Part shown: positions 1 through 64,000 of the stretch, piece by piece
How the letters are laid out: every line of letters begins with the position of its first letter
Numbering within the stretch: the first letter of the stretch is position 1
Virus record (IMG/VR): IMGVR_UViG_3300047160_025247
Length of the DNA: 64,000 nucleotides
From: a virus
Reading direction: 5' to 3' (one strand)
The notes under the pieces: model-generated
The model's input: only the letters and a program-made list of their open reading frames with translations
Told to the model about the DNA's origin: nothing
The model's database searches: none
Translations under genes and position numbers: made by a program

Positions 1-2
1 CG

Positions 3-641
3 GCGATCGAGGGCGTCGTCGAGCACCGGTCCGACAAGAAGGAGGTCTTCCACAAGACCATCGCTAGCCTCCAGCCGGGTCACATGGTCCTCTGCCGTGC
101 CAATGCCCCGCTGGTCACCTGCGCTCTTCAGCTGATCGCCATGGGTCGTCGCGCGATGATCAAGGGTCGCGACATCGGCAAGTCGATCACCAAGCTTGTG
201 AACGACCTGATGAAGAAGGCTAGCAGTCAGCAGGTCGAGTCCCTCGCTCGTGTGGTGGTCGATCACCAGACCAAGCAGGTCGAGAAGCTGCGCGCCGCTC
301 GCAAGGATCGCCAGGCCGATCAGCTGGCGGATAAGTGTGAGACGTTGCTCGCGATCATCGAAGGGGCGACGAGCTTCCGTGAAGTCGAGAACCGCATCGA
401 GACCCTCTTCTCGGATCGCACCGAGGCCGGTTCTGTGGTTTTCAGCAGCATCCACCGCGCGAAGGGGTTGGAGGCCGAGACGGTGGTGTGGCTGGGCCCC
501 GAGATCAGCGACTTCATCTCGGAGAAGTGCACCACTGAATCCGCTCGCGCTCAGGAGAAGAACCTCTCCTACGTTGCCATCACGCGTGCTCAGAAGACGC
601 TGATCGTGCAGCCGATGCCTTCTCGCGAGAAGGAGGAGTGA
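3..641 (+). CDS. UvrD/Rep-like superfamily 1 helicase, C-terminal part (5' truncated by window)
   Basis: Frame is open from position 3. Motifs SIHRAKGLEAETV and NLSYVAITRAQKTL match SF1 helicase motifs V and VI. Confidence 0.85.
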   Translation, partial: AIEGVVEHRSDKKEVFHKTIASLQPGHMVLCRANAPLVTCALQLIAMGRRAMIKGRDIGKSITKLVNDLMKKASSQQVESLARVVVDHQTKQVEKLRAARKDRQADQLADKCETLLAIIEGATSFREVENRIETLFSDRTEAGSVVFSSIHRAKGLEAETVVWLGPEISDFISEKCTTESARAQEKNLSYVAITRAQKTLIVQPMPSREKEE

Positions 642-735
642 GTTGTGTTTTCCCCGCAACCCACTATAAGCGCTTCTAGCCTTCGGCCTAGAAAAGGGCC
701 TCGTCTAGTTCTCCTCAGAACTTCCGAGGTTTTCT

Positions 736-1383
736 ATGGAACGACAGGCGCCGGCCTACATCGGGAAGCTTTGCAAGCACGGACACCGACACCTCGGTCG
801 GAATGTCAGTTTGCGCTTCAAGAGCGACGGAGCTTGTGTTGCTTGTCGTCATCGAGCGAAGGCTCGGTGGCTTACAAACAACGGGGACAAGCACCGCGCG
901 CAGAGTTTGGCATCGTACTACCGAAACCGCAAGGTGTTCATCAAGCGGCAGCGCGCCTACCGAAAGACCAAGGCCTGGAAGGTGTATTTTCGCGAGTACT
1001 ACAACCGTCCGGAAGTCAAAGCTCGGTGGCGTGCGGCCGAGAGGCGTTTTCGTCAGACGCCTCGTGGAAAAGCGTATGTAGCGCAGAAGAACTTTCGTCG
1101 CGCATGCCGTATGGCCGGCGCGCCGTTCACGAAGATCCCGCTTTCCGTCTTGCTCCACGTCCGATCTCTGTTCGGAGGAAGGTGCGCGTACTGCCCGAAA
1201 AAGGCGGATACAATCGATCACTTCATGCCGATCTGCCTTGGCGGCCCTCACAGAGTAGGAAATCTCCTCCCGGCATGTCGGAGTTGCAACGTCAAGAAGA
1301 GTGGTGTACATCCCTCTGCGTGGCTGAAGAACAAGGCCGTCTCCATGCGTAAGCTCCGCAAGGCTTTGAGGAAGACGCTATGA
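736..1383 (+). CDS. HNH homing endonuclease
   Basis: CAYC...DHFMPICLGGPHRVGNLLPACRSCNVKK; very basic N-terminus; more A/T-ending codons than neighbours. Confidence 0.9.
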   Translation: MERQAPAYIGKLCKHGHRHLGRNVSLRFKSDGACVACRHRAKARWLTNNGDKHRAQSLASYYRNRKVFIKRQRAYRKTKAWKVYFREYYNRPEVKARWRAAERRFRQTPRGKAYVAQKNFRRACRMAGAPFTKIPLSVLLHVRSLFGGRCAYCPKKADTIDHFMPICLGGPHRVGNLLPACRSCNVKKSGVHPSAWLKNKAVSMRKLRKALRKTL

Positions 1384-1745
1384 ACCTCCGCCCCGCTCGT
1401 GAGTACTTCGGCGAGACCACCCCGAAGGACGACGTCGTCATCATCCAGATCAAGACGGAGGCGGAGTATTCCGCCGCTGCCAAGGGCCGCCGCGACCGCA
1501 TGCGCGCTCGCCAGGAAGGACTCTACCGCATGACTCCCCACGACTCGATGGGAACCGTGAGCTTCGAGGGCGACCACGGCACCAACTTTGACGAGGCCTG
1601 GCGCCACCGGCAGCGTCTGAAGAAGATTGCCACCATCGCCACCTTCGTGCTGATCATGGCCGCGGTCGTGACCATCGGCTCCCTGGTGGTCGTGGCTCAG
1701 CTCTACGACGACCGCCTGGAACAGCTGTCCCACCCGGCACCTTAG
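1380..1745 (+). CDS. hypothetical membrane protein
   Basis: ATGA overlap with the HNH gene; one hydrophobic segment IATIATFVLIMAAVVTIGSLVVVA. Confidence 0.65.
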   Translation: MNLRPAREYFGETTPKDDVVIIQIKTEAEYSAAAKGRRDRMRARQEGLYRMTPHDSMGTVSFEGDHGTNFDEAWRHRQRLKKIATIATFVLIMAAVVTIGSLVVVAQLYDDRLEQLSHPAP

Positions 1746-1825
1746 TCTGTAGGAAATTTCGACTCCTCTCTACACCACACCGTGCTACTCTAACCGTCGC
1801 ACCCCCTCCACCCACGAGGTACGCC

Positions 1826-2521
1826 ATGCCCTCCTTCACCCGCCCCCTGATCCTCAACCTCCTGCTCGCGCACGCGCTGCTCTTCCTGGCAGGCTTCGCC
1901 TTCAGCGAGGAGAAGCTCCCCGCTGACGCCGCGAAGCTGGTCGAGGCCTTCGACACCGACGCCGCGAAGATGCGCGCCGAGACCGAGAAGGCGATCGAGA
2001 AGAAGGCCGCGCTGCTCGCGAACGCGCTGCAGAAGGCCCAGGACACCGCGACCAAGAAGGGCGACCTGGACGGCGCCATGGCGATCAAGGCCAAGATCGC
2101 CGCGCTCGGCGTGAAGGGCGGCAGCACGGCGCCCGTCGCCGACGCGGCGCGCCTAGTCCACGCTGTGCCGCGCATGACGGGCAAGGAGTGGGACGAGATC
2201 CCCGGCGAGCCGATTGTCGTGCTCGCGACGAAGGCGAGCACCGATACCAGCATCACGCTGTCGGCCGACGACACCTACGTGCTCGTGCCGAACCCTGTCG
2301 ATCAGTGGACCTGCGGACCTGCTGACAAGTATACCAAGGTCCGCTGGGACGCCGGCGAGCAGCACCTCTGCTGGAAGGTCGGCAACGGGGCGATGATGAG
2401 CACGACCGAGAAGGACGGCCTGATCGTTCGCGGCGAGGGTGCGCTGGTGCTCATGGGTGCCGACGCCAACTGCGGCGACAACTGGGGCTCGGTGCGCGTC
2501 AAGATCGTGCGCGCCAAGTAG
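1826..2521 (+). CDS. secreted/periplasmic hypothetical protein (signal peptide, helical region, beta-rich C-terminus)
   Basis: GAGG upstream; signal-peptide-like N-terminus ending AFS; host-like high-GC codon usage. Confidence 0.65.
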   Translation: MPSFTRPLILNLLLAHALLFLAGFAFSEEKLPADAAKLVEAFDTDAAKMRAETEKAIEKKAALLANALQKAQDTATKKGDLDGAMAIKAKIAALGVKGGSTAPVADAARLVHAVPRMTGKEWDEIPGEPIVVLATKASTDTSITLSADDTYVLVPNPVDQWTCGPADKYTKVRWDAGEQHLCWKVGNGAMMSTTEKDGLIVRGEGALVLMGADANCGDNWGSVRVKIVRAK

Positions 2522-2523
2522 GC

Positions 2524-3120
2524 ATGCCCTGGTCGAGAGCTGAGTTCGATCAAGACCAGGCCGCGCTTGCTCTCCTTGGGGGCAAGCGCGGCGGCTTTTT
2601 CGTGGATATCGGGGCAAGCGACGGCGTCGAGCGCAACAACACCGTCGTCCTGGAGCGCGAGCACAACTGGACCGGCGTGTGCGTCGAGCCGGTCGCGAGC
2701 TTCTACGACGCCCTGCGCCGGAATCGCAAATGCTTCACGGTCCACGCCTGTATCGGCGGCGCAGCGCAAGCCGAACGCGGACTCGTTTGCTTCATGGAGG
2801 CAGAGAACAAAGAGCTGTCGCGCATCGGCCCCACCGGGTCGTTGGTCCCGTGCATCACGTTCAACACGCTCATCGAAGCATGCGGAGTGACCGTTGTCGA
2901 TTTCCTCAGCATTGACACGGAAGGCAGCGAGCTGGACATCTTGTCGTCGATCGACTTCGAACGCTTCCTAATCCGCGTCATCACGTTCGAGCATAACGAC
3001 CACTTCGGGCCGCGTGAGAAACGTCGCCGTTTGGCGATTCACCACCTGCTCGAACATCACGGATTCAGCTATGTTCGCGACTGCGGCGTCGACGCAATTT
3101 ACAAAGGCTCTAGGCAATGA
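2524..3120 (+). CDS. FkbM-family methyltransferase
   Basis: FFVDIGASDG...NWTGVCVEP...VDFLSIDTEGSELDIL...VITFEHN. Confidence 0.9.
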   Translation: MPWSRAEFDQDQAALALLGGKRGGFFVDIGASDGVERNNTVVLEREHNWTGVCVEPVASFYDALRRNRKCFTVHACIGGAAQAERGLVCFMEAENKELSRIGPTGSLVPCITFNTLIEACGVTVVDFLSIDTEGSELDILSSIDFERFLIRVITFEHNDHFGPREKRRRLAIHHLLEHHGFSYVRDCGVDAIYKGSRQ

Positions 3121-3770
3121 CCAACCCCGTCTTCTCCCCGTGGAACGCCGGTCTCGGCGACCAGATCGCCACCATCTCTCTGCTCGCGCGCCGTGCCGAG
3201 GCCAGCGGGGAGAAGGTTCATCTTTCCGACCAAGGGAACCTTCGTCGTCTTCACCATGAGCTGATTACGGTGCTCGCTCCGTGTGACGTCGTGCTTCACG
3301 ACGCGCCTGGAACCGTTCAGCTGAGCGGCTTCGACGTCTGGGCCGCGGAGCCGTGGCCCGTCGCCGAGCAGTACCGGTGGACGAAGAACCTCTCTCACCA
3401 CTACTTCGTTTATCAGTTCGACGGCATCAGCTCCGCAAAAGAGAAAAATCCTCCAGACCACGACGTCGCCGATATATTCCGTGCTATGAACGGTCTCGGT
3501 ATGCAAGGCGTCGCGCTCGGACACCATCTATCGATCAAGCAGTGTGTTCTCGCCATGCAGAACGCTGCGTTCTTCGTCGGCTGTGATTCAGGATTCTCGC
3601 ACCTCGCGCATTGTGTCGGCATGCCGACGTTCATTCTCGAATACCAGTTGCCGATCGTGACGACGCATCGGAATAAGCCGCACATTCCTTGCGCCGGTGC
3701 AAGAGATTTCATCGATCACAAACTGAAGACGTGGATCTCCTACAGAGATTTCCTCGGCCTCGGCCTGTAG
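3117..3770 (+). CDS. GT-B glycosyltransferase, GT9 (heptosyltransferase)-like
   Basis: AAFFVGCDSGFSHLAHCVGMPT matches the GT9 DSG..H motif. Confidence 0.7.
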   Translation: MTNPVFSPWNAGLGDQIATISLLARRAEASGEKVHLSDQGNLRRLHHELITVLAPCDVVLHDAPGTVQLSGFDVWAAEPWPVAEQYRWTKNLSHHYFVYQFDGISSAKEKNPPDHDVADIFRAMNGLGMQGVALGHHLSIKQCVLAMQNAAFFVGCDSGFSHLAHCVGMPTFILEYQLPIVTTHRNKPHIPCAGARDFIDHKLKTWISYRDFLGLGL

Positions 3771-3793
3771 AGGGTCACGGCGAAAGCCGTTGC

Positions 3794-3822
3794 TTGACTT
3801 CACTATGTAGTCTCTCCATAGT
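3794..3822 (+). promoter_or_regulatory. sigma70-like promoter
   Basis: TTGACT-N17-CATAGT, followed by GGAG and the ATG at 3861. Confidence 0.55.
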
Positions 3823-3860
3823 CGCGGGCCTACCCTAATCCCCATCACGGAGAGATCCTC

Positions 3861-5096
3861 ATGGCGTGGAAGTTCAATCAGCCCGGCGCGGGAGCGCCGG
3901 CCGCGCAGCCCGCTGCTGCCGCCCCGCAACCTGCCGCCGCATCCGCAGTGACCGCGCCGGCTCAGCATCCGCTCGCGCCGCCCACCGCGCTGCCTGCGAT
4001 GCAAACCCCGCCGGCGGCTCAGCCTCCGGCCGCCGCCGAGCCCGCGCCGAAGCAGCCGCGCAAGCGGCGCAGCGCGTCCGAGATGGCCGCCGCCGCGCCG
4101 GCCCCGACCGCTCCCGCCGCGCAGCCGGCCGCCGTCATGCCGCAGCTGCAGACCGCCGCTCCGACCGCGCCCGCCGCGGCGCCGGTTACTGTACCGGCTC
4201 AGCCCCTGGCCGTCATCCCCGCGCAGGCCTCGGCCGGGCTCCCCGCCGTCCTGCCGGCCGGCGGCTGGCTGACGATGTTCACCCCGCAGGATCCGTCGCG
4301 TACCTCCGGCTCCGCGGTCATCGCCGCGGCGTCGCAGAAGGGTGGCGAGCCCAACATCTTCCCGACGGTGTACCTCACCGGCGGCGACCAGGGCGGCATG
4401 CTCGACTACGACGAGATGAACGAGGAAGGCAGCGACGACGCGCTCCCGACCGGCCGCAAGCCGTTCGGCGCGATCCTGATGACCTACCGTCACGTCGTGC
4501 TCGGCTGGCCGCGTGGCGCCAACCCGAACGGCCCGAAGGTGCAGCCGCGGTTCCGCGGCATCATCGGCGCGCTCAACCCGGCCGAGGCCGACATCGCGAC
4601 CAACGCGCAGCGGAAGTACCAGTTCCGCCAGGGGCGCCCGAAGGACAAGGGCGCGCCGGAGCCGTTCTACGACTCGCTGTGCCACCCGGCCATGGCCGTC
4701 GAGGCGCTGCTGTTCGAGCCCGAGGCCGGCATCATGGTGGTGCGCTCGACGTTCACCTTCGAGTCGATGAGCGCGACCACCGCGCAGATCAACGGCGCCT
4801 TCCCGAAGAACGAGAAGGGCCAGCCGATCATCTGCGGCACGCCGGTGACCGTGCAGCCGCGCAGCTGGAAGGTCGAGAGCAAGAGCCAGCCGAACGGGTG
4901 GCTGGAGCACGGTGTGGACTACACGCCGGCGCCGGCGCCGCTCTCCGCCGAGATGCAGCAGGTGGTGGCGGCCTTCCAGGGCTTCTACCAGCAGGCCGGC
5001 ATGAACCAGGAGCTGTTCGCCGCGCTCAGCGAGTGGGCCAAGCACACGCTCAGCCAGCACGACCTCGACGTCCTGCAGCAGATCATCAACGGCTAG
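3861..5096 (+). CDS. hypothetical protein with a long Pro/Ala-rich N-terminus and a globular C-terminal domain (possibly ssDNA-binding)
   Basis: GGAG RBS, strong GC3 bias. The function is only a guess from its position before DNA-metabolism genes. Confidence 0.6.
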   Translation: MAWKFNQPGAGAPAAQPAAAAPQPAAASAVTAPAQHPLAPPTALPAMQTPPAAQPPAAAEPAPKQPRKRRSASEMAAAAPAPTAPAAQPAAVMPQLQTAAPTAPAAAPVTVPAQPLAVIPAQASAGLPAVLPAGGWLTMFTPQDPSRTSGSAVIAAASQKGGEPNIFPTVYLTGGDQGGMLDYDEMNEEGSDDALPTGRKPFGAILMTYRHVVLGWPRGANPNGPKVQPRFRGIIGALNPAEADIATNAQRKYQFRQGRPKDKGAPEPFYDSLCHPAMAVEALLFEPEAGIMVVRSTFTFESMSATTAQINGAFPKNEKGQPIICGTPVTVQPRSWKVESKSQPNGWLEHGVDYTPAPAPLSAEMQQVVAAFQGFYQQAGMNQELFAALSEWAKHTLSQHDLDVLQQIING

Positions 5097-5191
5097 AAAT
5101 TTCTCCCTTCGCCGACGGTTGCGGTTGATGACCGACCGCTGTGCTCATCACACTGACGGGTAACCGTCGGCGAAGGGGAACCTCTTTCTAG
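5094..5191. other. long intergenic stem-loop
   Basis: TCCCTTCGCCGACGGTT (5104-5120) pairs with AACCGTCGGCGAAGGGG (5162-5178); inner TGATGA/TCATCA stem; outer TAGAAA/TTTCTA stem. Confidence 0.7.
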
Positions 5192-5203
5192 GAATCACCC
5201 ATC

Positions 5204-5578
5204 ATGGACCTCAGCGACCCCGAGAACCACATGCTCAACAACTACACCTACCCCGTCGCCAAGATCCTCGCGATCGTGAAGAAGAATCGCGATCTGCACA
5301 AGAAGGAGTTCGACCAGGCCTTCCTGGGCTACCGCAAGAAGATGATCGCGAAGACGCGCGAGATGCTGGTGGCCGCCGAGAACTACCAGGACGTGCCGCA
5401 CCACATCGATCTCGTCCGTCCCGAGAACCACCTCGCCGAGTACGACCGCGCGATCCAGATGTTCTCGCTGACCAACCAGAAGAAGGTCACGCTCGACTCG
5501 GCGACCTTTGCACAGCTGATCATGGACGAGTGGTCGTGGAAGCAGTCGTTCACCGCCACCAACGCTCGCTACAAGTAG
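5204..5578 (+). CDS. hypothetical phage protein
   Basis: AGGA upstream, clean codon bias, helical 124-aa product. Confidence 0.7.
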   Translation: MDLSDPENHMLNNYTYPVAKILAIVKKNRDLHKKEFDQAFLGYRKKMIAKTREMLVAAENYQDVPHHIDLVRPENHLAEYDRAIQMFSLTNQKKVTLDSATFAQLIMDEWSWKQSFTATNARYK

Positions 5579-5631
5579 ACCGGGTAGCTCCCGGTCTGCA
5601 TTCCCACCCCGAGGCTATTTCAGGAGTCATC

Positions 5632-6012
5632 GTGAGCGACACCCCGCCCCCGGTCGAATCGATCGGCCCGCTGCAGACCGAGATCATGCTCCACATCTGG
5701 GAGGACTCGGGGCGCGGGTGGACGGTGCACGACGTCCACAACCTGCTGAACCAGCAGCGGAGCGAAGCCGCGAAGCCGCAGCTGGCCTACACCACCGTGC
5801 TGACGGTGATGCGCAATCTGCGGCGGCGGAATCTCCTCTCGCAGCAGGACAACGGTGCCAGAGCGCACATCTTCCGCCCGCTGATCAGCCGCGCCGACTA
5901 CGAGCGGGCGCTCCTGACATCGGTCGCCAGCTCGCTCTACGAGGGCGACGTCGAGAAGTTCGTCGCGGCGGTGATCAAGTTCCGCGATGCCAAGGTGGAA
6001 GCGAAGGTCTGA
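5632..6012 (+). CDS. BlaI/MecI/CopY-family winged-helix repressor
   Basis: GPLQTEIMLHIWE...TVHDV...LAYTTVLTVMRNL...RAHIFRPLISR; GTG start after CAGGAG. Confidence 0.85.
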   Translation: MSDTPPPVESIGPLQTEIMLHIWEDSGRGWTVHDVHNLLNQQRSEAAKPQLAYTTVLTVMRNLRRRNLLSQQDNGARAHIFRPLISRADYERALLTSVASSLYEGDVEKFVAAVIKFRDAKVEAKV

Positions 6013-6013
6013 C

Positions 6014-6964
6014 ATGAAACCGATCGTCCGCGTCATCGCCCACACCACCTTCCTCGGCGTTCCGCCGGATCTACTCGGCATCGCGCCGGAGAAGGTCGGC
6101 ACACCCGAGGGCTCCGATGCGCTGCGCTGCCAGCGCGGAGCGATCTGGCTGAAGGAGCAGGACCGCGGCACCGACGCCGAGCGGCTCGTCGAGTGCGCCG
6201 GCCGCACCTGCTACGACAGCTACGGTCGCGGGCGCCCGAGCACCGACTACCACAAGCACATCATGGACGTCGACCACGGCTCGGTCACCGAGCATGCGTG
6301 GATCAGCTTCTTCCTCAGCGGCATTAGCCGCGGCCTGACGCACGAGCTGGTCCGCCACCGCGTCGGCGTCGCCATCAGCCAGCGCAGCACGCGCTACGTC
6401 GACGAGAACGAGAGCGCGTGGATGTGGCATCCGCTCATCCAGGCCTTCGTCGCGCAGGAGGAGCCCAAGCGCGCCGGCAACGGTGAGCTGGTCGAGCTGG
6501 GCATGGATCGCGAGTGCAAGCACGTCAAGTCGACAGCCGACCAGATGTACAAGAAGGTCGTCGCCAAGCTCGAAGAGTGGCTGACCACGAGGGGCACCGA
6601 CCGACTCACAGCCCGCAAGCAGGCCCGCGGCGCCGCGCGAGGTCTGCTCGGCAACGCGCTCATGACCGAGATGGTGTGGAGCTGCAACATCCGCGCTCTG
6701 AAGACCGTGCTCGCGCAGCGCGCGAAGGCCGCGGCCGACGCGGAGATCCGCGTACTCGCGAACATGCTCTACGAGGCGGCGCTGCCGCACTGGCCGACCT
6801 ACCTCGGCTGCTACGAGAAGCGTGAATGCCCGGACGGCATCGGCTACGAGCTGGTGATCCCGCCGAAGCCGGAGATTCTCAACGAGCGCGAGAAGACGCT
6901 CATGACGGAGATCGCTGAGCTGAAGAGTGAGCTGCGGATCCTGAAGAACGGCGCGACTGGTTGA
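6014..6964 (+). CDS. thyX: flavin-dependent thymidylate synthase
   Basis: HGSVTEH, ISRGLTHELVRHR-X7-SQRSTRY signature, and AEIR. Confidence 0.95.
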   Translation: MKPIVRVIAHTTFLGVPPDLLGIAPEKVGTPEGSDALRCQRGAIWLKEQDRGTDAERLVECAGRTCYDSYGRGRPSTDYHKHIMDVDHGSVTEHAWISFFLSGISRGLTHELVRHRVGVAISQRSTRYVDENESAWMWHPLIQAFVAQEEPKRAGNGELVELGMDRECKHVKSTADQMYKKVVAKLEEWLTTRGTDRLTARKQARGAARGLLGNALMTEMVWSCNIRALKTVLAQRAKAAADAEIRVLANMLYEAALPHWPTYLGCYEKRECPDGIGYELVIPPKPEILNEREKTLMTEIAELKSELRILKNGATG

Positions 6965-7968
6965 TGCCGGCCCTCGTCCGTCCCTGGAAGCCTCGCGCGA
7001 GCAGCATCGGCACCTACATCCGCTGCGAGTGGCGAGGACTGCATGACCGCCTGATCGACGACGGCACGATCCCGGCGCCGATGCGTCTGCCGTCGTCGCT
7101 GCGCGAAAACCGCGACAGCCCCAACGCGAGCCTCGGCGTCTGCGAGCACTTCATTCTGCAGGATGGCCTGCGCTGCGTGTTCGCGCCGAAGGATCTGAAG
7201 TACCTCGATTTCGACAAGATCGAGCTGTCGACGTCGATGGAAGGCCTCTCCCGCGAGGAGAAGGAATTCGCCGAGTACTGCGACGTCATGTTCGGCGGCG
7301 ACATCGACGCGACCAAGGTGGCCTACGAGCGCGGCGATCCGCGCGTGCACCAGCCACTGCCGTCGGAGTGGAAAGAAGCGGCGACGCTCTTCGACAACGA
7401 TATGGAGCTGACGCAGGAGCAGGCCCGCAAGACCGCCACGCTCGCCGCATCGAAGCTCCCGAAGTCGCCGGACGGCAAGCCGTGGCTGAGCGAGACGCTG
7501 CTGGAGAACGATTTTCTCACGGGTCACACCGACTTTCTCAGCCAGGACTACAGCGTCGTCGGCGATCTGAAGACCACGGCGAAGCCGATGCAGCACGCGT
7601 GGATCAAGTACGAGCATCTCGCACAGCTCGCGGCCTACCACATCCTCACCGGCTGCCGTCAATCGTGGGTACTCTACGTCGACAGCATGCGCGCTGCCTG
7701 GTCGTCGATGGTGTGGGTCGACTGGACGAAGCCCGGCATGAAGCGCTACGCCGAACAGGTGGCGGATTTCTGCAAGCTCCTCATGTCGCAGACGATCTTC
7801 GAGACCGCGATGCCGCGGCTCGGCTCGCACTGCTCGGAGACGTGGTGCCCCTACCGGAAGACCTGCTACCAAGAGATGATGCCGCCACAGGGCACGATCT
7901 ACAACGCCGCCGCGGCGCAGCGGCCGACCGGCCAGCTCACCTGGGGCGGCAAGACGGTGGGTGCATGA
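6964..7968 (+). CDS. PD-(D/E)XK nuclease (RecB/Cas4-like phage exonuclease)
   Basis: LTGHTDF...VGDLKTT...QLAAY and a C-terminal C..TWCPY..C cluster. Confidence 0.75.
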   Translation: MPALVRPWKPRASSIGTYIRCEWRGLHDRLIDDGTIPAPMRLPSSLRENRDSPNASLGVCEHFILQDGLRCVFAPKDLKYLDFDKIELSTSMEGLSREEKEFAEYCDVMFGGDIDATKVAYERGDPRVHQPLPSEWKEAATLFDNDMELTQEQARKTATLAASKLPKSPDGKPWLSETLLENDFLTGHTDFLSQDYSVVGDLKTTAKPMQHAWIKYEHLAQLAAYHILTGCRQSWVLYVDSMRAAWSSMVWVDWTKPGMKRYAEQVADFCKLLMSQTIFETAMPRLGSHCSETWCPYRKTCYQEMMPPQGTIYNAAAAQRPTGQLTWGGKTVGA

Positions 7969-8234
7969 CCGAAGTCAAGAAGCAAGGTGAGGCGATCAGC
8001 ATCTGGATCCCCAGCGGGGAGCCGATGAACCTAGCCCGGATCGCGCAGAAGGCGAATAAGGCACAGGAGAACGGCCCCGAGCTGTCGCTGTCCTACATCG
8101 TGAGGACGCTGCTGAAGGCGTACGAAGGAGGCTTGGCCGTTCCAGGCTTGCCTCGCATTGGCATGTCCGAAACTACGGACACGCAGCGAGGAGCCCATGG
8201 GCCAATCCGACAAGACGTACGTCGTCACCATTGA
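7965..8234 (+). CDS. small hypothetical protein, possibly ribbon-helix-helix DNA-binding
   Basis: ATGA overlap; ISIWIP strand followed by two helices (LSLSYIVRTLL). Confidence 0.5.
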   Translation: MTEVKKQGEAISIWIPSGEPMNLARIAQKANKAQENGPELSLSYIVRTLLKAYEGGLAVPGLPRIGMSETTDTQRGAHGPIRQDVRRHH

Positions 8235-8439
8235 GCAGTTCCTCAAGCACCTGTCGAAGCACTCGGTGAACTTCCCGGCGAAGGACATCGCCGAGAAAGC
8301 CAATCTCCCGCGCTCGATCGTCTACAACGCGCTCGATGGTCAGAATGTCACGCTGAAGACGCTGCGGGCGCTGGCGAAGACGCTCGGCTGCGAGGTCGTG
8401 ATCATGGTGAAGCCGGGGGCGAGCAAGCTCCGTCCTTGA
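8197..8439 (+). CDS. Cro/C1-type HTH protein
   Basis: KDIAEKANLPRSIVYNALDGQNVTLKTLRALAKTLGC; GAGGAG RBS. Confidence 0.8.
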   Translation: MGQSDKTYVVTIEQFLKHLSKHSVNFPAKDIAEKANLPRSIVYNALDGQNVTLKTLRALAKTLGCEVVIMVKPGASKLRP

Positions 8440-8470
8440 GTACTGTAACAAGTAACGTAACCTTCGGCGC

Positions 8471-8851
8471 ATGCAGCCGGAGGCAAAGTTCAAGAAGGCG
8501 CTGATCAGCGCTTACCTCGAAATTTTCCCGAACGGCTGGCACAACTACAACCCAGCCAACCGCCGCATCGGGATCCCCGACCTCTATTTCACGCTGCCGC
8601 ATTCAGTGCATGGCGTGCCGCTGTGGATCGAAGCGAAGGTCAAGACCAAGGTCACGCCTATTCAATACGCGGTGCTCGCGAAGCTGAGGCGAGCTGGCAA
8701 CGTCGTTCGAATCCTTCGGGCCAGCGGCATGGATGAACCCAAGCACGAGCGACGCGTCATCCTCAGCGACTACACCGGCAACTACTTCACAACGTTCCTG
8801 TGGGCTGAGATGAAATCTCTGAACTTCTGGGAAGCGATGCAGGTGCCATGA
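8471..8851 (+). CDS. VRR-NUC / Holliday-junction-resolvase-like nuclease
   Basis: EAKF...GIPDL...LWIEAK...TPIQ...LRRAG. Confidence 0.75.
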   Translation: MQPEAKFKKALISAYLEIFPNGWHNYNPANRRIGIPDLYFTLPHSVHGVPLWIEAKVKTKVTPIQYAVLAKLRRAGNVVRILRASGMDEPKHERRVILSDYTGNYFTTFLWAEMKSLNFWEAMQVP

Positions 8852-9594
8852 CTGTTTTCTTCATCCTCCTCTGCATCGCCGGCTGGTTCATCCTCGGCCT
8901 CGTGCTGCTGAACCTTCGCTATGGGTTGATCAAGAAGATCTTCAAGTCGACGAGCGCGGTGCCGTGGGCGTCGACGCGCGCATTCAAGACGCTCGGCATG
9001 GACCACGGTCACACGACGCTGATGTTCGTCAGCCGTCACGACATCGCGGAGTGCGGTCTCACCTGTCCGCGCTGCCGTACCGTCGTCGCCGAGCGCGGCG
9101 ATTTTTCTGGCGTGCGTCGCGCGCTCGTGAACGGCATCGAGAACGAAGTGCTCAAGTGCCCTGGCCGCGTCGTGGTCGACGATATGGATCAACCGTGCCC
9201 GGAGTGGCTCGCCGCGAGCCCCGACACCGAGCATGGCGATCACCTCGGCCCCGACGGCAACGTGAGCGTGGATCCTATCCACGATCAGCCTGAGTTCTAC
9301 CGCTTCAAGCGCATCTCGCCCGAGCAGGCGCTGCGCGAGAAATACGGTGTCGACATCGTTCCCACCGAGGATCAGATCGGCGTGCAGATCGCCGACGACA
9401 CCGTCGTCCCGGCCGAACCGGTGAAGACCAACAGACACGACGTGCTCGCCGGCGAGGAGCTGCAGAAGGCAATCCAGGCAGAACTCGCGAAGCAAGACCA
9501 CGAGAAGGTGCTCGCGGCCGAGCCGCCGGCACCGATCGATCCCGACGCTACCCCCATCACCGGCCTTCCCACGAACAAGGACAGCCATGTCTGA
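8848..9594 (+). CDS. membrane-anchored hypothetical protein with a CxxC zinc-ribbon-like segment
   Basis: N-terminal TM helix; LTCPRC, KCP and PCP motifs. Confidence 0.6.
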   Translation: MTVFFILLCIAGWFILGLVLLNLRYGLIKKIFKSTSAVPWASTRAFKTLGMDHGHTTLMFVSRHDIAECGLTCPRCRTVVAERGDFSGVRRALVNGIENEVLKCPGRVVVDDMDQPCPEWLAASPDTEHGDHLGPDGNVSVDPIHDQPEFYRFKRISPEQALREKYGVDIVPTEDQIGVQIADDTVVPAEPVKTNRHDVLAGEELQKAIQAELAKQDHEKVLAAEPPAPIDPDATPITGLPTNKDSHV

Positions 9595-9991
9595 GCAGTT
9601 CACGCACACGCCCGGCGGCGCAGAGACCATCGACCAGTTCAACGCGCGCGTCGCGCAGTTCTGCCGCGACAACCAAGTCGTCAACGTGGTGCCGTCGGTC
9701 TCGGGCCGCACGTTGCTGCTGACGCTCGCCGAGCAGGACGACGTGCCGTTCCCGATGCCGATCGTCTACCAGCCGCACACCGTGATCGCTCGCGAGCCGG
9801 ACATGGCGACGCTGGAGAAGTCGATCGAGGTCATCAAGGAGAAGCTGCAGGAGGCGGTGAAGCAGAGCTTCGAGCTGGAGGAGCTGCCTCTGGTGACGAT
9901 GGTGCAGCTGCACCCGATGCCGAGCGAGCCGTCGTCGTGCTACATCCTCATGCTCGTGGCGATCGGCTACGTCGAGATGGAGGCAGAGTGA
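9587..9991 (+). CDS. hypothetical protein
   Basis: Overlapping operon context and codon bias. Confidence 0.65.
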   Translation: MSEQFTHTPGGAETIDQFNARVAQFCRDNQVVNVVPSVSGRTLLLTLAEQDDVPFPMPIVYQPHTVIAREPDMATLEKSIEVIKEKLQEAVKQSFELEELPLVTMVQLHPMPSEPSSCYILMLVAIGYVEMEAE

Positions 9992-10566
9992 ACAAGATCG
10001 TCACCGATCTCGACGGTTGGAAGACCACCAAGTCGTGGGTCGACGCCTACACGGCGACGATCGAGGCCTCGTTCGACGCCGCCATGAACCCCGAGATCCG
10101 CAGCGAGGTCAACGAGGCGCTGAAGGCCGCGCAGGCGCAGGCGCTCGCGACCAAGAGCGAGCAGGACATCAACGTTGCGCGGCAGCAGGCCCACATCGCT
10201 CGCCGCGTGGGCGGTTTCAGCGCCGAGCAGTACGACATCATCAAGAAGATCTGGAAGGTGACCGCCGAGGCGATCATCGCCACGTCGTGGAAGCTCACCG
10301 AGGAGATCTTCTACGCCGAGGAGCCGACCAAGGAGAAGCTGCGCTTCTGGCAGGGCGACTCGCCGCTGAAGAATTTCATCCTGCTGCCGCGCGATCAGTC
10401 GTCGCTGTTCATCAAGTTCCTGCGCTTCGTGCAGTCACGCGCCGAGCGCTTCGACCCCGTCGCGCATACCAAGCAGATGCTGGAGTCGCAGGGCATCAAC
10501 GAGCACAACTTCGACGAGTACGCCGACAAGCTCGCCATCACCAACCCCTGGAAGCCGATCCCCTAA
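9988..10566 (+). CDS. hypothetical protein
   Basis: GTGA overlap, GGAGG RBS, codon bias. Confidence 0.65.
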   Translation: MNKIVTDLDGWKTTKSWVDAYTATIEASFDAAMNPEIRSEVNEALKAAQAQALATKSEQDINVARQQAHIARRVGGFSAEQYDIIKKIWKVTAEAIIATSWKLTEEIFYAEEPTKEKLRFWQGDSPLKNFILLPRDQSSLFIKFLRFVQSRAERFDPVAHTKQMLESQGINEHNFDEYADKLAITNPWKPIP

Positions 10567-11561
10567 TGCCACGCAAGGATCTCGTCTCCCGTGCGACGAT
10601 CGAGCAAGCCCAGCTGGCTGATCAGCTGCGCTCGGCGACGACGCACGTCTGGGGATACATCCGCGTTTCGACCGAGAAGCAGGAGGACGGACAGACCTAC
10701 GACGTGCAGCGCGCCGGGATCGAGGCCTACTGCAAGGAGAACAAGCTCGGCGCACCCAAGTTCGTGCACGAGGCCGCGTCGGCGAAGAATCCGGCGATCC
10801 CGATCGCGATGCCGACGTCGCTGACCGCGCCCGCGGGCGCCCGTCCCGACCTCGCCAACTCGGCGCAGATCTCGCCGCGCCCGCTGCTGCTCATGCTCGT
10901 CGGGCATCTCTTCGACACGCCGGGATCGCACCTGATCGTCTGGAAGCTCGACCGTCTCGCGCGCATCTCCTATGAGCAGGAACTGATCATCAACCTGCTG
11001 CGTCGGAAGCAGGTGCAGATCCATTCGACGATGGTCGGTGAGCAGGAAGTGCTCCGCGGTGTCGACGACAGCGACCCGGCGCGCGTGCTGTTCCGCAACG
11101 TGCTCGGCGCGGTGGCGCAGTACGAGCGCCGCATGATCGAGATCCGCATGAAGACCGGCCTGCGGATGAAGGCGTCGAAGGGCGCGTGGGCCGGCGGCGC
11201 GATCCCGTTCGGCTACACGGTGAAGAGCGGCGACCTCGTGATCAGCCCGGCCGATGTCGAGACTGTTCTGCGCGTTTTCTTCCTGCGCGACCGATGCGGC
11301 GAGACCTACGAGCGCATCGCCGAAATCCTCGCGAAGCGCTTCGCCACGAAGGGCTGGCATAAGGTGCGCGTCTCGCGCATCCTTCACAACCGCCAGCTCT
11401 ACCAGGGTATCTACGTGGATCCATTCAACGTCGCGCACGATCGTCCAGACCTGCGCATCCTGCCAACGGAAGACGGCTGGGACCAGTGGATGGAGAAGAA
11501 CAATCTCAACCCATCAACACTCGAAGGATTCGCCTATGTCGACCCGCCAGCAGAAGCGTAA
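10566..11561 (+). CDS. serine recombinase (resolvase catalytic domain plus recombinase domain)
   Basis: WGYIRVSTEKQ, LIVWKLDRLAR, AQYERRMIEIR...G...GG.IPFGY; TAATG overlap. Confidence 0.9.
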   Translation: MPRKDLVSRATIEQAQLADQLRSATTHVWGYIRVSTEKQEDGQTYDVQRAGIEAYCKENKLGAPKFVHEAASAKNPAIPIAMPTSLTAPAGARPDLANSAQISPRPLLLMLVGHLFDTPGSHLIVWKLDRLARISYEQELIINLLRRKQVQIHSTMVGEQEVLRGVDDSDPARVLFRNVLGAVAQYERRMIEIRMKTGLRMKASKGAWAGGAIPFGYTVKSGDLVISPADVETVLRVFFLRDRCGETYERIAEILAKRFATKGWHKVRVSRILHNRQLYQGIYVDPFNVAHDRPDLRILPTEDGWDQWMEKNNLNPSTLEGFAYVDPPAEA

Positions 11562-11883
11562 GCTCGATCCGCTCCTCCAAGCCGACGTCGATTTCCTCGC
11601 GCTGCTGTTCGCGAACGGGATCAGCGGTCTGGTGCAGATCGGTCTCTCCGACGGCATCAAGATGAAAGGCGCGATGGAGCGCGTCATGAAGAACAAGGCC
11701 GCCATGGAGCTGTGCGCGACGACCTGGGCCAAGTTCTTTCAGGTGAACCCGCAGGCGGCCGAGATCATCGAGATGGCGGCGGCGATCAACCCGAAGGTGA
11801 GCGAGTTCCTGGAGCGCGTCCGGCTGAAGCCGAAGGATGTCGCACCCGAGGATGTCAGCGTCCGCGATGGCGAGAAAGGCTGA
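11536..11883 (+). CDS. hypothetical protein
   Basis: GAAGGA RBS; helical product starting MSTRQQKRKLDP. Confidence 0.6.
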   Translation: MSTRQQKRKLDPLLQADVDFLALLFANGISGLVQIGLSDGIKMKGAMERVMKNKAAMELCATTWAKFFQVNPQAAEIIEMAAAINPKVSEFLERVRLKPKDVAPEDVSVRDGEKG

Positions 11884-11885
11884 GC

Positions 11886-12632
11886 ATGTCCCGCGCTGTC
11901 ACCCGTCATCGCGACAGCCAACCGAGCGGCGGCCCTACCAAGGTCGTCTATTCGTGGGAAGGCGAGCCGTTCTCCACCGACCACTTCGACGTGATCAGCC
12001 CGCGCACGCTGAACGATCTGCTCGAAGAGGGTTGGACGATCGTGAAGCAGGAACGCCGGAAGATCGGCCACCCGACCAAGAAGAAGGTGGTATCCGTCGA
12101 TCGCATCACGCTCGGTAAGGAGGGCGCGAAGGCGCCGCCGGAGCGCAGCGTGGCGCGGCGGCAGGACGACGTCGACGAGATGGGGAACCCAACCGGCCGC
12201 GGGCTGATGCAGCATGGTGGTGGTTATCAGGTCGCGCAGAGCGGCTCCTTCCTCGGCACCGGCTCAGATTTCGCCGGACTCGGCCTGAACCTCGCGTCGT
12301 CGAAGATGACCGAGAACGCCTACGGCATGGGCGTGGACTGCGCGAAGACGGGCGGCACCCGTGACGACTGCCCCTTCCCGCCCGGTAACAAGATCTACGA
12401 GCAGTGGCAGCGCGGTTTCGCGGCCGGGCTCGCCGACGACCACAAGCAGGAGAGCGGCGACCAGTCGCCGGCAACGGTCGAGGCGAAGAAGGAAGCCTAC
12501 GATCTCGGCAAGCGGGCCGCGCAGGGTCCGAAGGATCTAGAAGTCGACTGTCCCTACGCCAACGGAAGCACACTCTTCCGCGAGTGGCTGCGTGGATTCG
12601 AAGAGAACGGCGGCACGGTCGATCCCACATGA
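11886..12632 (+). CDS. protein with two Rmf (ribosome modulation factor)-like motifs
   Basis: AYGMG...CPFPPGNKIYEQWQRGF and AYDLG...CPYANGSTLFREWLRGF resemble the RMF G..AG...CPY...W..GW motif. Confidence 0.6.
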   Translation: MSRAVTRHRDSQPSGGPTKVVYSWEGEPFSTDHFDVISPRTLNDLLEEGWTIVKQERRKIGHPTKKKVVSVDRITLGKEGAKAPPERSVARRQDDVDEMGNPTGRGLMQHGGGYQVAQSGSFLGTGSDFAGLGLNLASSKMTENAYGMGVDCAKTGGTRDDCPFPPGNKIYEQWQRGFAAGLADDHKQESGDQSPATVEAKKEAYDLGKRAAQGPKDLEVDCPYANGSTLFREWLRGFEENGGTVDPT

Positions 12633-13381
12633 ACTCGCTTCCCAGCGTCACGGTGCTGATCCCGACGTTCTGTCGCACGCGGCGGCTCGCCGAGGCGATC
12701 TATTCGGCGCTGAATCAGGACTACGCCGGGAAGATTGATGTGCTCGTGCTCAACGACTACAACAAGCAGACGCTCCGGTGCGTGGATCCGCGTGTGGAGA
12801 TCGTCAACGTCGAGCGCCGCGTCGGGCCGCTCTCCGCGAAGCGCGACATGATGCTGTTGATGGCGAGCGGCGAGTGGATCGCCTTCCTCGACGATGACGA
12901 CCTGCTGATGCCGTGGCACCTGCGCCAGATCAAGCCGGAGTCCGCCGCTACGCTTCCGCAATCGATCTTCACCGTCGACGACGTCGGCAACTGGACCTGC
13001 GATCGTGTACTTGGCGGCATTCACTTTCTGGTCCGGCGCCCGGAGGCGCTGAGCGTCGGATTCAAGTCAGGTCTCGATGTCGGTGAAGACAACGCGTTTC
13101 GCAACGCCGTGCTCGCGGCCTACAAGAACTCCATCGCGCAGTCTCCGGTGCCGAGCTACGTCTGGAGGAGATTTCTTCCCGGCGTCGGTCACATCTCGCA
13201 CATGGTCAAAGTCGACGCCAGCCCCGACGTCGACCGCTTCATCGCCGCGGCCGATGAACGCGTAGCCAACGGCCTGGAGCCGAAAGGTGAAGTCGTGATC
13301 ACGCCGCGATGGGAGCAAGACTACTGGGAGGAAGTGCAGCGGCGCTTTCCCGATGAGATGGTACCACGGAGAAAGCCATGA
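12629..13381 (+). CDS. GT2-family (GT-A) glycosyltransferase
   Basis: VTVLIPTF...SALNQDY...VLVLND...GEWIAFLDDDD. Confidence 0.9.
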   Translation: MNSLPSVTVLIPTFCRTRRLAEAIYSALNQDYAGKIDVLVLNDYNKQTLRCVDPRVEIVNVERRVGPLSAKRDMMLLMASGEWIAFLDDDDLLMPWHLRQIKPESAATLPQSIFTVDDVGNWTCDRVLGGIHFLVRRPEALSVGFKSGLDVGEDNAFRNAVLAAYKNSIAQSPVPSYVWRRFLPGVGHISHMVKVDASPDVDRFIAAADERVANGLEPKGEVVITPRWEQDYWEEVQRRFPDEMVPRRKP

Positions 13382-13881
13382 AGGTCGCTGTGCTGTGTCC
13401 TGGTCCTTCGCTGAAGAAGACCTGGAACCCGAAGAACCCCTATCAGGTGATCCTCGCGGTGAACCGAGCTGCGCTCGTGCAGCAGCCGCATTGGTGGGTC
13501 GCCGGCGACTGGATGTACCTGAAGGACACGGCGGCGAAGCCGATCACCGGCTACTGCACGATCCGCGACGTCGTCAGGATCCTGGAAGACGGCACACTGC
13601 TGCCGAAGGAGCGGATGCCGGCGAAGTTCGAGTGCGTCGCGTGGGAAGATCTTCCGTTTCAGCGGAGCTTCTCCGTGGTCGCCGCGCTCGGGCTCGCCTG
13701 CCACCTCGGTGCGCGCGACGTCCACGTCTACGGGGACGACAAGAACGGCGCCAACGACTTCGACGGGTGGGTCGGCTACAACCGCGGCCACAGTCGCTGG
13801 GAGGAAGAGACGGCCGCGATGAACGCCGGCATCGATTTCCTCAACACGCGCAACATCATCGTCACGCGAATCAAGGGCTAG
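13378..13881 (+). CDS. DUF115/MAF/CstII-like CMP-sugar glycosyltransferase domain
   Basis: KVAVLCPGPSL...ILAVNRAA...SVVAALGLACHLGARDVHVYGDD. Confidence 0.6.
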   Translation: MKVAVLCPGPSLKKTWNPKNPYQVILAVNRAALVQQPHWWVAGDWMYLKDTAAKPITGYCTIRDVVRILEDGTLLPKERMPAKFECVAWEDLPFQRSFSVVAALGLACHLGARDVHVYGDDKNGANDFDGWVGYNRGHSRWEEETAAMNAGIDFLNTRNIIVTRIKG

Positions 13882-13883
13882 CG

Positions 13884-14870
13884 ATGCCGGTTATCGACTG
13901 CACCCTCCGTGACGGAGGCTACTACAACAACTGGGACTTCGACCAGGATTTCGTCGCTTCCTACATGCAGACGATGCTGCAGGCAGGCGTCGATTACGTG
14001 GAGATCGGTTTTCGTGGCGTGAAGGGCGGCCTATACGCCAATGTCAACGACCTCTTCCTCGGTCGTCTCTCGCTGCTGCGCAAGCCGAAGCTCGCGGTGA
14101 TGATCAACGCGAAGGACGCGCTGGCCTACGAGTACGGTGCCGACGGCTTCGTGCTCGCGCACTTCGTCCAGGCGAAGTCGTCGCGCGTGTCGCTCGTGCG
14201 CGTCGCTGCACAGTTCAGCGAGGCGGTGCAGTGCGAGAAGATCTGCCTGGCGCTGAAGGCTCTCGGCTACGACGTCGCGCTGAACCTCATGCAGTGTGCC
14301 GACAAGGACATGGACTCGCTGTTGGTGGTGAAGCGCGTGGTCGACAATTGGGGCTGCGCCTGCGCGCTCTACCTCGCCGACTCACTCGGGAACATGGAGC
14401 CGCTCGACGTCTCGATGAAGATCGATCGTCTGCTCGAAGCGGATGGAACCCCGCTCGGCGTGCACATGCACGACAACCGAGGGCTCGCACTCGCAAACAC
14501 AATCTCCGCGCATGATGCCGGCGCTATGTGGCTCGACTCGACGGTGCTCGGTATGGGCCGCGGCGCCGGCAACGTGAAGACCGAATACCTGCTCACCGAG
14601 CTGGGGCGACCGTATCGCTGTGAGCCGGTGTTCACCCTCGCCGAGAGTACCGAGATGGTGCAGCTGCAGAAGACCTGCGGGTGGGGCCAGCACCAGTTCT
14701 ACGCACTCTCGGCCAAGCGTGGCGTGCATCCGACCTACGTGCAGGAGCTGCGAGCGCTTCCCGGTCTGTCGAACAAGACCGTACTCGCGGCGATCGAGAA
14801 GCTGAGCGCCAGCGGTGCTCGTTTCTACGACAAGAAGCTTCTTCAAGCTGTTCTGAAAGAAAAAACATGA
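13884..14870 (+). CDS. DRE-TIM/HMGL-like aldolase (4-hydroxy-2-oxovalerate aldolase-like)
   Basis: IDCTLRDGGY, LADSLG, GVHMHDN.GLALAN, DSTVLGMGRGAGN. Confidence 0.85.
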   Translation: MPVIDCTLRDGGYYNNWDFDQDFVASYMQTMLQAGVDYVEIGFRGVKGGLYANVNDLFLGRLSLLRKPKLAVMINAKDALAYEYGADGFVLAHFVQAKSSRVSLVRVAAQFSEAVQCEKICLALKALGYDVALNLMQCADKDMDSLLVVKRVVDNWGCACALYLADSLGNMEPLDVSMKIDRLLEADGTPLGVHMHDNRGLALANTISAHDAGAMWLDSTVLGMGRGAGNVKTEYLLTELGRPYRCEPVFTLAESTEMVQLQKTCGWGQHQFYALSAKRGVHPTYVQELRALPGLSNKTVLAAIEKLSASGARFYDKKLLQAVLKEKT

Positions 14871-15601
14871 GGATCGCGATCGTCATCCCCGCTCGCTATG
14901 AATCGACGCGCTTTCCCGGCAAGCCGCTCGCGACGATCGAAGGCGTGCCGATGATCCAGTGGGTTTACTACCGCTGCACCAACTCGATTGTCCCGCAGGA
15001 AGATATTTACGTCGCGACCGACGATGAGCGAATCGCCAAGGTGTGCCCGGCGAAGGTGGTCATGACGTCGAAGCACTGTCTGACCGGTACCGACCGCGTT
15101 TACGACGCGTCCAAGCACATCCCTGCCGACGTGATCATCAACGTGCAGGGTGATGAGCCGCTCATTCAGCCAGCCGATATCAACAAGCTCGTCGAGGCCG
15201 CGCGTGCGAACCCGAACGTCGTCCACAACGCCATGTGCCGGCTCCACGACAGCGACGAGCTGACCAACCGCAACGTGCCGAAGATGGTGGTCGCGCCCGA
15301 CGGCCGGCTGCTCTACGCTTCGCGCGCCTGCGTCCCGATGACGAAGAACGGGAAGGTGTTCCCGTCCGAGATACGCAAGCAGGTGTGCATCTACGCGTTC
15401 CCGATCCGAACGCTCGCCCGCTTCGCCGTGCACGAGAAGACACCGCTCGAAGCTGTCGAGGACATCGAGATCCTTCGCTTCTTGGAGCTGGGGATCCCGG
15501 TCTACGTTACCGAGGTCTCGCACAACTCGATCGCCGTCGACACGCCGCAGGATCTGGAGAAGGTCCGCGCCATCCTCCGCCACCAGCGTATGGTGAAGTA
15601 G
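14867..15601 (+). CDS. kdsB: 3-deoxy-manno-octulosonate cytidylyltransferase-like (CMP-ulosonate synthetase)
   Basis: VIPARYESTRFPGKPL, VATDD, TGTDR, INVQGDEP, LEAVEDIEILR, IAVDTPQDL. Confidence 0.9.
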   Translation: MRIAIVIPARYESTRFPGKPLATIEGVPMIQWVYYRCTNSIVPQEDIYVATDDERIAKVCPAKVVMTSKHCLTGTDRVYDASKHIPADVIINVQGDEPLIQPADINKLVEAARANPNVVHNAMCRLHDSDELTNRNVPKMVVAPDGRLLYASRACVPMTKNGKVFPSEIRKQVCIYAFPIRTLARFAVHEKTPLEAVEDIEILRFLELGIPVYVTEVSHNSIAVDTPQDLEKVRAILRHQRMVK

Positions 15602-15615
15602 TGCGTAGCGGGCCG

Positions 15616-16176
15616 ATGCGCTGCTACGCCGGGATTGGAAGCCGGGAGATCTCCGATGACGAGCGCACCGAGATCATCCGCGTTGCGTCAGCGCTTGGGT
15701 CTGACGGCTGGGTCTGCTACTCCGGCAACACCGCTGGCGCGGACGTCGCCTTTCAGCTGGGATCCGCCGGACGCTGCGTCATTTTCCTGCCGTGGCTCGG
15801 GTTCAACTTCTCTGTCTACAACGCTGCTCATCATAGCCTCGCTCTGTTCGTCGCGGGACAGTCGAAGCGAGGGCTCCGCGCCATCTCACAATACCACCCG
15901 GCCCCGCATGTCCTGACGGCGTCAGCGCGCATGCTGATGGCGCGCAACTACCACCAAGTGATGGGATACGAGACCACGCCCCAGAGCTGGCCGCGCGTCG
16001 AGTTCATTCTCTGCTGCGCGACGGTGGTCGACGATCAGGTTCAAGGTGGAACCGGACAGGCTTGTCGCATCGCGATCGACCAGAAGATCCCAATCATCAA
16101 CATCCGCTATCCTGGATGGAAAGAGAAGCTGGAGATCGTGATCGCGAAAGTGCGTCAAGAAGAAAATAAGTCCTGA
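15616..16176 (+). CDS. SLOG/DprA-like nucleotide-binding protein
   Basis: YAGIGSRE...YSGNTAGADVAF...RNYHQV...GGTGQACRIA. Confidence 0.7.
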   Translation: MRCYAGIGSREISDDERTEIIRVASALGSDGWVCYSGNTAGADVAFQLGSAGRCVIFLPWLGFNFSVYNAAHHSLALFVAGQSKRGLRAISQYHPAPHVLTASARMLMARNYHQVMGYETTPQSWPRVEFILCCATVVDDQVQGGTGQACRIAIDQKIPIINIRYPGWKEKLEIVIAKVRQEENKS

Positions 16177-16275
16177 TCTGACAAGCTCTGTGTTTTCGTA
16201 AGTCGAGATTTTTCTTCTGATCTGAAGAAAGTTCAAAATTGGATCTGGTATAATGGGCGCCTAAGGAGGCTACCA

Positions 16276-16512
16276 ATGCCTAAGCCTGGAGAAGTAGAAC
16301 GCATCCGTCCCGCAGTTGAAGGGCGTACCTTCACCGATATCGGAAAGGTTTGGACCGTGAAGCCGAAGTGCGACACGAATAACGGCCACTGGTACTGCAT
16401 CACGCATCGCGAGATGTTTCGCAACCAGATGGAGAAGGACTCGCACATCAACGCCGGGAAGCACGAGATGGTCTGGTGGTGTCGCGTCCATGACGAGCCC
16501 GAGGTGCCCTAG
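16276..16512 (+). CDS. small Cys/His-containing hypothetical protein
   Basis: AAGGAGG RBS; KCDTNNGHWYCITH...WCRVH. Confidence 0.7.
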   Translation: MPKPGEVERIRPAVEGRTFTDIGKVWTVKPKCDTNNGHWYCITHREMFRNQMEKDSHINAGKHEMVWWCRVHDEPEVP

Positions 16513-16691
16513 GAACAACCCGCCCCGGCGGATCACCACCCGCCGGGGCTTCCGTAGCTCAACTCAGCTTGACCCGTATCGAAGAGCGTTACCTCAGCGC
16601 GGAGGCATCTCACCACGATTCTGTGCGCAGGTGGCAGCGGTAGCGGGATCCTAACTGGTTGACTCCACCTGTCCATAACCAAGCTACAGGC

Positions 16692-17567
16692 ATGGCACAC
16701 GGGGTCGGGAAGCGGTTGACTGAAAGCGAGCGCACCCGTGTGGTCGCGGCCTACCGGCGCGGTGAGTCGTCAGGCACGTTGGCAAAGCAGTTCGGTGTCT
16801 CCGATGTTGCGATCCGGAAGACGTTGCAGCGTGCCGGCATCGAGCGCCGCGGAGCCTCAGCCTGCCATCGGATCTACACGTTGAACGAGGCGGCGTTCGA
16901 TGAGATCACGCCTGAGTCAGCGTACTGGGCGGGGTTCCTGCTCGCTGATGGCGCAATCTGCGACACCGATAAAGGTTCGGCTCCGAAGATCGAGTTAGCG
17001 TTGCAGGCGCGCGATCGAGCGCATGTTGAGCAGTTCAAGACTTTCCTTAGCGCTGGTCACCCGCTTCGTGAGCGGCGCTACAGGACAGAACACAGCTTTC
17101 GGTTTGAGGTGAGATCGAGTCGTCTCGTCGCAGCCCTAGCTAAACTAGGAGTGGTACCGAGAAAATCTTTCACCGCTGACGTTCCCGAAGCCCTTCGTTA
17201 CGATGCAAGTTTTTGGCGCGGCGTCATTGACGGCGATGGTCATCTCGGAGACCAAAGGAAGTTTCCTGTGCTGCGTCTTGTAGGATCTCATGAGACCGTG
17301 CGACACTTTCGTCTATTCTGCCGTTCTTATGCCAGGCTGGAGCGTATCCATACAGCACCAACAAGTTCTATCTTCTACGCTCAGCTTCTTGGCGCGGACG
17401 CCTTGGCTGTTATATCTACTTTGTACGTAGGAGCACCACGAACAGCTGTCCTTTCGCGCAAGTATGCAGAGGCTATGCGTATGATACGAACCTATTCTGG
17501 AATAGTGTTTCGTGTTCTCCCGCCGCGCCGCCGCCCTCCGGTATCGCCTCGGTCTTATAAGCCGTAG
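16692..17567 (+). CDS. LAGLIDADG homing endonuclease with N-terminal HTH
   Basis: AYWAGFLLADGAI and FWRGVIDGDGHL motifs; HTH-like SSGTLAKQFGVSDVAIRKTL. The start could be 16659. Confidence 0.85.
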   Translation: MAHGVGKRLTESERTRVVAAYRRGESSGTLAKQFGVSDVAIRKTLQRAGIERRGASACHRIYTLNEAAFDEITPESAYWAGFLLADGAICDTDKGSAPKIELALQARDRAHVEQFKTFLSAGHPLRERRYRTEHSFRFEVRSSRLVAALAKLGVVPRKSFTADVPEALRYDASFWRGVIDGDGHLGDQRKFPVLRLVGSHETVRHFRLFCRSYARLERIHTAPTSSIFYAQLLGADALAVISTLYVGAPRTAVLSRKYAEAMRMIRTYSGIVFRVLPPRRRPPVSPRSYKP

Positions 17568-17614
17568 AAAGCGTAACTGGTTCCATGTGGGTTCGACTCC
17601 CATCCGGAGGACCA
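17535..17614 (+). tRNA. non-canonical tRNA-like gene, anticodon UAU (Ile/AUA), lacking a normal D-arm
   Basis: Acceptor stem CCTCCGG/CCGGAGG + A-CCA; T-arm GTGGG-TTCGACT-CCCAT; anticodon loop CT-TAT-AA. Confidence 0.7.
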
Positions 17615-17621
17615 AAAAGAA

Positions 17622-17647
17622 AAACCCAGGGCCGAAGCCCTGGGTTT
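17622..17647 (-). terminator. intrinsic terminator between the converging tRNA and capsid gene (possibly bidirectional)
   Basis: AAACCCAGGGC-CGAA-GCCCTGGGTTT, followed on the minus strand by a T-run. Confidence 0.8.
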
Positions 17648-17679
17648 CTCGTTGCTCGGAAGAGCAGTAACCGGATCGG

Positions 17680-18255
17680 TTACTGGATCTCGCGCAGCAG
17701 CTCGCCTTCGAGGAAGAGGTGCACCACGAGGCCCGACGTGATGGTCGTGCCCGAGGCGCAGTTCTGCTCGACGAAGAAGTTCTGCACCGGGGGCAAATAT
17801 ATCGAGTGCAGCAGCGAGTAGATGTTGCGCTGCTCCGGGCGGCCGAGGTTCGCGTACACCGCGCCGGCGGTGGTGGCGATCTTCGGGGTGGCCGCCTGGG
17901 CCTCCAGACCGGTGCCGGCGGTCAGGATGAACGCCGGGATGGTCAGGTAGGTCTTCTCGCCGACGACCACGCGGTAGTACGTGCGCTGCAGGTAGATGAT
18001 GCAGTCGCTGTACAGCGCCTGGCTGGCGTAGCCGAGGGTCTGGCGGATGGCGCGGATCGAGAAGCGCTTCGGCCACGAGAGCTGGCCGGCGGTCTGCAGG
18101 TTGGTCAGCAGCGCCGAACGGTTGTTCGAGCCCTGGCTGAAGAGCTGGTTCACCACGGCCGCGGTGATGGTCACCGAGTCGTAGAGGGGCTGGTGGATGG
18201 CTTCGAGCCGGATGGAGCCCTGGCGGGCGTCCTTGACGGTGCGGAAGACGGGCAT
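17680..18255 (-). CDS. putative single-jelly-roll major capsid protein
   Basis: 191-aa all-beta pattern, QPLYDS...TNLQTAGQLSWPKRF...LPPVQNFFVE...LFLEG; strongest codon bias in the window; AAGGAA RBS; followed by a strong terminator. Confidence 0.6.
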   Translation of the reverse strand: MPVFRTVKDARQGSIRLEAIHQPLYDSVTITAAVVNQLFSQGSNNRSALLTNLQTAGQLSWPKRFSIRAIRQTLGYASQALYSDCIIYLQRTYYRVVVGEKTYLTIPAFILTAGTGLEAQAATPKIATTAGAVYANLGRPEQRNIYSLLHSIYLPPVQNFFVEQNCASGTTITSGLVVHLFLEGELLREIQ

Positions 18256-18471
18256 TGCAGTTCCTTCGCTCGGTGAGCGGGTTGCGGTGCTTGGCGAGCG
18301 AGGAAGAACTTTCCTCATCTAGCCGGGGGATGTACGGGTCATCGATAATCCAACCGCGAGAGCGGCCGGCGATGGCGCCGAAAGAAATCAGGTGGAGCCT
18401 GGTGACTCTGAAACCCAGCCGGCTTGCGCACGGCTGGGTAGCAGAGTTCACCCATCACGATGAAAGAGAGG

Positions 18472-19515
18472 TCAGTTGCCGTTGAGGTAGCTGTCCATGT
18501 ACTTCTGGCCCTCGGTCAGGTAGCCGTCGACACCGGCCATCGCGTCGTCCGGGCCGGCGAGGTCGTCGTCGTCGCCGGTGCCCTGGTAGGCGGGCGAGTC
18601 GACGTAGCCGTCCATCTGGTCGGTCATGTCGCCGGTGCCCTGGTAGGCCGGGCTGTCGACGTAGCCGCCGGTGCCCTGGTAGGCCGGGCTGTCGACGTAG
18701 CCGCTGAGGCCCGCCATGCCGTTCACCGGGCCCGCCTTGGCGGTGGCCGGGAGCGCGGCGGCGGCCGGCGCGAGCATCGGCGCCGAGGCGGTCACGCGGT
18801 TGATCAGCGAGCCGATCATGCCGGGCGAGACGATCTCGACGAGCGAGGCGACCGCGCCGCCGACCATCACGGCCTTCTTGAGGTCCGCGTTGCGGATGAA
18901 CTTGCTGGCGACGAAGCCGAGGGTGAACGGCACCATGCCGCCGAGCACGCGCTTGACGGTCGGGCTGCCCATGAACGAGCCGGCGCCGACGCGGTTCAGT
19001 AGCGGGACGATGACGCTGGCGGTCACCATGCCGCCGAGCGCGTAGGTGCCGAGCGCGCCGCCGGCGGCGAACGCGATGTGCTTGATCTTCTTCGGACCCT
19101 TGAAGGTCGAGAGGATCTCGCGAGGGGCGCGCTTCACCGCGCTCATGTAGCCGGACAGAGCCTTGATCTTCATGGGATTCTTCCTGGAGTGGCGGCGGCG
19201 CGGGTTCGTCCACGCGACCTTGTGGTATGAACGGGAGCCGGAGCGCTTGAGCGAACCGCGGTACGCGACGCCGCCGAGGCGGCCGGACCATGCGATGCCC
19301 TTGACGTGGTGCCGCTTCCCGCGGTGCTTCACCGCCGAGTGCGAGCTGATGCGGTAGCGACCGCCGCCCTTGATCTTGTGCAGACGGCCGGTGCGGTGCT
19401 TCGCGCGCCACTGCGCCTGCGTGAGGCGCTTGCGCGACGGGAATCCGCGGCGCGGCAGGGGATTGCCGAGCAGGGCCAGATGCAGGCCGGGGTTGGACAT
19501 CAGCATGACGGTCAT
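18472..19515 (-). CDS. putative virion core/membrane polyprotein (NP-delimited basic segments, hydrophobic helices, C-terminal repeats)
   Basis: Four NP motifs, Arg/Lys-rich N-terminus, hydrophobic middle, three GYVDSPAYQGTG repeats. Start uncertain (19500-19527). Confidence 0.65.
   Translation of the reverse strand: MTVMLMSNPGLHLALLGNPLPRRGFPSRKRLTQAQWRAKHRTGRLHKIKGGGRYRISSHSAVKHRGKRHHVKGIAWSGRLGGVAYRGSLKRSGSRSYHKVAWTNPRRRHSRKNPMKIKALSGYMSAVKRAPREILSTFKGPKKIKHIAFAAGGALGTYALGGMVTASVIVPLLNRVGAGSFMGSPTVKRVLGGMVPFTLGFVASKFIRNADLKKAVMVGGAVASLVEIVSPGMIGSLINRVTASAPMLAPAAAALPATAKAGPVNGMAGLSGYVDSPAYQGTGGYVDSPAYQGTGDMTDQMDGYVDSPAYQGTGDDDDLAGPDDAMAGVDGYLTEGQKYMDSYLNGN
18574..18702 (-). repeat. three near-identical 36-bp coding repeats (GYVDSPAYQGTG)
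   Basis: GCCGGTGCCCTGGTAGGC(G/C)GG(C/G)(GA/CT)GTCGACGTAGCC occurs three times; two copies are directly tandem. Confidence 0.9.
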
Positions 19516-19647
19516 CGCGGCAACCAATCCCCGAGGCGGGGAGCGCGGACACGTATGCTGCAGATCGGGTGGCGCTCTTCAGAGCGCACGCAATCGCATG
19601 CTGATAGGGCTATCCTACGACCAGAAAATTCGGTTGCAAGGCCTGGC

Positions 19648-19665
19648 TGTCCGTTCTAGCGGACA
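19648..19665. promoter_or_regulatory. palindromic site TGTCCG-N6-CGGACA (perfect copy)
   Basis: TGTCCG-TTCTAG-CGGACA upstream of the capsid operon. Confidence 0.7.
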
Positions 19666-19760
19666 CGACCGTAACGGTTTCAGCAACGCTCGATCGTTTT
19701 GTAACTGAATTTTCAGGGACGTACGCGTTTCGAAACTGACTAAGGGCGGTTGATGGATTG

Positions 19761-19794
19761 TGTATTTACACGGTACATGTACATATACGCGTAT
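19761..19794. promoter_or_regulatory. cluster of short palindromes overlapping the start of the RHH-capsid fusion gene
   Basis: TGTATTTACA (19761-70), GTACATGTAC (19773-82), ATACGCGTAT (19785-94). Confidence 0.5.
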
Positions 19795-20512
19795 GACAAA
19801 AAAGGCGATGACCCTCCGGCTCGATGACGACCTGCTGAAGTGGTACCAGGGTCTCGGCGCCGGCTACCAATCCATCATTCAGCGCGTTCTGCGCGACCAC
19901 CAACGCAACACCGGAGGCGACATGTCCAAGTCACGAGCACCCAAGGGATCACCGTACGTCGAACCTGCTGGTCCCGATGCGGGCCCGGTGCTCGTCGAGG
20001 TCGACGATGTGGTGCAGGGAAAGATCCGCTTGGAGCAGATCGACTGCCCGCTCTACGACACGCAGGTGCAGACCAACCCCTACACGCTGCCGAAGAATCG
20101 GCGCGCCGATGCGCTCGAACGACCGCTGCCGATCCTCTTCTTCAACTCGGGGATGGCGGGGCGCTCCGACGCCTACACCAACCTCTACACCTGTGGGCAG
20201 CTCAGCTGGCCGAAGAAGTTCGACGCCTCCGGTATCGAGATGGTCATCAACGATCTGATCGAGCTGAAGGATCTCGTCCTGCGCTTCCACGTCGGCGAGG
20301 TGGTGCAGAAGACGATTCCGCTGCTCAACATGAAGATCGTGGAGGACCGCAAGCGGAAGACGATCACCTGCTCATCGCCGGTATGGAACCCGACGGTGCA
20401 CATCCCGTCGGTGCAGCACTTCAGGGTCGAGCTGAGCACCGGCGAGCAGTATCTTGGCGACACCGAGGTCCGCTGCACGCTGCTCGGCAAGCTCAGCCGC
20501 GAGATTGTGTAG
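19793..20512 (+). CDS. BrnA-like ribbon-helix-helix domain fused to a paralog of the putative major capsid protein
   Basis: N-terminal TLRLDDDLLKWYQGLGAGYQSIIQRVLR; C-terminal QGKIRLEQIDCPLYD...TNLYTCGQLSWPKKF...LLGKLSREIV aligns with 17680-18255. Internal GGAGG-ATG at 19922. Confidence 0.75.
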   Translation: MTKKAMTLRLDDDLLKWYQGLGAGYQSIIQRVLRDHQRNTGGDMSKSRAPKGSPYVEPAGPDAGPVLVEVDDVVQGKIRLEQIDCPLYDTQVQTNPYTLPKNRRADALERPLPILFFNSGMAGRSDAYTNLYTCGQLSWPKKFDASGIEMVINDLIELKDLVLRFHVGEVVQKTIPLLNMKIVEDRKRKTITCSSPVWNPTVHIPSVQHFRVELSTGEQYLGDTEVRCTLLGKLSREIV

Positions 20513-20954
20513 CGCTGCGCGTGGGGATCTTGAGGTTGTCGGGGTCGGTCACCGCTTCCACGATGTCTTGCCAGTCGCCGACGCGCGCCTTGTTCAGGAA
20601 GGCGCGGTCCGTCTCCGCGGCGCGGTAGCGGATCGCGCGCAGCCGCGCCTCGCGCAGCTTCCGGTACATCACCGGCCCGAAGATCCAGTTGTGCGAGTGC
20701 ACGATGAACTCGGTGTCCTCGTCGCGGAAGCGTGCCGCGTGGTCGACGATCCAGTCGACAACGTCCTCACCGGTGCCAGGATCCACCGCGCCGAACTGGT
20801 CGAGATCGTGGTCGAGCAGCACGAGATCCCAGCGGTGCGTGCGCAGCTGGTCGATCGCGTCGCCGGAGGTCTCAACGTGCACCGCCTCGGGCATTGCCTC
20901 GGCGATGAGCGCGTGGCGTACCGGGTCGTCATCGAGAAAGAGGATGCGCTTCAC
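20493..20954 (-). CDS. stand-alone receiver-like protein (cyclic-phosphate processing receiver family)
   Basis: ILFLDDD...DLVLLDHDL...GEDVVDWI...IVHSHN. Confidence 0.75.
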   Translation of the reverse strand: MKRILFLDDDPVRHALIAEAMPEAVHVETSGDAIDQLRTHRWDLVLLDHDLDQFGAVDPGTGEDVVDWIVDHAARFRDEDTEFIVHSHNWIFGPVMYRKLREARLRAIRYRAAETDRAFLNKARVGDWQDIVEAVTDPDNLKIPTRSATQSRG

Positions 20955-21202
20955 GATTCACCTCGGGGGAGCACGAAGCCTTTCCTCACCGCGAAGAAGG
21001 ATTCGGTCACGGTTCCGTCACTGTCGATGTAGGCGCGCACCTTCGGCGTCCACGGGTAGTTTCCTACGACGATCTTGAACCGCCCCAGCTCCGACTCGAT
21101 CACCATCATGCGTACGCGGCGCTCGCGCGCTTCCGCTGCCGCTTTCGCGACGCGAGGCCCCAGCTCCGTGTAGCTGACCGCGTCGTCGAGCGACATCACC
21201 AT
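20951..21202 (-). CDS. hypothetical protein
   Basis: 83-aa ORF with ATGA-type coupling to both neighbours. Confidence 0.55.
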   Translation of the reverse strand: MVMSLDDAVSYTELGPRVAKAAAEARERRVRMMVIESELGRFKIVVGNYPWTPKVRAYIDSDGTVTESFFAVRKGFVLPRGES

Positions 21203-21203
21203 G

Positions 21204-21527
21204 TCAGGTAACCGGAGGCGGATCGGGCTGCTCTTCGCCGGTGCGGATCGTGGTCTTCTGGTTGCCGCGGTGCTTTGGGATGAGCGCGGTGGTTTTCGGC
21301 TGCGATGGGAGCGCAACGGGCGCGCGAGCGCGGAGTCGAACCCAGAGGCGCGAGCCACAGAGCGGGCAGTGCTTCGGTGGGCGCACCAGCGGAGGCTGCG
21401 TGCCTGGAAGGGACGGCGGCGCCATCGGCGGCCGATTGCTGAGCGAGACGTGGATCTGTCCGCCGCACGCTGGGCAGTCGACGAGCGCTGATGGCAGCTC
21501 TGCAGGCGTCGGCTGGTACTCGTCCAT
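21204..21527 (-). CDS. zinc-ribbon protein
   Basis: VDCPACGG and KHCPLCGS. Confidence 0.6.
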   Translation of the reverse strand: MDEYQPTPAELPSALVDCPACGGQIHVSLSNRPPMAPPSLPGTQPPLVRPPKHCPLCGSRLWVRLRARAPVALPSQPKTTALIPKHRGNQKTTIRTGEEQPDPPPVT

Positions 21528-21581
21528 GACCCCGTGCGCTCATCGTGCACAACGTTTGAATTACGTCCACGCGAGTAGCTA

Positions 21582-22082
21582 TCACCCGCGCAGCCATGAG
21601 TCGACGGTGAAGATGTTCCCGGGGCGCCGCTTGATGAACAGATTGCCGGCGGAGTCGCGCACGAGCGCGGGCATCACGCGCGGCGAGTAGTGGTCACCGC
21701 CTTTGTGCCCGGTGTCGCCGAAGGCGTGGTGCCACTGGTACGAGTTCTTCTCAGGCGAGCGCAGCGAGCGCGGCACGTCGTAGACCAGCGCCCGCACGAG
21801 GCCGATCTGCTTCAGCTGGCCGCGAGGCTCGGGGATGTCGACGAGCGACGTCGACTGCGCGGCGGTGCTGTGGAATCGGCGGTGTGCCTTCGCGACGACT
21901 GCAGGGAGCTTGCCGCCGGCGTTCTGCCGCACGATCGAGCCGATGCCGAAGCGCCGGCCCTTGGGCTGCCACACCAGCCACTTGCCGTTGAAACGCTGCG
22001 AGCGTGTGCGCCCAGTCTTGGGGTCGAAGATCTCCAGGCGGAGCAGGCGCCCGATGCCGAGCACTGCACCCTTGGCCGCCAC
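21582..22082 (-). CDS. basic hypothetical protein, probably virion-associated
   Basis: Last gene of the minus-strand structural run; YQWHHAFGD...MPALVRDSAGNLFI. GTG start uncertain. Confidence 0.55.
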   Translation of the reverse strand: MAAKGAVLGIGRLLRLEIFDPKTGRTRSQRFNGKWLVWQPKGRRFGIGSIVRQNAGGKLPAVVAKAHRRFHSTAAQSTSLVDIPEPRGQLKQIGLVRALVYDVPRSLRSPEKNSYQWHHAFGDTGHKGGDHYSPRVMPALVRDSAGNLFIKRRPGNIFTVDSWLRG

Positions 22083-22089
22083 GGTCAGC

Positions 22090-22434
22090 TCAGCGGCGAC
22101 GCAGGACCAGAAACCACAGCGCGAGACCGGCGACGGCGCCGATGGCGAGCTGCTTCTTCGAGACCGCACCGACGATCGGCAGGTTGATGTCGCCGTCGAG
22201 GAGACCGGCAAGGTCGTTCGGCACGGTGTCGATGCCGTTGGACAGCGAGCGGCCGAGCGGGTTGCTCAGCGACTGGTCCATCCGCGGATCGAGGTTCTGC
22301 GCGTGCGGGGCGGGCAGCACGCGCAGGCCAGGCGTGCGCAGCACGCGTGTCTTGGTGACTTCCTCGGTGAGCAGCTCGCCGGCGTTGCGGCCGGCGAAGA
22401 CGTCGTCGAGGTCATAGGACATGTCGCGCTGCAT
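22090..22434 (-). CDS. small protein with C-terminal TM anchor
   Basis: Ends LAIGAVAGLALWFLVLRRR. Confidence 0.7.
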   Translation of the reverse strand: MQRDMSYDLDDVFAGRNAGELLTEEVTKTRVLRTPGLRVLPAPHAQNLDPRMDQSLSNPLGRSLSNGIDTVPNDLAGLLDGDINLPIVGAVSKKQLAIGAVAGLALWFLVLRRR

Positions 22435-22476
22435 GGTGGATCCTGGGTGCGGGCGGTGGAGGTGAGGCGGCCGAGC

Positions 22477-23118
22477 TTACTTCCGCTTGCCCTTCTTGAG
22501 GTACAGGAAGAGGCCGATCGCTGCGGCGATGCCGCCGACGGCGAGCATGGTGCCGCTGATGCCCTTGTGCTGGCCCATGTTGGTCAGCATCTGCATCGCG
22601 GTCATGCGCTCGGTCGCGGCCTGCTGCGCCTGGGCGTTCGCCGCGGCAGCCTGGGCGTTCGCCGCCGCGATCTTCTGCTGCTGGGTGTTCGCGTAGATCT
22701 GCCCGGCCTGCTGCGCGAGCGCGACGCCGCTCTGGGTCAGCGCGTTCCAGTCGGTCGGCTGCGACGCCGGGGGCGGCGAGGGCGGGCCGTAGACCGGATC
22801 GGCGCCGAGGCCAGCCATGCCGGGGATGAACGCGCCGTGCTGGCGGTGCGCCGGCGCAACGGTCATCACGGCCTTGGCGCGGCCGGCGTGCACGATGCGC
22901 TCACGACCCTGCGGCTTGGTCACGATGCCGCGCGAGCGAGCGCCGCGGTGCGGGCCGGTGTCGCCCATGCCGCGGTTCGCCTGCGTGAACACCTCGACGT
23001 CCTGGGCGTCCTCGAACGGGTTGTCCGACTCCGCCTCGACCGAGATGGTGTTGCCGAACGGCTGCAGATCCACCTTCTGGATCTTGCGACGGTTGCTGGC
23101 GATTTCGTAGAGGGCCAT
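22477..23118 (-). CDS. membrane protein with C-terminal TM anchor and an MAGLG motif
   Basis: IPGMAGLGADP, Q/A-rich helix, ends IAAAIGLFLYLKKGKRK. Confidence 0.75.
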   Translation of the reverse strand: MALYEIASNRRKIQKVDLQPFGNTISVEAESDNPFEDAQDVEVFTQANRGMGDTGPHRGARSRGIVTKPQGRERIVHAGRAKAVMTVAPAHRQHGAFIPGMAGLGADPVYGPPSPPPASQPTDWNALTQSGVALAQQAGQIYANTQQQKIAAANAQAAAANAQAQQAATERMTAMQMLTNMGQHKGISGTMLAVGGIAAAIGLFLYLKKGKRK

Positions 23119-23122
23119 GGGC

Positions 23123-25939
23123 TTACTTTCGCTTCAGGAGGAGGTACGCGCCGAGACCGACGAGGCCGAGGGTCAGCGCGGAGGAGCCGACGGGGAAGGC
23201 GCCCATGCCGCTGAAGGCTGCGCCCGGCTGGTTCGCGTAGAGCGAGGCCTCGGAGGCATCGTCATCCGGGCCGGCATCGGCGGTGTTGGTCGCGTCGCCG
23301 CTCGGCGCACCGCCGCGGCGATGGCGATGGCGACGGCGGCGAGGCTGTGCCGCGGCGGCGGGGGCCGGCTGTGCGACGGCGACCACCGGCGCGCTCGCGC
23401 CGACGGAGTCCATCGCCTGGACTGGGCTCTTGAAGAGCGAGCCGAGCCACGACAGGAAGCCGGAATCGGCGCTCGGCGCCAGGGTCGGTGCGGCGCTCGC
23501 CGCCGCGGCAGCGACGGCGTCGGGCGTTGGAGCGCCGTTCTCGTCCGAGGTCGGTCCCATGTCCTCGGGACCGAAGGTGTCGACCGGCGTGGTGCTGTTC
23601 GAGGGGTCGCCGTAGTAGGACTGCTGCGCGACCGTCGGCGACTCGTCGGCCGGGTAGTCCTCCGACGACGGATCGAACGCGGTCTCGTCAGGGCTTGACG
23701 GCGAGTCGTACATCGTGTCCGGCGTCGGCGAGGATGCGCCTGGGTCACCGCCGCTCGGGTCGAAGTCCGAGCCGCTCGGGTCGCTGCTGTTGCCCGGGTC
23801 GAAGCTCGGATCGTAGGCCGACGGATCGCTGTTCGGGCCACCCGGCGTCGGGTACATGCCGCCACCGCCGCCGGAGGACGGATCCATGCTCGGATCGTAG
23901 TAGGACGGATCGTTCGACGACGGGCCGAGGTTGTTCTGGTTCTGGTTGGCGTAGGTCCACTGCCCGGTCGCCGGGTCGTAGACGTCGCCGGTCGCCGGGT
24001 CGGTCCACTTGCCGGTCGACGGGTCGTAGACGTAGCCGGTCGACGGGTCAGTGTACGGCTGGTTCGAGCCGGCGGTGGGCGCTGTGGGCTGGCTCGGCGC
24101 GCTCTGACCCTTCGGCTTGCGGAACATCGACTTGATGTTCGACGGCTTCACCGTGTTGAACAGCGAGCGGCCGGCGTTGTTCATCGAGCGCGCGATGTTC
24201 AGGTGCGACTGGACGATCTTCTGCGTCAGCTTCACCGGCGCGGTGGCGATCTTCGCCGGGATCGACGAGACGGCCTTGGTCACCTGCTGAAGCGGCTTGG
24301 TGATCGCCTTGGTCACCGAATGGAAGCTGAAGCGGCCGAGGTCACCGGCGAGGTCGTCGGAGTAGAGCACGCGGCCCATCTGGTCGCGCACCACAGCACC
24401 CTTGATCGGCGTCTTCAGCGGCGAGCGCGGGATCGCGCGGGCGCCGCGGTCGAACAGCTCCTTCTGCGCGGCCTGCACGGCCGGGACATCGTGGGCGACT
24501 TCGACGAGCGTGCCAACCTTGGTCGCCGCATGGCGCACCGGATCAAGTCCGGTCGGCAGCTTGGCGACGAGGTCCGGCGTGGCGAACGCGTGGTCGAGCG
24601 TCTTCAGGCGCGCGTAGGTGCGGCCGGCGGCGCGGCGGCGAACGTAGCTGCCGTTGGACGACTTCGCGACGAGCGCGCGAGCCTTGGCGGCGATGGCGGT
24701 CGCGAGCTGCGACACCGCGTTGGCGGCGCCAGCCTTCTCGTTGGCGACCGGATCCGCGCCGAGGCCGAAGATGGCGATCGAGCGGTTGACCTTGTCGGCG
24801 CGGTGGCGCGCGTGCTTCGCACGGTTCTCGGCGTGCACATGCGCGGCGACGGCCTTGTGCAGCGGGTCGGCCTTGCCGGCGACGCCCTGGAAGCCGGCGC
24901 AGGCGTTGACCTCGTGCTCCAGCGCCGACAGGTAGTCGGCGAGGCCGCCCAGCTCGCCCACCGTTGGGCCACCGGCGTTAGCCTTCGGCGCGAGGTTCTG
25001 CTTGCGGATGTTCACCGTGCGGATCGTCGGGCCGTGCACGCGCAGGTTCTTCACCGGCACGGTGTGCAGATAGCTCGTCATCACCTGCTCGGCGCGAGCG
25101 GTGAGCGGGCCATACGGGCGCAGCGAACCGCGAGGCGCGGTCTGCATCGGGTTCACGAGGTTGACGCTCTGGTCGAACATCGCGTCGAGATCTTCGCTCG
25201 GGCGCGTCACCTCGGCGGTGTTCATGATCCGACCGCGGCTGCCGGTGTCGGTGATGCGCGACTTCAGCGCCGGCACGACGGACGAGAGGTTGCGCACGTC
25301 GAGGTAGGACGGAGCGGAAGCGTAGGCGCCGAGGTTCATGTTGCCCAGTCCTGACAGGTCGGTGAAGAGCTTCTTCAGCTTGACTTTACTTGCCGGCGCT
25401 TCTTTTCCAAGCGGCCACTCGCGCATGATCGGATCCGCGGGGACCACTTCGCCGGCGTGCGCGTAGTTGCCCGGCGGCATGATGATGTGCAGGTAGACGT
25501 GGCTGTAGCGGCCGGGCTGGGTGCCGATGACGACTGGGTAGCTCTGGATCCCGATCGAACCGAGCAGCGCCATCTCCAGGATGGTCATGTCGTCGCAGTC
25601 GCCCGCCTGCGAGTTGAACGCCGTCTCCTCCGGGTAGCTGAGGGTCTCCTGGTTCAGCGTCGAGCCGTCGTCGGCGTCGCCGATCGGATCCTTCACGTAG
25701 CGGATGTGGTCGCGGACCCACTCGTGGATCGCCTTCGACATCCCGTAGTAGTCTTTGTTCGCGACGTTGGCCGCGTTCACGATGTTGATCGCGAGGGCGC
25801 GGATCTTCGCGCTGCGCGAGCCGTACTCGCCCTTCGCCATCTTCGACATCATCTGCACGGTGGCGTCGACGCCGGCGTTGCCCTCCGGCAGACGTCCGCG
25901 CTGCACATCGATATCGCCGTTGGCGAGATGCATGGTCAC
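23123..25939 (-). CDS. 938-aa polyprotein: N-terminal transglutaminase-like cysteine protease domain, G[LM]G-delimited modules, YDP repeats, C-terminal TM anchor
   Basis: WVRDHIRYVKDP, AGDCDD (Cys), YSHVY (His), PADP (Asp); ends LGLVGLGAYLLLKRK. Confidence 0.75.
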   Translation of the reverse strand: MTMHLANGDIDVQRGRLPEGNAGVDATVQMMSKMAKGEYGSRSAKIRALAINIVNAANVANKDYYGMSKAIHEWVRDHIRYVKDPIGDADDGSTLNQETLSYPEETAFNSQAGDCDDMTILEMALLGSIGIQSYPVVIGTQPGRYSHVYLHIIMPPGNYAHAGEVVPADPIMREWPLGKEAPASKVKLKKLFTDLSGLGNMNLGAYASAPSYLDVRNLSSVVPALKSRITDTGSRGRIMNTAEVTRPSEDLDAMFDQSVNLVNPMQTAPRGSLRPYGPLTARAEQVMTSYLHTVPVKNLRVHGPTIRTVNIRKQNLAPKANAGGPTVGELGGLADYLSALEHEVNACAGFQGVAGKADPLHKAVAAHVHAENRAKHARHRADKVNRSIAIFGLGADPVANEKAGAANAVSQLATAIAAKARALVAKSSNGSYVRRRAAGRTYARLKTLDHAFATPDLVAKLPTGLDPVRHAATKVGTLVEVAHDVPAVQAAQKELFDRGARAIPRSPLKTPIKGAVVRDQMGRVLYSDDLAGDLGRFSFHSVTKAITKPLQQVTKAVSSIPAKIATAPVKLTQKIVQSHLNIARSMNNAGRSLFNTVKPSNIKSMFRKPKGQSAPSQPTAPTAGSNQPYTDPSTGYVYDPSTGKWTDPATGDVYDPATGQWTYANQNQNNLGPSSNDPSYYDPSMDPSSGGGGGMYPTPGGPNSDPSAYDPSFDPGNSSDPSGSDFDPSGGDPGASSPTPDTMYDSPSSPDETAFDPSSEDYPADESPTVAQQSYYGDPSNSTTPVDTFGPEDMGPTSDENGAPTPDAVAAAAASAAPTLAPSADSGFLSWLGSLFKSPVQAMDSVGASAPVVAVAQPAPAAAAQPRRRRHRHRRGGAPSGDATNTADAGPDDDASEASLYANQPGAAFSGMGAFPVGSSALTLGLVGLGAYLLLKRK

Positions 25940-25943
25940 AGCC

Positions 25944-25961
25944 TATCCGTTATTTCGGACA
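25944..25961. promoter_or_regulatory. TGTCCG-N6-CGGACA-type site (1 mismatch)
   Basis: TATCCG-TTATTT-CGGACA, 4 nt upstream of the polyprotein ATG. Confidence 0.65.
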
Positions 25962-26033
25962 AGGGGATTGATTTTTCCCGAGCGATGCATGTGTGTCGAT
26001 TTACGCGATCCAGCCGGGTCAAGAAGGGTTGGG

Positions 26034-27167
26034 TTAGCGGTGATCCCGGAATGAGGTGTTCGTGGTCGGATGGACGCACCACACCCAGCCACGCTTGATC
26101 TTCGCGAAGCGTGGGTCGTACTTCACCGAGGTGCGGTTCAGCCAGAACTTTCCTTCCGGCGTGTAGACGACCTGCTCATACCCATGCTTCGGTAGCTTCC
26201 CGTTGCCGTACTGCTTCACGAGCGCGCCGGCTTCTTTATCGCTGACGTAGTAGTGTGAGTGACTGATGTGGCGAGACGAGTCGACGAGTTGCTTCGGGTT
26301 GATCTTCGTCTTCTTGATGGTCTTCGTGATCGTCGTGCTGGTGTGCCACTGCGCCTTCGAGCGCAGCTTCGCCTTCTTGCCGAGGCGACGCTTCGGGTTG
26401 ACCTCGGTGTCCGTCTCCAGCGAGATCTCGTCGTGGATGCGCGGCTTGTCGAGCAGCGCGATGCCTTCCTTCGTCCACGCCTTGAGGCTGTCCTCGTCCC
26501 CCGCGATGCCCGAACCGCTGCCAGGAAGCGCCGCAATGGAGAGGGAGATCAGATCCTTCCCCGCCTTCTCGTCCTTGTTGCGATAGCCGGGAGCCGGCCG
26601 GTAGCTGCCAGCACCGCCACGCGCCACGACCTTGCCCTTCCCGACCACCAGCTCCCAACTGCCATCATCGCGCCAGTAGGCGGTCAGCGGGCCGGCGCTG
26701 GTGTTGATGCGGTACATGTGCATGCCGGGGTTTGACTTCTTCCCGCCCGTCAGCAGCGACGCGAGGTGCTTGGTCACTTCCTTCTGGGACGTGAGCGAAG
26801 CCGTCGACTGCTGGATGAACGCCCAGCGGATCGCTTCGTATGCGATGTGGTCACCACTCTGTCGGGCCACCACCAGCGCGACCTTGAGCGCGTCGAGAGG
26901 GGAAGTTCCCGAGCGCAGCTCCCGCTTGAGCCGGCGCCCTGCAGTGCTCTGGTACCCGGTGGGGATGTCATGCAGCGCTTCGACAGCTGAGCGCGCCGGG
27001 TTCATCCGCGCCATACGCCGCGTCTCGGCGGTGCCGAGGTTGTACGGCCGCTTGATGCGAACCGTCGACGCGGTGCGCGGATCTCCGCTGCGGTGCCCCT
27101 TGCGGCGAGCCGCACCAAAGCCGAGCAGAGCAAGCGCGCCGCCGGCGCCGAGGATGTAGGGAAGCAT
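26034..27167 (-). CDS. NP-delimited basic polyprotein with N-terminal hydrophobic segment
   Basis: MLPYILGAGGALALLGFG, then modules separated by RMNP, KSNP, EVNP and KINP. Confidence 0.7.
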   Translation of the reverse strand: MLPYILGAGGALALLGFGAARRKGHRSGDPRTASTVRIKRPYNLGTAETRRMARMNPARSAVEALHDIPTGYQSTAGRRLKRELRSGTSPLDALKVALVVARQSGDHIAYEAIRWAFIQQSTASLTSQKEVTKHLASLLTGGKKSNPGMHMYRINTSAGPLTAYWRDDGSWELVVGKGKVVARGGAGSYRPAPGYRNKDEKAGKDLISLSIAALPGSGSGIAGDEDSLKAWTKEGIALLDKPRIHDEISLETDTEVNPKRRLGKKAKLRSKAQWHTSTTITKTIKKTKINPKQLVDSSRHISHSHYYVSDKEAGALVKQYGNGKLPKHGYEQVVYTPEGKFWLNRTSVKYDPRFAKIKRGWVWCVHPTTNTSFRDHR

Positions 27168-27178
27168 GGTAGCGTCCT

Positions 27179-27379
27179 TCAGCGTGTCTGTGAGCCGTGA
27201 GCGCGGAGGATGGCGGCCTTCAAGGCATCTGGCACCGGCTGTCCCGACTTCTGCAGCGCCGCTGCCTGGGTGAGCGCCGCGTCGCCAGCAGCCTGAACGC
27301 GTGCCGGATCGTTCGCCCGCTTCCAAAGGAAGTAGGCCACCACGGCGACGGCTCCGATGGCGAACGCGCTCTTCTTCAT
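27179..27379 (-). CDS. small membrane protein
   Basis: MKKSAFAIGAVAVVAYFLWKR. Confidence 0.7.
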   Translation of the reverse strand: MKKSAFAIGAVAVVAYFLWKRANDPARVQAAGDAALTQAAALQKSGQPVPDALKAAILRAHGSQTR

Positions 27380-27498
27380 CCCTTGGCCTTCTGCTTCCGC
27401 CGCTTCTTGCCGAACGCGCGGTCCCAGCCGGATTCGAAACGACGACGCTCCTCAGGAGAGTTGCCCCGCCGCGTCGAACCCTTGCCGTTCTCGCTCAT
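27376..27498 (-). CDS. 40-aa phage protein (GKGS...WDRxFGK type); not in the ORF track
   Basis: MSENGKGSTRRGNSPEERRRFESGWDRAFGKKRRKQKAKG; ATGA overlap with the next gene. Confidence 0.6.
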   Translation of the reverse strand: MSENGKGSTRRGNSPEERRRFESGWDRAFGKKRRKQKAKG

Positions 27499-27505
27499 GG
27501 CTCGA

Positions 27506-27709
27506 TCAGCGGTGCGGCTGCTTGATCTTGCGGAGCTTGCCGCCGACCTTCAGCCAGACGCGGCCGTTCTTCCAGACCAGCTTGTACTTGCGGGCCAGCT
27601 TGGCGCCGCGACGGCGCTTAGCGGCCTTGGAAGCGGCGGTGGCGACCTTGCGCTTGAAGGTCACGCGGACCTTCTTGCGACCGTGATGGAACGTGACTCG
27701 AACAGCCAT
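27506..27709 (-). CDS. very basic 67-aa protein, putative DNA-condensing core protein
   Basis: Very Lys/Arg-rich with no acidic residues; AGGAG RBS. Confidence 0.65.
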   Translation of the reverse strand: MAVRVTFHHGRKKVRVTFKRKVATAASKAAKRRRGAKLARKYKLVWKNGRVWLKVGGKLRKIKQPHR

Positions 27710-27737
27710 GACAGACTCCTGGGTGAGGGTGAAGAAA

Positions 27738-28151
27738 TCAGCGACGCCGACGACGGCGCCGACGGGGGTTGGTGGAGGAGCGCAGCTCTTCCTCGTAGTT
27801 CTCGGCGATCTCGGCCGCGGCCTCGCGACGGTCGCTCTTGCTGAACGAGCCGTAGCTGCCGTTGCCCGAACCGCCGAACTCCCTGGTGTACTTCTGCGCG
27901 GCGGCGTCGGCGAGGAAGAGCCAGAGCTTCAGCGCCTTGGCGGCGTCGTACTTGCCGTTCTTGATCTTCTTGCGCAGGTTCACCATGATCGGCTGCGCAC
28001 GCTGCCGGTACAGATCGCCGTCGTTGACCGCGTAGAGCGCCAGCTCGCGAGCGGCCTCCGACGGGTTGCGCCGGCGACGACGCTTCCGGCGCCGCGGCGG
28101 GTTGCCGAGCAAGAGGGAGCCGAAGCCAGCTGCGAGGATGGTGCCGAGCAT
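27738..28151 (-). CDS. NP-delimited protein: hydrophobic N-terminus, poly-Arg, helical phage module, poly-Arg
   Basis: LLLGNPPRRRKRRRRRNP-SEAARELALYAVNDGDLYRQ...-STNPRRRRRRR. Confidence 0.75.
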   Translation of the reverse strand: MLGTILAAGFGSLLLGNPPRRRKRRRRRNPSEAARELALYAVNDGDLYRQRAQPIMVNLRKKIKNGKYDAAKALKLWLFLADAAAQKYTREFGGSGNGSYGSFSKSDRREAAAEIAENYEEELRSSTNPRRRRRRRR

Positions 28152-28161
28152 GAGGTATCCT

Positions 28162-29832
28162 TCAGTGCACGCCGATGATGATGTTCAGCTTCGCCCGCGC
28201 GTTGCCGCAGAGGTGCACGTTGCCACCCTTGCCTGCCCGCTGCTTGTCCAACTCCTTCATCCGCTCGGCGACGTGCATCTCTTCGAGCAGCTTGGTGTCG
28301 TCCAGGCGCGCCGCGGCGATGACCTTCTCGTGCTGCGGGATCGCCGTGTTCGGGCAGCTGCCGCAGGCGATCGGACACGGGACTTCGCCGGGGCCCTTCA
28401 CCGCGGTGAGGAAGGCGTAGGTCGACGCCTGCACGATCGGTCCCGGTACCATCGTCGGCTCGCCGATCGCGTTGCGGACACGCTCCAGCGTGCGACTGCC
28501 CTTGGATTCGAGGTCGTGTACCGTCGCCACGTAGTCGTTGTAAGACGCGGCGAGGTCGGGGTTCGCGTGTGTGATCAGCGCGCCCAGGCGCGAGCGCAGC
28601 GCTTCTACGGCTGACGCCTTGCGTCCGGCGGACATGCTGCTGTTCGCCACCGCGGCGACGCGTTTGGTGTAGGCGGCCCACACCTTCTCACCGCGCACCT
28701 TGGTCATCGCCTTCCACAGCAGGCGCTCCATCGGGTCGATTGCGATGTACTCGCCGCGGGCGATCGGGAGCGCACGCATCTTGGCGAGCATCGCCGGGTC
28801 GCGGTAGTAGCGGCTGCCGCTGGAGATGTTGAGCACGTAGTTGGTCGGCCAGTAGCTGGCGCCGTTCTTCTCGTGCACCGAGAGGAACTCCGGCCACGAC
28901 TTCGAGTAGCCGTACACCGTGATGCCTTTGGCGCCGAGCGCGCGAACACCTTCCATCCACGTTTCGATCGCCGCGGCGCTGCGGAAATCGCCGTCGACGA
29001 ACAGGCGCATGATCTTCACGCCTTTCTTGGCGTTCAGCTTCAGCATGCGATCGACGACGGTGGCGACATGCAGCGTGGGGTCGACGCTCATGCCGAGCGT
29101 GAGCGTGTAGAGGCGGTAGCAGACGGTCGGGTTGCGCAGCGCCTTCAGCGAGTAGCAGAACGACGCGCAGCCGTTGATGTCGACGCCCTGCGACGCGTTG
29201 GCCGCACCGAGCGCACTGCCGCCGAGCTGCGCGAACTTCGCCGCGACGCCGCCGGCGCCGGGGCAGGTGACGACCGGCATCTCGGAGTAGGCGGCGAAGG
29301 GGAGCTTGACGTTGCCGTCCTCGGCGAGCGCGCAGCGCGCGACGTCGTCCCACAGCGGGATCGGGCGTCCCTTGTACTTCGTGCGCTCGCCCTTGGTCGC
29401 GGCGCTGCGCACCGGCGCCTGACCGGCGACGAGGCAGTCGACGTACTCGGCGAGCTTCTCGTAGACGTTCACGAAGGTGACGCCTGCGGTATCACCCTTG
29501 CTGCGCGAGCGCGCGAACGATGCGAGCTTGCGGCAGAGAATGGCCGCCGACGACCACTCGCGGTTCACGATCAGCCCGGCGACGGCGAGCGCAGCGTAGG
29601 TCGGGATCACGACCTTGGCGTCTGGCGTCTGGTAGGCGAGGATCGCTGCTTCCTGCTCGGTGGTCAGCGGCGGGTTCGTCCGCACGCGCTTCCTGAAGTC
29701 CGCCTTGGCGATCTTCCGCGCCCGCGCCGGGTTGTAGAACGGCGAGAACGGCGAGTAGAGGCGGCCGGATCCACCCATGGAGGCCGAGGCCTCGCTCGTG
29801 TTGCCGACGGGCTGCGCGAGGTCACTTGGCAT
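28162..29832 (-). CDS. GP88-like Cys-rich protein with an NP-containing basic N-terminal leader
   Basis: TCPGAG...CASFCYSLK, RLFVDGDF, YGYSKS, NYVLNISS, CPIACGSC...HLCG...IIIGVH. Confidence 0.65.
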   Translation of the reverse strand: MPSDLAQPVGNTSEASASMGGSGRLYSPFSPFYNPARARKIAKADFRKRVRTNPPLTTEQEAAILAYQTPDAKVVIPTYAALAVAGLIVNREWSSAAILCRKLASFARSRSKGDTAGVTFVNVYEKLAEYVDCLVAGQAPVRSAATKGERTKYKGRPIPLWDDVARCALAEDGNVKLPFAAYSEMPVVTCPGAGGVAAKFAQLGGSALGAANASQGVDINGCASFCYSLKALRNPTVCYRLYTLTLGMSVDPTLHVATVVDRMLKLNAKKGVKIMRLFVDGDFRSAAAIETWMEGVRALGAKGITVYGYSKSWPEFLSVHEKNGASYWPTNYVLNISSGSRYYRDPAMLAKMRALPIARGEYIAIDPMERLLWKAMTKVRGEKVWAAYTKRVAAVANSSMSAGRKASAVEALRSRLGALITHANPDLAASYNDYVATVHDLESKGSRTLERVRNAIGEPTMVPGPIVQASTYAFLTAVKGPGEVPCPIACGSCPNTAIPQHEKVIAAARLDDTKLLEEMHVAERMKELDKQRAGKGGNVHLCGNARAKLNIIIGVH

Positions 29833-29837
29833 GGTGA

Positions 29838-30299
29838 TCAGAGCCCGTATTGCGCGGCGAGCGCCTTGTTCTGGTTGCGGATCATGTAGTACGCGAGACC
29901 GATCGCGCCGCCGGCGAGCAGCGTGCCGATCAGCGCCTTGTTGTCGCGCACCGACGCGGGCAGCTGGTTGAACTGCGAGGCGAGCTTGGCCTTGGTCGCC
30001 GGGTTGGTCGACATCGTCAGCACGGTGCCGGTGAGACCGACGCTCATGCCGATGATCGCGAGCGCCTTGCCGAGCGCATCCTGCTTCGCCTGCTGCGGCG
30101 AGAGCGTCATGCTGATGCCCGACTTCCGCTGCACCGCGGCGCGGATCGCCGGGTTGGCGGCGAGCACCATCAGGCCGCCGATGATGCCGACGGTGGCGCC
30201 GGCGAGGCTGAGCGTGCGACCGAGTGCTTCGCGCTTCGTGTCGTCCGCCGAGAGCTTCAGCTGCACCGGCTTGGTTATGTCGGGGACCAGGAAACCCAC
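29838..30299 (-). CDS. membrane protein with three hydrophobic segments (internal duplication)
   Basis: Two similar ALG(R/K).L...G.T.G....NPA units; GAGGT RBS before GTG. Confidence 0.7.
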   Translation of the reverse strand: MGFLVPDITKPVQLKLSADDTKREALGRTLSLAGATVGIIGGLMVLAANPAIRAAVQRKSGISMTLSPQQAKQDALGKALAIIGMSVGLTGTVLTMSTNPATKAKLASQFNQLPASVRDNKALIGTLLAGGAIGLAYYMIRNQNKALAAQYGL

Positions 30300-30306
30300 G
30301 ACGACC

Positions 30307-31002
30307 TCAGCGCATCTTCAGGAGCAGACCCACACCGATGACCGCTGCGGCCGTGATCATCAGCGTCTTCATCGCACTGGCACCGGCCGCTGCGGCCTGC
30401 GCGCCGGCGTTCGCCGGGATGTCGCCGTCGGCCAGCTCGGGCGCGGTGAGGTAGCCGACCGCGACCATGTCGCCGTCGTCCTCCTCGCCGAAGCCCGGCA
30501 TGAAGCCGGAATTGGGCGCCATCGGGCGCGAGCGCGCCGGCGTGCCCATGATGCGCGGCTTCTGCACCTTGCGCAGCTTCGGCGCGCGATGCGCGCGGGC
30601 GCGGGCGTGGCCGGCGAGATCGGTGTCGTCTCCCATGCCCGGCATGAAGGTGCCGGCGAGGTCACCGAACATCGACTCGATGTCGCCCATACCCGGCATG
30701 AACTTGCCGCCGTGGGACGGGAGGCGGTTCGTCACCGGCTGCGCGACCTTGCGATCGAGCGGGATCCGCATCGAGCGATCCATGTGCGGGGTGATGTTGC
30801 GCGCCTTCGGCGCCGGGACGCGAGCGCCGAGCGGGATGCTCAGCGACTGCGCGCCGAGGTCGCCCATGCCCGGCACCATCGGCCCGTGCGGCACCGGCAT
30901 CTGGTGCGACATCCGCGGTGTGATGTTCTTGTCCATCCGCGGCGTGATGCTGCGACTGTGGGTGGCGGCGCGCAGATGGGTCGCAAGGCGGTTGCGGTGC
31001 AT
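30307..31002 (-). CDS. repeat-containing protein with four PG[MF]G motifs and C-terminal TM anchor
   Basis: VPGMGD, MPGMGD x2, MPGFGE; (N/S)ITP(R/H)M x3; ends AAAVIGVGLLLKMR. Confidence 0.75.
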   Translation of the reverse strand: MHRNRLATHLRAATHSRSITPRMDKNITPRMSHQMPVPHGPMVPGMGDLGAQSLSIPLGARVPAPKARNITPHMDRSMRIPLDRKVAQPVTNRLPSHGGKFMPGMGDIESMFGDLAGTFMPGMGDDTDLAGHARARAHRAPKLRKVQKPRIMGTPARSRPMAPNSGFMPGFGEEDDGDMVAVGYLTAPELADGDIPANAGAQAAAAGASAMKTLMITAAAVIGVGLLLKMR

Positions 31003-31037
31003 GGCAGTTTTTCCTTGACGTGAACGGTGTTACTCTA

Positions 31038-31055
31038 TGTCCGTTTTATCGGTCA
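31038..31055. promoter_or_regulatory. TGTCCG-N6-CGGACA-type site (1 mismatch)
   Basis: TGTCCG-TTTTAT-CGGTCA, 35 nt upstream of the 31002 ATG. Confidence 0.65.
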
Positions 31056-31060
31056 GCAAC

Positions 31061-32152
31061 TCACTTATTCAGCCAGAAAAACCCGCCAATCAGTGCGAGC
31101 GTGCTGAGCAGACCGCCGCCCCCGGATGCTGGTGCGGAAATGGGCGCCTGAGCGACTGCGGTCTGAGCATCGGCGAGCAGCTGCGGGTTAGCGCGGATCG
31201 CCTTGGCGAGCGCGTTCCGGACCCCACTGCGGTACTGAGCACCGTCGAGCGTGGCTTCGATCTGCGCGATGCGCGTCGCGATCTGAGCCTTCCCTTGTGC
31301 GACCAGCTGATAGGCACGCTTGCGCACCTGATCTTCCTGACTCAGACCTGTGATCAGCCGGAACGGGTAGCCGTGCATGACGCGAACACCCATGACCGGA
31401 TCGGCGAGCATCGCCTCGGCCTGCTGCGTCGCGTGATCCATGTGCTGTTTCCATTCCGCGTCGAAGTGGTTGAGCTTGTCCGCCGTCTTGTCCTGCCCGA
31501 GCACCTTGGCGATCATGACCCACGACTTGATCGTCTGATCACCAGCCCAGCGCAGCGGCGCTGCGTTCATCTGCACGAGCGGCTTCGCGATCGGCTTCGC
31601 GACCACGCGAGCTGCGTCAGTGATCGCCTTGCCGGCGTTGTTCCACGCGTCGCGCAGCCAGCCATCGAGCGGCTGATTCGAGACCGCGAGGCGCTGCGCC
31701 GCGGGCCACTCGTCGCTGGTGACCTGAATCGCCTTCGCCGAAGCTTCGACCTCCTTGGCCTCGCCGTAGTTGCTCAGCTCATTGATCGACGCGTTCACGA
31801 TCTCCTGGATCTTGCGCTTCACGTAGGGACCGGTGAACAGCTTGATGAGCGCGATCAGCGCGGCGATGATGGCGAGGATCCAACCGATCGGCGTCTCTGA
31901 CGTCGCGAGCGCGGCAACGCTCAGACCGGTCGACAGCGCGACGGACTTCGCCGCCTCTTCGATCACGGCGCGCTTCAACGCGATCACCTGATCGTGGACC
32001 GCGTCTCCACCGCCGCCCGGCTGCGACATCGCGGCCGAAGCCTGCGTCTGCGTCACCGACAGCTGTGCTTGCTCTTCGGGTGAGAGCGCGTCGTCGCCAA
32101 GCCATGCGCCGTGCGGATCCTCGTCGAACACCTCGTCGAACGAGTAGTCCAT
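31061..32152 (-). CDS. helical membrane protein with internal and C-terminal TM segments
   Basis: IGWILAIIAALIALIKLF; ends GLLSTLALIGGFFWLNK. Confidence 0.75.
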   Translation of the reverse strand: MDYSFDEVFDEDPHGAWLGDDALSPEEQAQLSVTQTQASAAMSQPGGGGDAVHDQVIALKRAVIEEAAKSVALSTGLSVAALATSETPIGWILAIIAALIALIKLFTGPYVKRKIQEIVNASINELSNYGEAKEVEASAKAIQVTSDEWPAAQRLAVSNQPLDGWLRDAWNNAGKAITDAARVVAKPIAKPLVQMNAAPLRWAGDQTIKSWVMIAKVLGQDKTADKLNHFDAEWKQHMDHATQQAEAMLADPVMGVRVMHGYPFRLITGLSQEDQVRKRAYQLVAQGKAQIATRIAQIEATLDGAQYRSGVRNALAKAIRANPQLLADAQTAVAQAPISAPASGGGGLLSTLALIGGFFWLNK

Positions 32153-32155
32153 CGC

Positions 32156-32629
32156 TCACTTCCGCCGGAGCAGGAAAAATCCACCGAGGAGCACCGCGCC
32201 CAGGACGGCCGCGCCGATCATCAGCTCCTTCTTCGTGCCGCTGTTGTCGGCCGGCTTCTGCGCAGCCTGTACGGCCGCGTTCACCGCCTGCTGAGCTTCG
32301 GCCGCTTGCTGCTGTGCCGCCGCGGCCTGCTGCTGCGCTGCGGCGCTCGCCGCCTTCTGATCCTTCGAGTCGATCTTCGCCTGGCGCACGGCCATGAAGG
32401 TGCCCGTGAGCGCGGTCAAGGCGTTGATGGCGTTGGTGATCGTCGAGACAGTGCTCGCGGTGCTCGCCGCGGTCGCGGCTTCCTCACCGTAGCCGAGCGC
32501 ACCGAGGCTCGGGTTGTCGAGCGTGATGCTGCTGGCGAAGGGTCCGTTGGCGTGCCGAATGTAGACCGGGTCGCCACCGTGGAACGCGGTCGACCGGCTC
32601 GGGAAGGCAACTGTCCGCTGGTACGCCAT
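32156..32629 (-). CDS. membrane protein with Q/A-rich helix and C-terminal TM anchor
   Basis: Likely start MAYQRT; SLGALGYG; ends VLGAVLLGGFFLLRRK. Confidence 0.7.
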   Translation of the reverse strand: MAYQRTVAFPSRSTAFHGGDPVYIRHANGPFASSITLDNPSLGALGYGEEAATAASTASTVSTITNAINALTALTGTFMAVRQAKIDSKDQKAASAAAQQQAAAAQQQAAEAQQAVNAAVQAAQKPADNSGTKKELMIGAAVLGAVLLGGFFLLRRK

Positions 32630-32678
32630 GCCGGAGTATGGCGTGTCCGTTCTTTCGGGCAACGCCCGCTCGCAACCC

Positions 32679-33002
32679 CTACTCTTCGACGACCTCGTCC
32701 TCGCCGAGCTGGGTGAAATTGGGGTCATCGACTTCCCCCGGCGGCCGGCGCGGCGCCTGCTGCGGCTCTTCATCCCCATCGAGCTGGTTTGTCTGCTTGG
32801 GCGCGCCTTGCTCCTGCGACCCGAAGCAGCCGGCGCATTCGATCTGATCGTTCGGGCGCTTGTCCGCGGCCTGCACGACGGAACCAGGCCGGACGTCGGG
32901 GTGCGGACGGAGCGCGAGCTTGAGTCCGCAGACGGCTTCCCACTTCACCGATCCGTCGGCGAGGCGCTCCAGAGGCTTGCTGAGCTGGTGGAAGGTGGTC
33001 AT
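32679..33002 (-). CDS. hypothetical protein with Cys motifs and acidic tail
   Basis: AVCG...ECAGC; start coupled to the upstream stop. Confidence 0.55.
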   Translation of the reverse strand: MTTFHQLSKPLERLADGSVKWEAVCGLKLALRPHPDVRPGSVVQAADKRPNDQIECAGCFGSQEQGAPKQTNQLDGDEEPQQAPRRPPGEVDDPNFTQLGEDEVVEE

Positions 33003-33130
33003 CGCTTGTCGTCCTTCCACTGGCGCAGCCAGCGGCCGATGAAGAAGGTGAGAAGGCACACTGCCGCCGTCTGCACGAGGAAGCCCGCGGTGGCGAGCCA
33101 CGAGGGCTCGGGAGGCTGCGACATCAGCAT
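32999..33130 (-). CDS. 43-aa single-TM protein
   Basis: WLATAGFLVQTAAVCLLTFFIGRWLR; GGAGAG RBS. Confidence 0.5.
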   Translation of the reverse strand: MLMSQPPEPSWLATAGFLVQTAAVCLLTFFIGRWLRQWKDDKR

Positions 33131-33786
33131 GACGCTCTCCTCTTGGTGGCGATCTTGTCTATGATAAGTCCCGCGAGGTGCTCGCCGACTTCCTGCGGCG
33201 ACCAACGGTCCAGGTGCACCGTCTTCTCAATGTACTTCGGGTCCGGCGGCATCGCCGAAGGATGGTTGCACGGGTAGGTGAGGCCGGCGCGCATCAGCTC
33301 GAAGTTGACGTCGGTCGCTTCGAACTCAGGCCCGTGGCGCGCGTCGTCGAACACGACGACACCGGTGATCGGCATCTCGGAGCCGTTGAGGAACTTCGGC
33401 AGCGGGTTGAACGCGCGGTGCACCCAGTGATCGACACCGAAGAACTGCCGCACGCCTTCGCCGTGCCACTCCAGGATTTCGCGCGGCGTCTTGCCGAGCA
33501 CGCATGGGTTGGAAGTTTCCTGCTCCGTCAGCGGCCGGTCCTTCACCGACTGATCGCGCAGGATCTCGACCGGCACGCCGGTGACGATGGAAACCGACTC
33601 GTAGAGCGGCCCGGCGAAGGAGCGCACCTCCATCGGCACGGCGTAGTGCTGCAGAGCACGCTTGAGCGCCGCCGCGGTCGTCGACTTACCGACCTTCTTC
33701 GGTCCCGCGAGGCCGACGACGAACGTCAGCGGATCGGCGCGGACGACCGGGTTACGCTTCAACTCGCCGGAGATGCCGTCGTTCAT
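33124..33786 (-). CDS. deoxynucleoside monophosphate kinase
   Basis: VGLAGPKKVGKST, SFAGPL, TPREILEWHGE..R, VVFDDAR..PE. Confidence 0.85.
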   Translation of the reverse strand: MNDGISGELKRNPVVRADPLTFVVGLAGPKKVGKSTTAAALKRALQHYAVPMEVRSFAGPLYESVSIVTGVPVEILRDQSVKDRPLTEQETSNPCVLGKTPREILEWHGEGVRQFFGVDHWVHRAFNPLPKFLNGSEMPITGVVVFDDARHGPEFEATDVNFELMRAGLTYPCNHPSAMPPDPKYIEKTVHLDRWSPQEVGEHLAGLIIDKIATKRRASC

Positions 33787-34208
33787 GTCTGGTCTCCCTC
33801 GGCCGACGGCAGCGGCATGTTGAGCACCTCGGAAACGAAGGTCTGCAGCGCCATCACGTAGGACTGCTTCGCGACGCCGATGTTCACGAAGACGAAGGTG
33901 CCCTTCATCTGCGCGATGATGTCCTTCGGCGGGTTCTTGGGGTCGAACGCGACGCCCTTGTCCATCGCGATCTTGGCGGTAATGCTCTTCGGCACCGTCA
34001 CCACGAGCCCGGTGGTGTTGTCCTTGCCGTGCTCGCGGATGATGTGGTCGAGCGTCTCGGGGTAGAGGATCACATCCCACGGCTCGTTGTCGACGACGGT
34101 GCTGCCGAGGAGAAAACCACCCTCAGGAATGCCGGGCACCGGCTCGACGGCGGGCAGCTGCTGGCCGTGGTAGCCGTGGCGGCGGAACTTGCGATCGAGG
34201 TTGCTCAC
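33783..34208 (-). CDS. hypothetical protein
   Basis: Operon coupling and codon bias. Confidence 0.65.
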   Translation of the reverse strand: MSNLDRKFRRHGYHGQQLPAVEPVPGIPEGGFLLGSTVVDNEPWDVILYPETLDHIIREHGKDNTTGLVVTVPKSITAKIAMDKGVAFDPKNPPKDIIAQMKGTFVFVNIGVAKQSYVMALQTFVSEVLNMPLPSAEGDQT

Positions 34209-34417
34209 GGCTTCTTGTTCTCCGGGGCGACGACCTTGCCGCAGTCGACGCAGATGTCGTGCACGTAGATACGCGGACGCTCGGTCGGATCCATCGCCTG
34301 CCAGAGCGTCGCCATGTCGTTGCCAGCGCCGATCGGCTGTTGGGTGTAGCGCGGCTCGAAGCGGTGCCGAGGTCCGCCCTCAGTGCACCGCTTCGGCCGG
34401 GCGCCGAAGAGCCCCAC
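34205..34417 (-). CDS. small hypothetical protein with H..C..CG motif
   Basis: KRC...H.FEPRY...VHDICVDCGK. Confidence 0.65.
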   Translation of the reverse strand: MGLFGARPKRCTEGGPRHRFEPRYTQQPIGAGNDMATLWQAMDPTERPRIYVHDICVDCGKVVAPENKKP

Positions 34418-34419
34418 GA

Positions 34420-34713
34420 TCAGCCCTTCCGGCGACGACCGGCCTTCTTGCCGCGCTTGCTCTTGCGCTTCGGCTTGTAGTTGGAGCGCTTCAGCTTGAC
34501 CGGCTTCGGGCGCCGGCCGCGCACGAGCTTCACCTTGAAGCCGGTGGCGGTGGCGAGGCCGAGGATCATCTCGAAGGACGGACGCGTGGCCTTGCCCTGC
34601 AGGAGGCGGTTACACGACGAGTAGTCGAGCTTGCCGGTGCCGGCGAGGAGCGTGGCGTCGAGCTTCTGCCGCTTCGCGGCAGCGAGGAGCGTGCGGAGAA
34701 CGGGATGGCGCAT
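34420..34713 (-). CDS. XRE-like HTH protein with very basic C-terminal tail
   Basis: LDYSSCNRLLQGKATRPSFEMILGLA and a Lys/Arg tail. Confidence 0.7.
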   Translation of the reverse strand: MRHPVLRTLLAAAKRQKLDATLLAGTGKLDYSSCNRLLQGKATRPSFEMILGLATATGFKVKLVRGRRPKPVKLKRSNYKPKRKSKRGKKAGRRRKG

Positions 34714-34794
34714 GGAACCCTGGTCCTTGTGATGGGTGAGATGCCGATTCTTGAGTCGCTGAAGCAATTTCCAGCACTATCTTACTGTAACCCG

Positions 34795-34959
34795 CTAGGG
34801 ATCGCGTGGCGGAAGTTTCTCGTAGAAGCTCTCGCGGCGCCGCTCGCGGAAGTCGCTGTACTCGCCCCAGAACAAGAAGAGCAGGAAGAACGCTACCGGC
34901 ACCAGGCACGCCGCGCCGAGGATCATGAGCACCCAGACGATCCAGATCGGCAGCATCAT
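34795..34959 (-). CDS. small membrane protein
   Basis: MMLPIWIVWVLMILGAACLVPVAFFLLFLFW. Confidence 0.6.
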   Translation of the reverse strand: MMLPIWIVWVLMILGAACLVPVAFFLLFLFWGEYSDFRERRRESFYEKLPPRDP

Positions 34960-35333
34960 TGTGTCTTTCCCTCGGCGGCGAGCATCGCGTCGGCCGCCTC
35001 GAATGCGAGTTGTGAAGCCTTCGCGGCGTCGTACCATTGAACGTAGCGTTACATGGCAAGGGCAGCGTAGTATTCACGGATCGTGAGCCCGTAGCTTTGG
35101 TACCCGGTGATTGGGAACGCCGGGCCACCGGTAGGAATCGGCTTCGGCGCGGGCGGCGGAGCTTCAGCGGGGACTGCGTGCACGGGATGCGTCCCGGCGC
35201 GAGCCGCGGCGGCTTCAACGGCAGCTTGCTCCCGCGCATCTTTGGCCGCCTTCGCCTGGTTAGCGCGGAAGACCACCACGCCAACGACGAGGACTGCGAT
35301 GACCGCGATGATGCCGAAGATACGCACGATCAA
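34956..35333 (-). pseudogene. phage GGPAFP...AYxxADAML-type gene interrupted by one in-frame TAA (35049-35051)
   Basis: GGPAFP...GLTIREYYAALAM*RYVQWYDAAKASQLAFEAADAMLAA; the frame continues to a TGA overlapping the next ATG. Confidence 0.65.
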
Positions 35334-35461
35334 CCCCCTTCCTGAGCAACAAGCTTCTTCACATCGTCGACAGCCGCGTCCACAAGCTCCTTCGTCTTTC
35401 GAGGTACTTCTTCCTGCAGCTGCTCTAGTCGAGCGATGATCTTCGTAAGAAGCGTGTTCAT
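35330..35461 (-). CDS. 43-aa helical hypothetical protein (not in the ORF track)
   Basis: MNTLLTKIIARLEQLQEEVPRKTKELVDAAVDDVKKLVAQEGG; stop overlaps the next TTG. Confidence 0.5.
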   Translation of the reverse strand: MNTLLTKIIARLEQLQEEVPRKTKELVDAAVDDVKKLVAQEGG

Positions 35462-35690
35462 AGGTAATTATCCGTAAATTCTGAAGAAAACTATTTGAGC
35501 CGAAAAGTTACGCTGGGTACAGGTGGCGTTACAACGTGGTCCGGGCTCTCGGAGTCTGTTTCCGCGCATCCTCGGCACTGCCAAGGACTTGTGCCGATTT
35601 TCGATGATTCTTTTCGGGGGTTCGGAGGCACAGGAAGGGGTTTCTGAGGAATTTTCTCGTAGTTTCCGCGGGAATTTTTCTTCAGATTTT

Positions 35691-36326
35691 CTACGCCCAG
35701 AAGTCCTCTCGGTGCTCACCGCGGCCGTAGCCGATCGGGTAGCGGTAGCCGGCGAGCGGCTCGTAGACATGCGTGACCGCGAACGGCGGTCGCGTGATCA
35801 CGCCACAGGTCCGCTCGATCTCCGTCAGCACCGAGTCCATCTCCCGCTCCAGCTGCGCGTGCGTTCCGCGCAGCGCGTTCAAAAGCAGGCGGCTTTCGTC
35901 CGCATATAGGCGCAGGAATGGCCGCGGCGCGAGCGACATGTCGCGAAGGTTGTCGATGCGGTCGACGAGCTTGACCACCCGAACCACGTTGGAGCACGAC
36001 GCAATGTGAAGCCGGTCCATCTGCTTCCGCTGCTCACGGCGCATCGCCGGAAAACGCTTCGAGGGGTTGGTCAGGTGGTGCACGAGCCACGCTGTCGGCT
36101 CGCCAAGCGCCCGCTCCAGGTAACCGAAGCTGATGCCGCAGTCCTCCATGGTGTCATGGCAGAAGCCAGCCGCGGCAATGTGCGCGGCGAAGCCCATCTT
36201 GTGCAACCGGGTGCCGACGCGGTCGACGTGGATGAAGTACGGCTGCCCGGTGTACTTCCGCTTCTGCTTCGTGTGCGCGAGCTTCGCGAACCGGCGCGCG
36301 TCCATAACCAAGGGATCGAGCGTCAT
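35691..36326 (-). CDS. stand-alone RelA/SpoT-type HD hydrolase (Mesh1/SAH-like)
   Basis: AH.KQKRK.TGQPYFIH...FCHDTMED...VKLVDRIDNLRD. Confidence 0.85.
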   Translation of the reverse strand: MTLDPLVMDARRFAKLAHTKQKRKYTGQPYFIHVDRVGTRLHKMGFAAHIAAAGFCHDTMEDCGISFGYLERALGEPTAWLVHHLTNPSKRFPAMRREQRKQMDRLHIASCSNVVRVVKLVDRIDNLRDMSLAPRPFLRLYADESRLLLNALRGTHAQLEREMDSVLTEIERTCGVITRPPFAVTHVYEPLAGYRYPIGYGRGEHREDFWA

Positions 36327-44916: not shown

Positions 44917-45726
44917 ATGGGTGAGCTGATTCTCGGTAACTCGGCTCCGATCTTCACCGACACGCCGGTGGCCTCGGGGCTGGAGACGCTCATCAACGCG
45001 CAGCTCGCGCCGTTGCTGTCGCACTTCATCCTCGGCATCGGCTTCACCTCAGCCGATCAGGTCCGGAACCTCGGCAACGAGTTGCGCCTCACGGTCAGCT
45101 ACGAGACCGGCGGCACGACGATCACCAATCCGTACAAGATCAAGGGCTTCCAAGCCGTCACGATCAGCGACCTCGTGACGCAAGTCGCCGCGTGGATGGC
45201 TGCGAACCCGACCTACTTCTTCTCACCGCTCTTCCTGCAGCAGGTGACCGGTCCGCGCCGCAAGCAGCCGATCGTCGCGCTCGTCGTCTACAACGAGAGC
45301 CTCGCCGACGGTGAGGCGAACTGGCTCGCCGGCGGCAACCCGGGCGGCGCGACTCCGGGCGGCGCAGCCGGCGGCGATCTCAGCGGCACCTACCCGAACC
45401 CGAACGTTTTCGCCGGCCAGCTCAGCTCGACGCCCGGCGCGACGGCGACGGTTCTCGATTCGGTGTCGGCCGCGACCTACAAGGCCATGAAGTGGTCGAT
45501 CGAGGCGATCAAGGGTACCGCGACGTGGTACAGCGAGATCTCCGCGGCGCATGACGGCACGACCCCCGTCTGGACCGAGGGCAACGTCGAACTCGCGCCG
45601 GGCGGCGGCACGTTCGACTTCACGAACAGCGTCGACATCTCGGGCGGTCTACTCCGGCTCATCACGACGCCGTCGAGCACTGGCTGGACGTTCAGGGTGC
45701 GACAGCTGACCAGACTCGCCGCTTAA
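44917..45726 (+). CDS. putative spike/vertex structural protein
   Basis: AGGDLSGTYPNP fibre-type motif; N-terminal domain is paralogous to 52150-52551. Confidence 0.6.
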   Translation: MGELILGNSAPIFTDTPVASGLETLINAQLAPLLSHFILGIGFTSADQVRNLGNELRLTVSYETGGTTITNPYKIKGFQAVTISDLVTQVAAWMAANPTYFFSPLFLQQVTGPRRKQPIVALVVYNESLADGEANWLAGGNPGGATPGGAAGGDLSGTYPNPNVFAGQLSSTPGATATVLDSVSAATYKAMKWSIEAIKGTATWYSEISAAHDGTTPVWTEGNVELAPGGGTFDFTNSVDISGGLLRLITTPSSTGWTFRVRQLTRLAA

Positions 45727-45783
45727 ATCTCCGCCGGCATTCCGCCGGCACTAACCGCTAACGGGGATAGGGAACCTTAGCAC

Positions 45784-46248
45784 ATGTCGACGCACACCAT
45801 CAAACTACCAAACGGATCTGCCTACATCTTGGAGGGCTGCCTCCAGAACCCAGGCCCATGCACCACGCCCGCGAAGATCGTACTGTGGGCGAAGGTCTGG
45901 GACAAAGTCCGCAAGCAGATCGATCGACGCATGAAGGTGTCGTGGTCGGCCGACCCAATCGACTTTGAAACGCCTATCTTCCGTGACGAGAACGAAACCG
46001 AGCTGTCGTTCAAGAAGCGCGAGGCTGAATTCAATGATGCGTTCAAGGTCTGGGGCGACAAGGAAATGACGCTCACCCTGAACGATAAGGCTCGCGACGC
46101 TGTTCGCGAAGCGCTGAAGTACGTCGTTCAGCATAAGGACGACGAGCGAGCCCGGACCCGGGTCGAAGCGAGCCTGAGCTGGGCCAAGCTTCTCATCGCG
46201 TTCGACATCGCGACCGACGACTCAGAAACTGACACCGAAAGCGAGTAA
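45784..46248 (+). CDS. hypothetical protein, possibly a fibre-assembly chaperone
   Basis: Charged helical product located before the fibre genes. Confidence 0.5.
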   Translation: MSTHTIKLPNGSAYILEGCLQNPGPCTTPAKIVLWAKVWDKVRKQIDRRMKVSWSADPIDFETPIFRDENETELSFKKREAEFNDAFKVWGDKEMTLTLNDKARDAVREALKYVVQHKDDERARTRVEASLSWAKLLIAFDIATDDSETDTESE

Positions 46249-46254
46249 CGTATC

Positions 46255-47310
46255 ATGGCGGAACAGTCGTTTTTGTCGAAATTCGGTCTTCGCTTGGGGG
46301 TACTCGGAAGCGCTGCGAGCCTCGCTATTGCAGCACCCCTAACTTCAGGGAACTACGACACATCCTGCCACACCGACGCGGCGCGCATCGGTTGGTATTT
46401 CGATCGCACAGTCGGCGCAGAAAAGTGCGGAATGATCGTCGGTGGTCAAACCGGACCGCTTTATACGCGGTCTGGTACCTCTGTGAACATGTCACTCAAC
46501 ACTCCGGGCGCCATCATCACGGTGGGTGACGGAACTGGAACTCCATCCTTCATCCTCAATGGAGCAGCCGGAACAAACCGCACCTACCAATACCAAACCG
46601 CAGGTGTTGCGCGCTGGGATCTGACGTGCAACAATACCGCTGAAAGCGGATCGAATACCGGTAGCGATCTGGTTCTGAATGCATACACGGATGCTGGCGC
46701 CCTCGTCGATATGGGCGGAACTGTCGTTTTCACCCGCGCCGCTCTGGGGCCGGTGACGATCAACAGACCAATCGTGAACGGCGCCGGAACATTCACCGCT
46801 GCCGGCACCATGTACAACGCCAACTGCACCTGGAATAATGCGGCCGTCGCTTTTACCGCTGTTCAGGTCAACGTTACCGACACCCTCAGCAATCCGGGTT
46901 CTCTTCTCATCAACCTGCTGACCACCAGCGTCTCGCGCTTCAGCATCAGAAAAGACGGGCAAATCACCCAAGCATCTGTTGATGACCTGACATCAGCCTG
47001 CCTGAACTTCACAAGAACCTTCACGCTCACGGGAAATATCACCGATAGCGGAGCCAACTTCTTGATGAGCGCGGCCATTAATGGCGCATTCACGGTGACT
47101 CGGTATAACTACATCAATATCCTCAACCCGACTGGAGCCGCAACCATCACGAACGGTTGCGTGCTGCGGTTCAATGCGAACGCCGGCACGCACAAGGCTG
47201 TCGATTCTGGAACGACCAAAACCACGCCGGGTGGTGTGGATGCGTGGATGAAGCAAAACATCAACGGAACTATCTACTTCCAACCGCTCTATCTCAGCAA
47301 GACCGCATAA
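46255..47310 (+). CDS. spike/fibre protein A
   Basis: G/T/N-rich beta protein; RWDL..NNTAESGSNTGSDL.LNAY.DAG fibre-type motif. Confidence 0.65.
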   Translation: MAEQSFLSKFGLRLGVLGSAASLAIAAPLTSGNYDTSCHTDAARIGWYFDRTVGAEKCGMIVGGQTGPLYTRSGTSVNMSLNTPGAIITVGDGTGTPSFILNGAAGTNRTYQYQTAGVARWDLTCNNTAESGSNTGSDLVLNAYTDAGALVDMGGTVVFTRAALGPVTINRPIVNGAGTFTAAGTMYNANCTWNNAAVAFTAVQVNVTDTLSNPGSLLINLLTTSVSRFSIRKDGQITQASVDDLTSACLNFTRTFTLTGNITDSGANFLMSAAINGAFTVTRYNYINILNPTGAATITNGCVLRFNANAGTHKAVDSGTTKTTPGGVDAWMKQNINGTIYFQPLYLSKTA

Positions 47311-47311
47311 C

Positions 47312-48349
47312 ATGGCTGAACAGTCCTTTCTTGCAAAGTTGGGTGTTCGCCTCGGTATCCTGGGAAGCTCCGCTTCGCTGGCTATCGCAGCACCGCTGGC
47401 GGTGGGAAACTACGACCCGTCATGCCAAACCGACTCCGCACGCATCGGATGGTATTTCGATCGGACCTTGGGGGTGGAGACCCTCTCGTTGATGGTCGGC
47501 GGCGTTCAGGCAAGCACCAGTTATGCCGCAAACAATAAGTTTCAGCTCATCAGTCCCTCGCCCGTTTTTAGCCTCGGTAACGGAGCAGGAACGCCGGGGG
47601 TCAACATCAACGGGGCTAATGCCACCAACCGACAGCTGATTTTTAATACAAACGGTTCTGTTCGGTGGAATTTGCGAGCTAGTGCTGTCTCTGAAACAGG
47701 AAGCGACGCAGGATCGAACTGGAACTTCGACGCAAACGATGGCACAGGGACGCTAATCAATTCCCCTATTTCCATTTTTAGAGCTGGTGGCGGTGTTTTC
47801 AACTTCAACAGACCTGTCACCATGAGTGGCGGTGTTTTCACCACAAACACTATTCTTGCTCAGTATACAGCCACATGGAATTTCGCCGGCACGTTCGCCA
47901 TGCTTCGGTTTCTGGCGACGGATACCGCTAGTGATCCGGCGTCATTGCTTGTCAACGTTCTGGTGGGTAACGTCTCACGGTTCAGCATCAGAAAAGACGC
48001 ACTTCTGATTAACGCGTCGGTTGATGACCTTACGTCCGCTCAGTTCAATTCGACTCGCACGTCAACACTCGGTGGTGCTGTCACTGACGGTATCCATGGT
48101 CAGTATACGACAACACTCAACGGGGCATTCACTATCACTCGATACAACTGGTTCGAATTGGATAACATCACCGGAGCCGCAACTATCACCGACGCTACGG
48201 TGTTTGATTTCGATGCTGCAGCCGGCACGCATAAATGCATCGACGCCGGTACGACTAAGACCAGCCCCGGTACCGTCTCAGCGTGGATCAAGCACAACAT
48301 CAATGGCACCATCTACTACTCAAACGCCTATACCAGCAAGACCAGCTGA
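47312..48349 (+). CDS. spike/fibre protein B (tandem paralog of A)
   Basis: Same N-terminus MAEQSFL.K.G.RLG.LGS and C-terminus W.K.NINGTIY; divergent middle. Confidence 0.65.
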   Translation: MAEQSFLAKLGVRLGILGSSASLAIAAPLAVGNYDPSCQTDSARIGWYFDRTLGVETLSLMVGGVQASTSYAANNKFQLISPSPVFSLGNGAGTPGVNINGANATNRQLIFNTNGSVRWNLRASAVSETGSDAGSNWNFDANDGTGTLINSPISIFRAGGGVFNFNRPVTMSGGVFTTNTILAQYTATWNFAGTFAMLRFLATDTASDPASLLVNVLVGNVSRFSIRKDALLINASVDDLTSAQFNSTRTSTLGGAVTDGIHGQYTTTLNGAFTITRYNWFELDNITGAATITDATVFDFDAAAGTHKCIDAGTTKTSPGTVSAWIKHNINGTIYYSNAYTSKTS

Positions 48350-48357
48350 GGATTTCC

Positions 48358-48549
48358 ATGAAAATCATCGTCGAATCTATCGCAGATGTCGCCGAGCGCG
48401 ACCCGACGCTCAAGGGGTGCCATGTGAGTGGTCGTACCCCGGAGTCGCCGGACGATCCGCACGCACGCCGCGTCTACCTCCAGCTCTACATTCCGTCCGA
48501 TCATGCCGACTTCGACACTTTTAAAGTTGGTCAGGAAATCGAGCTGTAG
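48358..48549 (+). CDS. 63-aa hypothetical protein
   Basis: GAGG RBS; operon position. Confidence 0.55.
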   Translation: MKIIVESIADVAERDPTLKGCHVSGRTPESPDDPHARRVYLQLYIPSDHADFDTFKVGQEIEL

Positions 48550-48551
48550 TC

Positions 48552-49118
48552 GTGAGCGACAAGGAACAAATTCGGCGCAGCGGTGAATTCCGCATCGAGC
48601 AGAACCTTGGTGAGATCCTGCAGGGGATCCACGGCGCGGTCGAGAAACGTCTCGACACCATCGTCGAGAAGTTCGAGACCCACGCCGACAAAGTCGATGA
48701 CCGCCTCGCGAAGGGCGACACGACTATGGCGGTGATGAACCAGGCCATCAAGCATGTCGGCGATCGAGTCGAGGCCCTCCACGGCGATCTGACCACGCAG
48801 ATCAACACGCTGCGCTCGGAAGTGAAGTCCCAGTCGGACAAGATCCGCGACATCGAAGTGAAGCGCCCGGTCGACCGCACGCCGCGAGCCACGCCGGCAC
48901 TGGAACCGAAGAAAGAAGAACCGTGGCTCTACCGCGCATTCCGCAAAGGCACTGAGTACTCGATCGCCGCAGTGATGGCTGCGCTCGCGCTCGGTCTCGT
49001 GTTGTGGATCCTCCGCGGCAACGCTGCGAAGATCTTCGATACATCACCTGCTGCGGCGCCCGCGCTGCCCACAACGCCAGCAACCGCTCCTACACACCAG
49101 CCAACCACTTCACCTTGA
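48552..49118 (+). CDS. coiled-coil protein with one TM helix (holin/membrane-protein-like)
   Basis: Heptad region, then IAAVMAALALGLVLWIL. Confidence 0.6.
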   Translation: MSDKEQIRRSGEFRIEQNLGEILQGIHGAVEKRLDTIVEKFETHADKVDDRLAKGDTTMAVMNQAIKHVGDRVEALHGDLTTQINTLRSEVKSQSDKIRDIEVKRPVDRTPRATPALEPKKEEPWLYRAFRKGTEYSIAAVMAALALGLVLWILRGNAAKIFDTSPAAAPALPTTPATAPTHQPTTSP

Positions 49119-49130
49119 TTGGCTATACCT

Positions 49131-50369
49131 ATGGAGCCCACATATTTCCCAGAGCGGTTGGATACCTTTAACGATATTGGTGCTCAACCTGTCGACCTAC
49201 CAAACCCCGAGGGGGAGTTCCACTCATTCATCCACACCCAGCTCAGGTCGGCTCTCTTCGCGCTCGAAGAAAAAGTAGGAGTTGATAACTCTTCTGACCC
49301 AACGTCTATCGACTATAAAGTCGGAATTCTTCCGCTCGTCGGGACCGGACGTATCACCATCCCAGAAACCGGATTCTGGACAGACCTCGGGCCGGCAGCT
49401 ATCTGGAGACTCAAAGATCGAGTTTTCGTTGGAGATGCCGCTGACACAAGCGGGCAATGGGCAGCGACCACCTCAGAATCTTGGGTAGCCACGGATATCG
49501 CCTATTGGCCTGAGCGTTCTTCGCAGTTCATGTCAGCGTCGACTGTGGGTGGTATCGCTGGGTGCTTTGCATCGCGAACTTCGGATTACAACGACGCTCA
49601 TCCAGCGGCAGCTATCGGGGTTGCCGGTTTTTCGTACAACGACAATGCGACCCCAGGTCTCGCGTGTTGGTCCGGATACTTCGAAGCAGTGCGGACGGCG
49701 CTGTCTCTGTCAGCGGCCTATGGCCTAGAAATTACATCCAAAAACCAATCCACCGATGTGACCAGCACACCATACCTTACTCTCGGGTGGGGTTGCATCG
49801 GCATCTGGTTGCCAGCAGGTGGGGATGATTCCTACGGCGGTGCTTCCACGAATCCGTCTAACTGCGCTATCATGATCGGCAAAAACTCTCAACCGTGGAA
49901 TAAAGGAATCATATTTAGATCTGACGGTATTACGGGAACTGACGGTAGTGGAACTGGAACCGGTATCGCCATAGATCTGGCAGCTGGTCATGTCATCAAT
50001 TGGACTGGCCCAACAGGAGGGACGAGCGCCACCATCTACTCGAAGTCCACGACCGCCGCGCAAAACATGGGTATCGTCTTCGAAGACAACAGTATTCGAT
50101 TCACGGGTCATGCAGGAGTTAGTGCCTATCGGTCAGACCATATCCCAGGAGCGGTTAACTACCTCACAGCCAGAAACGCGCTGACAGGTGTTGCTCCATC
50201 ATTTGTTGCAGCGGGTGATGATACCGACGTTGATATCGGATTTACTCCGAAAGGCGCCGGCCTGATGAAGTTCGGTACGTTCTCTGCTAACTCAGACACC
50301 CCCATCATCGGATACATCTCAATTAAAGATGCCGGTGGTACTACACGAAAGCTAGCGGTGATCGCATGA
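49131..50369 (+). CDS. spike/fibre protein C with N-terminal anchor motif
   Basis: FPERLD...PNPEGEFHS.IH.Q...EEKVG...DPTSIDYK, then a beta-rich body; lower GC3. Confidence 0.6.
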   Translation: MEPTYFPERLDTFNDIGAQPVDLPNPEGEFHSFIHTQLRSALFALEEKVGVDNSSDPTSIDYKVGILPLVGTGRITIPETGFWTDLGPAAIWRLKDRVFVGDAADTSGQWAATTSESWVATDIAYWPERSSQFMSASTVGGIAGCFASRTSDYNDAHPAAAIGVAGFSYNDNATPGLACWSGYFEAVRTALSLSAAYGLEITSKNQSTDVTSTPYLTLGWGCIGIWLPAGGDDSYGGASTNPSNCAIMIGKNSQPWNKGIIFRSDGITGTDGSGTGTGIAIDLAAGHVINWTGPTGGTSATIYSKSTTAAQNMGIVFEDNSIRFTGHAGVSAYRSDHIPGAVNYLTARNALTGVAPSFVAAGDDTDVDIGFTPKGAGLMKFGTFSANSDTPIIGYISIKDAGGTTRKLAVIA

Positions 50370-50542
50370 TCCTCGACAAAAAAGAACATCAGGCCTTCTT
50401 GCTAGAACTCTTTCATCAGGTTCAATTCCCTGGAAAGACTTTAGACATAGCATACGAAATAAAGCGTGCGATCATGTCTGCGGAAATAAAGCCGCCGACC
50501 TCGACGGTTCCATCGGACCTTACTCCTCCGGCAGCTCGCTGA
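50366..50542 (+). CDS. 58-aa putative chaperone-like protein (not in the ORF track)
   Basis: MILDKKEHQAFLLELFHQVQFPG...; ATGA overlap with fibre C. Confidence 0.55.
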   Translation: MILDKKEHQAFLLELFHQVQFPGKTLDIAYEIKRAIMSAEIKPPTSTVPSDLTPPAAR

Positions 50543-50555
50543 TCAAGGAAACCAA

Positions 50556-51086
50556 ATGGCTTATCCCACCGCTTCTTTCCCGGCTGCGCTCGACACTGTC
50601 AACCAGATCGGTCCCGGCGACGCCAACTCACAGGTGCCGAACCCGCAGGGCGAGACGCATTCGGGTATCCACGCCCAGATCGCGGCGATTCTCGCAGCGA
50701 TCGAGACCGCGATCGGTATCACTGGGTCGACGGACCCGACCTCGATCCTCTACAAGCTGCGGGCAGCGACTGCGACGGTCGTCCCTCTGGCCGACGGAGC
50801 GCACATCGCGACGGACGCGTCCCAGGGAACCGTGTTCGACGTCACCATCGCCGGCGACCGCATCCTCGACAACCCAACCAACCCGAGCGATGGGCAGGTG
50901 TGCACCTGGCGCGTGAAGCAAGGGGCCGGCGGCAACCACCTCCTGACGTATGGCAGCGCGTTCAACTTCGGCGCCGCGGGAGCACCGACGCTATCAACGA
51001 CCGCCGCGAAGATCGACGAGATCACCGCACGCTACAACCTGGCAACCACCAAGTGGGACGTCGTGCTCGTCTCCCTCGGCTTCTGA
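50556..51086 (+). CDS. spike/fibre protein D sharing the anchor motif of fibre C
   Basis: FPAALD...PNPQGETHSGIHAQ...ETAIG...DPTSILYKL; C-terminal NPTNP.DGQ...V.Q...G domain typical of phage fibres. Confidence 0.65.
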   Translation: MAYPTASFPAALDTVNQIGPGDANSQVPNPQGETHSGIHAQIAAILAAIETAIGITGSTDPTSILYKLRAATATVVPLADGAHIATDASQGTVFDVTIAGDRILDNPTNPSDGQVCTWRVKQGAGGNHLLTYGSAFNFGAAGAPTLSTTAAKIDEITARYNLATTKWDVVLVSLGF

Positions 51087-51089
51087 TGC

Positions 51090-51689
51090 ATGTCGCTCAA
51101 CGGGATCGCTGCGCTCGGAATTCTTCTCTTCATCGTCGTGATTTTTCTCACGGTGAAGGATCCGGCGCCGTCTCTCGAAGGGCTCACAGCGATCCCGTCG
51201 ACCTTCCCTCAGTTCACCGGCTGGAGCGGACAACATGCTGCTGTGGCTAAGATCGAAGCGACCGACAAGAGCAGCGGTGCTCGCGTTGGCGAGTTTCTTC
51301 GTGGTGCTGATGGTCGGTTGTACGAGTCACCGGAATCAGCAGCTCGGTCAACGATTCAACTCGAAGAGACCCCCATCATCCCCTTCGGCCAACGCATCGA
51401 CCGGATCGGAACCTTCGTCGCCTACTTCGACAAGCACGGCGACACCCGAGCAGACCGATTCCAAGTCGGCGCCCATTACGAACCCTGCGACCTCTTCTTC
51501 GGCACCATCTCCCTCCCCAGCTTCGCCATCACCAAAGACCTCGCCGGAATCGGCGCCGTCGGGCGCCTCCCGCCGCGAACCTTCCCCCGCCTCTCCTGCA
51601 TCGGGATCGGGGTATGGGAAGCCGCTCCTTTTGACGGCGGCCGTCCTAGTCTTCTTGTGGGTGCTGAATTCCATATCGCCCTTCCGTAA
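51090..51689 (+). CDS. N-terminally anchored hypothetical protein with C-terminal beta-strands
   Basis: TM segment GIAALGILLFIVVIFL; ends with aromatic beta pattern LLVGAEFHIALP. Confidence 0.55.
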   Translation: MSLNGIAALGILLFIVVIFLTVKDPAPSLEGLTAIPSTFPQFTGWSGQHAAVAKIEATDKSSGARVGEFLRGADGRLYESPESAARSTIQLEETPIIPFGQRIDRIGTFVAYFDKHGDTRADRFQVGAHYEPCDLFFGTISLPSFAITKDLAGIGAVGRLPPRTFPRLSCIGIGVWEAAPFDGGRPSLLVGAEFHIALP

Positions 51690-51699
51690 AGGAGCCACC

Positions 51700-52056
51700 A
51701 TGTCCCTCCACGACTTCTTCAACAAGCTCGCTGGCATCACGAAGCCCGCGATCGACGACGGCAAGGCCGAGCTGCTCAAGCACGACAGCTTCCTGTCGCT
51801 GCGCACGCTCGCTGTGGTCGCCTTCGCCGGCTACCTGCTCTACCTCAACCACCTGCTGCTGACGCCGGAGAACCTCAAGCTGGTGTTCTACCTCGTCGCG
51901 CTGTTGATCGTCTGCAACACGCTCTCGAAGTGCGTCGTTGCCTGGGTGAACGGCTGGATCACCACCACGCAGACCAAGGCGTTCAGCCAGGACAACCAGA
52001 TCGATGCGAACGAGAAGGCGGTGCTCGACCAGTCGGGCGCGCGGACTGACAAGTAG
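51700..52056 (+). CDS. two-TM membrane protein (holin-like)
   Basis: AAAGGAG RBS; two hydrophobic helices. Confidence 0.6.
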   Translation: MSLHDFFNKLAGITKPAIDDGKAELLKHDSFLSLRTLAVVAFAGYLLYLNHLLLTPENLKLVFYLVALLIVCNTLSKCVVAWVNGWITTTQTKAFSQDNQIDANEKAVLDQSGARTDK

Positions 52057-52102
52057 GGCGCAAAAAGCAAGCGCGGCTTGCACCTACCTTATACACCGAC
52101 AT

Positions 52103-52139
52103 CATAGTCGATGACCTATTACCCATAGTCGATGACCTA
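52103..52139 (+). repeat. 16-bp direct repeat CATAGTCGATGACCTA x2 (21-bp period)
   Basis: Copies at 52103-52118 and 52124-52139, immediately before the GGGAG RBS of 52150. Confidence 0.8.
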
Positions 52140-52149
52140 GGGAGCCTTC

Positions 52150-52551
52150 ATGGCACGCACCGTCGCTCAGTACCACGCCACGACCTCTGCCGACATCCAG
52201 ACGGCGGTCGATGCCGCGCTCGCAGCGCTGACCAACCCAACGATCCGCGGGCTGAAGATCAACGTGCGCAACCTGCAGCGCCGCATCGGTCGCGAGTACA
52301 ATGTGCTCCTGACCTACGACACCGGTGGCTCGGCGCTCGCGACGCCCTTCCACATGAAGCTCTTCGAGTACGCGACACCCGAAGCGCTGCTCACCGCGTT
52401 GCAGGCTTACATCTCGGGCAACAGCTACTTCTTCGCGGCGCCGTTCCTCTACGTCATCGACGACACGGTGCACACGCCGCTCTACGGCGCGATGCTGCTC
52501 TACAACACCACGACCGGCGCGTCGGCGAACTTCACCCCGCTCAACCCGTAA
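52150..52551 (+). CDS. structural protein paralogous to the N-terminal domain of 44917-45726
   Basis: LTYDTGG...TPFHMKLF...YFFAAPF...LLYN versus VSYETGG...NPYKIKGF...YFFSPLF...VVYN. Confidence 0.6.
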   Translation: MARTVAQYHATTSADIQTAVDAALAALTNPTIRGLKINVRNLQRRIGREYNVLLTYDTGGSALATPFHMKLFEYATPEALLTALQAYISGNSYFFAAPFLYVIDDTVHTPLYGAMLLYNTTTGASANFTPLNP

Positions 52552-52560
52552 GGGACCACC

Positions 52561-53562
52561 ATGGCCGTCAACATCGGCTCGCTCACTGGCGGGACACTCA
52601 ACACGATCGCGCTCGCCGCTCCGCTGGACCAGGCGACGCGCGACGTCGTCGCACAGCTGTTCCAGAAGATGGCGACGGCTATGCCGTGGATCACCTACGA
52701 TCCCGTCGGCATGTCGGCGCTCGCGATGGATCAGCAGAGCTATCCGTACCCGGTACAGACCATCGGTAACCCGCCGGTGTGGCTGAACACCGCCGATCGA
52801 CTGCAGGTGTGGCGCGACATCGCTGGGCAGTTCGTGCCGATCACGCAGCAGATCCTGACCGGGCAGATCCTGCAGGCACGCGTCGTCGCCATCGCGCTGA
52901 ACAACAACGTCACGTTCTGGAACAACGTCGCGCGCTACAGCGGCGTCGATGCGATCAACGCGGTGTGGGATGACCTGTGGCAGGCCATCGCGTCCTTCCG
53001 CGCCTCGCGCGACGCGACCAAGGTCGCCTTCGACCAGACCGCGCCGATCGTGGCGCAGTACGGCGCGAAGATCCCGGCGTCGCTCACGTCGCAGCGCGCC
53101 GCTCTGATCGCGCAGTTCAACGACCTCACCAACCGCGCCAGCACCACCCTCGCGCCGCTCGGCGCGCAGGCGCGCACTGCGGCAGGCCTCGGCATCGCGC
53201 CGTTGGTGATCGCCGGCATCGCCGCAGCCACGGTCGCGACCATCGCCGCCGCGGTCTGGGGCATCGCGCACGAGTTCTCGGCGGTGCAGATCAACGCGAA
53301 CAACAACGCACAGGCGATCCTACAGGCGCGCGACACCGCCGACCAGGCGGACTTCGAAGCGGGCAAGATCACCAACGAGCAGCTGACCCAGCGCCGCAAC
53401 GACAACGTCACCTCGGCCGCGAAGCTCGTCGACGCCGAAGGCGCCGGAGCCGTCGGCCGTGCCGTCGGCCGCGCCGGAACCGGCGTCGCCATCGGTGTCG
53501 GTGCGCTCGCGCTTGCGCTCATCGGTGGCTACTTTCTGCTCCGCAAGTCGCGTTCGTCCTGA
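52561..53562 (+). CDS. helical membrane protein with an AAGLG motif, internal hydrophobic helix and C-terminal TM anchor
   Basis: AAGLG-IAPLVIAGIAAATV...; ends LALIGGYFLLRKSRSS. Confidence 0.7.
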   Translation: MAVNIGSLTGGTLNTIALAAPLDQATRDVVAQLFQKMATAMPWITYDPVGMSALAMDQQSYPYPVQTIGNPPVWLNTADRLQVWRDIAGQFVPITQQILTGQILQARVVAIALNNNVTFWNNVARYSGVDAINAVWDDLWQAIASFRASRDATKVAFDQTAPIVAQYGAKIPASLTSQRAALIAQFNDLTNRASTTLAPLGAQARTAAGLGIAPLVIAGIAAATVATIAAAVWGIAHEFSAVQINANNNAQAILQARDTADQADFEAGKITNEQLTQRRNDNVTSAAKLVDAEGAGAVGRAVGRAGTGVAIGVGALALALIGGYFLLRKSRSS

Positions 53563-53574
53563 GAGCCCACGCGC

Positions 53575-54204
53575 ATGCAGCAGATGGGCTACCGCTTCAT
53601 CGAAGCGTGTGCGTTGCTTCCAATGCTGTTCGTGCCGCAGAACCGTCAAAACGCGGTGTTCTGCACAGGCGCGCAGGCTGAGACCTTCGCCGCGCACTGC
53701 CTCCGCTGGCGCGACGTCAACTGCGTCTACCTCCGCGAGAAGCCGATCCGTCCCCTCGCCGAGCGCGACGACCCGATCTTCAAGGACAAGACCAAGCAGA
53801 TCATCGTCGCAGCGATGCCGCCGGTCGGCTCCTGTGCCGCGGTGCTAACGTCGCCAGGTGAAGACCCCGACGCCTACCTCGGCGCGCTCGCGGCCGACGG
53901 CGTGGTCTGCGTCACTCGATACGATGTGACCGAGGTGCAGCCGATGCTCTGGCATATGCGCCGGCTCTTCCCGCGGTCGGTGATCCCGTGGCGGGAGTAC
54001 CTTCCCCAGGAGATCTACGGCGCCATCGCCAGCCCTCGCGGCGTTCCGACCCAACAGCGCAGTCCGCCCCAGAGCGCGAAACGCCTGAATAACCAGTACC
54101 TCAAGGCCATGTTCAACTTCGGCCAGGACGAGCTACCGATGGTATTCGGCGGCATGTCCGGTAAAAAGGACACAGCAGCCCCAGGGAAGACGAGCCATGC
54201 CTGA
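53575..54204 (+). CDS. degenerate spermidine-synthase-like (class I SAM fold) protein
   Basis: Order LLPMLFVP...AVF...CLRWRDV...LAADGVVCV...LFP...LNNQY..AMF follows SpeE, but the GGGDG motif is absent. Confidence 0.45.
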   Translation: MQQMGYRFIEACALLPMLFVPQNRQNAVFCTGAQAETFAAHCLRWRDVNCVYLREKPIRPLAERDDPIFKDKTKQIIVAAMPPVGSCAAVLTSPGEDPDAYLGALAADGVVCVTRYDVTEVQPMLWHMRRLFPRSVIPWREYLPQEIYGAIASPRGVPTQQRSPPQSAKRLNNQYLKAMFNFGQDELPMVFGGMSGKKDTAAPGKTSHA

Positions 54205-54769
54205 CCCAACCAGCACCGCCGTCCCAACCCTCCCACTTCCGCAGATCACCACGCCGAACAACCCGACGGCGCCAGCGGCGATCACCAGCTCGCTGCCGAT
54301 TCCGGCGACGATGATCAAGCAGCTGCTGAGCGGACAGCCGGCCTACACCGTCAACCGCGAGCGCGCTGCAGCCGTGCTCGACGCAGGCTTCAAGACCGCG
54401 GACACCTACAACCGCATCAAGCCCGCGCTCTTCGTCGGCGGTCTGATCGGCATGGCGGCGAGCGTCTACGCGATGTCGAAGCGCCACGGTCGCGGCGGCG
54501 AGGCCATCGCGACGTGGGCCACGGTGTTCCTCGCGAGCGCGGCAACTGCCTGGGTCACGCGCCCGATCGCGAACGCGGCGAAGCCGCCGGCGGGCTCCTC
54601 GGCCGCGGCGCAGAACTCCTTCGGCATGCTCGCGATCATCGACAAGCGCCGCGCCGAGCTGAAGGCCCAGGATCCCAACTTCGCCGACAAGGTCTTCGCC
54701 CGCTTCGACGCACTGCCTGTGGTCGCCGCGCAGCTCGACGCCTCGCCGCTCCTGAAGGCCGTGCTCTGA
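54197..54769 (+). CDS. two-TM membrane protein with Pro/Thr-rich N-terminus
   Basis: ALFVGGLIGMAASVYAM; IATWATVFLASAATAWV. Confidence 0.65.
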   Translation: MPDPTSTAVPTLPLPQITTPNNPTAPAAITSSLPIPATMIKQLLSGQPAYTVNRERAAAVLDAGFKTADTYNRIKPALFVGGLIGMAASVYAMSKRHGRGGEAIATWATVFLASAATAWVTRPIANAAKPPAGSSAAAQNSFGMLAIIDKRRAELKAQDPNFADKVFARFDALPVVAAQLDASPLLKAVL

Positions 54770-54772
54770 GTC

Positions 54773-55279
54773 ATGGTCTGCAATCCGCGCCACATTCTGC
54801 GCGGCTTCAATGGCATCATGCCGACGCACGAGCCGGAAAAGATCCTCGGGCTCACCGGCAAGCGGAAGATCTGGAAGTGCCGGGTCGTCGGCTACGACCT
54901 CTACACCGTCGACGGCAAGCACATCCGGTCGCAGTGGGCCGACTTCATTGGTGGCTCACATCATCTCGTGAACCAGTTCATCCCGAAGACGGAGATCTGG
55001 CTCGACGCAACGGTGCGCGGAGAGTGGCCCGGCTATCTCGCGTCGCACGAGCTGCTCGAAGCGCTGCTGATGCAGCTCCGAGGCTGGACCTACGATCGCG
55101 CCCACACCGCCGCGAACGGTCTGGAGCAAGAGCTGCGCGGCACAGCTGAGCACAACTCCCTCAGCGGTCCCAAGATCGCCGAGATCTGGGGCCACCATCT
55201 TCGCGAGCTGTTCCCGAAAGGCGACGACGTCCAAGTGGTCGCCGACACCGTCGCTCGCCAATTCTGGAGGTTCCTGTGA
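54773..55279 (+). CDS. hypothetical protein with an HE-x-x-E...H metal-site-like motif
   Basis: VDG..IR...DFIGGSH...FIP..EIWLD...SHELLEALLM...YDRAH. Confidence 0.55.
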   Translation: MVCNPRHILRGFNGIMPTHEPEKILGLTGKRKIWKCRVVGYDLYTVDGKHIRSQWADFIGGSHHLVNQFIPKTEIWLDATVRGEWPGYLASHELLEALLMQLRGWTYDRAHTAANGLEQELRGTAEHNSLSGPKIAEIWGHHLRELFPKGDDVQVVADTVARQFWRFL

Positions 55280-55899
55280 TCGGCGCACTCATCGGCGGCA
55301 TCGCGACTCTCGCGCTCGTGGGCAATCCGCCGCACCGGACGCAGCGTCGGCGGCGGCGCAACCCGCTTCGTCGCGGCCGTTCTCGCGCCGTGGTCAGCGG
55401 AAATATCCGCGAGCTGATGCACGCCGGCTACCCACAGAAGCAGGCGGTCGCTATCGCGTTGAAGAAGTCGCGCAACCCGCACCTCGGCAACAAGGGTGAC
55501 GAGTTCAAGAAGCACGCCGCACTGCGCGTGCTGCAGGACGCGATCGAGAAGCAGTACGGCAAGCGCCTCTCGCTCGATCAGGTGCAGAGCTTCCTCAACG
55601 ACGCCGAGCGCTTCATGCGCCGCGAGCACGCGAGGCGGACCTTCCGCGTCGTCGAGGGCCGCCGGCGTGCGAACCCGGTCTCGGTCGACACGCTAGCGAT
55701 GCCGGTGGCGAGCATGTTCTGGCGCAAGCACGGCTACCAGTCGCCCGGCCACGCCGAGGATCTCGCGATGATGGCGAAGCGCGGCTCGACCGCCCAGAAG
55801 CTCTGGGCGCGCGTCGCCCAGATCCTGAAGGGCTGGCTCTACGGCGGAAAGAAGCGCTCGAACCCCTGTTTTAGGGGCATGCGGAAACACAAGCACTGA
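55276..55899 (+). CDS. NP-delimited basic polyprotein with hydrophobic N-terminus
   Basis: LALVGNP, RRRNP, SRNP, RANP and RSNP separate small modules including SGNIRELMHAGYPQKQAVAIAL. Confidence 0.75.
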   Translation: MIGALIGGIATLALVGNPPHRTQRRRRRNPLRRGRSRAVVSGNIRELMHAGYPQKQAVAIALKKSRNPHLGNKGDEFKKHAALRVLQDAIEKQYGKRLSLDQVQSFLNDAERFMRREHARRTFRVVEGRRRANPVSVDTLAMPVASMFWRKHGYQSPGHAEDLAMMAKRGSTAQKLWARVAQILKGWLYGGKKRSNPCFRGMRKHKH

Positions 55900-55953
55900 T
55901 CCACGAACCTTGTACACCCCCTTTAACCCCATAGGCTATGACCTGAGGTACCC

Positions 55954-56304
55954 ATGCAGCGCGACCCCCACGACGACCTCCTCCTGACCAAGCGGCCGAC
56001 CACGGTCGTGACGCAGGCCACCTCGCTCCTCGACAACGCCCCGGCGCCCTTCGGCGACGTCGACGACGAGGAGTTCATCTTCGCCGGCATCGCGGCCGAT
56101 GACGGTGATCTCGACAACGCCGCCACCTCCGCCGCGGCCCGCGCCGGCGTGATGTCGCGCGTGCCGAACGTCGCACCGGTCACCAGCCCGCTCAATCCGC
56201 CGCTGACGCCGCCCGCGCAGCCGGCGCCGAGCATCTGGCCGGTGGTCGCCATCCTCGGCGGTCTCGTCGGTATCACCTGGCTGATGAGCAGCAAGCGGAG
56301 CTGA
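55954..56304 (+). CDS. acidic small protein with C-terminal TM anchor
   Basis: Ends VVAILGGLVGITWLMSSKRS. Confidence 0.7.
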   Translation: MQRDPHDDLLLTKRPTTVVTQATSLLDNAPAPFGDVDDEEFIFAGIAADDGDLDNAATSAAARAGVMSRVPNVAPVTSPLNPPLTPPAQPAPSIWPVVAILGGLVGITWLMSSKRS

Positions 56305-56309
56305 GCTTC

Positions 56310-56585
56310 GTGAGCGGCTCGTACATGCAGTCGTACCTCAGCGGCGACGAGTTCGAAGTCGACGCGAGCCAGGCCACCTCGCCGCTCGCGCCGGCCTTCG
56401 GCGACGCACCGCCGGCTTCTGACCTCGTCACGCTCCCTGGTGGCATCGTCGTGCCACGGAAGACGCTGCTGACGCTCCTGGCGGTCGCCGCCGCGGTCGC
56501 GCTCTTCCTGTACCTCCGCAAGCGTGAGCGCCGCCTGCGGCGCCTGGAGCGCGCTTCGGCGAGCGAGGAAGGCGGCGACGAGTGA
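56310..56585 (+). CDS. small TM protein
   Basis: LLTLLAVAAAVALFLYLRKRERR. Confidence 0.7.
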   Translation: MSGSYMQSYLSGDEFEVDASQATSPLAPAFGDAPPASDLVTLPGGIVVPRKTLLTLLAVAAAVALFLYLRKRERRLRRLERASASEEGGDE

Positions 56586-56959
56586 ACCAGCAGCGGCCGG
56601 TGATGAACCAAGTGCTGGGCGGTCTGGGACAGATCGTCAACACGGGGTTGTTCCGCACCGCCGCGAAGAACTGGTGGATCACCGCGCCGCTCGGCCTCGC
56701 CGCCTACACGGTGCTGCGTGAGCGCCACAAGAAAGGCCAGCTGACGCTCGCGAACGCGATCAGCGACCTGACGCCGATGGTCACGCTAGTCGCGACGATC
56801 GTGATCCTCAACAATGTGCTCGAACAGCGTGAGGGCGCCACGCCAGCACCTGTCGCGGCGCGCCTGCCGCTTGGGCCCGTGAAGGACGCCAGCTTCACGC
56901 CGATGTCGCGCAACGACCAGCCGATCCCTGCCATCCCTGTCTCGGGAGCCATGACATGA
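56582..56959 (+). CDS. small two-TM protein
   Basis: VLGGLG motif; WWITAPLGLAAYTVL; LVATIVIL. Confidence 0.65.
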   Translation: MNQQRPVMNQVLGGLGQIVNTGLFRTAAKNWWITAPLGLAAYTVLRERHKKGQLTLANAISDLTPMVTLVATIVILNNVLEQREGATPAPVAARLPLGPVKDASFTPMSRNDQPIPAIPVSGAMT

Positions 56960-57345
56960 CCTTCCGCCGCCAAGCGCTCCCGCTCCACGCCGGTCGCTCG
57001 ATCAACCACACCAACGGCCGCGGCCTCGGCACGAAGCAGATCGTGAAGCCGCAGAACGGCCTGACGCTCGGGCGCCGCCCAATCATGCCGATCGTCCGCG
57101 GTCAGGGCATGTTCGGCCCCGCCGAAGAGTACAAGCCAGCCCTGATCGGCATGGGGCGCCGCCCCGTGTTCGCGCGCAGCGGCAACGAGGACTCGCAGCA
57201 CCTCGCCGACGGCGAAGACCACCCGTGGGCGCTCGTCGGCGACATGGAGCCGGCCGAGATCGAGGCGAACAAGCAGGCGGACGTCAAGTCCTACGCCGTC
57301 GGCGCGCTCGCCGCGCTCGCGCTCGGGATCCTCGCCTTCCGCTGA
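56956..57345 (+). CDS. small protein with LIGMG motif and C-terminal TM anchor
   Basis: Ends AVGALAALALGILAFR. Confidence 0.7.
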   Translation: MTFRRQALPLHAGRSINHTNGRGLGTKQIVKPQNGLTLGRRPIMPIVRGQGMFGPAEEYKPALIGMGRRPVFARSGNEDSQHLADGEDHPWALVGDMEPAEIEANKQADVKSYAVGALAALALGILAFR

Positions 57346-57352
57346 GCCCACC

Positions 57353-57640
57353 GTGGCGAAGATCAGCCGCGCCGCATTCAGCCACGAGGTCCGCTACTCG
57401 TTCCACTGCCCTGGCTGCGGCTACGGCCACGCGTTTCGCGTTCAAGGCCAGAGCCCGATCTGGGACTGGAACGGCAGCGTCGACAAGCCGACCTTCCACC
57501 CCTCGCTACTCTACCTGCCCACGCCCGGCGGCACGATCAAGCGCTGCCACCTCTACGTGTGCGACGGTATGATCCAGTATCTCGACGACTGTGACCACGC
57601 GCTCGCCGGCAAGACCGTTGCGATGGAAGATGACGCCTAG
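57353..57640 (+). CDS. DUF6527-like Zn-binding protein
   Basis: FHCPGCG..H...W.WNGS.DKPTF.PSL...CH....G.IQYL.DC.H.LAG. Confidence 0.7.
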   Translation: MAKISRAAFSHEVRYSFHCPGCGYGHAFRVQGQSPIWDWNGSVDKPTFHPSLLYLPTPGGTIKRCHLYVCDGMIQYLDDCDHALAGKTVAMEDDA

Positions 57641-58482
57641 AGATTCAGCCCGAGCGCGAGCAGTTGTGCGTTGTCGCGCTGCCAGACCTTCCAGGGACCG
57701 TTCGGCCTATAGGCGCTGCCGGCCCACAGGATCGGCCCGCGCAGGCTGATGATGCGGCGCACGAAGTATGGATCGCCTTCCTCCGGTCGCACCTGCGTCA
57801 GCAGGTCGACGTAGTCGCGATAGGCGTCACGACGCATCTCGACTTCCTGAGGAGGCGGTGCGGGAACATCGGTCTCTTCCGGCGGGACGAAGGTGCTCTC
57901 GATCGACGGTGATGCCGCGTGGCTTGAGAATTTCCCTCGGTTCATACTCGACGTCACATCCGACGGCTTCAGGCCCATGGCTTCGAGATCCTTCTCGGTG
58001 CAGTGCTTCCACGGCCTGTTGGGATCGAGAAACTTCCCATCTTCCCCGAGAATCTGCGCAATAGCAGCGATGAACTCTCTCGGGATGATGTTCGATTGAT
58101 CGGTGATGAACTTGACCTTGCCCCACAACGGCACAGAGAAGCGATCTCGGAGTAGCAAGTAGTCGACAAACCGACGGATATTGACGTTGATGACTTGATC
58201 TTGCGGACGGTCGAGATGAAACATCTCCTGTTCAGTGATAGCTCCAGTTGCCTCGACCATCGTGGCTTCCGAACGCTGTCCCGTCAGGATCAAGTCGATG
58301 TAGTGTTTCAACCCTTCTTTATCGTCTGCAAAAGCCCAAACGAACTTCGACGGGATGTCTGGTGACAACGCAGGGAAAACGTTCACCGCTCTCCACCCTC
58401 GATTACCGAGTGATCGGAGCAGGTAGCAGCGATAGCTCCAGTTCGCCCTGAGATTCGGCGGACGCCCCGGCATTCCGCTCAT
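57637..58482 (-). CDS. hypothetical protein (lower GC3)
   Basis: ATGA overlap with the upstream gene; start MSGMPGRPP. Confidence 0.6.
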   Translation of the reverse strand: MSGMPGRPPNLRANWSYRCYLLRSLGNRGWRAVNVFPALSPDIPSKFVWAFADDKEGLKHYIDLILTGQRSEATMVEATGAITEQEMFHLDRPQDQVINVNIRRFVDYLLLRDRFSVPLWGKVKFITDQSNIIPREFIAAIAQILGEDGKFLDPNRPWKHCTEKDLEAMGLKPSDVTSSMNRGKFSSHAASPSIESTFVPPEETDVPAPPPQEVEMRRDAYRDYVDLLTQVRPEEGDPYFVRRIISLRGPILWAGSAYRPNGPWKVWQRDNAQLLALGLNL

Positions 58483-58973
58483 GGCCGCGCCATCAGCTTG
58501 GTGTTGAGCAGCTCCCACGTCTTCGCTTCGGCCGCGCCGTCGAACAGCCACAAACGGATGGACCAAGCCACCTTGACGACTTCGCAGGCTTCTTTGGCTG
58601 TCGCTTCGACGTCCTGCGCTCGAATGCGGGCGTTGTTGCGGAAGAGGGTGAAGGCCTCGGTGGTGCGCTGCAGCGCGATCTCTTCGGTCTCTGAGTCGTT
58701 CGCGGCTTGGACGACCTTGTTCATGTCGTTGGTGTTCTCGGCGAACTGCACCGGAACGCGCAGGAGGGTTGCGAAGGCGTAGCTGCTCAGCTCCAGCATC
58801 GCGCTGTCAGCCGGGCGGAACGCCACGAGCTGCGACGGTGGATAGCTGTAGACCAACGAGAAGCACGGTGTGCCGTCCCACGCCGTCGCCGCGAAGCGCA
58901 GCTGCCACACCGGCGCGCTGAGGTCGACCGCGGCGATGGGGGCGCCGGGTCGACCTGCGAGCAGCTTCGGCAC
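58479..58973 (-). CDS. hypothetical protein
   Basis: GGGAGG RBS region; operon coupling. Confidence 0.65.
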   Translation of the reverse strand: MPKLLAGRPGAPIAAVDLSAPVWQLRFAATAWDGTPCFSLVYSYPPSQLVAFRPADSAMLELSSYAFATLLRVPVQFAENTNDMNKVVQAANDSETEEIALQRTTEAFTLFRNNARIRAQDVEATAKEACEVVKVAWSIRLWLFDGAAEAKTWELLNTKLMARP

Positions 58974-58976
58974 GAG

Positions 58977-60986
58977 TTAGCCTCCCGACTGCGCGGCGGT
59001 GCCGTTGGCCGGCGGATCCGCGGGCTTCTCGCCCTCCGGCTTGGCCTCGGCGGCCGGCGGCTGCGCCTTCGGCGTGCGCGGACGCTTGGGACGCGGAGTC
59101 GGCTTGTCGGCCGCGGCCGGCGGCGTGGTGCCCGCAGGCGGAGTCGTCGCCGCCGGATGGGCCGCCATCGGCTGCTGGGTCTGCTGCTCGCTCGTCTCGT
59201 CGATGACGCGCGCCTGCGGAGGCGCCGCACGCTGGCCGGGCGCCGGCTGGTTCGCCTTCACGAACTGCGCGGTCTCGATGATCGCGTTGTCCATGCGGTC
59301 GCGCGTGATCGTGCCGCTGATCATCGCGCTCAGGTCGGCGAGCGCCGACATGAGGAACTCGACGTTCTTCTCCTGCTCGACCCATTGCAGCAGCACCGGG
59401 TTCACGAGCACGATCGGCGAGCCCAGCTCCATGATCTTGTCGCGGTTGTTCGCGGCCACCGCCTCCAGCATCGCCGGCGGCGCCCACTGCTGGACCCACT
59501 TCAGGAGGTTGAAGCGCTGGCCCGGCTCGATCTCGCCGACGCTCAGACGGCGGATACTGTCAAGCGAGATTCGGATGCGCTCGGCGTCAGGGTAGTCGGC
59601 CGGGTTGCGCGAGCGGCGAGGAGCCTGCTGCGCCTGGGCCTGCTCGGCGGTCGCCGGGACAGCGGCCGGCGGAGGAACCTTCCCACGCCGCGGTCGCGGC
59701 TGCTGCTCGGCGGCCGGCTGCTCGGTGACCACCTGGGCCTGAGGAGGCTGCTGCTGAGGCGCCGATTGCTGCAGCTCGGGGCCCGGGGCCTGCTGACCCT
59801 GCTGCTGCATGCCGGCGAGGAGTGGACCCGCGATCTTCGCGATCTGCGCGAGCGTGCCTTCCTCCTTGTCGCCACCACCGCTGGTCTTCAGCTCCATCAG
59901 CTCCTTCATCGTGCCGAGGGCGCTCTTCATCGTCAGGCCGAGCACCTCGCTCTGGATGCTGGCGGAAGCCTTGACCTGCTCCTGCTGCTGCGCGAGATTG
60001 CTCTGCGCCATCGACTGCATCAGCTTCGCCATCTCGGCCATCATCGTCGCGTCGAAGCTCTTCTCGGGCTTCTCGTTCATCTTGGCCTTGAACATCTCGA
60101 TCAGCAGCTGGTCGGTCGGGCTCGGCCCGTGATCCTTCTTGCCGAAGATCTTCTCGATCAGCGGCACGAGCGCGGGCAGCGCGCTGACGATCAGCGTGCG
60201 GAACTCCGAGCGGCGCTTCTCGGCGCGCTCTTCGCGCTCGGCGGCGTCGCGGCGGGAGCGCTCCTCGGCTTCGCGCTGCTGCTGCGACAGCTGCTGCATC
60301 ATCTGCATGGTGGCGCTCTGCTGGCTTGCGATCAGCGAGGCGATCTCGGTGCCGCGGCGAGCTTCGTCCTGGCGCTCGGCGCGCAGCGCGCTGGTGAGCG
60401 ATGTGGTGTCGAGCGCAGGCGGCGGAGGGGGCACCTGGAAGGATGGAGCCTGCTGGAAGCCGAGATCCAGCTCGGGCTCGCCTTCACCATTCAGATCGGC
60501 GGCCGGCTGATCGTCGACGCTGCCCTCTTCGCCGATCTCGATGTCCCAGGCGGTGTCCACCATCGGGCGGTTCGCCTTGTCGTGGAAGCGACCGATGAAC
60601 TTGCCGCCGTTGGGGAACTTCTCCAGCAGCTTCGACGCCACGTAGTCGTCGGTCGACGTCCCGTCGGCGGTCGCATCCTCCAGATCCTTCACCACGATCT
60701 GCAGCACCGGCTTCGAGCCGAAGGCGATCTTGCCATCCTTCGCACGGTAGACGACGACGCGACTGTCGAGCGCCTTCGGGGCCACACTCTCGATCCGCTT
60801 CCGCTCCGCGCTGCGCTCAATCCGCTGCTGCTGCACCTCGGGATCCGCCGCCGGTCGGCCGACCGGGTTCACCGCCTGCTGCCCACCGCCGGGGGACATC
60901 ACCGGCGCGGAGCGGGCGAAGCCGGGGGACATCACCGGCGACGCCGGCGGAGCGATGGGAGGAAGAGCGGGGGAGGCGCCGTCCAT
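58977..60986 (-). CDS. 669-aa protein: Pro-rich ends, globular N-domain, long Gln/Met-rich coiled coil, helical C-domain
   Basis: Strong GC3 bias on the minus strand; GAGG RBS. Confidence 0.75.
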   Translation of the reverse strand: MDGASPALPPIAPPASPVMSPGFARSAPVMSPGGGQQAVNPVGRPAADPEVQQQRIERSAERKRIESVAPKALDSRVVVYRAKDGKIAFGSKPVLQIVVKDLEDATADGTSTDDYVASKLLEKFPNGGKFIGRFHDKANRPMVDTAWDIEIGEEGSVDDQPAADLNGEGEPELDLGFQQAPSFQVPPPPPALDTTSLTSALRAERQDEARRGTEIASLIASQQSATMQMMQQLSQQQREAEERSRRDAAEREERAEKRRSEFRTLIVSALPALVPLIEKIFGKKDHGPSPTDQLLIEMFKAKMNEKPEKSFDATMMAEMAKLMQSMAQSNLAQQQEQVKASASIQSEVLGLTMKSALGTMKELMELKTSGGGDKEEGTLAQIAKIAGPLLAGMQQQGQQAPGPELQQSAPQQQPPQAQVVTEQPAAEQQPRPRRGKVPPPAAVPATAEQAQAQQAPRRSRNPADYPDAERIRISLDSIRRLSVGEIEPGQRFNLLKWVQQWAPPAMLEAVAANNRDKIMELGSPIVLVNPVLLQWVEQEKNVEFLMSALADLSAMISGTITRDRMDNAIIETAQFVKANQPAPGQRAAPPQARVIDETSEQQTQQPMAAHPAATTPPAGTTPPAAADKPTPRPKRPRTPKAQPPAAEAKPEGEKPADPPANGTAAQSGG

Positions 60987-61055
60987 GATGTGTAACCTCG
61001 GGTGGTTTGAGCTTGACTCCCAAGGTTACGTTACCCGTTTCAGAAAGGCAAACCC

Positions 61056-61073
61056 GTTCCGTTTTTTCGGACA
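61056..61073. promoter_or_regulatory. TGTCCG-N6-CGGACA-type site (2 mismatches)
   Basis: GTTCCG-TTTTTT-CGGACA, 69 nt upstream of the 60986 ATG. Confidence 0.55.
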
Positions 61074-61146
61074 AAAGTTACGCCGCCCTGGAAATAAAAT
61101 GCCGCGCGCTGCGATCACTCAGCGCGCGGCAACGTGCCGACGGAAA

Positions 61147-61521
61147 TGGTGGAGATGCCGGGAGTTGAACCCGGGTCCATGGCCTCTCAGATCGTGCGCT
61201 CTCCTAGAAACAGCACCGCGGTTCGGCGCGGGCGCCTACTCAGCCAGGTACCTCCTGCCTGTGCTCGGGGTGGATTGTCTTCAGCCTGCTTAGGATCACC
61301 AGTCCGCTGCAGGCCTAGCCTTCATGTTCTCCCGCGTCGAAGGCGGTCATAGCGAGAGATTGGAACGCTGCTCATGCAGCTGCGGGTTAGGCAGCGGCGC
61401 GAACGGCGTCGAACTCGACGTGGTCGTCGTTTCGGTTTTTGCTCGCTTGATGTCGCGGTCCACGAGCGCCGCGTTCTAGCTCACACGACCGTCGCGGTCA
61501 TGTCGAAGCCTGTTCATCCCC
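61147..61521 (-). ncRNA. ssrA: tmRNA
   Basis: 5' GGGGATGAACAGGCTTCGAC; 3' GACCCGGGTTCAACTCCCGGCATCTCCACCA; G3-U70 wobble; internal tag frame ...NDDHVEFDAVRAAA* (61434-61387). Confidence 0.92.
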
Positions 61522-61938
61522 ATATATGGTTGTCAACGTCGCTGAGATCCTAGGCGCCGCTTCCTGGCATGCAAGGCGGACGCTCCGCGAGAAGTTCCGT
61601 CGCCCCAGCTCGCGCCGAAGCTCGATCGGCTTGTCGCGCTCGTTCTGCGACTGCGTGCCAAGCAGGATGTTGTCCCACGCGTTGTTGAAGCCGTTTCCGT
61701 CGGCGTGACGAACGTGCAGAGAGCGCCAGAGCGCGCGACTGCCGTACTTCAGGTAGGCGACGAAACGGTGCGCCTTCACCTTCACGTTGCCAACCGAGAA
61801 GGAGAGATAAATCATCCGCGTGTGCTGCTTCTCGATCAGCTTGAGCTTGATGCCGGTTGGACCGTAGACGTTGCCGAGCTGATCGACGGTGTAGCCAACC
61901 CGCGCAGCGTAGCGGATCGCGCTGTTAGCTTTGGTCAC
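61498..61938 (-). CDS. HNH homing endonuclease
   Basis: KAHRFVA...HVRHADGNGFNNAWDNILLGTQSQN. Confidence 0.9.
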   Translation of the reverse strand: MTKANSAIRYAARVGYTVDQLGNVYGPTGIKLKLIEKQHTRMIYLSFSVGNVKVKAHRFVAYLKYGSRALWRSLHVRHADGNGFNNAWDNILLGTQSQNERDKPIELRRELGRRNFSRSVRLACQEAAPRISATLTTIYGDEQAST

Positions 61939-62315
61939 GGAGGTTGCCCTACCGTGAGCATGAGCCCCGTTCTGTAGATGAAGAACGGCATACCGATAAA
62001 CGTCGGCTGCCCGATGATCGGGATCTCGGGCCCGAAGAGGCAGTCAAAGGTATCGCCCACCAGCTCAACCCTGCAGCTGCGAGCGACGACTCCAACCGAG
62101 GTGCACTTACCGGTTCCAGATCCGATGTGGTACTGGTTCGGCGCGCCGGCCGGTGTCAGCACACAGTGGATGCGACAGAGCTGCTTGAGCGTGTCGCGAT
62201 CGAGGAGGACGAGGACGGATTCCTTCGGAATCACCGGCTGTAGCTCGGTTCGCGTCTTCGTAAGAACCGCCGGAGCGAAATCCGTTCCGGCGTCTGGCTT
62301 GGTGTCGGTGCTCAT
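61935..62315 (-). CDS. hypothetical protein
   Basis: ATGA coupling to both neighbours. Confidence 0.6.
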   Translation of the reverse strand: MSTDTKPDAGTDFAPAVLTKTRTELQPVIPKESVLVLLDRDTLKQLCRIHCVLTPAGAPNQYHIGSGTGKCTSVGVVARSCRVELVGDTFDCLFGPEIPIIGQPTFIGMPFFIYRTGLMLTVGQPP

Positions 62316-64000
62316 ACCAGCGCCGGTTCCTTGATCGCGTTCGTATCCTCCGTGAGAAATTTCACAAAGTAATCCTTTGTCTCTGACTGCAGAACGTCCG
62401 CGAGGCTCGACTTGTCGAGCACCGAGTCGTAGACCTTACGGTCGTAACCACAGTCGGTGAGCAGGTAGGTATAGTTGCACGGGTACTTCTGGCCGATGCG
62501 ATGGATGCGGTCCTGCGACTGACGCCAGTCGATGTAGCGGTACGAGAGGCCCATGTAGATGCAATCATAGCACGGAACCTCGCAGTCCTTCGCCAGCAGC
62601 GTCACGCCTTCCGACATCGACAACTGACGAACGTAGACGGTGACCGTGGGATCGTCGTTCCAGCGATCGACCGCGGCGTCGCGGTCGCGTTGCGAGGTGA
62701 TGGTGCCGTCGACGCGGACGTACTTGATGCCGTGCTCGCGCAGCATCTCGCAGATACGCTTGATCTCGTACTGGAAGTAGGCCCAGACGATCACCTTGCG
62801 CCCGCGCAGCGTATCGGTGAGCATCTCCATGAGCGCCTGCGTCTTCGCGTCGCTGAAGTGCTTGCCTTCCTTCGAGTCGTCGAGCACGAAGCCTTGGCAA
62901 AGCTGCATCAGCTTCATGATCTTGGCTTGCGCCTGCTCCAGAGTCACCGTTGAATCCTGGATGTAGAGGATCGCTTCCTTCTTCAGCGTGTTGTAGTACC
63001 GGCGCTGCTCGTCGGTCATGTCGAGGAAGATCGGCGTGTGCGTCTTCTTCGGTAGATACGGCAGCACCTCCTCCTTCTTGATGAAGTAGGTGGACTCCGC
63101 CATCGCGGCCGAGATCGCTTCGAGCGCGCCGGCGCGAGGTGTGTTCTTCGTGAAGCCGCCGTGGCCGACCTCCTCGTCGAAGTACTTCTCCAGGAACGCC
63201 TGCTTCGACGCGCCAAGCGTGCGACCGCCGTCCATGATGAGCATTGGATAGAAGACGCTCTCCAGGTTGTTCGCCATCGGCGTACCAGAGAGACCGAGTT
63301 TCTTCTGTGCCCGCTGCGCCAACGCGAGCGTGTACATCGTCTGGTTGGTGTGGTTCGCGCAGCGGTGGCACTCGTCGACGATCAGGCCGGCATACTTGTT
63401 GTGCTCGACGTACTTCAGGCTTTCGTAGTTGGTGATGTGGTAGTGCGCCGGCGTTGCCGAGAGCCGCGCTTTCCGCTCCGCGCTCCCGGTGATGATGAGC
63501 CCCGTGGCGTTCTGCCACTTCGCCAGCTCCTGCTGCCAGGTCTTCAGCATCGTCTTTGGAGCGATGACGAGCACGCCACCTTCGACGCCAGGACGTCCGT
63601 CAACATAGACCGGCGACATCGGTGGGATCAGACCGTTGCGGTACCAACCGCCGGATGCGTCCGCCGCACCGCGGGTCTTCCCAGTGCCCGGATCCCACGC
63701 CATGAGCAGACCGCTGACGCGCTGCGACCAGTGATAGAGAATACCCTGGTAGCGCGTCGGCGGGCAGTCCTGGCCGGTGTAGGGATCGCGCTGGATGCAC
63801 GCGTAGGGATCGATCGGGATCGCGTGGTTTCGGATGATGTGCTCGACCGCGACGCGCGTGTCGTGCTCGACCTTGGCCTGCTTCAGATGCTGCTCGGCGA
63901 ACTCGCGAAGACCAGGCTGCCACTGAATCGGTTCGCTGGTATCTTTCGCGACTTTCTCCAGCGCGATGATCGCCGCTGGCGTGAGCGGGAAGTCCCACTC
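62312..64000 (-). CDS. SNF2-family (SF2) helicase/ATPase (5' truncated by window)
   Basis: DPGTGKT, LIVDECH, LSGTP, QSQDRIHRIGQ; the frame is open to the window edge. Confidence 0.9.
   Translation of the reverse strand, partial: EWDFPLTPAAIIALEKVAKDTSEPIQWQPGLREFAEQHLKQAKVEHDTRVAVEHIIRNHAIPIDPYACIQRDPYTGQDCPPTRYQGILYHWSQRVSGLLMAWDPGTGKTRGAADASGGWYRNGLIPPMSPVYVDGRPGVEGGVLVIAPKTMLKTWQQELAKWQNATGLIITGSAERKARLSATPAHYHITNYESLKYVEHNKYAGLIVDECHRCANHTNQTMYTLALAQRAQKKLGLSGTPMANNLESVFYPMLIMDGGRTLGASKQAFLEKYFDEEVGHGGFTKNTPRAGALEAISAAMAESTYFIKKEEVLPYLPKKTHTPIFLDMTDEQRRYYNTLKKEAILYIQDSTVTLEQAQAKIMKLMQLCQGFVLDDSKEGKHFSDAKTQALMEMLTDTLRGRKVIVWAYFQYEIKRICEMLREHGIKYVRVDGTITSQRDRDAAVDRWNDDPTVTVYVRQLSMSEGVTLLAKDCEVPCYDCIYMGLSYRYIDWRQSQDRIHRIGQKYPCNYTYLLTDCGYDRKVYDSVLDKSSLADVLQSETKDYFVKFLTEDTNAIKEPALV

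Follow-up and report, generated by a model that had tools for sequence, protein, structure and literature searches.

In adenoviruses the core precursors pVII and pX (mu) give rise to Arg-rich DNA-condensing peptides, which are released by the adenoviral cysteine protease at (M/I/L)-x-G-x↓G sites; this protease belongs to a clan different from that of the transglutaminase-fold enzyme considered below. Phages and conjugative elements encode polyvalent proteins, which are multi-domain and predicted to be packaged and in some cases processed (Iyer, Burroughs, Anand, de Souza and Aravind, 2017; PMC5512222). In T4, gp21 cuts the capsid-targeting sequence of internal proteins; phiKZ and SPN3US likewise process their inner-body or ejection proteins, with cut motifs of this type ending in Glu (L/I-x-E; S/A/G-x-E), unlike the Asn-Pro dipeptides described here (PMC9026906, PMC7411985, PMC10052503). 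Peptide lyases acting between Asn and Pro are represented by FlhB/YscU (MEROPS N6, NPTH) and by reovirus mu1 (N7), cut at Asn-42 (PMC3207474).

The window, a stretch of 64,000 nucleotides representing 64 of the approximately 100–106 kb of an uncultured soil virus, contains five ORFs with 20 Asn-Pro (NP) dipeptides, compared to 2.9 expected, while in the remaining 85 genes NP is at expectation (27 vs 24.3; 12 vs 10.9). In residue-shuffle tests four ORFs reach p ≤ 0.001 and the GP88-like ORF 0.025, and the pattern [RK]-x(0,1)-NP occurs 11 times within the 1,681 residues of the five ORFs, as against 5 in the remaining 17,131. The initial annotation had listed these five ORFs as chains of segments separated by NP, and its counts are reproduced: four in the ORF at 18472, four at 26034, three at 27738, five at 55276, and two in the leader of the ORF at 28162, which has two further NP later in the chain. 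Enrichment over background, which that annotation named as a check, is likewise observed, and the pattern is wider than the annotation had it.

P0003 (27738..28151, minus strand) is the minimal example of the format, arranged as MLGTILAAGFGSLLLG-NP-PRRRKRRRRR-NP-(99-aa module)-NP-RRRRRRRR-stop. P0005 (55276..55899, plus strand) comprises a hydrophobic leader, NP, PHRTQRRRRR, NP, the phrog_2423 module (55363..55476, plus strand; SGNIRELMHAGYPQKQAVAIAL, E 2e-12), NP, a module, NP, one more module, NP, and a basic tail, the Asn codons of NP starting at 55324, 55360, 55474, 55672, and 55861. In P0002 (26034..27167, minus strand) the hydrophobic leader MLPYILGAGGALALLG is followed by a basic stretch that includes the motif DPRTA and by modules parted by four NP seams (Asn codons at 27002, 26732, 26399, and 26300, minus strand); the span had been given as 26034–27326, and the likely start is an internal Met at 27167 (MLPYILGAGG...), judged from the orthologue in L026. 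The P0001-family protein (18472..19515, minus strand; earlier span 18472–19527, start corrected to 19515 as in database protein P0006) has the leader M..MLMS-NP-GLHLALLG-NP, a basic module of about 85 aa ending in WT-NP, a short RRRHSRK tract, NP, a membrane domain with several spans, and three GYVDSPAYQGTG repeats; its Asn codons start at 19494, 19464, 19206, and 19179 (minus strand). The GP88-like Cys-rich protein (28162..29832, minus strand; Pfam PF17338) carries an N-terminal extension of approximately 54 aa ending in RVRT-NP (29671–29832, minus strand), which is missing from the GP88 homologue of the unrelated phage contig L004; the second NP of this leader is kept in relatives (RR-NP, RT-NP), and the first is NQ in L005. 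Beside it, a membrane protein (29838..30299, minus strand) contains two internal units formed by a Gly-rich hydrophobic helix, [AT]-NP, and basic residues, with a junction matching that of the format leaders. The initial annotation had three ORFs begin with a hydrophobic helix ending in L-[LV]-G-N-P and followed by Arg-rich sequence; this ending and the subsequent basic residues are indeed found in three ORFs, but the "helix" of the 18472 ORF, MLMSNPGLHLALLGNP, is interrupted by its own NP and is too short to span a membrane.

For a broader analysis, 24 proteins of this format were drawn from the window and nine relatives. They contain 118 NP compared to 14.9 expected (7.9-fold), so that 42% of their Asn residues are followed by Pro, and other Xaa-Pro dipeptides are not enriched (SP 0.83-fold, TP 0.70-fold, GP 0.55-fold); hence the enrichment is Asn-specific. 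The order of elements is a Gly-rich hydrophobic leader, NP, an Arg tract of about ten residues, NP, one to seven modules of 40–200 aa with [RK]-[RST]-N-P as the separator, a final NP, and an Arg tail. The leaders have only about 15 hydrophobic residues, rich in Gly, Ala, and Leu; Arg tracts between NPs are mostly 7–13 residues long, with the mode at 10. The C-terminal Arg tail is often present, being preceded by NP in ten proteins, and an eleventh tail is less Arg-rich. Over the 118 sites, [RK]-[RST]-N-P recurs as a short motif at module and propeptide boundaries, NP-[RK][RK] is seen at about 40% of sites, basic residues are equally frequent upstream and downstream of NP, and the position after NP is variable, with R, G, K, L, and V dominating. 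The junction of hydrophobic and basic sequence lacks NP in six tail-anchored window proteins, which serve as an internal control, while in leaders, listed and read by eye, it has NP in 15 of 18. We are nearly certain that this NP-seamed combination of leader, Arg tract, and modules is a strongly conserved format of the clade, used for small accessory proteins.

Conservation is most evident in the P0001 family, where 32 of 33 aligned homologues have the first two leader NPs, at identities as low as approximately 37%; the remaining homologue lacks the whole leader, and all 32 with a leader keep both. At least one NP before the membrane domain is retained by nearly all homologues, modules between NPs are gained and lost, and Ser, Thr, or Asp almost never replaces Asn at orthologous sites. 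These data bear on the possibility that NP is structural punctuation, a helix N-cap or stop insulating modules and the hydrophobic helix from Arg tracts, with intact beads-on-a-string chains tethering DNA to the membrane. The AlphaFold2 model of P0005 has helix starts at H31, H68, and H137, which is 0–3 residues past the NPs at 29–30, 67–68, and 133–134, the linkers having low pLDDT; NP precedes helix-like sequence in many ordinary window proteins (NPSEAARE, NPQLLADAQ) and is also found at helix ends within membrane proteins. However, a generic cap would use Ser, Thr, and Asp too, whereas SP and TP fall short of expectation, and such replacements are nearly absent; moreover, NP stands before unstructured C-terminal Arg tails and is dispensable at tail-anchor junctions. 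We consider this explanation unlikely.

An origin of NP in chance or composition, or in a DNA-level signal (a recombination linker or a regulatory word that reads as Asn-Pro), is effectively refuted by the shuffle tests, the Asn specificity, codon use, and conservation, NP being retained among homologues down to approximately 34% identity. AAT is over-used ahead of Pro codons (31% vs 14%), as a DNA-level signal would suggest, but the same bias is seen in non-format proteins (29%). Since all synonymous pairs occur at NP (AAC or AAT with CCG, CCC, CCA, or CCT), selection acts at the protein level.

The modules are mobile. In 36% of cases a homology segment ends no more than two residues from an NP or terminus, compared to 11% at random, and the median distance is 4 residues vs 15. 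The viruses L005 and L008 are near-identical, and their differences are exchanged inter-NP modules; the phrog_2423 module resides in different polyproteins in different viruses, always with flanking NPs; and the P0002 orthologue of L026, a 79%-identical virus, has two additional inter-NP modules, one of them phrog_2423. The core module of P0003 (27768..28064, minus strand; ARELALYAVNDGDLYRQ) is, by cluster search, a widespread domain with matches in 2,868 clusters at E ≤ 1e-3, occurring at any position in proteins of 107–1,069 aa, in some copies free-standing (about 110 aa), with NP adjoining its start in 35 of 94 proteins and its end in 51 of 117. In L004 it stands as a gene of its own beside the GP88 homologue, and phrog_2423, phrog_34889, and one module seen as a free ORF in phage MEP301 also occur independently. 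In L024 and L028 the P0003 orthologue has, fused at its C-terminus, the hyperbasic protein of 67 aa that the window encodes separately next to P0003 (27506..27709, minus strand; 37% K+R, no NP). Both sequences initially cited as examples of stand-alone mini-proteins are real mobile modules, the suggested shuffling among relatives with boundaries at NP is observed, the existence of modules as free genes elsewhere holds for some of them (in phages such as L004 and MEP301), and the idea of a dedicated format joining unrelated small modules at NP is supported. No Pfam family was found for the ten modules and ten long homologues tested.

In this respect the chains resemble polyvalent proteins, where unrelated domains that also stand alone are strung in one polypeptide and extensively shuffled between relatives. 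The genes for polyvalent proteins lie with late or structural genes, and their products are predicted to be delivered with DNA (PMC5512222); the parallel here is that the chains are encoded in the neighborhood of putative structural and membrane genes. Unlike them, the format chains have tiny modules, a hydrophobic leader, Arg tracts, and a strict Asn-Pro seam at each junction, lack a zincin-like peptidase domain, and do not match the repertoire of MPTase, ART, ParB-like, helicase, methylase, and other domains. The seam motif does not appear in the passages of PMC5512222 dealing with linkers, cleavage, and processing.

A clue to the origin of the chains lies at the last NP of the 18472 ORF, where AGGAAG-AATCCC-ATG (19171..19185, minus strand) combines a Shine-Dalgarno-like sequence with a start codon directly following this NP. 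This arrangement, with rare AGG/AGA Arg codons, is conserved in seven orthologues; many database gene calls begin at the embedded ATG, and judging by the sequence a short isoform starting with MKIKALSGY is probably made from it. Gene fusion would leave such a remnant, and small genes tagged with basic-NP are fused in frame and reshuffled to give the chains, as is shown for the shuffling and for this one junction. Seams could be uncleaved docking or address tags, short linear motifs read by an assembly or packaging partner or by DNA (in the latter case through an Asx-Pro turn akin to SPKK, which binds the minor groove), left as end tags after fusion and providing avidity in multiple copies. The fossil ribosome-binding site and ATG are consistent with seams as fusion scars, distant-clade copies of the P0003 module, free-standing or N-terminal, start with M-x-R-R-NP or end with NP-RRRR, the R/K-rich residues after about 40% of sites make NP-R-R-R similar to [ST]-P-[KR]-[KR], and strict conservation of both Asn and Pro fits recognition. 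On the other hand, the equal frequency of basic residues on both sides of NP yields no single oriented motif, no binding partner was recognized, and the absence of NP from permanent membrane anchors is left unexplained. Such tags seem to us improbable, if deserving of attention.

Our preferred reading is that the NP seams are processing sites, a serious possibility that we nevertheless place below an even chance. Arg tracts would bind the genome and the leader would bind a membrane or an assembly partner, loading the chains into the particle as cargo, and cutting at the seams would yield free modules and protamine-like Arg peptides; we infer that cleavage at the Asn-Pro bond, virion packaging, and DNA binding may all apply to the format chains. 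Processing is favored by the Asn specificity of the enrichment, by the conservation of leader NPs and coincidence of seams with module boundaries, by NP flanking Arg tracts and tails, positions at which a helix cap would serve no purpose, and by the difference between tail anchors and leaders. Precedents exist in the Asn-Pro cutting of FlhB/YscU and reovirus mu1 and in the polyvalent phage proteins. Against it, endopeptidases mostly act poorly on Xaa-Pro bonds, and the removal of very short N-terminal tags (MVRR-NP and similar, seen in distant homologues of the P0003 module), only five residues long, has no obvious purpose. As NP is not depleted in other proteins of the virus, NP alone would be insufficient for cleavage.

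The cutter would be either a downstream cysteine enzyme or Asn cyclisation at the Asn-Pro bond. The candidate enzyme is a tail-anchored protein of 938 aa (23123..25939, minus strand) with an N-terminal transglutaminase-fold (papain-like) domain (Transglut_core, E 3e-5), whose gene immediately follows the polyprotein genes, on their downstream side, in all relatives with a locus extending that far; the stretches covered in L021 and L025 contain no such polyprotein. Of 10 sequences, 8 keep its Cys-His-Asp triad, DC...SHVY...ADP, the enzymes of L025 and L029 having a long insertion that begins at the triad Cys and is intein-like by motif and a weak Pfam match. The retained triad in an adjoining enzyme favors processing, although the enzyme could do another job. 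F-M-P-G-[MF]-G, another recurrent motif in neighboring proteins, could be a target of this enzyme.

The same gene raises the possibility of covalent attachment, with the carboxamide of the seam Asn as the acyl donor for a Lys isopeptide, the cargo being fixed to the particle by the transglutaminase-fold enzyme, similar to the Lys-Asn isopeptide cross-link of the HK97 chainmail. The following Pro would shield Asn from spontaneous deamidation, the usual backbone route being impossible for Asn-Pro, and both the adjacency of a conserved enzyme and the strict requirement for Asn at seams agree with this scheme. Yet the transglutaminase substrate is Gln rather than Asn, no acceptor was recognized, and the interchangeability of site-bounded modules is left unexplained, making covalent attachment very improbable.

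As to Asn cyclisation, the scissile dipeptide of FlhB/YscU and mu1 would be identical to the seam, and the mu1 cut frees an N-terminal membrane-active peptide of a virion protein, resembling the hydrophobic leader ending in G-N↓P. However, known Asn lyases cut once, in a precise folded catalytic context, while here many sites per chain fall in apparently disordered basic linkers; no NPTH motif is present at seams of the format proteins (no T-H after NP), no homology to the C-terminal FlhB/YscU domain, a four-strand sheet with four helices, is detected (the five ORFs have no Pfam match except GP88), and no structured context or conserved fold surrounds the seams, the linkers in the P0005 model being of low confidence. 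The location of seams in variable, apparently disordered basic linkers thus counts against cutting by an Asn lyase.

In the T4, phiKZ, and SPN3US cargo, too, cutting takes place at a short motif of low information content within accessible segments, and N-terminal targeting peptides are removed from cargo packaged with DNA, a likeness that may extend to the format chains. A prohead serine protease makes those cuts, whereas no such gene is recognized here, and the virus is not demonstrably tailed: among window genes, covering 64 of about 106 kb, no prohead protease of known families was found and Transglut_core is the sole peptidase-type match, gene searches recognized no terminase, FtsK-type ATPase, or portal, and the capsid-like protein has only weak jelly-roll matches. 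By analogy with protamines, the Pro-punctuated Arg tracts may condense DNA.

No publication describing basic-NP seams was found, and the NP pattern is present in 54 of 150 cluster representatives of one domain family. More tentatively, and with some doubt on our part, basic-NP seams might be a general, undescribed processing signal for a large class of DNA-bound cargo polyproteins of uncultured viruses, with leader and Arg tracts for targeting and cuts at the Asn-Pro bond, through Asn cyclisation or a dedicated transglutaminase-fold protease, releasing a membrane-active leader, genome-condensing Arg decapeptides, and host-entering modules. Cutting at the seams, if it takes place, would amount to a processing code that is new and very simple, made of two residues and a basic neighbor, and would also be a bacterial-virus counterpart to adenovirus and poxvirus core maturation and to T4/phiKZ cargo processing, and a rule to divide hundreds of "hypothetical" viral polyproteins into working units. 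Should the seams stay intact, the leader-Arg-NP format still points to proteins that probably accompany the genome, helps to select candidate host-takeover or anti-defence modules from viral dark matter, and suggests how foreign proteins might be loaded into particles by means of a compact tag.

All five ORFs described in the initial annotation as being built from segments separated by Asn-Pro (NP) are present with the NP counts claimed: 18472 (P0001 family), 26034 (P0002), 27738 (P0003), 55276 (P0005), and the GP88-like ORF 28162. Together they contain 20 NPs compared to 2.9 expected, while the other 85 genes of the window are at expectation, and the excess persists upon residue shuffling within each protein (p ≤ 0.001 in four ORFs out of five). 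The pattern [RK]-x(0,1)-NP is approximately 22 times denser in the five ORFs than elsewhere in the window. Start codons have been corrected to 27167 for the ORF 26034 and to 19515 for the ORF 18472. Two more NP-rich ORFs, 44917–45726 and 50556–51086, were excluded, as their NPs have non-basic contexts. NP is not depleted among other proteins of the virus, so the dipeptide on its own cannot be enough to set off cleavage. Apart from GP88 and phrog_2423, no Pfam or PHROG family matches the five ORFs; out of ten modules tested, nine have no family in either collection, and the tenth matches phrog_34889. PDB sequence searches yielded chance matches only, and a scan of genome contigs with P0006, a database protein matching the product of 18472, yielded no match.

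In relatives whose fetched locus covers the region, the large gene encoding a transglutaminase-fold protein has, immediately upstream of it, one to four genes with the P0003 architecture, that is, Met, a hydrophobic Gly/Ala/Leu stretch, [GS]-NP, a basic tract, NP, modules separated by NP, and a final NP followed by an (Arg tail) and the stop codon. The basic tract between the first NPs comprises 7–13 residues (mode 10). In one relative there are four such paralogues, whose leaders are almost the same (M-[IF]-x-PVLAGLGAL...), and in another, nine NPs are found in one chain. In 24 proteins of this format we observe 118 NPs compared to 14.9 expected, so that 42% of all Asn precede Pro, with R or K in position –2 at 70 sites and R, S, or T in position –1 at 85. 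SP, TP, and GP are not enriched in these 24 proteins, being at or below expectation. Much of a twofold excess of Asp-Pro is due to a short motif, D-P-R-T-A-x-T-x-R-[LM], which recurs in the polyproteins, often as a tandem pair (window 26034–27167 (–); L020:3877–4008 and L027:1666–1794 in other viruses; proteins P0069 and P0071).

The NP junctions, or seams, coincide with module boundaries, in agreement with the initial annotation. In an all-against-all BLAST comparison of uncut polyproteins from different viruses, 36% of homology-segment ends lie within two residues of an NP or a terminus, compared to 11% for randomly placed segments, with the median distance of 4 vs. 15 residues (the HSPs in this comparison are not independent). 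The predicted shuffling among relatives is seen in L005 and L008, loci of almost identical viruses, which differ by replaced internal inter-NP modules, while their common C-terminal 129 residues are 98% identical. The phrog_2423 module is located in P0005 (55 kb) in the window, whereas L026 and at least four further viruses (five loci) have it among the clustered polyproteins that precede the transglutaminase-fold gene. It is invariably flanked by NP there; in L026, whose P0001 orthologue is 79% identical, it resides within the P0002 orthologue. As for the modules existing as free genes in other phages, the cultured Methylophilales phage MEP301 indeed has one of them as a separate ORF.

The 99-aa core of P0003 (27768–28064 (–)) is a mobile domain that is found very commonly (2,868 clusters at E ≤ 1e-3), and may be free-standing, terminal, or internal, in proteins of up to 1,069 aa. 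Its best 150 representatives contain 289 NPs compared to 68 expected, and 54 of them have the format, some coming from lineages that are lysine-rich and apparently low in GC, where tags like MTKRKC-NP occur. An unrelated viral contig of low GC (L004:9018–10318) has a 254-aa GP88 homologue and, as the very next gene, the P0003 core as a free-standing homologue of 114 aa. This arrangement points to GP88 and the domain being an older, conserved gene pair, which in the virus of the window has been “formatted.”

In the P0001 family, the leader motifs S-N-P-G-L and G-N-P rank among the best-conserved alignment columns anywhere in the protein (33 homologues), and Ser, Thr, or Asp hardly ever takes the place of the Asn. 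The basic module ends with T-N-P wherever present, and nearly all members retain one or more NPs preceding the membrane domain. An uncleaved docking tag at the seams is one reading, which we consider rather doubtful. The last seam of the family, R-[RK]-N-P-M, is encoded by AGGAAG-AAT-CCC-ATG (AGGAGA-AAC-CCC-ATG in a relative), forming a Shine-Dalgarno sequence of rare Arg codons followed by ATG or GTG (window 19171–19185 (–); also in L012, L020, L023, L024, and L027–L029), and many gene calls start there. Hence a seam can mark a place where separate genes once met, and the P0001-family gene probably makes both a long product, with the leader and the basic domain, and a short one comprising the membrane domain only. 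Among 183 NP sites checked, this arrangement is essentially confined to the P0001 family, and an embedded ribosome-binding site with a start codon was rejected as the general meaning of seams. The proteins of this family end with two to four tandem G-Y-V-D-[SA]-P-A-Y-Q-G-[TV]-G repeats and an acidic tail (window 18472–18800 (–)), followed in most members by the C-terminal S-Y-L-N.

Several other explanations of the seams were considered and rejected. Ribosome skipping of the 2A type (NPG|P) would require features that are not seen, as neither NPGP nor the D-x-E-x context is present; sites of Pro-Pro endopeptidases (NP|P) cannot be general, since Pro occupies position +1 in just 7 sites out of 118. 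A DNA-level motif is not supported either, as all synonymous codon pairs are used; the frequency of AAT for Asn before Pro (29–31% vs. 14% elsewhere, across the window and its relatives) is the same in format and non-format proteins, and is a general codon-pair bias carrying no signal.

When P0005 is modeled with AlphaFold2 from its single sequence (pLDDT 60), NPs 29–30, 67–68, and 133–134 are positioned 0–3 residues before a helix, in or beside low-confidence linkers, which fits accessible linkers and also helix capping. A structural hinge at the seams is to be weighed here, and we regard it as not very probable. Generic helix N-capping as the sole explanation was rejected, given that SP, TP, and GP show no enrichment. 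Capping alone also fails to account for Asn being used exclusively, for NPs bracketing unstructured Arg tracts and tails, and for an internal control: in six window proteins ending in a hydrophobic stretch and a Lys/Arg tail, as tail anchors do (22477–23118, 23123–25939, 30307–31002, and 32156–32779 (–); 52561–53562 and 55954–56304 (+)), the hydrophobic-to-basic junction is NP-free, whereas N-terminal leaders have NP there. Processing at the seams is possible, and we hold it tentatively.

The only protease-like candidate found is the transglutaminase-fold enzyme (23123–25939 (–), 938 aa), encoded downstream of the polyproteins. Eight of ten sequences retain its Cys, His, and Asp motifs, while in the other two (L025:2750–5497; L029:2994–6455) a long insertion beginning exactly at the putative catalytic Cys replaces the subsequent sequence. 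We read this insertion as a putative intein because of its CL..D/E..TR start and a weak match to Pfam Intein_splicing (on L029); an intein at this Cys would be typical of an essential active site. The motif F-[MI]-P-G-[MF]-[GA] occurs in neighboring proteins (window 30307–31002 (–) and 22477–23118 (–); L005 13732–17058), with four copies in one 231-aa tail-anchored protein, and agrees with the pattern of adenoviral protease sites, (M/I/L)-x-G-x-G. F-M-P-G-[MF]-G could be the real target of the cysteine enzyme, competing with the seams for this role. Covalent attachment at the seams is highly improbable. In a distant relative, L025:17348–17869 (–) encodes a 173-aa Peptidase_C39 protein, of the double-glycine leader peptidase type; no Peptidase_C39 gene was recognized in the window.

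Cleavage of SREBP by the site-2 protease requires NP, providing a precedent for NP beside a membrane helix. Adenovirus core precursors are among the systems closest in the proposed mechanism. So are substrates of maturation proteases of T4, phiKZ, and SPN3US (PMC9026906, PMC7411985, PMC10052503); the closest chemistry is that of Asn|Pro self-cleavage in FlhB/YscU and the Asn-42 cleavage of reovirus mu1 (PMC3207474), and the concept closest in kind is polyvalent proteins of phages and plasmids (PMC5512222). The format lacks at least one defining feature of each family, be it polyvalent proteins, maturation-protease substrates, or the FlhB/YscU type, and so is a member of none of them. Literature searches on whether Asn-Pro is cleaved in phage virions turned up nothing relevant. 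Of the initial annotation, the shuffled, tagged polyprotein format is supported as the reading of the five ORFs, while membrane tethering, co-packaging with DNA, and N|P cleavage are still proposals.

The window (G+C content 64%) is coded in blocks, 1–17.5 kb (+), 17.6–38.7 kb (–), 38.7–57.6 kb (+), and 58.5–64 kb (–). The database contig bearing its own P0001 protein is 106 kb long, relatives are 97–123 kb, and an IMG/VR relative of 96.8 kb has a completeness rating of 100%. Several neighbors, as well as the GP88-like and P0001 proteins, have orthologues in IMG/VR, NCBI metagenome-assembled, JGI, ENA, and Logan contigs. The sequence of the window is present in soil metagenomes; no cultured relative was found by megablast and tblastn against GenBank phages. 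The genes recognized in the window serve replication and nucleotide metabolism or encode glycosyltransferases, an SNF2 helicase, and a ParB-like protein. No family of capsid, portal, or terminase proteins was recognized in the window, and the complete relative has no match to Terminase_6N or FtsK.

The same tail-anchored set is found in relatives, which suggests that the particle or its assembly site may be rich in membrane. The gene 18472 is adjoined by that of a conserved 191-aa protein ending with LREIQ, whose fold is modeled with moderate confidence as a beta-sandwich, as for its paralogues (17680–18255 (–), 19760–20512 (+), and 38725–41857 (+) for the whole set). As its top structural matches are viral jelly-roll capsid proteins, with scores within the noise band (Foldseek E approximately 2e-3, TM 0.3; VIA Z 7–7.8), a tailless, membrane-containing particle is plausible.

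Follow-up and report, generated by a model that had tools for sequence, protein, structure and literature searches.

An 18-bp palindrome at eight gene junctions of an uncultured soil virus-like element, a candidate operator of a small HTH protein

In phage P1 a single protein may recognise one short repeat at a large number of separate promoters: for the C1 repressor more than ten dispersed operators exist, and the repeat of the Lpa protein is centred near -22, in place of the -35 box. Late promoters of the P2 family (Ogr/P4 Delta) carry a TGT-N12-ACA dyad centred near -55. Among helix-turn-helix (HTH) proteins of the XRE type, HipB, from E. coli hipBA, is a small autoregulating dimer with operator consensus TATCC-N8-GGATA (PMC3376134), found as four clustered operators at one promoter. 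The C proteins of R-M systems, such as C.PvuII, C.Esp1396I and C.AhdI, are about 80 aa long, share the XRE fold and bind palindromes upstream of their own gene; their C-boxes are GACTnnnAGTC pairs joined by TGTA, and, depending on the operator they occupy, these proteins can act as activators or as repressors (PMC2647307).

Eight junctions of an uncultured soil virus-like element of about 100 kb, of which a 64-kb stretch (64,000 nt, hereafter the window) was analysed, carry an 18-bp palindrome with consensus TGnCCG-wwAnAA-CGGACA, i.e. TGTCC-N8-GGACA (Table 1). Its dyad symmetry is 6-6-6, and G2, C4, C5, G14 and G15 are invariant across 14 copies. When up to one mismatch is allowed, TGTCCG-N6-CGGACA is matched seven times in the window versus 0.28 expected, a count reached in none of 100 shuffled controls; with up to two mismatches, 11 matches are found versus 4.9 expected. 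Under a symmetrised weight matrix the eight sites score between 19.7 and 28.2 bits and the next-best match 11.0 bits. Site 54155, at 19.7 bits, had been left out when building the matrix, and one of 20 Markov-shuffled genomes reached 19 bits. Seven CCG-(A/T-rich 6)-CGG strings occur in the window, six of which are members of the palindrome family.

Table 1. Palindrome copies and associated features, with their positions in the window
Feature	Coordinates	Strand	Remarks
Ribbon-helix-helix (RHH)-like ORF	7965..8234	+	C-terminal tail read across the 8164 palindrome, overlaps HTH start
Palindrome, perfect, TGTCCG-AAACTA-CGGACA	8164..8181	.	putative autoregulatory operator
80-aa XRE/Cro-type HTH protein P0061	8197..8439	+	candidate palindrome binder
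Sigma70-type promoter TTGCAA-16-TAGGAT	19612..19639	-	promoter of the 347/351-aa gene
Palindrome, perfect	19648..19665	.	ends 8 bp upstream of -35; centre ~-51.5
Palindrome, 1 mismatch, sense TGTCCGAAATAACGGATA	25944..25961	.	directly upstream of 938-aa transglutaminase-domain gene
Palindrome, 1 mismatch	31038..31055	.	fills spacer of TTGCTG-16-TAGAGT (31032-31059, minus strand)
Palindrome, 1 mismatch, sense TGCCCGAAAGAACGGACA	32644..32661	.	overlaps promoter-like tTGCCC-16-CATACT
Palindrome, 1 mismatch	44857..44874	.	starts with TGA stop of 608-aa glycosyltransferase gene
Probable palindrome member, TGTCCG-GTAAAA-AGGACA, 1 mismatch	54155..54172	.	no promoter evident
Palindrome, weakest member, 2 mismatches, sense TGTCCGAAAAAACGGAAC	61056..61073	.	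21.0 bits

The first-pass annotation had listed five copies, at 19648, 25944, 31038, 44857 and 61056, with correct coordinates and mismatch counts. The family is real and larger than it claimed, since the perfect copy at 8164 and those at 32644 and 54155 had been overlooked. Six of the eight sites are intergenic, including the one at 44857, which shares the upstream stop codon, and the one at 32644, given that the gene start is ATG 32629 as in its ortholog; the other two, 8164 and 54155, fall inside the ends of upstream ORFs. Most spacers are A/T-rich as described, those at 19648 and 54155 being less so, and they start with TT on the plus strand for sites in the minus-strand gene block, not elsewhere.

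In relatives, sites are kept at orthologous junctions amid diverged flanks. This holds for five junctions in two related metagenomic genomes, and a variant is present in a third (L016). CCG/CGG strings are common in the G+C-rich window, and the motif is a short one, but the excess over expectation, the intergenic location of most sites and their retention at orthologous positions make a chance origin hardly credible; the same is true of a selfish dispersed repeat devoid of regulatory role, as nothing is repeated in the flanks beyond the 18 bp.

An RNA or single-stranded DNA hairpin, be it a hairpin promoter like those of phage N4, a factor-dependent terminator, a translational operator or a signal for processing or stability, would suit the location of sites at gene junctions, often 4-24 nt from the next start codon. 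Perfect copies can indeed form a stem of 6 bp closed by a 6-nt loop, at -11.6 to -11.7 kcal/mol. Seven of the eight spacers are moreover A-rich on the sense strand, but this bias is in line with the overall AT skew of coding strands here. Pairing is no better than in shuffled controls: 11 of 84 stem cells are unpaired, compensatory changes are absent and each deviation breaks a pair; the imperfect copies at 31038 and 61056 likewise fold no better than shuffles. The 19648 copy has no co-directional upstream gene in the window, and the two sites centred at -51.5 are upstream of the predicted starts and would thus be outside the regulated mRNA. Rfam reported nothing at the palindrome sites. An intrinsic terminator or structured RNA element was rejected, the stem showing no compensatory change and no U-tract following it. 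Deviations which are one-sided and never compensatory, together with the lack of a T-run, therefore point to a protein-DNA operator, and the hairpin in any of its forms is very unlikely.

The 8164 copy is located 15 nt 5' of the ATG of the HTH gene, within the last codons of the preceding ORF, which is RHH-like as judged from its sequence pattern, has no Pfam match and has homologs in L021, L022, L010/L011 and L003. A 335-aa protein, also without a Pfam match, is encoded before the HTH gene as well, and a VRR-NUC nuclease (Pfam) after it. The Pfam HTH_3 model matches the HTH protein at E=7e-4 and 20 bits, under the 23-bit cut-off, and its L021 ortholog at 23.3 bits, over it. The AF2 model of the protein has a pLDDT of 84.6, and its top PDB fold matches are HigA2, HipB, C.Esp1396I, C.AhdI and DdrO, with TM values of 0.52-0.62. 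The family is tiny, with 16 matches among 1.84 billion representatives.

The arrangement of palindrome followed by HTH gene was found again in three relatives. In L021 the orthologous palindrome CGTCCGATACTTCGGACA lies 19 nt before an HTH gene whose product is 55% identical to that of the window, with the recognition helix LPRSIVY(N/D)AL kept; L010 and L011 encode a more distant HTH homolog, with a perfect-core TGACCG-N6-CGGTCA about 50 nt ahead of it. In favour of a link between site and gene, the syntenic locus of L003 is without the HTH gene, with no motif in the 21 kb examined. Against it, the site next to the HTH gene is the only one in the examined DNA of L010 and L011, and no such palindrome is found upstream of the L022 homolog (46% identical). 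Judged from sequence and model, palindrome and candidate binder would thus share the traits of XRE/Cro-type systems: an HTH domain, a dyad spaced by about one helical turn and an operator beside the gene of its own regulator, this last feature being present in the window, L021 and L010/L011, and absent in L022.

The likeness to HipB extends to the operator, which has the same 5-8-5 layout: four of the five half-site bases of TGTCC-N8-GGACA match, and one half of the 25944 copy is TATCC exactly. With TM about 0.6, HipB chains rank among the top fold matches, a similarity of fold only, as a phmmer search of the HTH protein against all PDB chains at E<=10 returned no HipB chain. Unlike in hipBA, no HipA-like kinase is encoded next to the HTH gene, and single sites are dispersed over eight junctions rather than clustered at one promoter. 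The best PDB sequence matches are C proteins, at non-significant values (E ~0.5-1), and these are fold matches too. Size, fold and palindrome position upstream of the own gene agree with C proteins, whereas the sites are single 18-bp dyads of different sequence, the putative targets are many unrelated promoters and no R-M genes (restriction or cognate methylase) adjoin the HTH gene.

We consider it somewhat more probable than its negation that the palindrome is the operator of this element-encoded, homodimeric 80-aa HTH protein, acting mainly as a repressor in a self-limited multi-operator switch; a dual role is the main variant of this reading. XRE/Cro-like proteins were among the candidate regulators named in the first-pass annotation, where the perfect copy adjoining such a gene had gone unnoticed, and they fit best.

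Other proteins of the element, or a host regulator, might instead occupy the same sites. The BlaI-like winged-helix protein (5530-6012) and the RHH ORF are also conserved alongside the motif, which weighs against assigning it to the HTH protein: the former gene is kept in motif-bearing L002, and the latter overlaps the 8164-type copy in the window, L021 and L010/L011. The three closest genomes, moreover, originate from soil samples of one kind, and they may have a host in common. Yet the BlaI-like gene has no palindrome copy in its vicinity; motif-less L003 also encodes the RHH protein, conserved ISIW strand included, which pairs better with a different conserved palindrome, GTTACGTAAC; and a host factor would leave unexplained the fixed HTH cassette in three lineages. 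The RHH-capsid fusion (19760-20512), another of the regulators proposed earlier, fits poorly, being absent by the orthologous L001 and L002 sites and present in motif-less L009 and L017. A binder other than the HTH protein is improbable.

Promoter-like sequences clarify how sites are placed. TTGNNN-16/17-TANNNT has 14 matches on both strands of the window, and four of the 14 abut palindromes versus about 0.3 expected. The palindrome is upstream of a promoter at three loci, overlaps the core at three, and lies within operons, before the next start codon, at two; palindrome, -35 and -10 are kept as blocks while linkers diverge.

Among the upstream sites, that at 19648 serves the conserved 347/351-aa gene (18472-19515/19527, minus strand), whose promoter precedes a conserved, covarying structured leader of about 100 nt; promoter and leader are kept in all relatives, palindrome-less ones included. 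At this locus the 8-bp gap between palindrome and -35 is repeated in L001 (GGTCCTTTAAAACGGACA) and L002 (TGTCCGATAGAGCGGACA). Downstream of the 44857 copy, 8 bp are followed by TTGAAC, 16 bp, TAGGAT (44883-44910), 6 nt and ATG 44917 of a gene encoding 269 aa; with the -10 only 6 nt from the ATG, the mRNA is probably leaderless. L020 keeps the whole block, TGACCGTTTTTTCGGACA-8-TTGAAC-16-TAGGAT-6-ATG, both linkers having diverged in sequence. At 61056, 4 bp separate the end of the palindrome from the promoter of the 669-aa gene downstream of it, TTGCCT-17-TAACCT (61023-61051, minus strand); the site is centred at about -48.5 and lies 74 nt downstream of a tmRNA gene.

As for the core-overlapping sites, the promoter filled by the 31038 copy belongs to a 231-aa gene (30307-31002), and L008 keeps the arrangement as TGACCGTTAAAACGGACA with TTGTTG-16-TAGAGT. 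The 32644 copy is 14 nt upstream of the 157-aa gene, and its 18-mer is identical in L008 before a 150-aa ortholog. The last two bases of the 25944 copy start a -10-like TAGGCT, followed by 6 nt and ATG 25933, with no recognisable -35 for this 938-aa gene; the site would be centred at about -19.5 if the predicted mRNA is leaderless. This 18-mer is identical in the window, L001/L008 and L002 amid diverged flanks, and in L016 the variant CGTCCGATATGTCGGATA precedes a 1070-aa ortholog. The intra-operon 54155 copy falls in the closing codons of gene 53575-54204, with ATG 54197 following after 24 nt.

If the HTH protein is the binder, it would limit its own gene through the perfect copy and control at least seven other junctions, all before genes of large unannotated (putative virion) blocks, transcribed by the host RNA polymerase with sigma70. 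Where the site lies over the core promoter (31038, 32644 and 25944), binding should exclude polymerase; at the intra-operon sites 8164 and 54155 the bound protein might form a roadblock before the next gene; at 19648, 44857 and 61056 its effect could be to prevent read-through or contacts of the alpha-CTD, or else to stimulate the promoter. The genes would be held off until the regulator is titrated or lost.

The first-pass annotation had proposed the binding site of a dimeric phage regulator of late genes, perhaps an activator as sigma70 boxes were not obvious. A conserved, dyad-symmetric site at several transcription units of the putative virion blocks is retained; the activator part is not, as TTGNNN-16/17-TANNNT promoters, conserved in relatives, are present at four sites, and the placement of five of the eight sites is one typical of repression (three core-overlapping, two inside operons). 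The same operator and HTH protein could still serve primarily for activation, or in a concentration-dependent dual manner as with R-M controller proteins. The main promoters would then be switched on from about -51.5 by contact with RNA polymerase, with only the regulator's own gene limited negatively, and sites centred near -20 would work as Lpa does at P1 late promoters, pairing a -10 with an inverted repeat. The exact 8-bp gap to the -35 at two independent, non-homologous loci, in three and two genomes with diverged linkers, suits an activator better than a repressor, and the 938-aa target, with its -10-like TAnnCT and no -35, also argues against repression. [quoted passage not shown] C proteins, of the same fold class, both activate and repress (PMC2647307). 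However, good -35 and -10 hexamers are already present in the promoters adjoining sites, and in all distant relatives the orthologous 351-aa promoter works with no palindrome; two of the sites lack any promoter, and the closest fold matches are repressors. Relative to the -10, the core-overlapping sites shift over a range of 5 bp (-2, 0, +3), a poor fit to contacts on one face of the helix. A primarily activating or dual regulator is, on balance, unlikely.

The use of one short repeat at many promoters recalls P1 Lpa and C1, but geometry here is mixed (about -51.5, -48.5, -24.5 to -19.5, or promoter-less) and most promoters have a -35. The motif is literally TGT-N12-ACA, as in P2-family late promoters, and three sites are centred between -48.5 and -51.5; the conserved bases are, however, the inner CCG/CGG, only these three of the eight sites are near -50, with promoters possessing a -35, and most are not near -55. 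Pfam scans of about 60 window ORFs, among them part of the small ones, detected no Ogr/Delta zinc-finger.

Repression by the HTH protein would be an ordinary kind of genetic switch, yet it would offer experimenters a first way into a virus group with hardly any annotation. More speculatively, the cassette may have begun as a self-regulating RHH-HTH unit, as in L010/L011, and have been co-opted later as a genome-wide timer in the sub-lineage of the window, L001, L002 and L016. Operator copies would have appeared in set places, either 8 bp before the -35 or over the core of leaderless sigma70 promoters, and a single protein, with rising concentration, would enhance the main virion promoters and turn others off. 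If true, the birth of a regulon could be traced in a lineage of ~100-kb soil viruses that otherwise lacks annotation.

A pattern search of the window for the 18-bp palindrome TGTCCG-N6-CGGACA recovered all five copies reported in the first-pass annotation, together with three that had been overlooked, at 8164 (perfect), 32644 and 54155. At up to one mismatch, 7 matches were observed against 0.28 expected, and none of 100 shuffles reached 7; at up to two mismatches, the observed and expected numbers were 11 and 4.9. By using a symmetrised weight matrix, made from the window and ortholog copies, the eight sites scored 19.7-28.2 bits and the rest of the window at most 11.0 bits, scores above 15 bits being rare in Markov shuffles. 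The window contains seven CCG-(A/T-rich 6)-CGG strings, six of which belong to the palindrome family. All eight sites, named here by their start coordinate, occupy a junction position, with an upstream gene before each.

Conservation in relatives, proposed as a check in the first-pass annotation, was evaluated in parts of two close genomes, JAWVGW010000181.1 (loci L001, L008 and L020) and JAWVGW010000178.1 (L002 and L021), and of several distant ones. The palindrome is kept at orthologous junctions in both close genomes: upstream of the orthologs of the 231-aa, 150/157-aa and 269/275-aa genes and, in L001 and L002, upstream of the promoter of the 351-aa gene, for whose protein homologs were found. 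The 18-mer preceding the 911/938-aa gene is identical in three genomes, with only ~45% identity in the upstream flank. Comparison with the 150/157-aa ortholog sets the start of the window gene at the ATG at 32629, so that site 32644 is intergenic. In a fourth, more distant contig, L016, the variant CGTCCGATATGTCGGATA precedes the 1070-aa ortholog, and TGACCGATCTATCGGACT sits on a stop codon. A single copy, a GC-spacer form adjoining the HTH gene, is found in the examined DNA of L010 and L011; none is present in the DNA examined of L003-L007, L009 and L012-L019, L016 excepted. Two candidate matches are listed in the table.

Five positions, G2, C4, C5, G14 and G15, are invariant across 14 distinct copies. 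Departures from the dyad are all one-sided, no pair being changed on both sides; 11 of 84 stem cells are unpaired, pairing is no better than in shuffles, and imperfect copies have no folding advantage over shuffled sequence. An RNA hairpin was dropped because covariation is missing, and an intrinsic terminator because no T-run follows the site at any copy; Rfam gave no match at the sites. Judged from the aligned copies, the pattern is characteristic of a dimeric DNA-binding protein that recognises half-sites. The spacers had been described as starting with TT, which proved to be a strand effect: 7 of the 8 spacers are A-rich when read on the sense strand, matching the AT skew of the coding strand. 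A strict orientation of the spacer on the sense strand was also dropped, since the sense strand of the copy at 44857, like that of its ortholog, is rich in T, and the bias tracks the skew.

The first-pass annotation had argued for an activator from the lack of obvious sigma70 boxes. That reason falls, because sigma70-type promoters abut four sites: only 14 TTGNNN-16/17-TANNNT strings occur on both strands of the window, and 4 of them abut sites against ~0.3 expected, all on the same strand as the gene that follows. For the 351-aa gene, a sigma70-type promoter and a conserved leader occur in all relatives, palindrome or not; in the three genomes with the palindrome there (window, L001 and L002), a gap of exactly 8 bp separates its end from the -35 downstream. 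The site at 44857, before the 269-aa gene, and its ortholog show the order palindrome, 8 bp, TTGAAC, 16 bp, TAGGAT, 6 nt, ATG, both linkers having diverged in sequence with unchanged lengths; this layout puts the dyad centre at ~-51.5, as at the 351-aa promoter, and predicts a leaderless mRNA. Site 61056, before the 669-aa gene, is centred near -48.5 and separated by 4 bp from TTGCCT-17-TAACCT, the palindrome at 31038, before the 231-aa gene, fills the spacer of TTGCTG-16-TAGAGT, an arrangement kept in L008, and that at 32644 overlaps tTGCCC-16-CATACT. At 25944, before the 938-aa gene, no -35 was found; a TAnnCT hexamer, located 6 nt before the ATG, begins with the last two bases of the palindrome, and the three genomes differ in it only at the two middle positions. 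The 'mismatch' CGGATA of this site is conserved because its end starts the hexamer. Inspection of the flanks revealed no recognisable promoter at 8164 and 54155. An archaeal TATA/BRE reading of the A/T spacer was rejected, as the window has -35/-10 hexamers of bacterial type, Shine-Dalgarno sequences and a tmRNA, and so were ECF-sigma or sigma54 promoters, for which neither spacing nor motifs match.

TAnnnT-like hexamers lie 5-7 nt before the ATG of several genes (see table), Shine-Dalgarno sequences are absent before the 938-aa, 157-aa and VRR-NUC genes, and upstream of the 269-aa gene only AGGA is found, inside the hexamer. These sequence features suggest that the element commonly makes leaderless mRNAs, and starts of this kind are predicted at ATG 44917, 25933 and 32629.

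The palindrome at 8164, a perfect copy, is located 15 nt before the ATG of the HTH protein, an 80-aa XRE/Cro-type protein encoded at 8197-8439. This protein has weak Pfam HTH_3/HTH_26 matches and is the candidate binder. In the L002 genome, ThyX, a 327-aa gene and a ribbon-helix-helix (RHH)-like ORF are followed by the palindrome CGTCCGATACTTCGGACA, 19 nt and an 84-aa HTH ortholog, which has 55% identity, keeps the recognition helix LPRSIVY(N/D)AL and scores above the Pfam HTH_3 cut-off. In L010/L011, the perfect-core TGACCG-TACCGT-CGGTCA lies ~50 nt upstream of a more distant HTH homolog, within the tail of the RHH ORF. In L003 the RHH gene is followed directly by the VRR-NUC promoter, the HTH gene being absent there and the motif absent in 21 kb; in L022, a 1.2-kb contig with an HTH homolog, such a palindrome is absent. 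The HTH family is very small, with 16 matches among 1.84 billion representatives. The AF2 model (pLDDT 84.6) gives a predicted fold matching HigA2, HipB, C.Esp1396I, C.AhdI and DdrO, with TM of 0.52-0.62.

The RHH-capsid fusion was rejected as binder, since it does not accompany the sites in L001 and L002 and occurs in L009 and L017, which lack the motif. The BlaI-like protein is conserved in L021 and fits less well than the HTH protein, as no motif copy is found near its gene. The same holds for the RHH protein, which also occurs in the motif-less L003 and would be better suited to another conserved palindrome, GTTACGTAAC. Its ORF was not called originally; an ATGA overlap couples it to the stop codon of the 335-aa gene, and its C-terminal tail reads across the 8164 palindrome and on for 38 nt into the HTH gene. 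The pairing of RHH followed by HTH is also seen in the L021, L010/L011 and L022 homologs, L003 having RHH alone.

The window contains two exact copies of the 13-mer GTAACGTAACCTT, one in the VRR-NUC promoter and the other in that of the 669-aa gene; both overlap the -10 (TAACCT). In L021 (~12620) and L003 (~19440) the VRR-NUC promoter retains the palindromic core of this 13-mer, GTTACGTAAC. By sequence, these elements may form another operator, and the RHH protein, whose gene lies a short distance upstream, is a possible binder.

Five of the eight palindrome sites are placed such that a bound protein would hinder RNA polymerase, either across the core promoter or before the next gene. A protein bound at the core-overlapping sites would obstruct RNA polymerase and, bound before the next gene, would form a roadblock; the HTH protein would be a self-limited multi-operator repressor or roadblock. 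This role is favoured because of these five sites, of the position of all eight behind an upstream gene, and because repressors are its nearest relatives in structure. The model of operator and HTH protein, as a whole, appears slightly more probable than not. A dual or activator role of the same protein is kept alive by the exact 8-bp spacing to the -35 at two unrelated promoters and by the 938-aa promoter without a -35, with precedents in the C-proteins (PMC2647307) and in P1 Lpa, with its 11 late promoters with inverted repeats (PMC10695390).

The HipB operator, TATCC-N8-GGATA (PMC3376134), has the same 5-8-5 geometry as TGTCC-N8-GGACA in the window motif. By analogy, the palindrome system may operate in the manner of HipB, Cro or C-proteins with their operators and, as a regulon, may be likened to the dispersed operators of P1. 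It differs from the hipBA module in having no kinase and no sequence homology, and from C-box systems in that the boxes are unlike and R-M genes are absent; no support was seen for placing it in the P2 Ogr system.

The window has a G+C content of 64% and belongs to a contig of 106 kb, its relatives being on 102-104 kb contigs from soil assemblies. A megablast of 25 kb against a phage collection gave no match and no close relative. Searching ~60 ORFs against PHROGs and Pfam left the target genes almost without matches. Families matched in the left third of the window are ThyX, glycosyltransferases, a methyltransferase, a BlaI-like repressor and a VRR-NUC nuclease; those matched in the large co-oriented, site-bearing blocks are only a transglutaminase-like domain, GP88 and a GT4 glycosyltransferase. 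The naming of these blocks as 'structural' or 'late' genes is a presumption taken over from the first-pass annotation. No related loci were found in viral contigs searched with the 669-aa protein, the single 351-aa protein and the HTH alignment, and no match in genome contigs searched with the 351-aa and HTH alignments. The sequencing runs listed with the element are of soil DNA only, none of RNA.

Nearly all genes of this ~100-kb soil virus-like lineage are without annotation. The putative 18-bp operator, its candidate regulator and the conserved sigma70 promoters, several apparently leaderless, provide a first testable map of transcription units, and delimit a small regulon whose spread can be traced among relatives. 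The underlying mechanism, in which a phage HTH protein acts through scattered palindromic operators, is already textbook.

In L009, L010, L013 and L015, where the palindrome is missing, (T)CC(C)GAAATAG abuts TTTTGAC, immediately before the -35 in the 351-aa promoter. It looks like a half-site of the window motif together with the spacer and, from this likeness, could be either a remnant or a precursor, or else an UP-like element. The ~100-nt leader of the gene is conserved far beyond the palindrome clade (orthologs in L001-L004, L006, L009, L010 and L015). GCATGC...GCGT, a hairpin, CACCCGA and GCAGCATA are conserved, the consensus stem shows compensatory changes at 9 of 15 pairs, and no Rfam family matches. 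In the aligned 351-aa homologs the N-terminal third is very basic, the middle is hydrophobic and rich in Gly/Ala, and GYVDSPAYQGVG repeats occur in tandem; by its sequence, the protein appears unlike a typical capsid protein.

The tmRNA gene occupies the 'empty' 511-nt gap adjoining the 669-aa gene, and could be either element-encoded or a host ssrA boundary.

Location of features in the window and, where a locus is named, in related loci
Feature	Location	Strand	Remarks
RHH-like ORF	7965-8234	+	
GTAACGTAACCTT	8452-8464	+	
GTAACGTAACCTT	61022-61034	-	
TAnnnT-like hexamer and ATG	8458-8473		
TAnnnT-like hexamer and ATG	25931-25945		
TAnnnT-like hexamer and ATG	32627-32640		
TAnnnT-like hexamer and ATG	44905-44919		
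351-aa protein	18472-19527	-	
Leader of 351-aa gene	19528-19612	-	
Candidate palindrome match	L002 7390		within coding sequence
Candidate palindrome match	L016 8783		weak
tRNA-like sequence	17535-17611	+	Rfam marginal, 29.8 bits vs cut-off 29; ARAGORN finds none
tmRNA gene, full-length	61147-61521	-	Rfam RF00023, 81 bits, E=8e-30; not called by ARAGORN
Promoter-like TTGCAT-16-TAGGAT	61547-61574		just upstream of tmRNA gene

Follow-up and report, generated by a model that had tools for sequence, protein, structure and literature searches.

A membrane-anchored transglutaminase-fold protein and a conserved glycine motif: a candidate maturation system in a large tailless bacterial virus

In a large uncultured tailless bacterial virus, the virion module includes a gene for a membrane-anchored protein with a transglutaminase-like domain and an invariant Cys-His-Asp triad. 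A short glycine motif, [LIVMF]-x-G-[LMF]-G, is conserved in this protein and in two of its neighbors. The stretch of DNA analyzed here, referred to as the window, comprises 64,000 nucleotides of a genome of about 106 kb. Judged from sequence comparison, the copies of the conserved motif resemble cleavage sites used in the maturation of the particle. Our main reading, to which we assign a probability of about 0.5, is that the protein acts as a cysteine peptidase of the LapG/BTLCP kind, tethered to the membrane, and would cut itself and neighboring tail-anchored proteins at adenain-like sites. We infer the peptidase activity, the role of the motif as its substrate, and the bond that would be cut; the proposed link between enzyme and motif comes from their co-occurrence and adjacency.

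The virus encodes single-jelly-roll capsid proteins. A 191-aa capsid-like protein at 17680-18255 (minus strand) retains a fixed length across 134 homologs and is modeled by AF2 as a jelly roll (pLDDT 81). Its best matches among solved structures are the Helvetiavirae capsid proteins of SPV1 (Z 8.2), HHIV-2, P23-77, and HCIV-1, with Z scores that are middling (6-8). As modeled, this protein provides context pointing to a tailless, membrane-containing virus. The Helvetiavirae (P23-77, SH1/HHIV-2/HCIV-1, SPV1) are likewise tailless and combine an internal membrane with single-jelly-roll capsid proteins, although the genome of the window virus is 3-6 times larger. P23-77 also differs in having no annotated transglutaminase-like gene. 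The virion module contains many small membrane proteins, and most genes in these genomes lack a recognizable family.

The enzyme gene lies at 23123-25939 (minus strand) and its translation yields 938 aa, or 936 aa if the ATG at 25933 is taken as the start. The protein has 124 homologs, many of them from contigs of 95-110 kb. It begins with a catalytic domain, continues into a long, partly low-complexity stalk, and ends in a C-terminal transmembrane helix (residues 917-935 in a hydropathy scan; 23135-23191, minus strand) followed by a basic KRK terminus. This layout replaces the polyprotein of the original prediction. The transglutaminase-like N-terminal domain that it had proposed is borne out by several lines of evidence. 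Residues 20-192 (25364-25882, minus strand) fold with pLDDT above 90 in the AF2 model, and disorder sets in from about residue 201. Pfam Transglut_core (PF01841) matches the window enzyme with 24.5 bits (cut-off 23), its counterpart in the complete 109.5-kb relative G001 with 25.8 bits, and all 60 aligned homologs (best E 1.5e-11). The modeled domain adopts a papain-like alpha+beta fold. Its top structural match is 3kd4 (Z 14.1); Z scores for the remaining matches are middling and include factor XIII (10.5), PNGase (10.4), 3isr (10.2), transglutaminases 2 and 3 (about 10), the archaeal-virus isopeptidases PeiW and PeiP (about 9), and Legionella LapG (4fgo, 8.8), with vasohibin also among the matches; LapG, PeiW, PeiP, and vasohibin are proven peptidases.

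The predicted Cys-His-Asp triad is unchanged in 121 of 121 aligned sequences. It consists of Cys115 within an invariant D-C-D (GDCDD; codon 25595-25597), His147 in H-V-Y (SHVY; 25499-25501), and Asp169 in D-P-I-M (ADP; 25433-25435), all on the minus strand. In 12 homologs an intein is inserted directly before the catalytic Cys. An invariant triad together with an intein at this position indicates strong selection on the chemistry of the enzyme itself. The protein is probably an active, membrane-anchored, cysteine-protease-like enzyme. Transamidases, amidases, isopeptidase lysins, and inactive scaffolds are built on the same fold, however, so that fold and triad fall short of proving proteolysis.

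A mechanistic parallel is offered by LapG and DvhG (BTLCP; Pfam Peptidase_C93, PF06035), which are proven proteases and share with the window enzyme the fold, the Cys-His-Asp triad, and acidic residues beside the Cys. In DvhG, the calcium-site residues D316 and E318 flank the catalytic C317 (PMC13090378), and D114-C115-D116, invariant among the aligned homologs, parallels this arrangement. Both proteases cut a short small-residue motif, [T/A/P]AAG, located where a surface protein is disordered; the sequence of that site is unlike the window motif. Moreover, LapG is soluble, periplasmic, and regulated by LapD, whereas the window enzyme is membrane-anchored. Peptidase_C93 gave no match to the window enzyme at E values up to 1, and weak matches in 25 of 60 homologs (best E 0.001). 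Methanogen viruses encode the pseudomurein endoisopeptidases PeiW and PeiP, which resemble the proposed enzyme in their viral origin and in combining a transglutaminase-like fold with a Cys-His-Asp peptidase mechanism. They differ as soluble lysins of archaeal cell walls that lack a membrane anchor and a motif shared among neighboring proteins.

The strict motif occurs 318 times in 120 enzyme homologs against 23 +/- 5 in residue shuffles, a fourteen-fold excess, and these copies concentrate at three alignment positions. They form conserved islands within variable, gap-rich, disordered sequence; three homologs lack the strict motif altogether. Across 329 distinct instances, position 1 is L (39%), M (22%), V (21%), I (12%), or F (7%), position 2 accepts any residue, position 3 is G, position 4 is L, M, or F, and position 5 is G. 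Codons vary among the motif sites, so conservation operates at the protein level. The motif contains neither Gln nor Lys and so does not qualify as a substrate of a classical transglutaminase.

Enrichment was assessed as virion module versus the rest of the sequence. Within the window, the module at 17680-32800 holds 8 non-transmembrane motifs against 1.1 expected, and the remainder holds 5 against 2.1. The corresponding counts in G001 are 9 against 1.3 and 6 against 5.6. The excess is therefore located, in both, in the module adjoining the enzyme gene. Membrane phages without the enzyme gene display no enrichment (P23-77, 0 versus 2.4 expected; PRD1, 1 versus 1.5). The motif in the enzyme and in two neighboring proteins persists across genomes whose enzymes share 42-84% identity, and in all genomes examined the motif occurs next to the enzyme gene.

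Three motif sites lie inside the enzyme. Site 1, LSGLG (residues 195-199; 25343-25357, minus strand), had been placed immediately after the catalytic domain. It does fall exactly at the boundary between fold and disorder in the AF2 model, and Gly197 is present in 118 of 121 sequences. At the last position of the motif, by contrast, Gly is retained in 41 of 121 and Pro takes its place in 23 of 121. Site 2, IFGLG (residues 390-394; 24758-24772, minus strand), carries the strict motif in 52 homologs. Site 3, FSGMG (residues 909-913; 23201-23215, minus strand), sits a few residues ahead of the anchor. Here the strict motif occurs in 62 homologs and Gly911 in 110 of 121 sequences, amid flanking columns consisting of 60-85% gaps.

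Two neighboring proteins share the tail-anchored layout of the enzyme and are candidate substrates. The first, with 213 aa, is encoded directly downstream of the enzyme gene (22477-23118, minus strand) and is largely disordered by prediction. Its MAGLG (residues 101-105; 22804-22818, minus strand) is matched by a motif in all nine family members, from eight genomes, although the flanks have diverged. The second, with 231 aa (30307-31002, minus strand), contains VPGMG (30862-30876), MPGMG twice (30685-30699 and 30631-30645), and MPGFG (30487-30501), all on the minus strand, and these four motifs delimit basic peptides. Each of its five family members carries 2-5 motifs. A membrane protein at 18472-19527 (minus strand) is a possible further substrate. 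Its degenerate motif, GMAGLS (18703-18717, minus strand; GMEGLG in relatives), precedes three GYVDSPAYQGTG repeats, and the strict form occurs in four of eight family members.

Every motif and triad string listed in the original prediction is present in the ORF translations at the place given for it, and VLGMG is located in ORF 13353-14870. The idea of a motif shared by many ORFs survives for the enzyme and for the 22477 and 30307 proteins, where it is conserved. It fails at 56582, where LGGLG is embedded in a segment conserved throughout and has a variable last Gly, at 56956, where a single Gly of LIGMG is conserved, and at 52561, where AAGLG is not conserved and abuts a transmembrane helix. 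Copies in 3117-3770 and 39694-40401 are missing from the G001 orthologs. As these instances are not conserved, both "a dozen substrates" and "polyprotein" were overstated. Conserved strict motifs are found in three protein families, and degenerate ones in two more.

Resemblance to the adenoviral cleavage site, a further element of that prediction, holds. The adenovirus protease (adenain, MEROPS C5) processes core and cement precursors at (M/I/L)-X-G-X|G and (M/I/L)-X-G-G|X. The first of these forms, the adenovirus type-1 site, is present in the window proteins and conserved in the three protein families, providing candidate cleavage sites. Both systems share the pattern hydrophobic-any-Gly-any-Gly, several sites per protein, and a jelly-roll capsid, and short basic peptides would arise from the 30307 protein just as they do from adenovirus precursors. 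The difference in protease fold was also anticipated correctly, since adenain is Ulp1-like (clan CE) and the window enzyme has a transglutaminase/papain-like fold. The putative protease of the window further differs from adenain in its membrane anchor and its bacterial host. Searches of the complete relative G001 with Pfam Peptidase_C5 (adenain), C48 (Ulp1-like), S78 (HK97-type prohead protease), ClpP, and C39 returned no match, with Transglut_core recovered as a positive control and with the reservation that divergent proteases could escape.

According to the proposed mechanism, the 938-aa protein would be a virion inner-membrane protein. Its N-terminal domain would act as a LapG/BTLCP-type cysteine peptidase through Cys115-His147-Asp169, with acidic flanks at the Cys, and the long flexible stalk would tether this domain to the C-terminal anchor. 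During or after particle assembly, the enzyme would recognize and cut [LIVMF]-x-G-[LMF]-G within disordered segments of proteins that share its membrane and orientation. Self-cutting is predicted past the catalytic domain, at about residue 392, and just ahead of the anchor. The 213-aa and 231-aa proteins would be the other targets, and the latter would be cut into short basic peptides. The enzyme would thereby serve as a functional analogue of the adenovirus protease acting on core and cement precursors.

The only relative in the phage database, and the only cultured one, is gp34 of SSIP-1 (32% identity over residues 24-170, E 2e-7; phmmer 2e-14), a protein with the annotation "structural". 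Like the window enzyme, it contains a transglutaminase-like domain (D-C-D, H-V-Y, D-P), followed by G-M-G and a C-terminal transmembrane helix, and G[LM]G recurs at residues 15-32 of four small membrane proteins encoded nearby. With 304 aa, gp34 lacks the long stalk of the 938-aa enzyme, and the genome of SSIP-1 is 43.8 kb as compared to about 106 kb. The motif occupies N-terminal leaders in the SSIP-1 neighbors and internal positions in the window proteins. Besides gp34, no gene shared between the two viruses was detectable.

A broader reading, to which we give somewhat less than even odds, is that in tailless membrane-containing bacterial viruses (the roughly 100-kb lineage and SSIP-1) particle maturation depends on a protease of transglutaminase fold that is tethered to the membrane. 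This protease would act at adenovirus-like hydrophobic-x-G-x-G sites, trim membrane proteins, and release basic peptides from a tail-anchored precursor. An adenoviral-style maturation code in prokaryotic jelly-roll viruses, read by an unrelated protease fold, would follow on equally tentative terms. Proteolytic maturation of jelly-roll viruses is otherwise known in adenoviruses and in large DNA viruses of eukaryotes, where Ulp1-like proteases carry it out. In the literature searched, we found no description of the enzyme-motif system and no maturation protease of tailless, membrane-containing bacterial or archaeal viruses. If correct, the membrane-anchored transglutaminase-fold protease with adenain-like sites would constitute a new family of virus-maturation proteases, and it would raise the question of whether the cleavage code is convergent or ancient within the virus realm. 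The enzyme together with G-[LM]-G sites would also supply a simple signature of virion modules in uncultured genomes of this kind.

Among other explanations, the motif may be a docking or assembly signal that stays uncut, for instance a peptide with affinity for the capsid shell, a scaffold, or a chaperone. In that case, the enzyme would have an unrelated task, for example, as a virion-borne cell-wall peptidase at entry, comparable to PeiW and PeiP. We consider this rather unlikely, although PeiW and PeiP appear among the structural matches and membrane phages have annotated virion-associated muralytic enzymes (P23-77 VP29, PRD1 P7). Binding motifs in general also form short conserved islands within disordered regions, and searches of G001 for canonical SLT, lysozyme, and amidase_2 families gave no match. 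That genome, however, carries a separate 3D-domain muralytic candidate, and three motifs in the enzyme itself, one just ahead of the anchor, are awkward for a lysin. The resemblance of the motif to known cysteine-protease sites and its adjacency to the enzyme gene in every genome examined also favor cleavage over docking.

A sortase-like role, in which the protein is cut at the motif and the new C-terminus is transferred to an amine such as a lipid head group or a capsid lysine, thus producing cross-links, is distinctly improbable. Transamidating enzymes such as factor XIII and transglutaminases 2 and 3 do share the fold. Sortase-type and exosortase-type sorting signals have a three-part layout of motif, hydrophobic helix, and basic tail, and site 3 with its helix and basic tail reproduces it. 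In the 22477 and 30307 proteins, by contrast, the motif lies 60-100 residues away from the anchor rather than adjoining it, and the D-C-D surroundings follow the hydrolases LapG and DvhG rather than the transglutaminase type.

There is a similarly small chance that the motif is cleaved by a host protease or an unrecognized viral one, with the transglutaminase-fold protein merely a substrate. Lineage L003 additionally has a gene for a C39-like peptidase, whose family cleaves behind Gly-Gly leaders, and the many genes without a recognizable family leave room for such an enzyme. On the other hand, the window contains no C39-like ORF, the protease families searched in G001 were not found, and both the invariance of the triad and the position of the intein show strong selection on the enzyme's own chemistry.

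Finally, it is very improbable that the motif is a functionless by-product of glycine-rich, high-GC, low-complexity sequence: glycine-rich pentamers do arise by chance, and the copies at 3117-3770, 39694-40401, 52561, 56582, and 56956 look like such cases, but the codon variation among motif copies and the lack of an excess outside the G001 module or in P23-77 and PRD1 speak against it, and for the three core proteins it is already contradicted by the fourteen-fold excess over shuffles, the fixed motif position within otherwise unalignable regions, and the module counts.

The most economical reading of the sequence evidence is that the transglutaminase-fold enzyme is a membrane-tethered putative peptidase that would cut itself and neighbouring proteins at the motif [LIVMF]-x-G-[LMF]-G. 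The centre of the finding is the minus-strand block 17680-38697. G+C of the whole window is 60-70%, and its genes are clearly marked by third-codon-position G+C. The enzyme gene (23123-25939, minus strand) translates into 938 aa; the recorded copy, on a 106,277-bp contig, starts two residues later, with the ATG at 25933. Residues 62-160 match Pfam Transglut_core, as do all 60 aligned homologs, and 25 of these 60 give weak matches to Peptidase_C93, the BTLCP protease family. An AlphaFold2 model based on the 60-sequence alignment has pLDDT >90 for residues 20-192, with disorder from about residue 201. By fold, the domain is closest to 3kd4, a putative protease (Z 14.1), followed by transglutaminases, PNGase, 3isr, LapG, PeiW/PeiP, vasohibin and further structures of this type; of these, LapG, PeiW/PeiP and vasohibin are proven peptidases. 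A profile search of solved structures returned no sequence relative of the enzyme, its sole match (isocitrate dehydrogenase) being attributed to chance, and megablast against the phage collection found no DNA relative of 23123-31002. PHROGs tape-measure-like matches were weak, fell on low-complexity or coiled regions and were set aside. Within the stalk, residues ~620-900 include repeats of the YDPxTGxW type (Pfam OCRE, E 2e-6) as well as a long Pro/Ser/Asp/Gly-rich low-complexity tract; the tract is missing from homologs of about 550 aa.

The active site is strictly maintained across the family. Cys115, His147 and Asp169 are each invariant in 121 of 121 sequences, and the two residues bracketing the catalytic Cys, Asp114 and Asp116, are equally invariant. 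The BTLCP protease DvhG has the same local arrangement: its catalytic C317 sits between D316 and E318 of the calcium site, and cleavage at its [T/A/P]AAG site depends on each of the three residues (PMC13090378). The enzyme belongs to the transglutaminase-like superfamily, its nearest proven enzymes being LapG/DvhG-type proteases, with only marginal sequence likeness to Peptidase_C93.

Twelve homologs (P0019, P0034, P0035, P0047-P0049, P0059, P0061, P0069, P0114, P0118 and P0121) carry an intein of about 130 to 320 aa, which the window copy lacks. It is inserted directly before the catalytic Cys, in the arrangement AGD/CL...VVHN/CDD (slashes mark the intein borders), equivalent to window codon 25595-25597. 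Because the intein lies exactly between AGD and CDD, the catalytic Cys is also the splicing nucleophile. Inteins typically insert where an essential protein is most constrained.

A search for other protease families covered a complete relative, G001, whose 109,520-bp genome has direct terminal repeats. Neither C5 (adenain), C48 (Ulp1), S78 (HK97-type protease), ClpP nor C39 was detected there, while Transglut_core, the positive control, was found. An alternative assignment would make the transglutaminase-fold enzyme the lysin; this is weakened by a separate 3D-domain muralytic candidate in the same genome, at 80133-80774. In L003, a related locus, a Peptidase_C39-like protein lies beside a 3D-domain protein (20966-21475 and 21472-21644, both minus strand), and neither the window nor G001 has an equivalent of the C39-like protein.

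Every string quoted in the original prediction is present in the gene to which it was assigned, with coordinates confirmed by translation. The motif occurs 318 times in 120 enzyme homologs, compared with 23 +/- 5 in shuffled sequences, and permuted control patterns are far rarer. Copies cluster at three alignment positions: reference residue 197, directly after the domain; about residue 392; and about residue 911, a few residues ahead of the C-terminal transmembrane helix. The first position varies more: Gly197 is nearly invariant, but just 41 of 121 sequences retain the last Gly, and 23 have Pro instead. The third position is an island of conservation, since Gly911 is retained in 110 of 121 sequences and followed by Leu or Met in 93, amid adjacent columns that are 60-85% gaps. 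Across 329 distinct instances the profile reads L/M/V/I/F, A/P/S/N/F, G, L/M/F, G and A/D/E/S, without Gln or Lys. A DNA-level repeat as the source of the motif is ruled out by site-to-site codon differences: the eight core copies in the window are spelled with different codons, which places selection at the protein level.

The motif extends to neighbouring proteins. Genes beside the enzyme were taken from seven related loci, in which the enzyme is 42-84% identical to that of the window, and their products were clustered. In the family of the 22477 protein (22477-23118, minus strand), all nine members carry the motif at one aligned place within otherwise diverging sequence, for example FIPGMAGLGADP, FIPGLSGLGEAP, GFVPGMGADP and DMRGLGET. 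The family of the 30307 protein (30307-31002, minus strand) has two to five copies in each of its five members, and the families of 18472-19527 and 32156-32779 hold degenerate copies. Once copies in transmembrane segments are left out, the module contains 8 motifs in the window (1.1 expected) and 9 in G001 (1.3 expected); outside the module, numbers stay at expectation (5 vs 2.1 and 6 vs 5.6, respectively). In G001, 10 of 17 strict copies fall within a 12-kb membrane-protein module adjoining the enzyme gene.

Several copies were rejected after comparison with relatives. Those in 3117-3770 and 39694-40401 are missing from the G001 orthologs. The original prediction had also counted the far module, 52561-57345, as a carrier. 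Its copy in 56582 lies in a uniformly conserved segment in which the last Gly varies among homologs, the family of 56956 retains just one Gly, and the copy in 52561 adjoins a transmembrane helix. With these three unsupported, the far module is dropped from the claim.

A second recurrent short motif of the module is of the N-P-R-R-R type, seen as strongly basic tails (e.g., TNPRRRRSKRRAR) within or at the end of several module proteins: 6504-7088 in locus L001, 7329-9986 in locus L002 and 18472-19527 in the window. The last of these, a minus-strand membrane protein, has such basic stretches in its N-terminal part. Towards its C-terminus come three tandem GYVDSPAYQGTG repeats, which eight of eight related genomes retain, and then an acidic tail.

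The enzyme and the two best candidate substrates, the 22477 and 30307 proteins, share a C-terminal layout of a single transmembrane helix and then basic residues. Given this layout, the long N-terminal portions of all three are expected on one common face of the same membrane. The motifs are located in predicted disordered sequence. Cutting of the 30307 protein would release short basic peptides and leave behind an acidic, still anchored part, which recalls the release of core peptides in adenovirus. The proposed mode of action may be likened to that of adenain, which works at (M/I/L)XGX-G sites; the enzyme itself lies outside the adenain family. Proteolytic virion maturation is known; new here, as proposed, would be the protease fold, the membrane tether and the bacterial host. 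In the literature searched, no account came up of a phage or tailless-virus maturation protease of the transglutaminase-like type.

In the phage database the enzyme has a single relative, gp34 of SSIP-1 (host Salisaeta sp. SP9-1), annotated as a structural protein of this tailless membrane-containing phage. It has the same layout, with G-M-G after the domain, and G[LM]G occurs at residues 15-32 of SSIP-1 ORF36, gp37, ORF52 and gp53. Beyond gp34, the comparison detected no shared SSIP-1 gene. Motif enrichment is absent from P23-77 and PRD1, in whose records no enzyme of this kind is annotated.

The enzyme family comprises 124 matches, many on 95-110 kb contigs. No tailed-phage structural family was recognisable among the proteins scanned. 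A conserved 191-aa protein (17680-18255, minus strand) is modelled as an all-beta jelly roll, and its best solved matches are the capsid proteins of SPV1 (Z 8.2), HHIV-2, P23-77 and HCIV-1; these model-based matches have middling scores and are mutually consistent. Its best fold match in the viral library is the 211-aa entry I1ZBH9 (TM 0.59). A paralog at 19760-20512 (plus strand) is fused to a BrnA-antitoxin-like N-terminal domain, and both proteins end in REI[QV].

Of the 85 proteins of the window, only 35 are matched by BLAST in G001, which encodes a 1632-aa protein with a family A DNA polymerase domain at its end, UvrD-like and SNF2-like helicases and a DNA methylase. Binning of relatives with Planctomycetota and Gammaproteobacteria assemblies gives a weak hint of the host. 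Other window genes encode a ThyX homolog (5987-6964, plus strand), an HD_4 domain protein (35691-36326, minus strand) and a cREC_REC receiver-like domain protein (20493-20954, minus strand), the last conserved beside the module in several relatives.

What the first reader, a model, noticed from the sequence alone, without database searches (positions are those of the whole stretch)
61147..61521. Phage tmRNA whose resume codon appears one nucleotide short
Seen: ...GCAAAAACC-GA-AAC-GAC-GAC-CAC...GCC-GCT-GCC-TAA. The degron-like frame (NDDHVEFDAVRAAA*) needs resumption at CGA or AAC. Resumption at the G expected from the usual consensus (GAA) gives ETTTTSSSTPFAPLPNPQLHEQRSNLSL*, which has no C-terminal AA degron. 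Known: tags normally resume at a GCN codon and end in AA for ClpXP. Inference: an unusual resume register, a 1-nt deletion (error or decay), or a tmRNA that rescues ribosomes without marking proteins for degradation.
Basis: partly seen in the sequence, partly recalled or inferred. Interest (0 to 1): 0.6.

Follow-up and report, generated by a model that had tools for sequence, protein, structure and literature searches.

The report
Viral tmRNA with aspartate-first tag

Summary
The tmRNA is real: Rfam RF00023 scores 81 bits (E 8e-30) on the minus strand at 61521..61147. It has every structural hallmark and its own terminator. ARAGORN misses it.

The "one nucleotide short" reading assumes that translation resumes at G89 (GAA). 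The best candidate is GAC at RNA 94-96 (window 61428..61426). It starts with G and is in frame with the UAA in the helix-5 loop. It lies 12 nt after pseudoknot 1 and follows the box GAAAC, which puts an A at -4. Rickettsia and Spiroplasma tmRNAs have the same box.

The predicted tag is (A)DDHVEFDAVRAAA.

An antisense ORF from a related virus (P0131) aligns in one frame on both sides of this spot, with a single 3-nt gap. That relative has the box RAAYU, then GCU or GUU, then a run compatible with D-D-H-V-E-F. So the window lacks one whole codon, not one base.

At least three other relatives keep an HNH gene that reads into a tmRNA 5' end, so the gene is maintained. More distant relatives lack it.

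Non-alanine resume codons are already documented, and this scan has noted valine- and leucine-first phage tmRNAs on other DNA. This is a new member of a known kind, of modest interest.

The parts
61147..61521 (-). tmRNA gene (375 nt, CCA encoded)
   Evidence: Rfam RF00023, 81 bits, E 8e-30, full model. ARAGORN finds nothing real even at lowered thresholds.
61515..61521 (-). Acceptor stem 5' strand GGGGAUG (includes G3 of the G3:U pair)
   Evidence: 7/7 pairs with CAUCUCC at 61157..61163, with G3:U as the third pair.
61147..61174 (-). T arm (CCGGG / UUCAACU / CCCGG), acceptor 3' strand, discriminator A, CCA
   Evidence: 5/5 T-stem pairs and ACCA at the end. Posterior probability is high in the Infernal alignment.
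61441..61473 (-). Pseudoknot 1 (stems CGCGG/CCGCG and GCUCGU/GCGAGC); its 3' end is RNA C81
   Evidence: All 11 pairs are standard. Aligned to the model's PK1.
61429..61440 (-). 12-nt single-stranded spacer AAAAACCGAAAC; its last five bases GAAAC (61433..61429) form the upstream box, with A90 at -4
   Evidence: Direct reading. Rules come from PMC2481249 and PMC8363625. The same pentamer precedes the resume codon in Rickettsia (3 rows) and Spiroplasma kunkelii in the curated alignment.
61426..61428 (-). Most likely resume codon GAC (Asp), RNA 94-96
   Evidence: Infernal aligns it to the model's GCa. It is the only candidate that is G-initial, in frame with the H5-loop stop, and 10-17 nt from PK1. 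The relative inferred from P0131 has its G-initial first codon right after the homologous box.
61387..61428 (-). Tag reading frame GAC..GCC UAA, encoding DDHVEFDAVRAAA plus stop
   Evidence: The stop lies in the helix-5 loop.
61376..61398 (-). Helix 5 (7 of 8 pairs) with loop CUAACCC holding the UAA stop (61389..61387)
   Evidence: Fold -10.5 kcal/mol, z -2.47. Pairs checked. Aligned to the model's H5.
61090..61131 (-). Intrinsic terminator: 12-bp stem (10 G-C) followed by UUUUAUUU, 15 nt after the CCA end
   Evidence: z -2.5.
61498..61938 (-). HNH endonuclease gene; its last 8 codons (..YGDEQAST*) are the first 24 nt of the tmRNA
   Evidence: Pfam PF13392, E 9.5e-7. Overlap read. Homologues end in YGAEPAST.. 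or YGGKQAST...
61935..62315 (-). 126-aa ORF of unknown function between the helicase and HNH genes
   Evidence: no Pfam family.
62312..64000 (-). SNF2-family helicase gene, cut by the window end; conserved in the virus group
   Evidence: Pfam PF00176 and PF00271. Over 100 homologues on contigs of about 90-110 kb.
58977..60986 (-). 669-aa conserved viral gene. In relatives it directly follows the helicase, so 60987-62311 is an insertion
   Evidence: tblastn synteny.

Best explanation
This is a functional, virus-encoded one-piece tmRNA. It lies in a lineage-specific insertion (126-aa ORF, HNH gene, tmRNA, terminator) between two conserved viral genes.

Proposed working:
- It is probably transcribed with or from within the upstream genes, cut at its 5' end by RNase P, and ended by its own intrinsic terminator (inferred).
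- Host alanyl-tRNA synthetase charges it through the G3:U pair (inferred from the pair).
- It uses host SmpB. No SmpB was found in this window, which earlier notes put at about 60% of the virus genome, or in three relatives.
- On a stalled ribosome, SmpB stacks on A90 of the box GAAAC and places the next codon, GAC (RNA 94-96, window 61428..61426), in the A site.
- Translation then adds Ala-DDHVEFDAVRAAA and stops at the UAA in the helix-5 loop. This gives an Ala-Ala-COOH degron.

Compared with a related virus, whose tag seems to start GCU or GUU and then continue D-D-H-V-E-F, this copy lacks exactly one codon. The frame is intact.
For: Shown:
- Rfam hit, 81 bits, E 8e-30.
- Perfect acceptor stem with G3:U, T arm, ACCA, PK1 and H5 with UAA in its loop.
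- Terminator.
- Infernal aligns the model's resume codon to GAC94 (posterior about 0.5).

Context of GAC94: -5 G, -4 A, -3 A, -2 A, -1 C, 12-nt spacer.
- In E. coli, A86 (-4) is the frame ruler. A 12-nt spacer (A84ins) and U85G are fully active, and the -1 triplet AAC gives 80% survival (PMC2481249).
- SmpB Tyr55 stacks on the base at -4 (PMC8363625).
- Curated tmRDB alignment (PMC1168896, supplementary file 3, about 260 rows read): -4 is A wherever a box is aligned. 'gaaac|gca' occurs in Rickettsia (3 rows) and Spiroplasma kunkelii. Asp resume codons occur in S. epidermidis, M. genitalium and M. pneumoniae. Spacers outside Mollicutes, Aquifex and plastids are 10-17 nt.
- ARAGORN calls in fetched genomes include 'UAAAC|GAC' (L203) and six other Asp-first tags.

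Comparative:
- P0131 is an antisense ORF on a 23,982-bp contig, the same length as the contig of helicase P0004 (79% identical). It aligns at 56% identity over 54 aa across H5, tag, spacer, PK1 and the 5' end, in one frame, with one 1-aa gap between RNA 91 and 95.
- Back-inference from P0131 gives box [G/A]AA[C/U]U, first codon GCU or GUU, then GNC, [G/U]RU and CNC, with a stop possible at the aligned position.
- The HNH homologues P0122, P0123 and P0128/P0129 have C-termini that read into tmRNA 5' ends. P0128 is on the 103,582-bp contig that also holds helicase P0003, 80% identical.
Against: - No nucleotide sequence of a related tmRNA could be fetched. The relative's sequence is inferred from an antisense protein, so second codon positions and the stop are only 'compatible', not read.
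- -5 is a purine (G). Most tmRNAs have U or C there, and in E. coli the A84U/U85G double mutant promotes some -1 frameshifting (PMC8363625).
- Infernal's posterior at the resume columns is only about 0.5.
- A position matrix built from ARAGORN calls does not favour GAC94 (-2.0 bits against 0.8 for GAA89; both fall below every natural site). That matrix is circular, because ARAGORN demands the consensus.
- Two other sites have upstream contexts that occur naturally: 'AAAAAC' as in M. capricolum, and 'AACC' as in M. genitalium.
- G-AAACGACGAC does resemble the common GCAAACGACGA with one base missing.
- Expression, charging and tagging are all untested.
Confidence: 0.68

Rival explanations
1. 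Translation resumes at CGA (Arg, RNA 88-90, window 61434..61432) after the first AAAC (A84-C87). The tag is (A)RNDDHVEFDAVRAAA, in the same degron frame and two residues longer.
For: - In frame with the H5-loop UAA.
- Upstream hexamer AAAAAC is identical to the whole spacer of Mycoplasma capricolum, 'aaaaac|gca'.
- A at -4, purine at -3, C at -1; the -1 triplet AAC is active in E. coli.
- tmRDB reads Arg resume codons in two uncultured clones, FS1 and LEM2 ('auagu|cgc aac gac gaa'), which are the same kind of one-base-short case.
- It would keep the familiar N-D-D start.
Against: - The codon starts with C. Apart from those two PCR clones and one Ser clone, every row read in the curated alignment starts with G.
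- A 6-nt spacer is seen only in Mollicutes.
- A at -5 sits inside a run of five A's, so there is no defined ruler base. U85A shifts the frame in E. coli.
- In the relative inferred from P0131, the homologous triplet is [A/U]RA. That is a stop codon if its Ser codon is AGY, the single-base change from the window's GGT.
- Infernal does not choose this alignment.
Confidence: 0.12
2. The gene really is one base short: a recent deletion in an ancestral GCA-AAC-GAC, or an assembly error. Translation resumes at GAA (RNA 89-91) and makes ETTTTSSS...NLSL, ending at UGA 173-175. The RNA would then rescue ribosomes without a degron, or it is decaying.
For: - G-AAACGACGAC matches the Rfam consensus GCaAACgAc with one deletion, and Infernal's posterior for its own alignment is only about 0.5.
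- GAA89 has A at -4, A at -3 and C at -1. Its -1 triplet ACC is 100% active in E. coli. 'AACC|GA.' occurs in M. genitalium.
- It has the highest, though still sub-natural, score in the ARAGORN-derived matrix.
Against: - The antisense ORF of a relative aligns in one frame on both sides of the site with a 3-nt gap, so the two genes differ by a whole codon there.
- A deletion inside the codon would leave the upstream context unchanged. That context has a 7-nt spacer and A at -5 inside an A run, which is itself atypical for an ancestral site.
- The resulting frame runs through H5 into PK2 and lacks any tag-like end.
- The rest of the gene is flawless.
- Relatives retain the tmRNA across about 33% HNH divergence, which argues for selection.
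- The neighbouring genes are long, uninterrupted ORFs, which gives no sign of frequent indel errors.
Confidence: 0.08
3. Frame choice is loose. With a purine at -5 and two in-frame AAAC boxes 6 nt apart, resumption is split between CGA88, GAC94 and perhaps the -1 position C93. Alternatively, the RNA works mainly as a ribosome releaser or decoy for the virus, and tag identity matters little.
For: - Two AAAC boxes at RNA 84-87 and 90-93.
- A purine at -5 promotes -1 shifts in E. coli.
- The purine at -5 seems conserved in the relative, which has R there.
- No viral SmpB was found.
Against: - Rickettsia and Spiroplasma use GAAAC naturally.
- Single U85G is fully active in E. coli.
- The tag frame and the stop position appear conserved in the relative.
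Confidence: 0.1

Closest known systems
Standard one-piece tmRNA (SsrA), Rfam RF00023
   Same: Acceptor stem with G3:U, T arm, encoded CCA, PK1, single-stranded box with A at -4, short tag ORF ending in Ala-Ala, stop in the helix-5 loop, further pseudoknot region.
   Different: The resume codon is GAC (Asp) rather than GCN. -5 is G rather than U or C. ARAGORN does not detect it. It is encoded by a virus, and an HNH gene overlaps its 5' end.
Phage-encoded tmRNAs (huge phages, Al-Shayeb et al. 2020, PMC7162821; also jumbo-phage locus L164 fetched here)
   Same: A complete tmRNA carried by a virus of bacteria; presumed to support or manipulate ribosome rescue during infection.
   Different: The host virus is a roughly 100-kb uncultured soil virus that earlier notes describe as tailless with a jelly-roll capsid. 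No tRNA array or SmpB lies beside it. Surveys that relied on ARAGORN would have missed it.
tmRNAs with an Asp resume codon: Staphylococcus epidermidis ('uaacu|gac'), Mycoplasma genitalium and M. pneumoniae ('uaacc|gac')
   Same: GAC as the first tag codon after a box with A at -4 (PMC1168896).
   Different: Those have U at -5. The tag sequences are unrelated.
Rickettsia and Spiroplasma kunkelii tmRNAs (box 'gaaac|gca')
   Same: Identical upstream pentamer GAAAC, with G at -5.
   Different: They resume at GCA (Ala). Rickettsia tmRNA is two-piece.
Uncultured clones LEM2 and FS1 in tmRDB, read with an Arg resume codon
   Same: The same puzzle: relative to their neighbours, the region around the resume codon is one base short, and curators moved the start to CGC to keep the tag frame.
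   Different: Those are PCR clones of enterobacterial-type tmRNA with an otherwise canonical UAGUC box. Here a G-initial in-frame codon with its own box is available, so no shift is needed.

Membership tests
tmRNA (RF00023) | Covariance-model score above the curated threshold over the full model | tested here: met
   81 bits against 47, E 8e-30, model 1-374.
tmRNA (RF00023) | tRNA-Ala-like domain: 7-bp acceptor stem with G3:U70, T arm, discriminator A, CCA | tested here: met
   All pairs are standard, G:U is the third pair, T loop is UUCAACU, ACCA at the end.
tmRNA (RF00023) | Pseudoknot 1 upstream of the tag template | tested here: met
   Two stems of 5 and 6 standard pairs at RNA 49-81, aligned to the model's PK1.
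tmRNA (RF00023) | Upstream box with A at -4, purine at -3, pyrimidine at -1, pyrimidine at -5, before a G-initial resume codon | tested here: inconclusive
   GAAAC|GAC meets -4, -3, -1 and +1. -5 is G, which is rare but occurs naturally in Rickettsia and Spiroplasma. ARAGORN's consensus is not met.
tmRNA (RF00023) | Short tag ORF ending in a hydrophobic/Ala-Ala C-terminus, with its stop in the helix-5 loop | tested here: met
   ..AVRAAA then UAA in loop CUAACCC of a 7/8-pair helix.
tmRNA (RF00023) | Pseudoknots 2-4 closing the ring | tested here: inconclusive
   The Infernal alignment covers these regions, but with deletions and several non-standard pairs in PK2 and PK3 and posterior 0.2-0.6. 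Not analysed further.
tmRNA (RF00023) | Works with SmpB | not testable with these tools
   No SmpB in the window's six frames or in three related virus records, with positive controls ringing. A host SmpB is presumed.
Phage/virus-encoded tmRNA | The gene lies inside a viral genome, not in host DNA flanking a prophage | tested here: met
   It sits between the SNF2 helicase and the 669-aa gene, which are adjacent in related ~100-kb records. Two of those records have direct terminal repeats in IMG/VR.
Phage/virus-encoded tmRNA | Conserved among related viruses | tested here: met
   Indirect. HNH C-termini of P0122, P0123 and P0128/P0129 read into tmRNA 5' ends. Antisense ORF P0131 covers a homologous tmRNA. 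The tmRNA is absent from relatives with helicase identity of 65% or less.

The most novel reading that the evidence does not exclude
This virus lineage has dropped the alanine codon and keeps a purine at -5. Its tmRNA would then write an acidic, aspartate-first tag that differs from the host's, possibly from two alternative in-frame starts. That could let the virus divert rescued proteins to a fate of its own rather than simply boosting host ribosome rescue.
Probability: 0.1. Interest if true: 0.6.

Novelty: new member of a known kind. Interest (0 to 1): 0.3.

Why it matters
The apparent anomaly dissolves. A tmRNA need not start its tag at GCN, and the frame here is set by an ordinary A-at-minus-4 box.

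What remains of interest:
- A family of tmRNA genes sits in a poorly known group of ~100-kb soil viruses.
- An HNH endonuclease gene overlaps the tmRNA's 5' end in each case examined.
- ARAGORN, the standard detector, does not see this tmRNA. Surveys of viral translation genes that rely on ARAGORN probably undercount such genes.
- It is a natural case of codon loss at the resume position, which could be used to test the SmpB 'ruler' model outside E. coli.

Tried and rejected
- ARAGORN on the window and on a 900-nt excerpt at thresholds down to 70%: only a spurious call.
- BLAST of the tmRNA and of 12 kb around it against GenBank phages: no match.
- IMG/VR pattern scans. The 5' 20-mer found none. 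The 3' 26-mer found two unrelated phage tmRNAs (L164, L165). A degenerate tag pattern found none.
- The search for related loci in IMG/VR with the 669-aa protein, the helicase or the HNH alignment: no close relatives beyond L081-L083.
- The one genome scan used the 3' TLD 23-mer. It returned 120 mostly CPR or gammaproteobacterial tmRNAs that share only the tRNA-like ends.
- Rfam and whole-record searches of relatives with helicase identity of 65% or less: no tmRNA.
- BLAST of the internal 321 nt against samples of four phyla, about 1,300 genomes in the phyla of a Gemmatimonadaceae, an Opitutaceae, a Microthrix and a Bradyrhizobiaceae genome: only short chance matches. The donor lineage remains unknown, and Planctomycetota and Myxococcota could not be reached.
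- Protein search with a first antisense ORF (61297-61479): nothing.
- Position matrix from ARAGORN calls: uninformative and circular.
- Spacer length as a strict criterion: weakened after I found 6-8-nt spacers in Mollicutes and Aquifex.
- Earlier-findings look-ups by sequence and by relatives: nothing relevant.

Full report
**What is there**

Rfam's tmRNA model (RF00023) matches the minus strand from 61521 to 61147 over its full length. The score is 81 bits against a gathering score of 47, with E 8e-30.

I number the RNA from its 5' end, so RNA position i is window position 61521-(i-1). The hallmarks are all present:
- a 7-bp acceptor stem, GGGGAUG/CAUCUCC, whose third pair is G:U
- a T arm, CCGGG-UUCAACU-CCCGG
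- discriminator A and an encoded CCA
- pseudoknot 1, with two stems of 5 and 6 standard pairs (RNA 49-81)
- helix 5 (RNA 124-146) with the stop codon UAA (133-135) in its loop; the hairpin folds better than shuffles (z -2.5)

A strong intrinsic terminator follows 15 nt after the CCA. It has a 12-bp stem with 10 G-C pairs, followed by UUUUAUUU.

ARAGORN does not find the gene, even at much lowered thresholds.

The quoted bases and both translations are correct. The frame that ends at UAA reads ..NDDHVEFDAVRAAA*. The frame that starts at GAA (RNA 89) reads ETTTTSSS...NLSL*.

**Where it sits**

No whole genome is held for the window. Earlier notes of this scan describe it as about 60% of an uncultured soil virus of roughly 106 kb.

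I confirmed that the neighbouring SNF2 helicase has more than a hundred homologues on contigs of about 90-110 kb. Two related IMG/VR records have direct terminal repeats.

On the minus strand the order is: helicase, a 126-aa ORF, an HNH endonuclease gene (Pfam PF13392), the tmRNA, the terminator, then a conserved 669-aa gene. In relatives L002, L003 and L004 the 669-aa homologue follows the helicase directly. The segment 60987-62311 is therefore an insertion, and the tmRNA is inside the virus rather than in host flanking DNA.

Relatives with helicase identity of 65% or less have no tmRNA, either nearby or in their whole records.

The last eight codons of the HNH gene (..YGDEQAST, stop) are the first 24 nt of the tmRNA.

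**Which codon resumes translation**

After PK1 ends at C81, the RNA reads AAAAACCGAAAC GAC GAC CAC... Four codons are in frame with the UAA: CGA88, AAC91, GAC94 and GAC97.

The published rules are these:
- In E. coli the 11 nt between PK1 and the tag hold the determinants.
- A86, at -4, is the most conserved base and acts as a ruler.
- Purines are favoured at -3 and C or U at -1.
- U85G and a one-base-longer spacer are fully active, while A86C and A86U are dead.
- The -1 triplets AAC and ACC are active; CGA is dead (PMC2481249).
- Cryo-EM shows SmpB Tyr55 stacking on A86 and the four bases before the resume codon. A pyrimidine at -5 guards against -1 slips (PMC8363625).

Applied here:

| Candidate | -4 | -1 triplet | Spacer after PK1 | Frame with UAA | Comment |
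|---|---|---|---|---|---|
| AAC91 | C | CGA | 9 nt | in | both features are lethal in E. coli |
| GAC97 | C | GAC | 15 nt | in | C at -4 is lethal |
| GAC94 | A | AAC | 12 nt | in | -5 G, -3 A, -1 C; G-initial |
| CGA88 | A | AAC | 6 nt | in | A at -4 lies inside a run of five A's; C-initial |
| GAA89 | A | ACC | 7 nt | out | A at -4 lies inside a run of five A's; G-initial |

Only GAC94 is at once G-initial, in frame with the helix-5 stop, and at a usual distance from PK1. Infernal's alignment puts the model's resume codon on GAC94, though with a posterior of only about 0.5.

GAC94 also opens a small hairpin, CGACG-ACCA-CGUCG. This resembles the U88-A100 hairpin that covers the E. coli resume codon. 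It is a weak point.

**Natural precedent**

I read about 260 rows of the curated tmRDB alignment (Burks et al. 2005, PMC1168896, supplementary file 3).
- A at -4 is present wherever a box is aligned.
- -5 is U in most rows and C in some. It is G in Rickettsia (3 rows) and Spiroplasma kunkelii, whose box 'gaaac' is identical to the one here. It is A in Aquifex and M. capricolum.
- The box 'aaac' at -4 to -1 is common (Bordetella, Methylococcus, Campylobacter).
- According to the paper, the resume codon encodes Gly in 30 sequences, Asp in three, Arg in two uncultured clones, Ser in one and Glu in one. The rows also show GAC in M. genitalium and M. pneumoniae and GUA in H. pylori.
- Spacers are mostly 10-17 nt. 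They fall to 6-8 nt in Mollicutes and Aquifex, so spacer length counts against CGA88 and GAA89 only as a tendency.
They are one base short next to the resume codon, and the curators read them from CGC.

Among tmRNAs I fetched, ARAGORN calls seven Asp-first tags, one of them with 'UAAAC|GAC'. A position matrix built from those calls did not discriminate between the candidates. It is also circular, because ARAGORN requires the consensus.

**Evidence from relatives**

Two indirect routes worked.

First, the HNH homologues at 66-67% identity. P0122 and P0123 end ..TTVYGAEPAST(E/G)I, and P0128/P0129 end ..TTVYGGKQASTGFRNIE. These endings are translations of tmRNA 5' ends of the form GGGGCNGARCCNGCNUCNAC.. 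and GGGGGNAARCARGCNUCNAC... P0128 lies on the 103,582-bp contig that also holds helicase P0003, which is 80% identical. So at least three more relatives keep the HNH-tmRNA junction, with different acceptor stems. This is why my TLD patterns missed them.

Second, an exhaustive HMMER search with the ORF antisense to RNA 1-166 found one protein, P0131. It lies on a 23,982-bp contig, the same length as the contig of helicase P0004, which is 79% identical. The two antisense ORFs align at 56% identity over 54 residues, from helix 5 to the 5' end, in a single frame. There is one 1-residue gap between RNA 91 and 95.

I turned P0131 back into constraints on the sense strand. The result is:
- spacer ..AAAAAC(U), then box [G/A]AA[C/U]U
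- first codon GCU or GUU
- then GNC, [G/U]RU, CNC, and so on, compatible with D, D or G, H, V, E, F
- the last two sense codons before the aligned stop position are compatible with Ala-Ala (GCU or GUU, then GNC)
- a stop (UAA or UGA) is possible at the position aligned with the window's UAA

Three conclusions follow.
- The two genes differ here by three bases, not one. That argues against a one-base deletion or an assembly error.
- The A at -4 and the G-initial codon right after the box are conserved. That supports GAC94.
- The window lacks the relative's first (Ala or Val) codon, so its tag begins with what is the relative's second codon.

The triplet homologous to CGA88 is [A/U]RA in the relative. 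It is a stop codon if the relative's Ser codon is AGY. This counts against the CGA reading but cannot be settled.

**How it probably works**

Shown: the gene's structure, its terminator, its viral location and its conservation among close relatives.

Inferred:
- transcription with or within the upstream genes, and RNase P processing
- charging with alanine through G3:U
- use of host SmpB. None was found in the window's six frames, using two bacterial SmpB proteins as queries. None was found in three related virus records while the controls rang.
- resumption at GAC94
- addition of A-DDHVEFDAVRAAA, and release at UAA

The Ala-Ala-COOH end fits the usual protease degron; this last point rests on my own knowledge of ClpXP recognition.

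Why the virus carries the gene is unknown. Extra rescue capacity during infection is the simplest idea. Phage tmRNAs are already known from huge phages (PMC7162821), and that survey used ARAGORN, which would miss this one.

**Rivals and odds**

| Reading | Odds |
|---|---|
| GAC94 start | about 0.68 |
| CGA88 start (same frame, tag two residues longer) | about 0.12 |
| Real one-base loss or error, with GAA89 start | about 0.08 |
| Loose or mixed frame choice, or a role where the tag does not matter | about 0.10 |

The degron frame as a whole is therefore about 0.8.

**Limits**

- The relative's tmRNA is inferred from an antisense protein, so second codon positions and its stop are not read.
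- The donor lineage of the tmRNA was not found. Samples of four phyla gave only chance matches, and other phyla could not be reached.
- G190, listed, is unpublished. No claim here rests on it.

**Verdict**

This is a real and probably functional viral tmRNA with an uncommon but documented kind of resume codon. The 'one nucleotide short' reading is not supported. It is a new member of a known kind, of modest interest. This scan has already noted phage tmRNAs with valine and leucine resume codons on other DNA.

Noticed in passing
window 61498-61521 (HNH stop region / tmRNA 5' end): The HNH endonuclease gene ends 24 nt inside the tmRNA. The same read-through ending (..YG-x-x-x-AST..) is kept in homologues P0122, P0123 and P0128/P0129, although their acceptor-stem sequences differ. 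The HNH gene and the tmRNA may travel as one unit, or the nuclease may target tmRNA-less alleles.
   Followed up: partly
window 60987-62311; L001:4011-5344; L007:7383-9181: The junction between the SNF2 helicase and the 669-aa gene is a variable insertion site. It is empty in L002, L003 and L004. L001 has a 1.3-kb insert. L007 has a distant HNH homologue plus about 0.9 kb without a tmRNA. The window has the 126-aa ORF, HNH and tmRNA.
   Followed up: partly
loci L166-L285 (genome contigs): ARAGORN made 98 tmRNA calls in total across about 120 bacterial loci, each of which holds an exact tmRNA-type 3' end. Many of the loci without a call are Peribacteria, Roizmanbacteria and gammaproteobacterial MAGs. 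Its resume-consensus requirement may cause systematic misses.
   Followed up: no
L164:929-1344 and L164:90-7206: A 182-kb IMG/VR phage contig carries a 416-nt tmRNA (109 bits) with a very long tag region. It lies inside an array of at least 17 tRNA genes.
   Followed up: no
L165:4369-4654: A 26-kb IMG/VR contig carries a circularly permuted tmRNA (RF04321, 66 bits) next to two tRNA genes. It has the same acceptor and T-arm sequence as the window's tmRNA.
   Followed up: no
window 17535-17611: A tRNA-like gene barely above the Rfam threshold (29.8 against 29 bits), with a 4-nt stretch where the D arm should be and a long insert after the anticodon stem. ARAGORN does not call it.
   Followed up: no
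P0131 (202 aa, 23,982-bp Logan contig): This 'protein' in the public collection is a spurious ORF called antisense to a tmRNA gene and its upstream region. Such ORFs can serve as a back door to non-coding RNA sequences when the DNA itself cannot be fetched.
   Followed up: yes
window 10017-11561: A 514-aa ORF matches the PHROGs families for integrase and DNA invertase (serine-recombinase type, E 3.7e-34). This suggests the virus may integrate or invert a segment.
   Followed up: no
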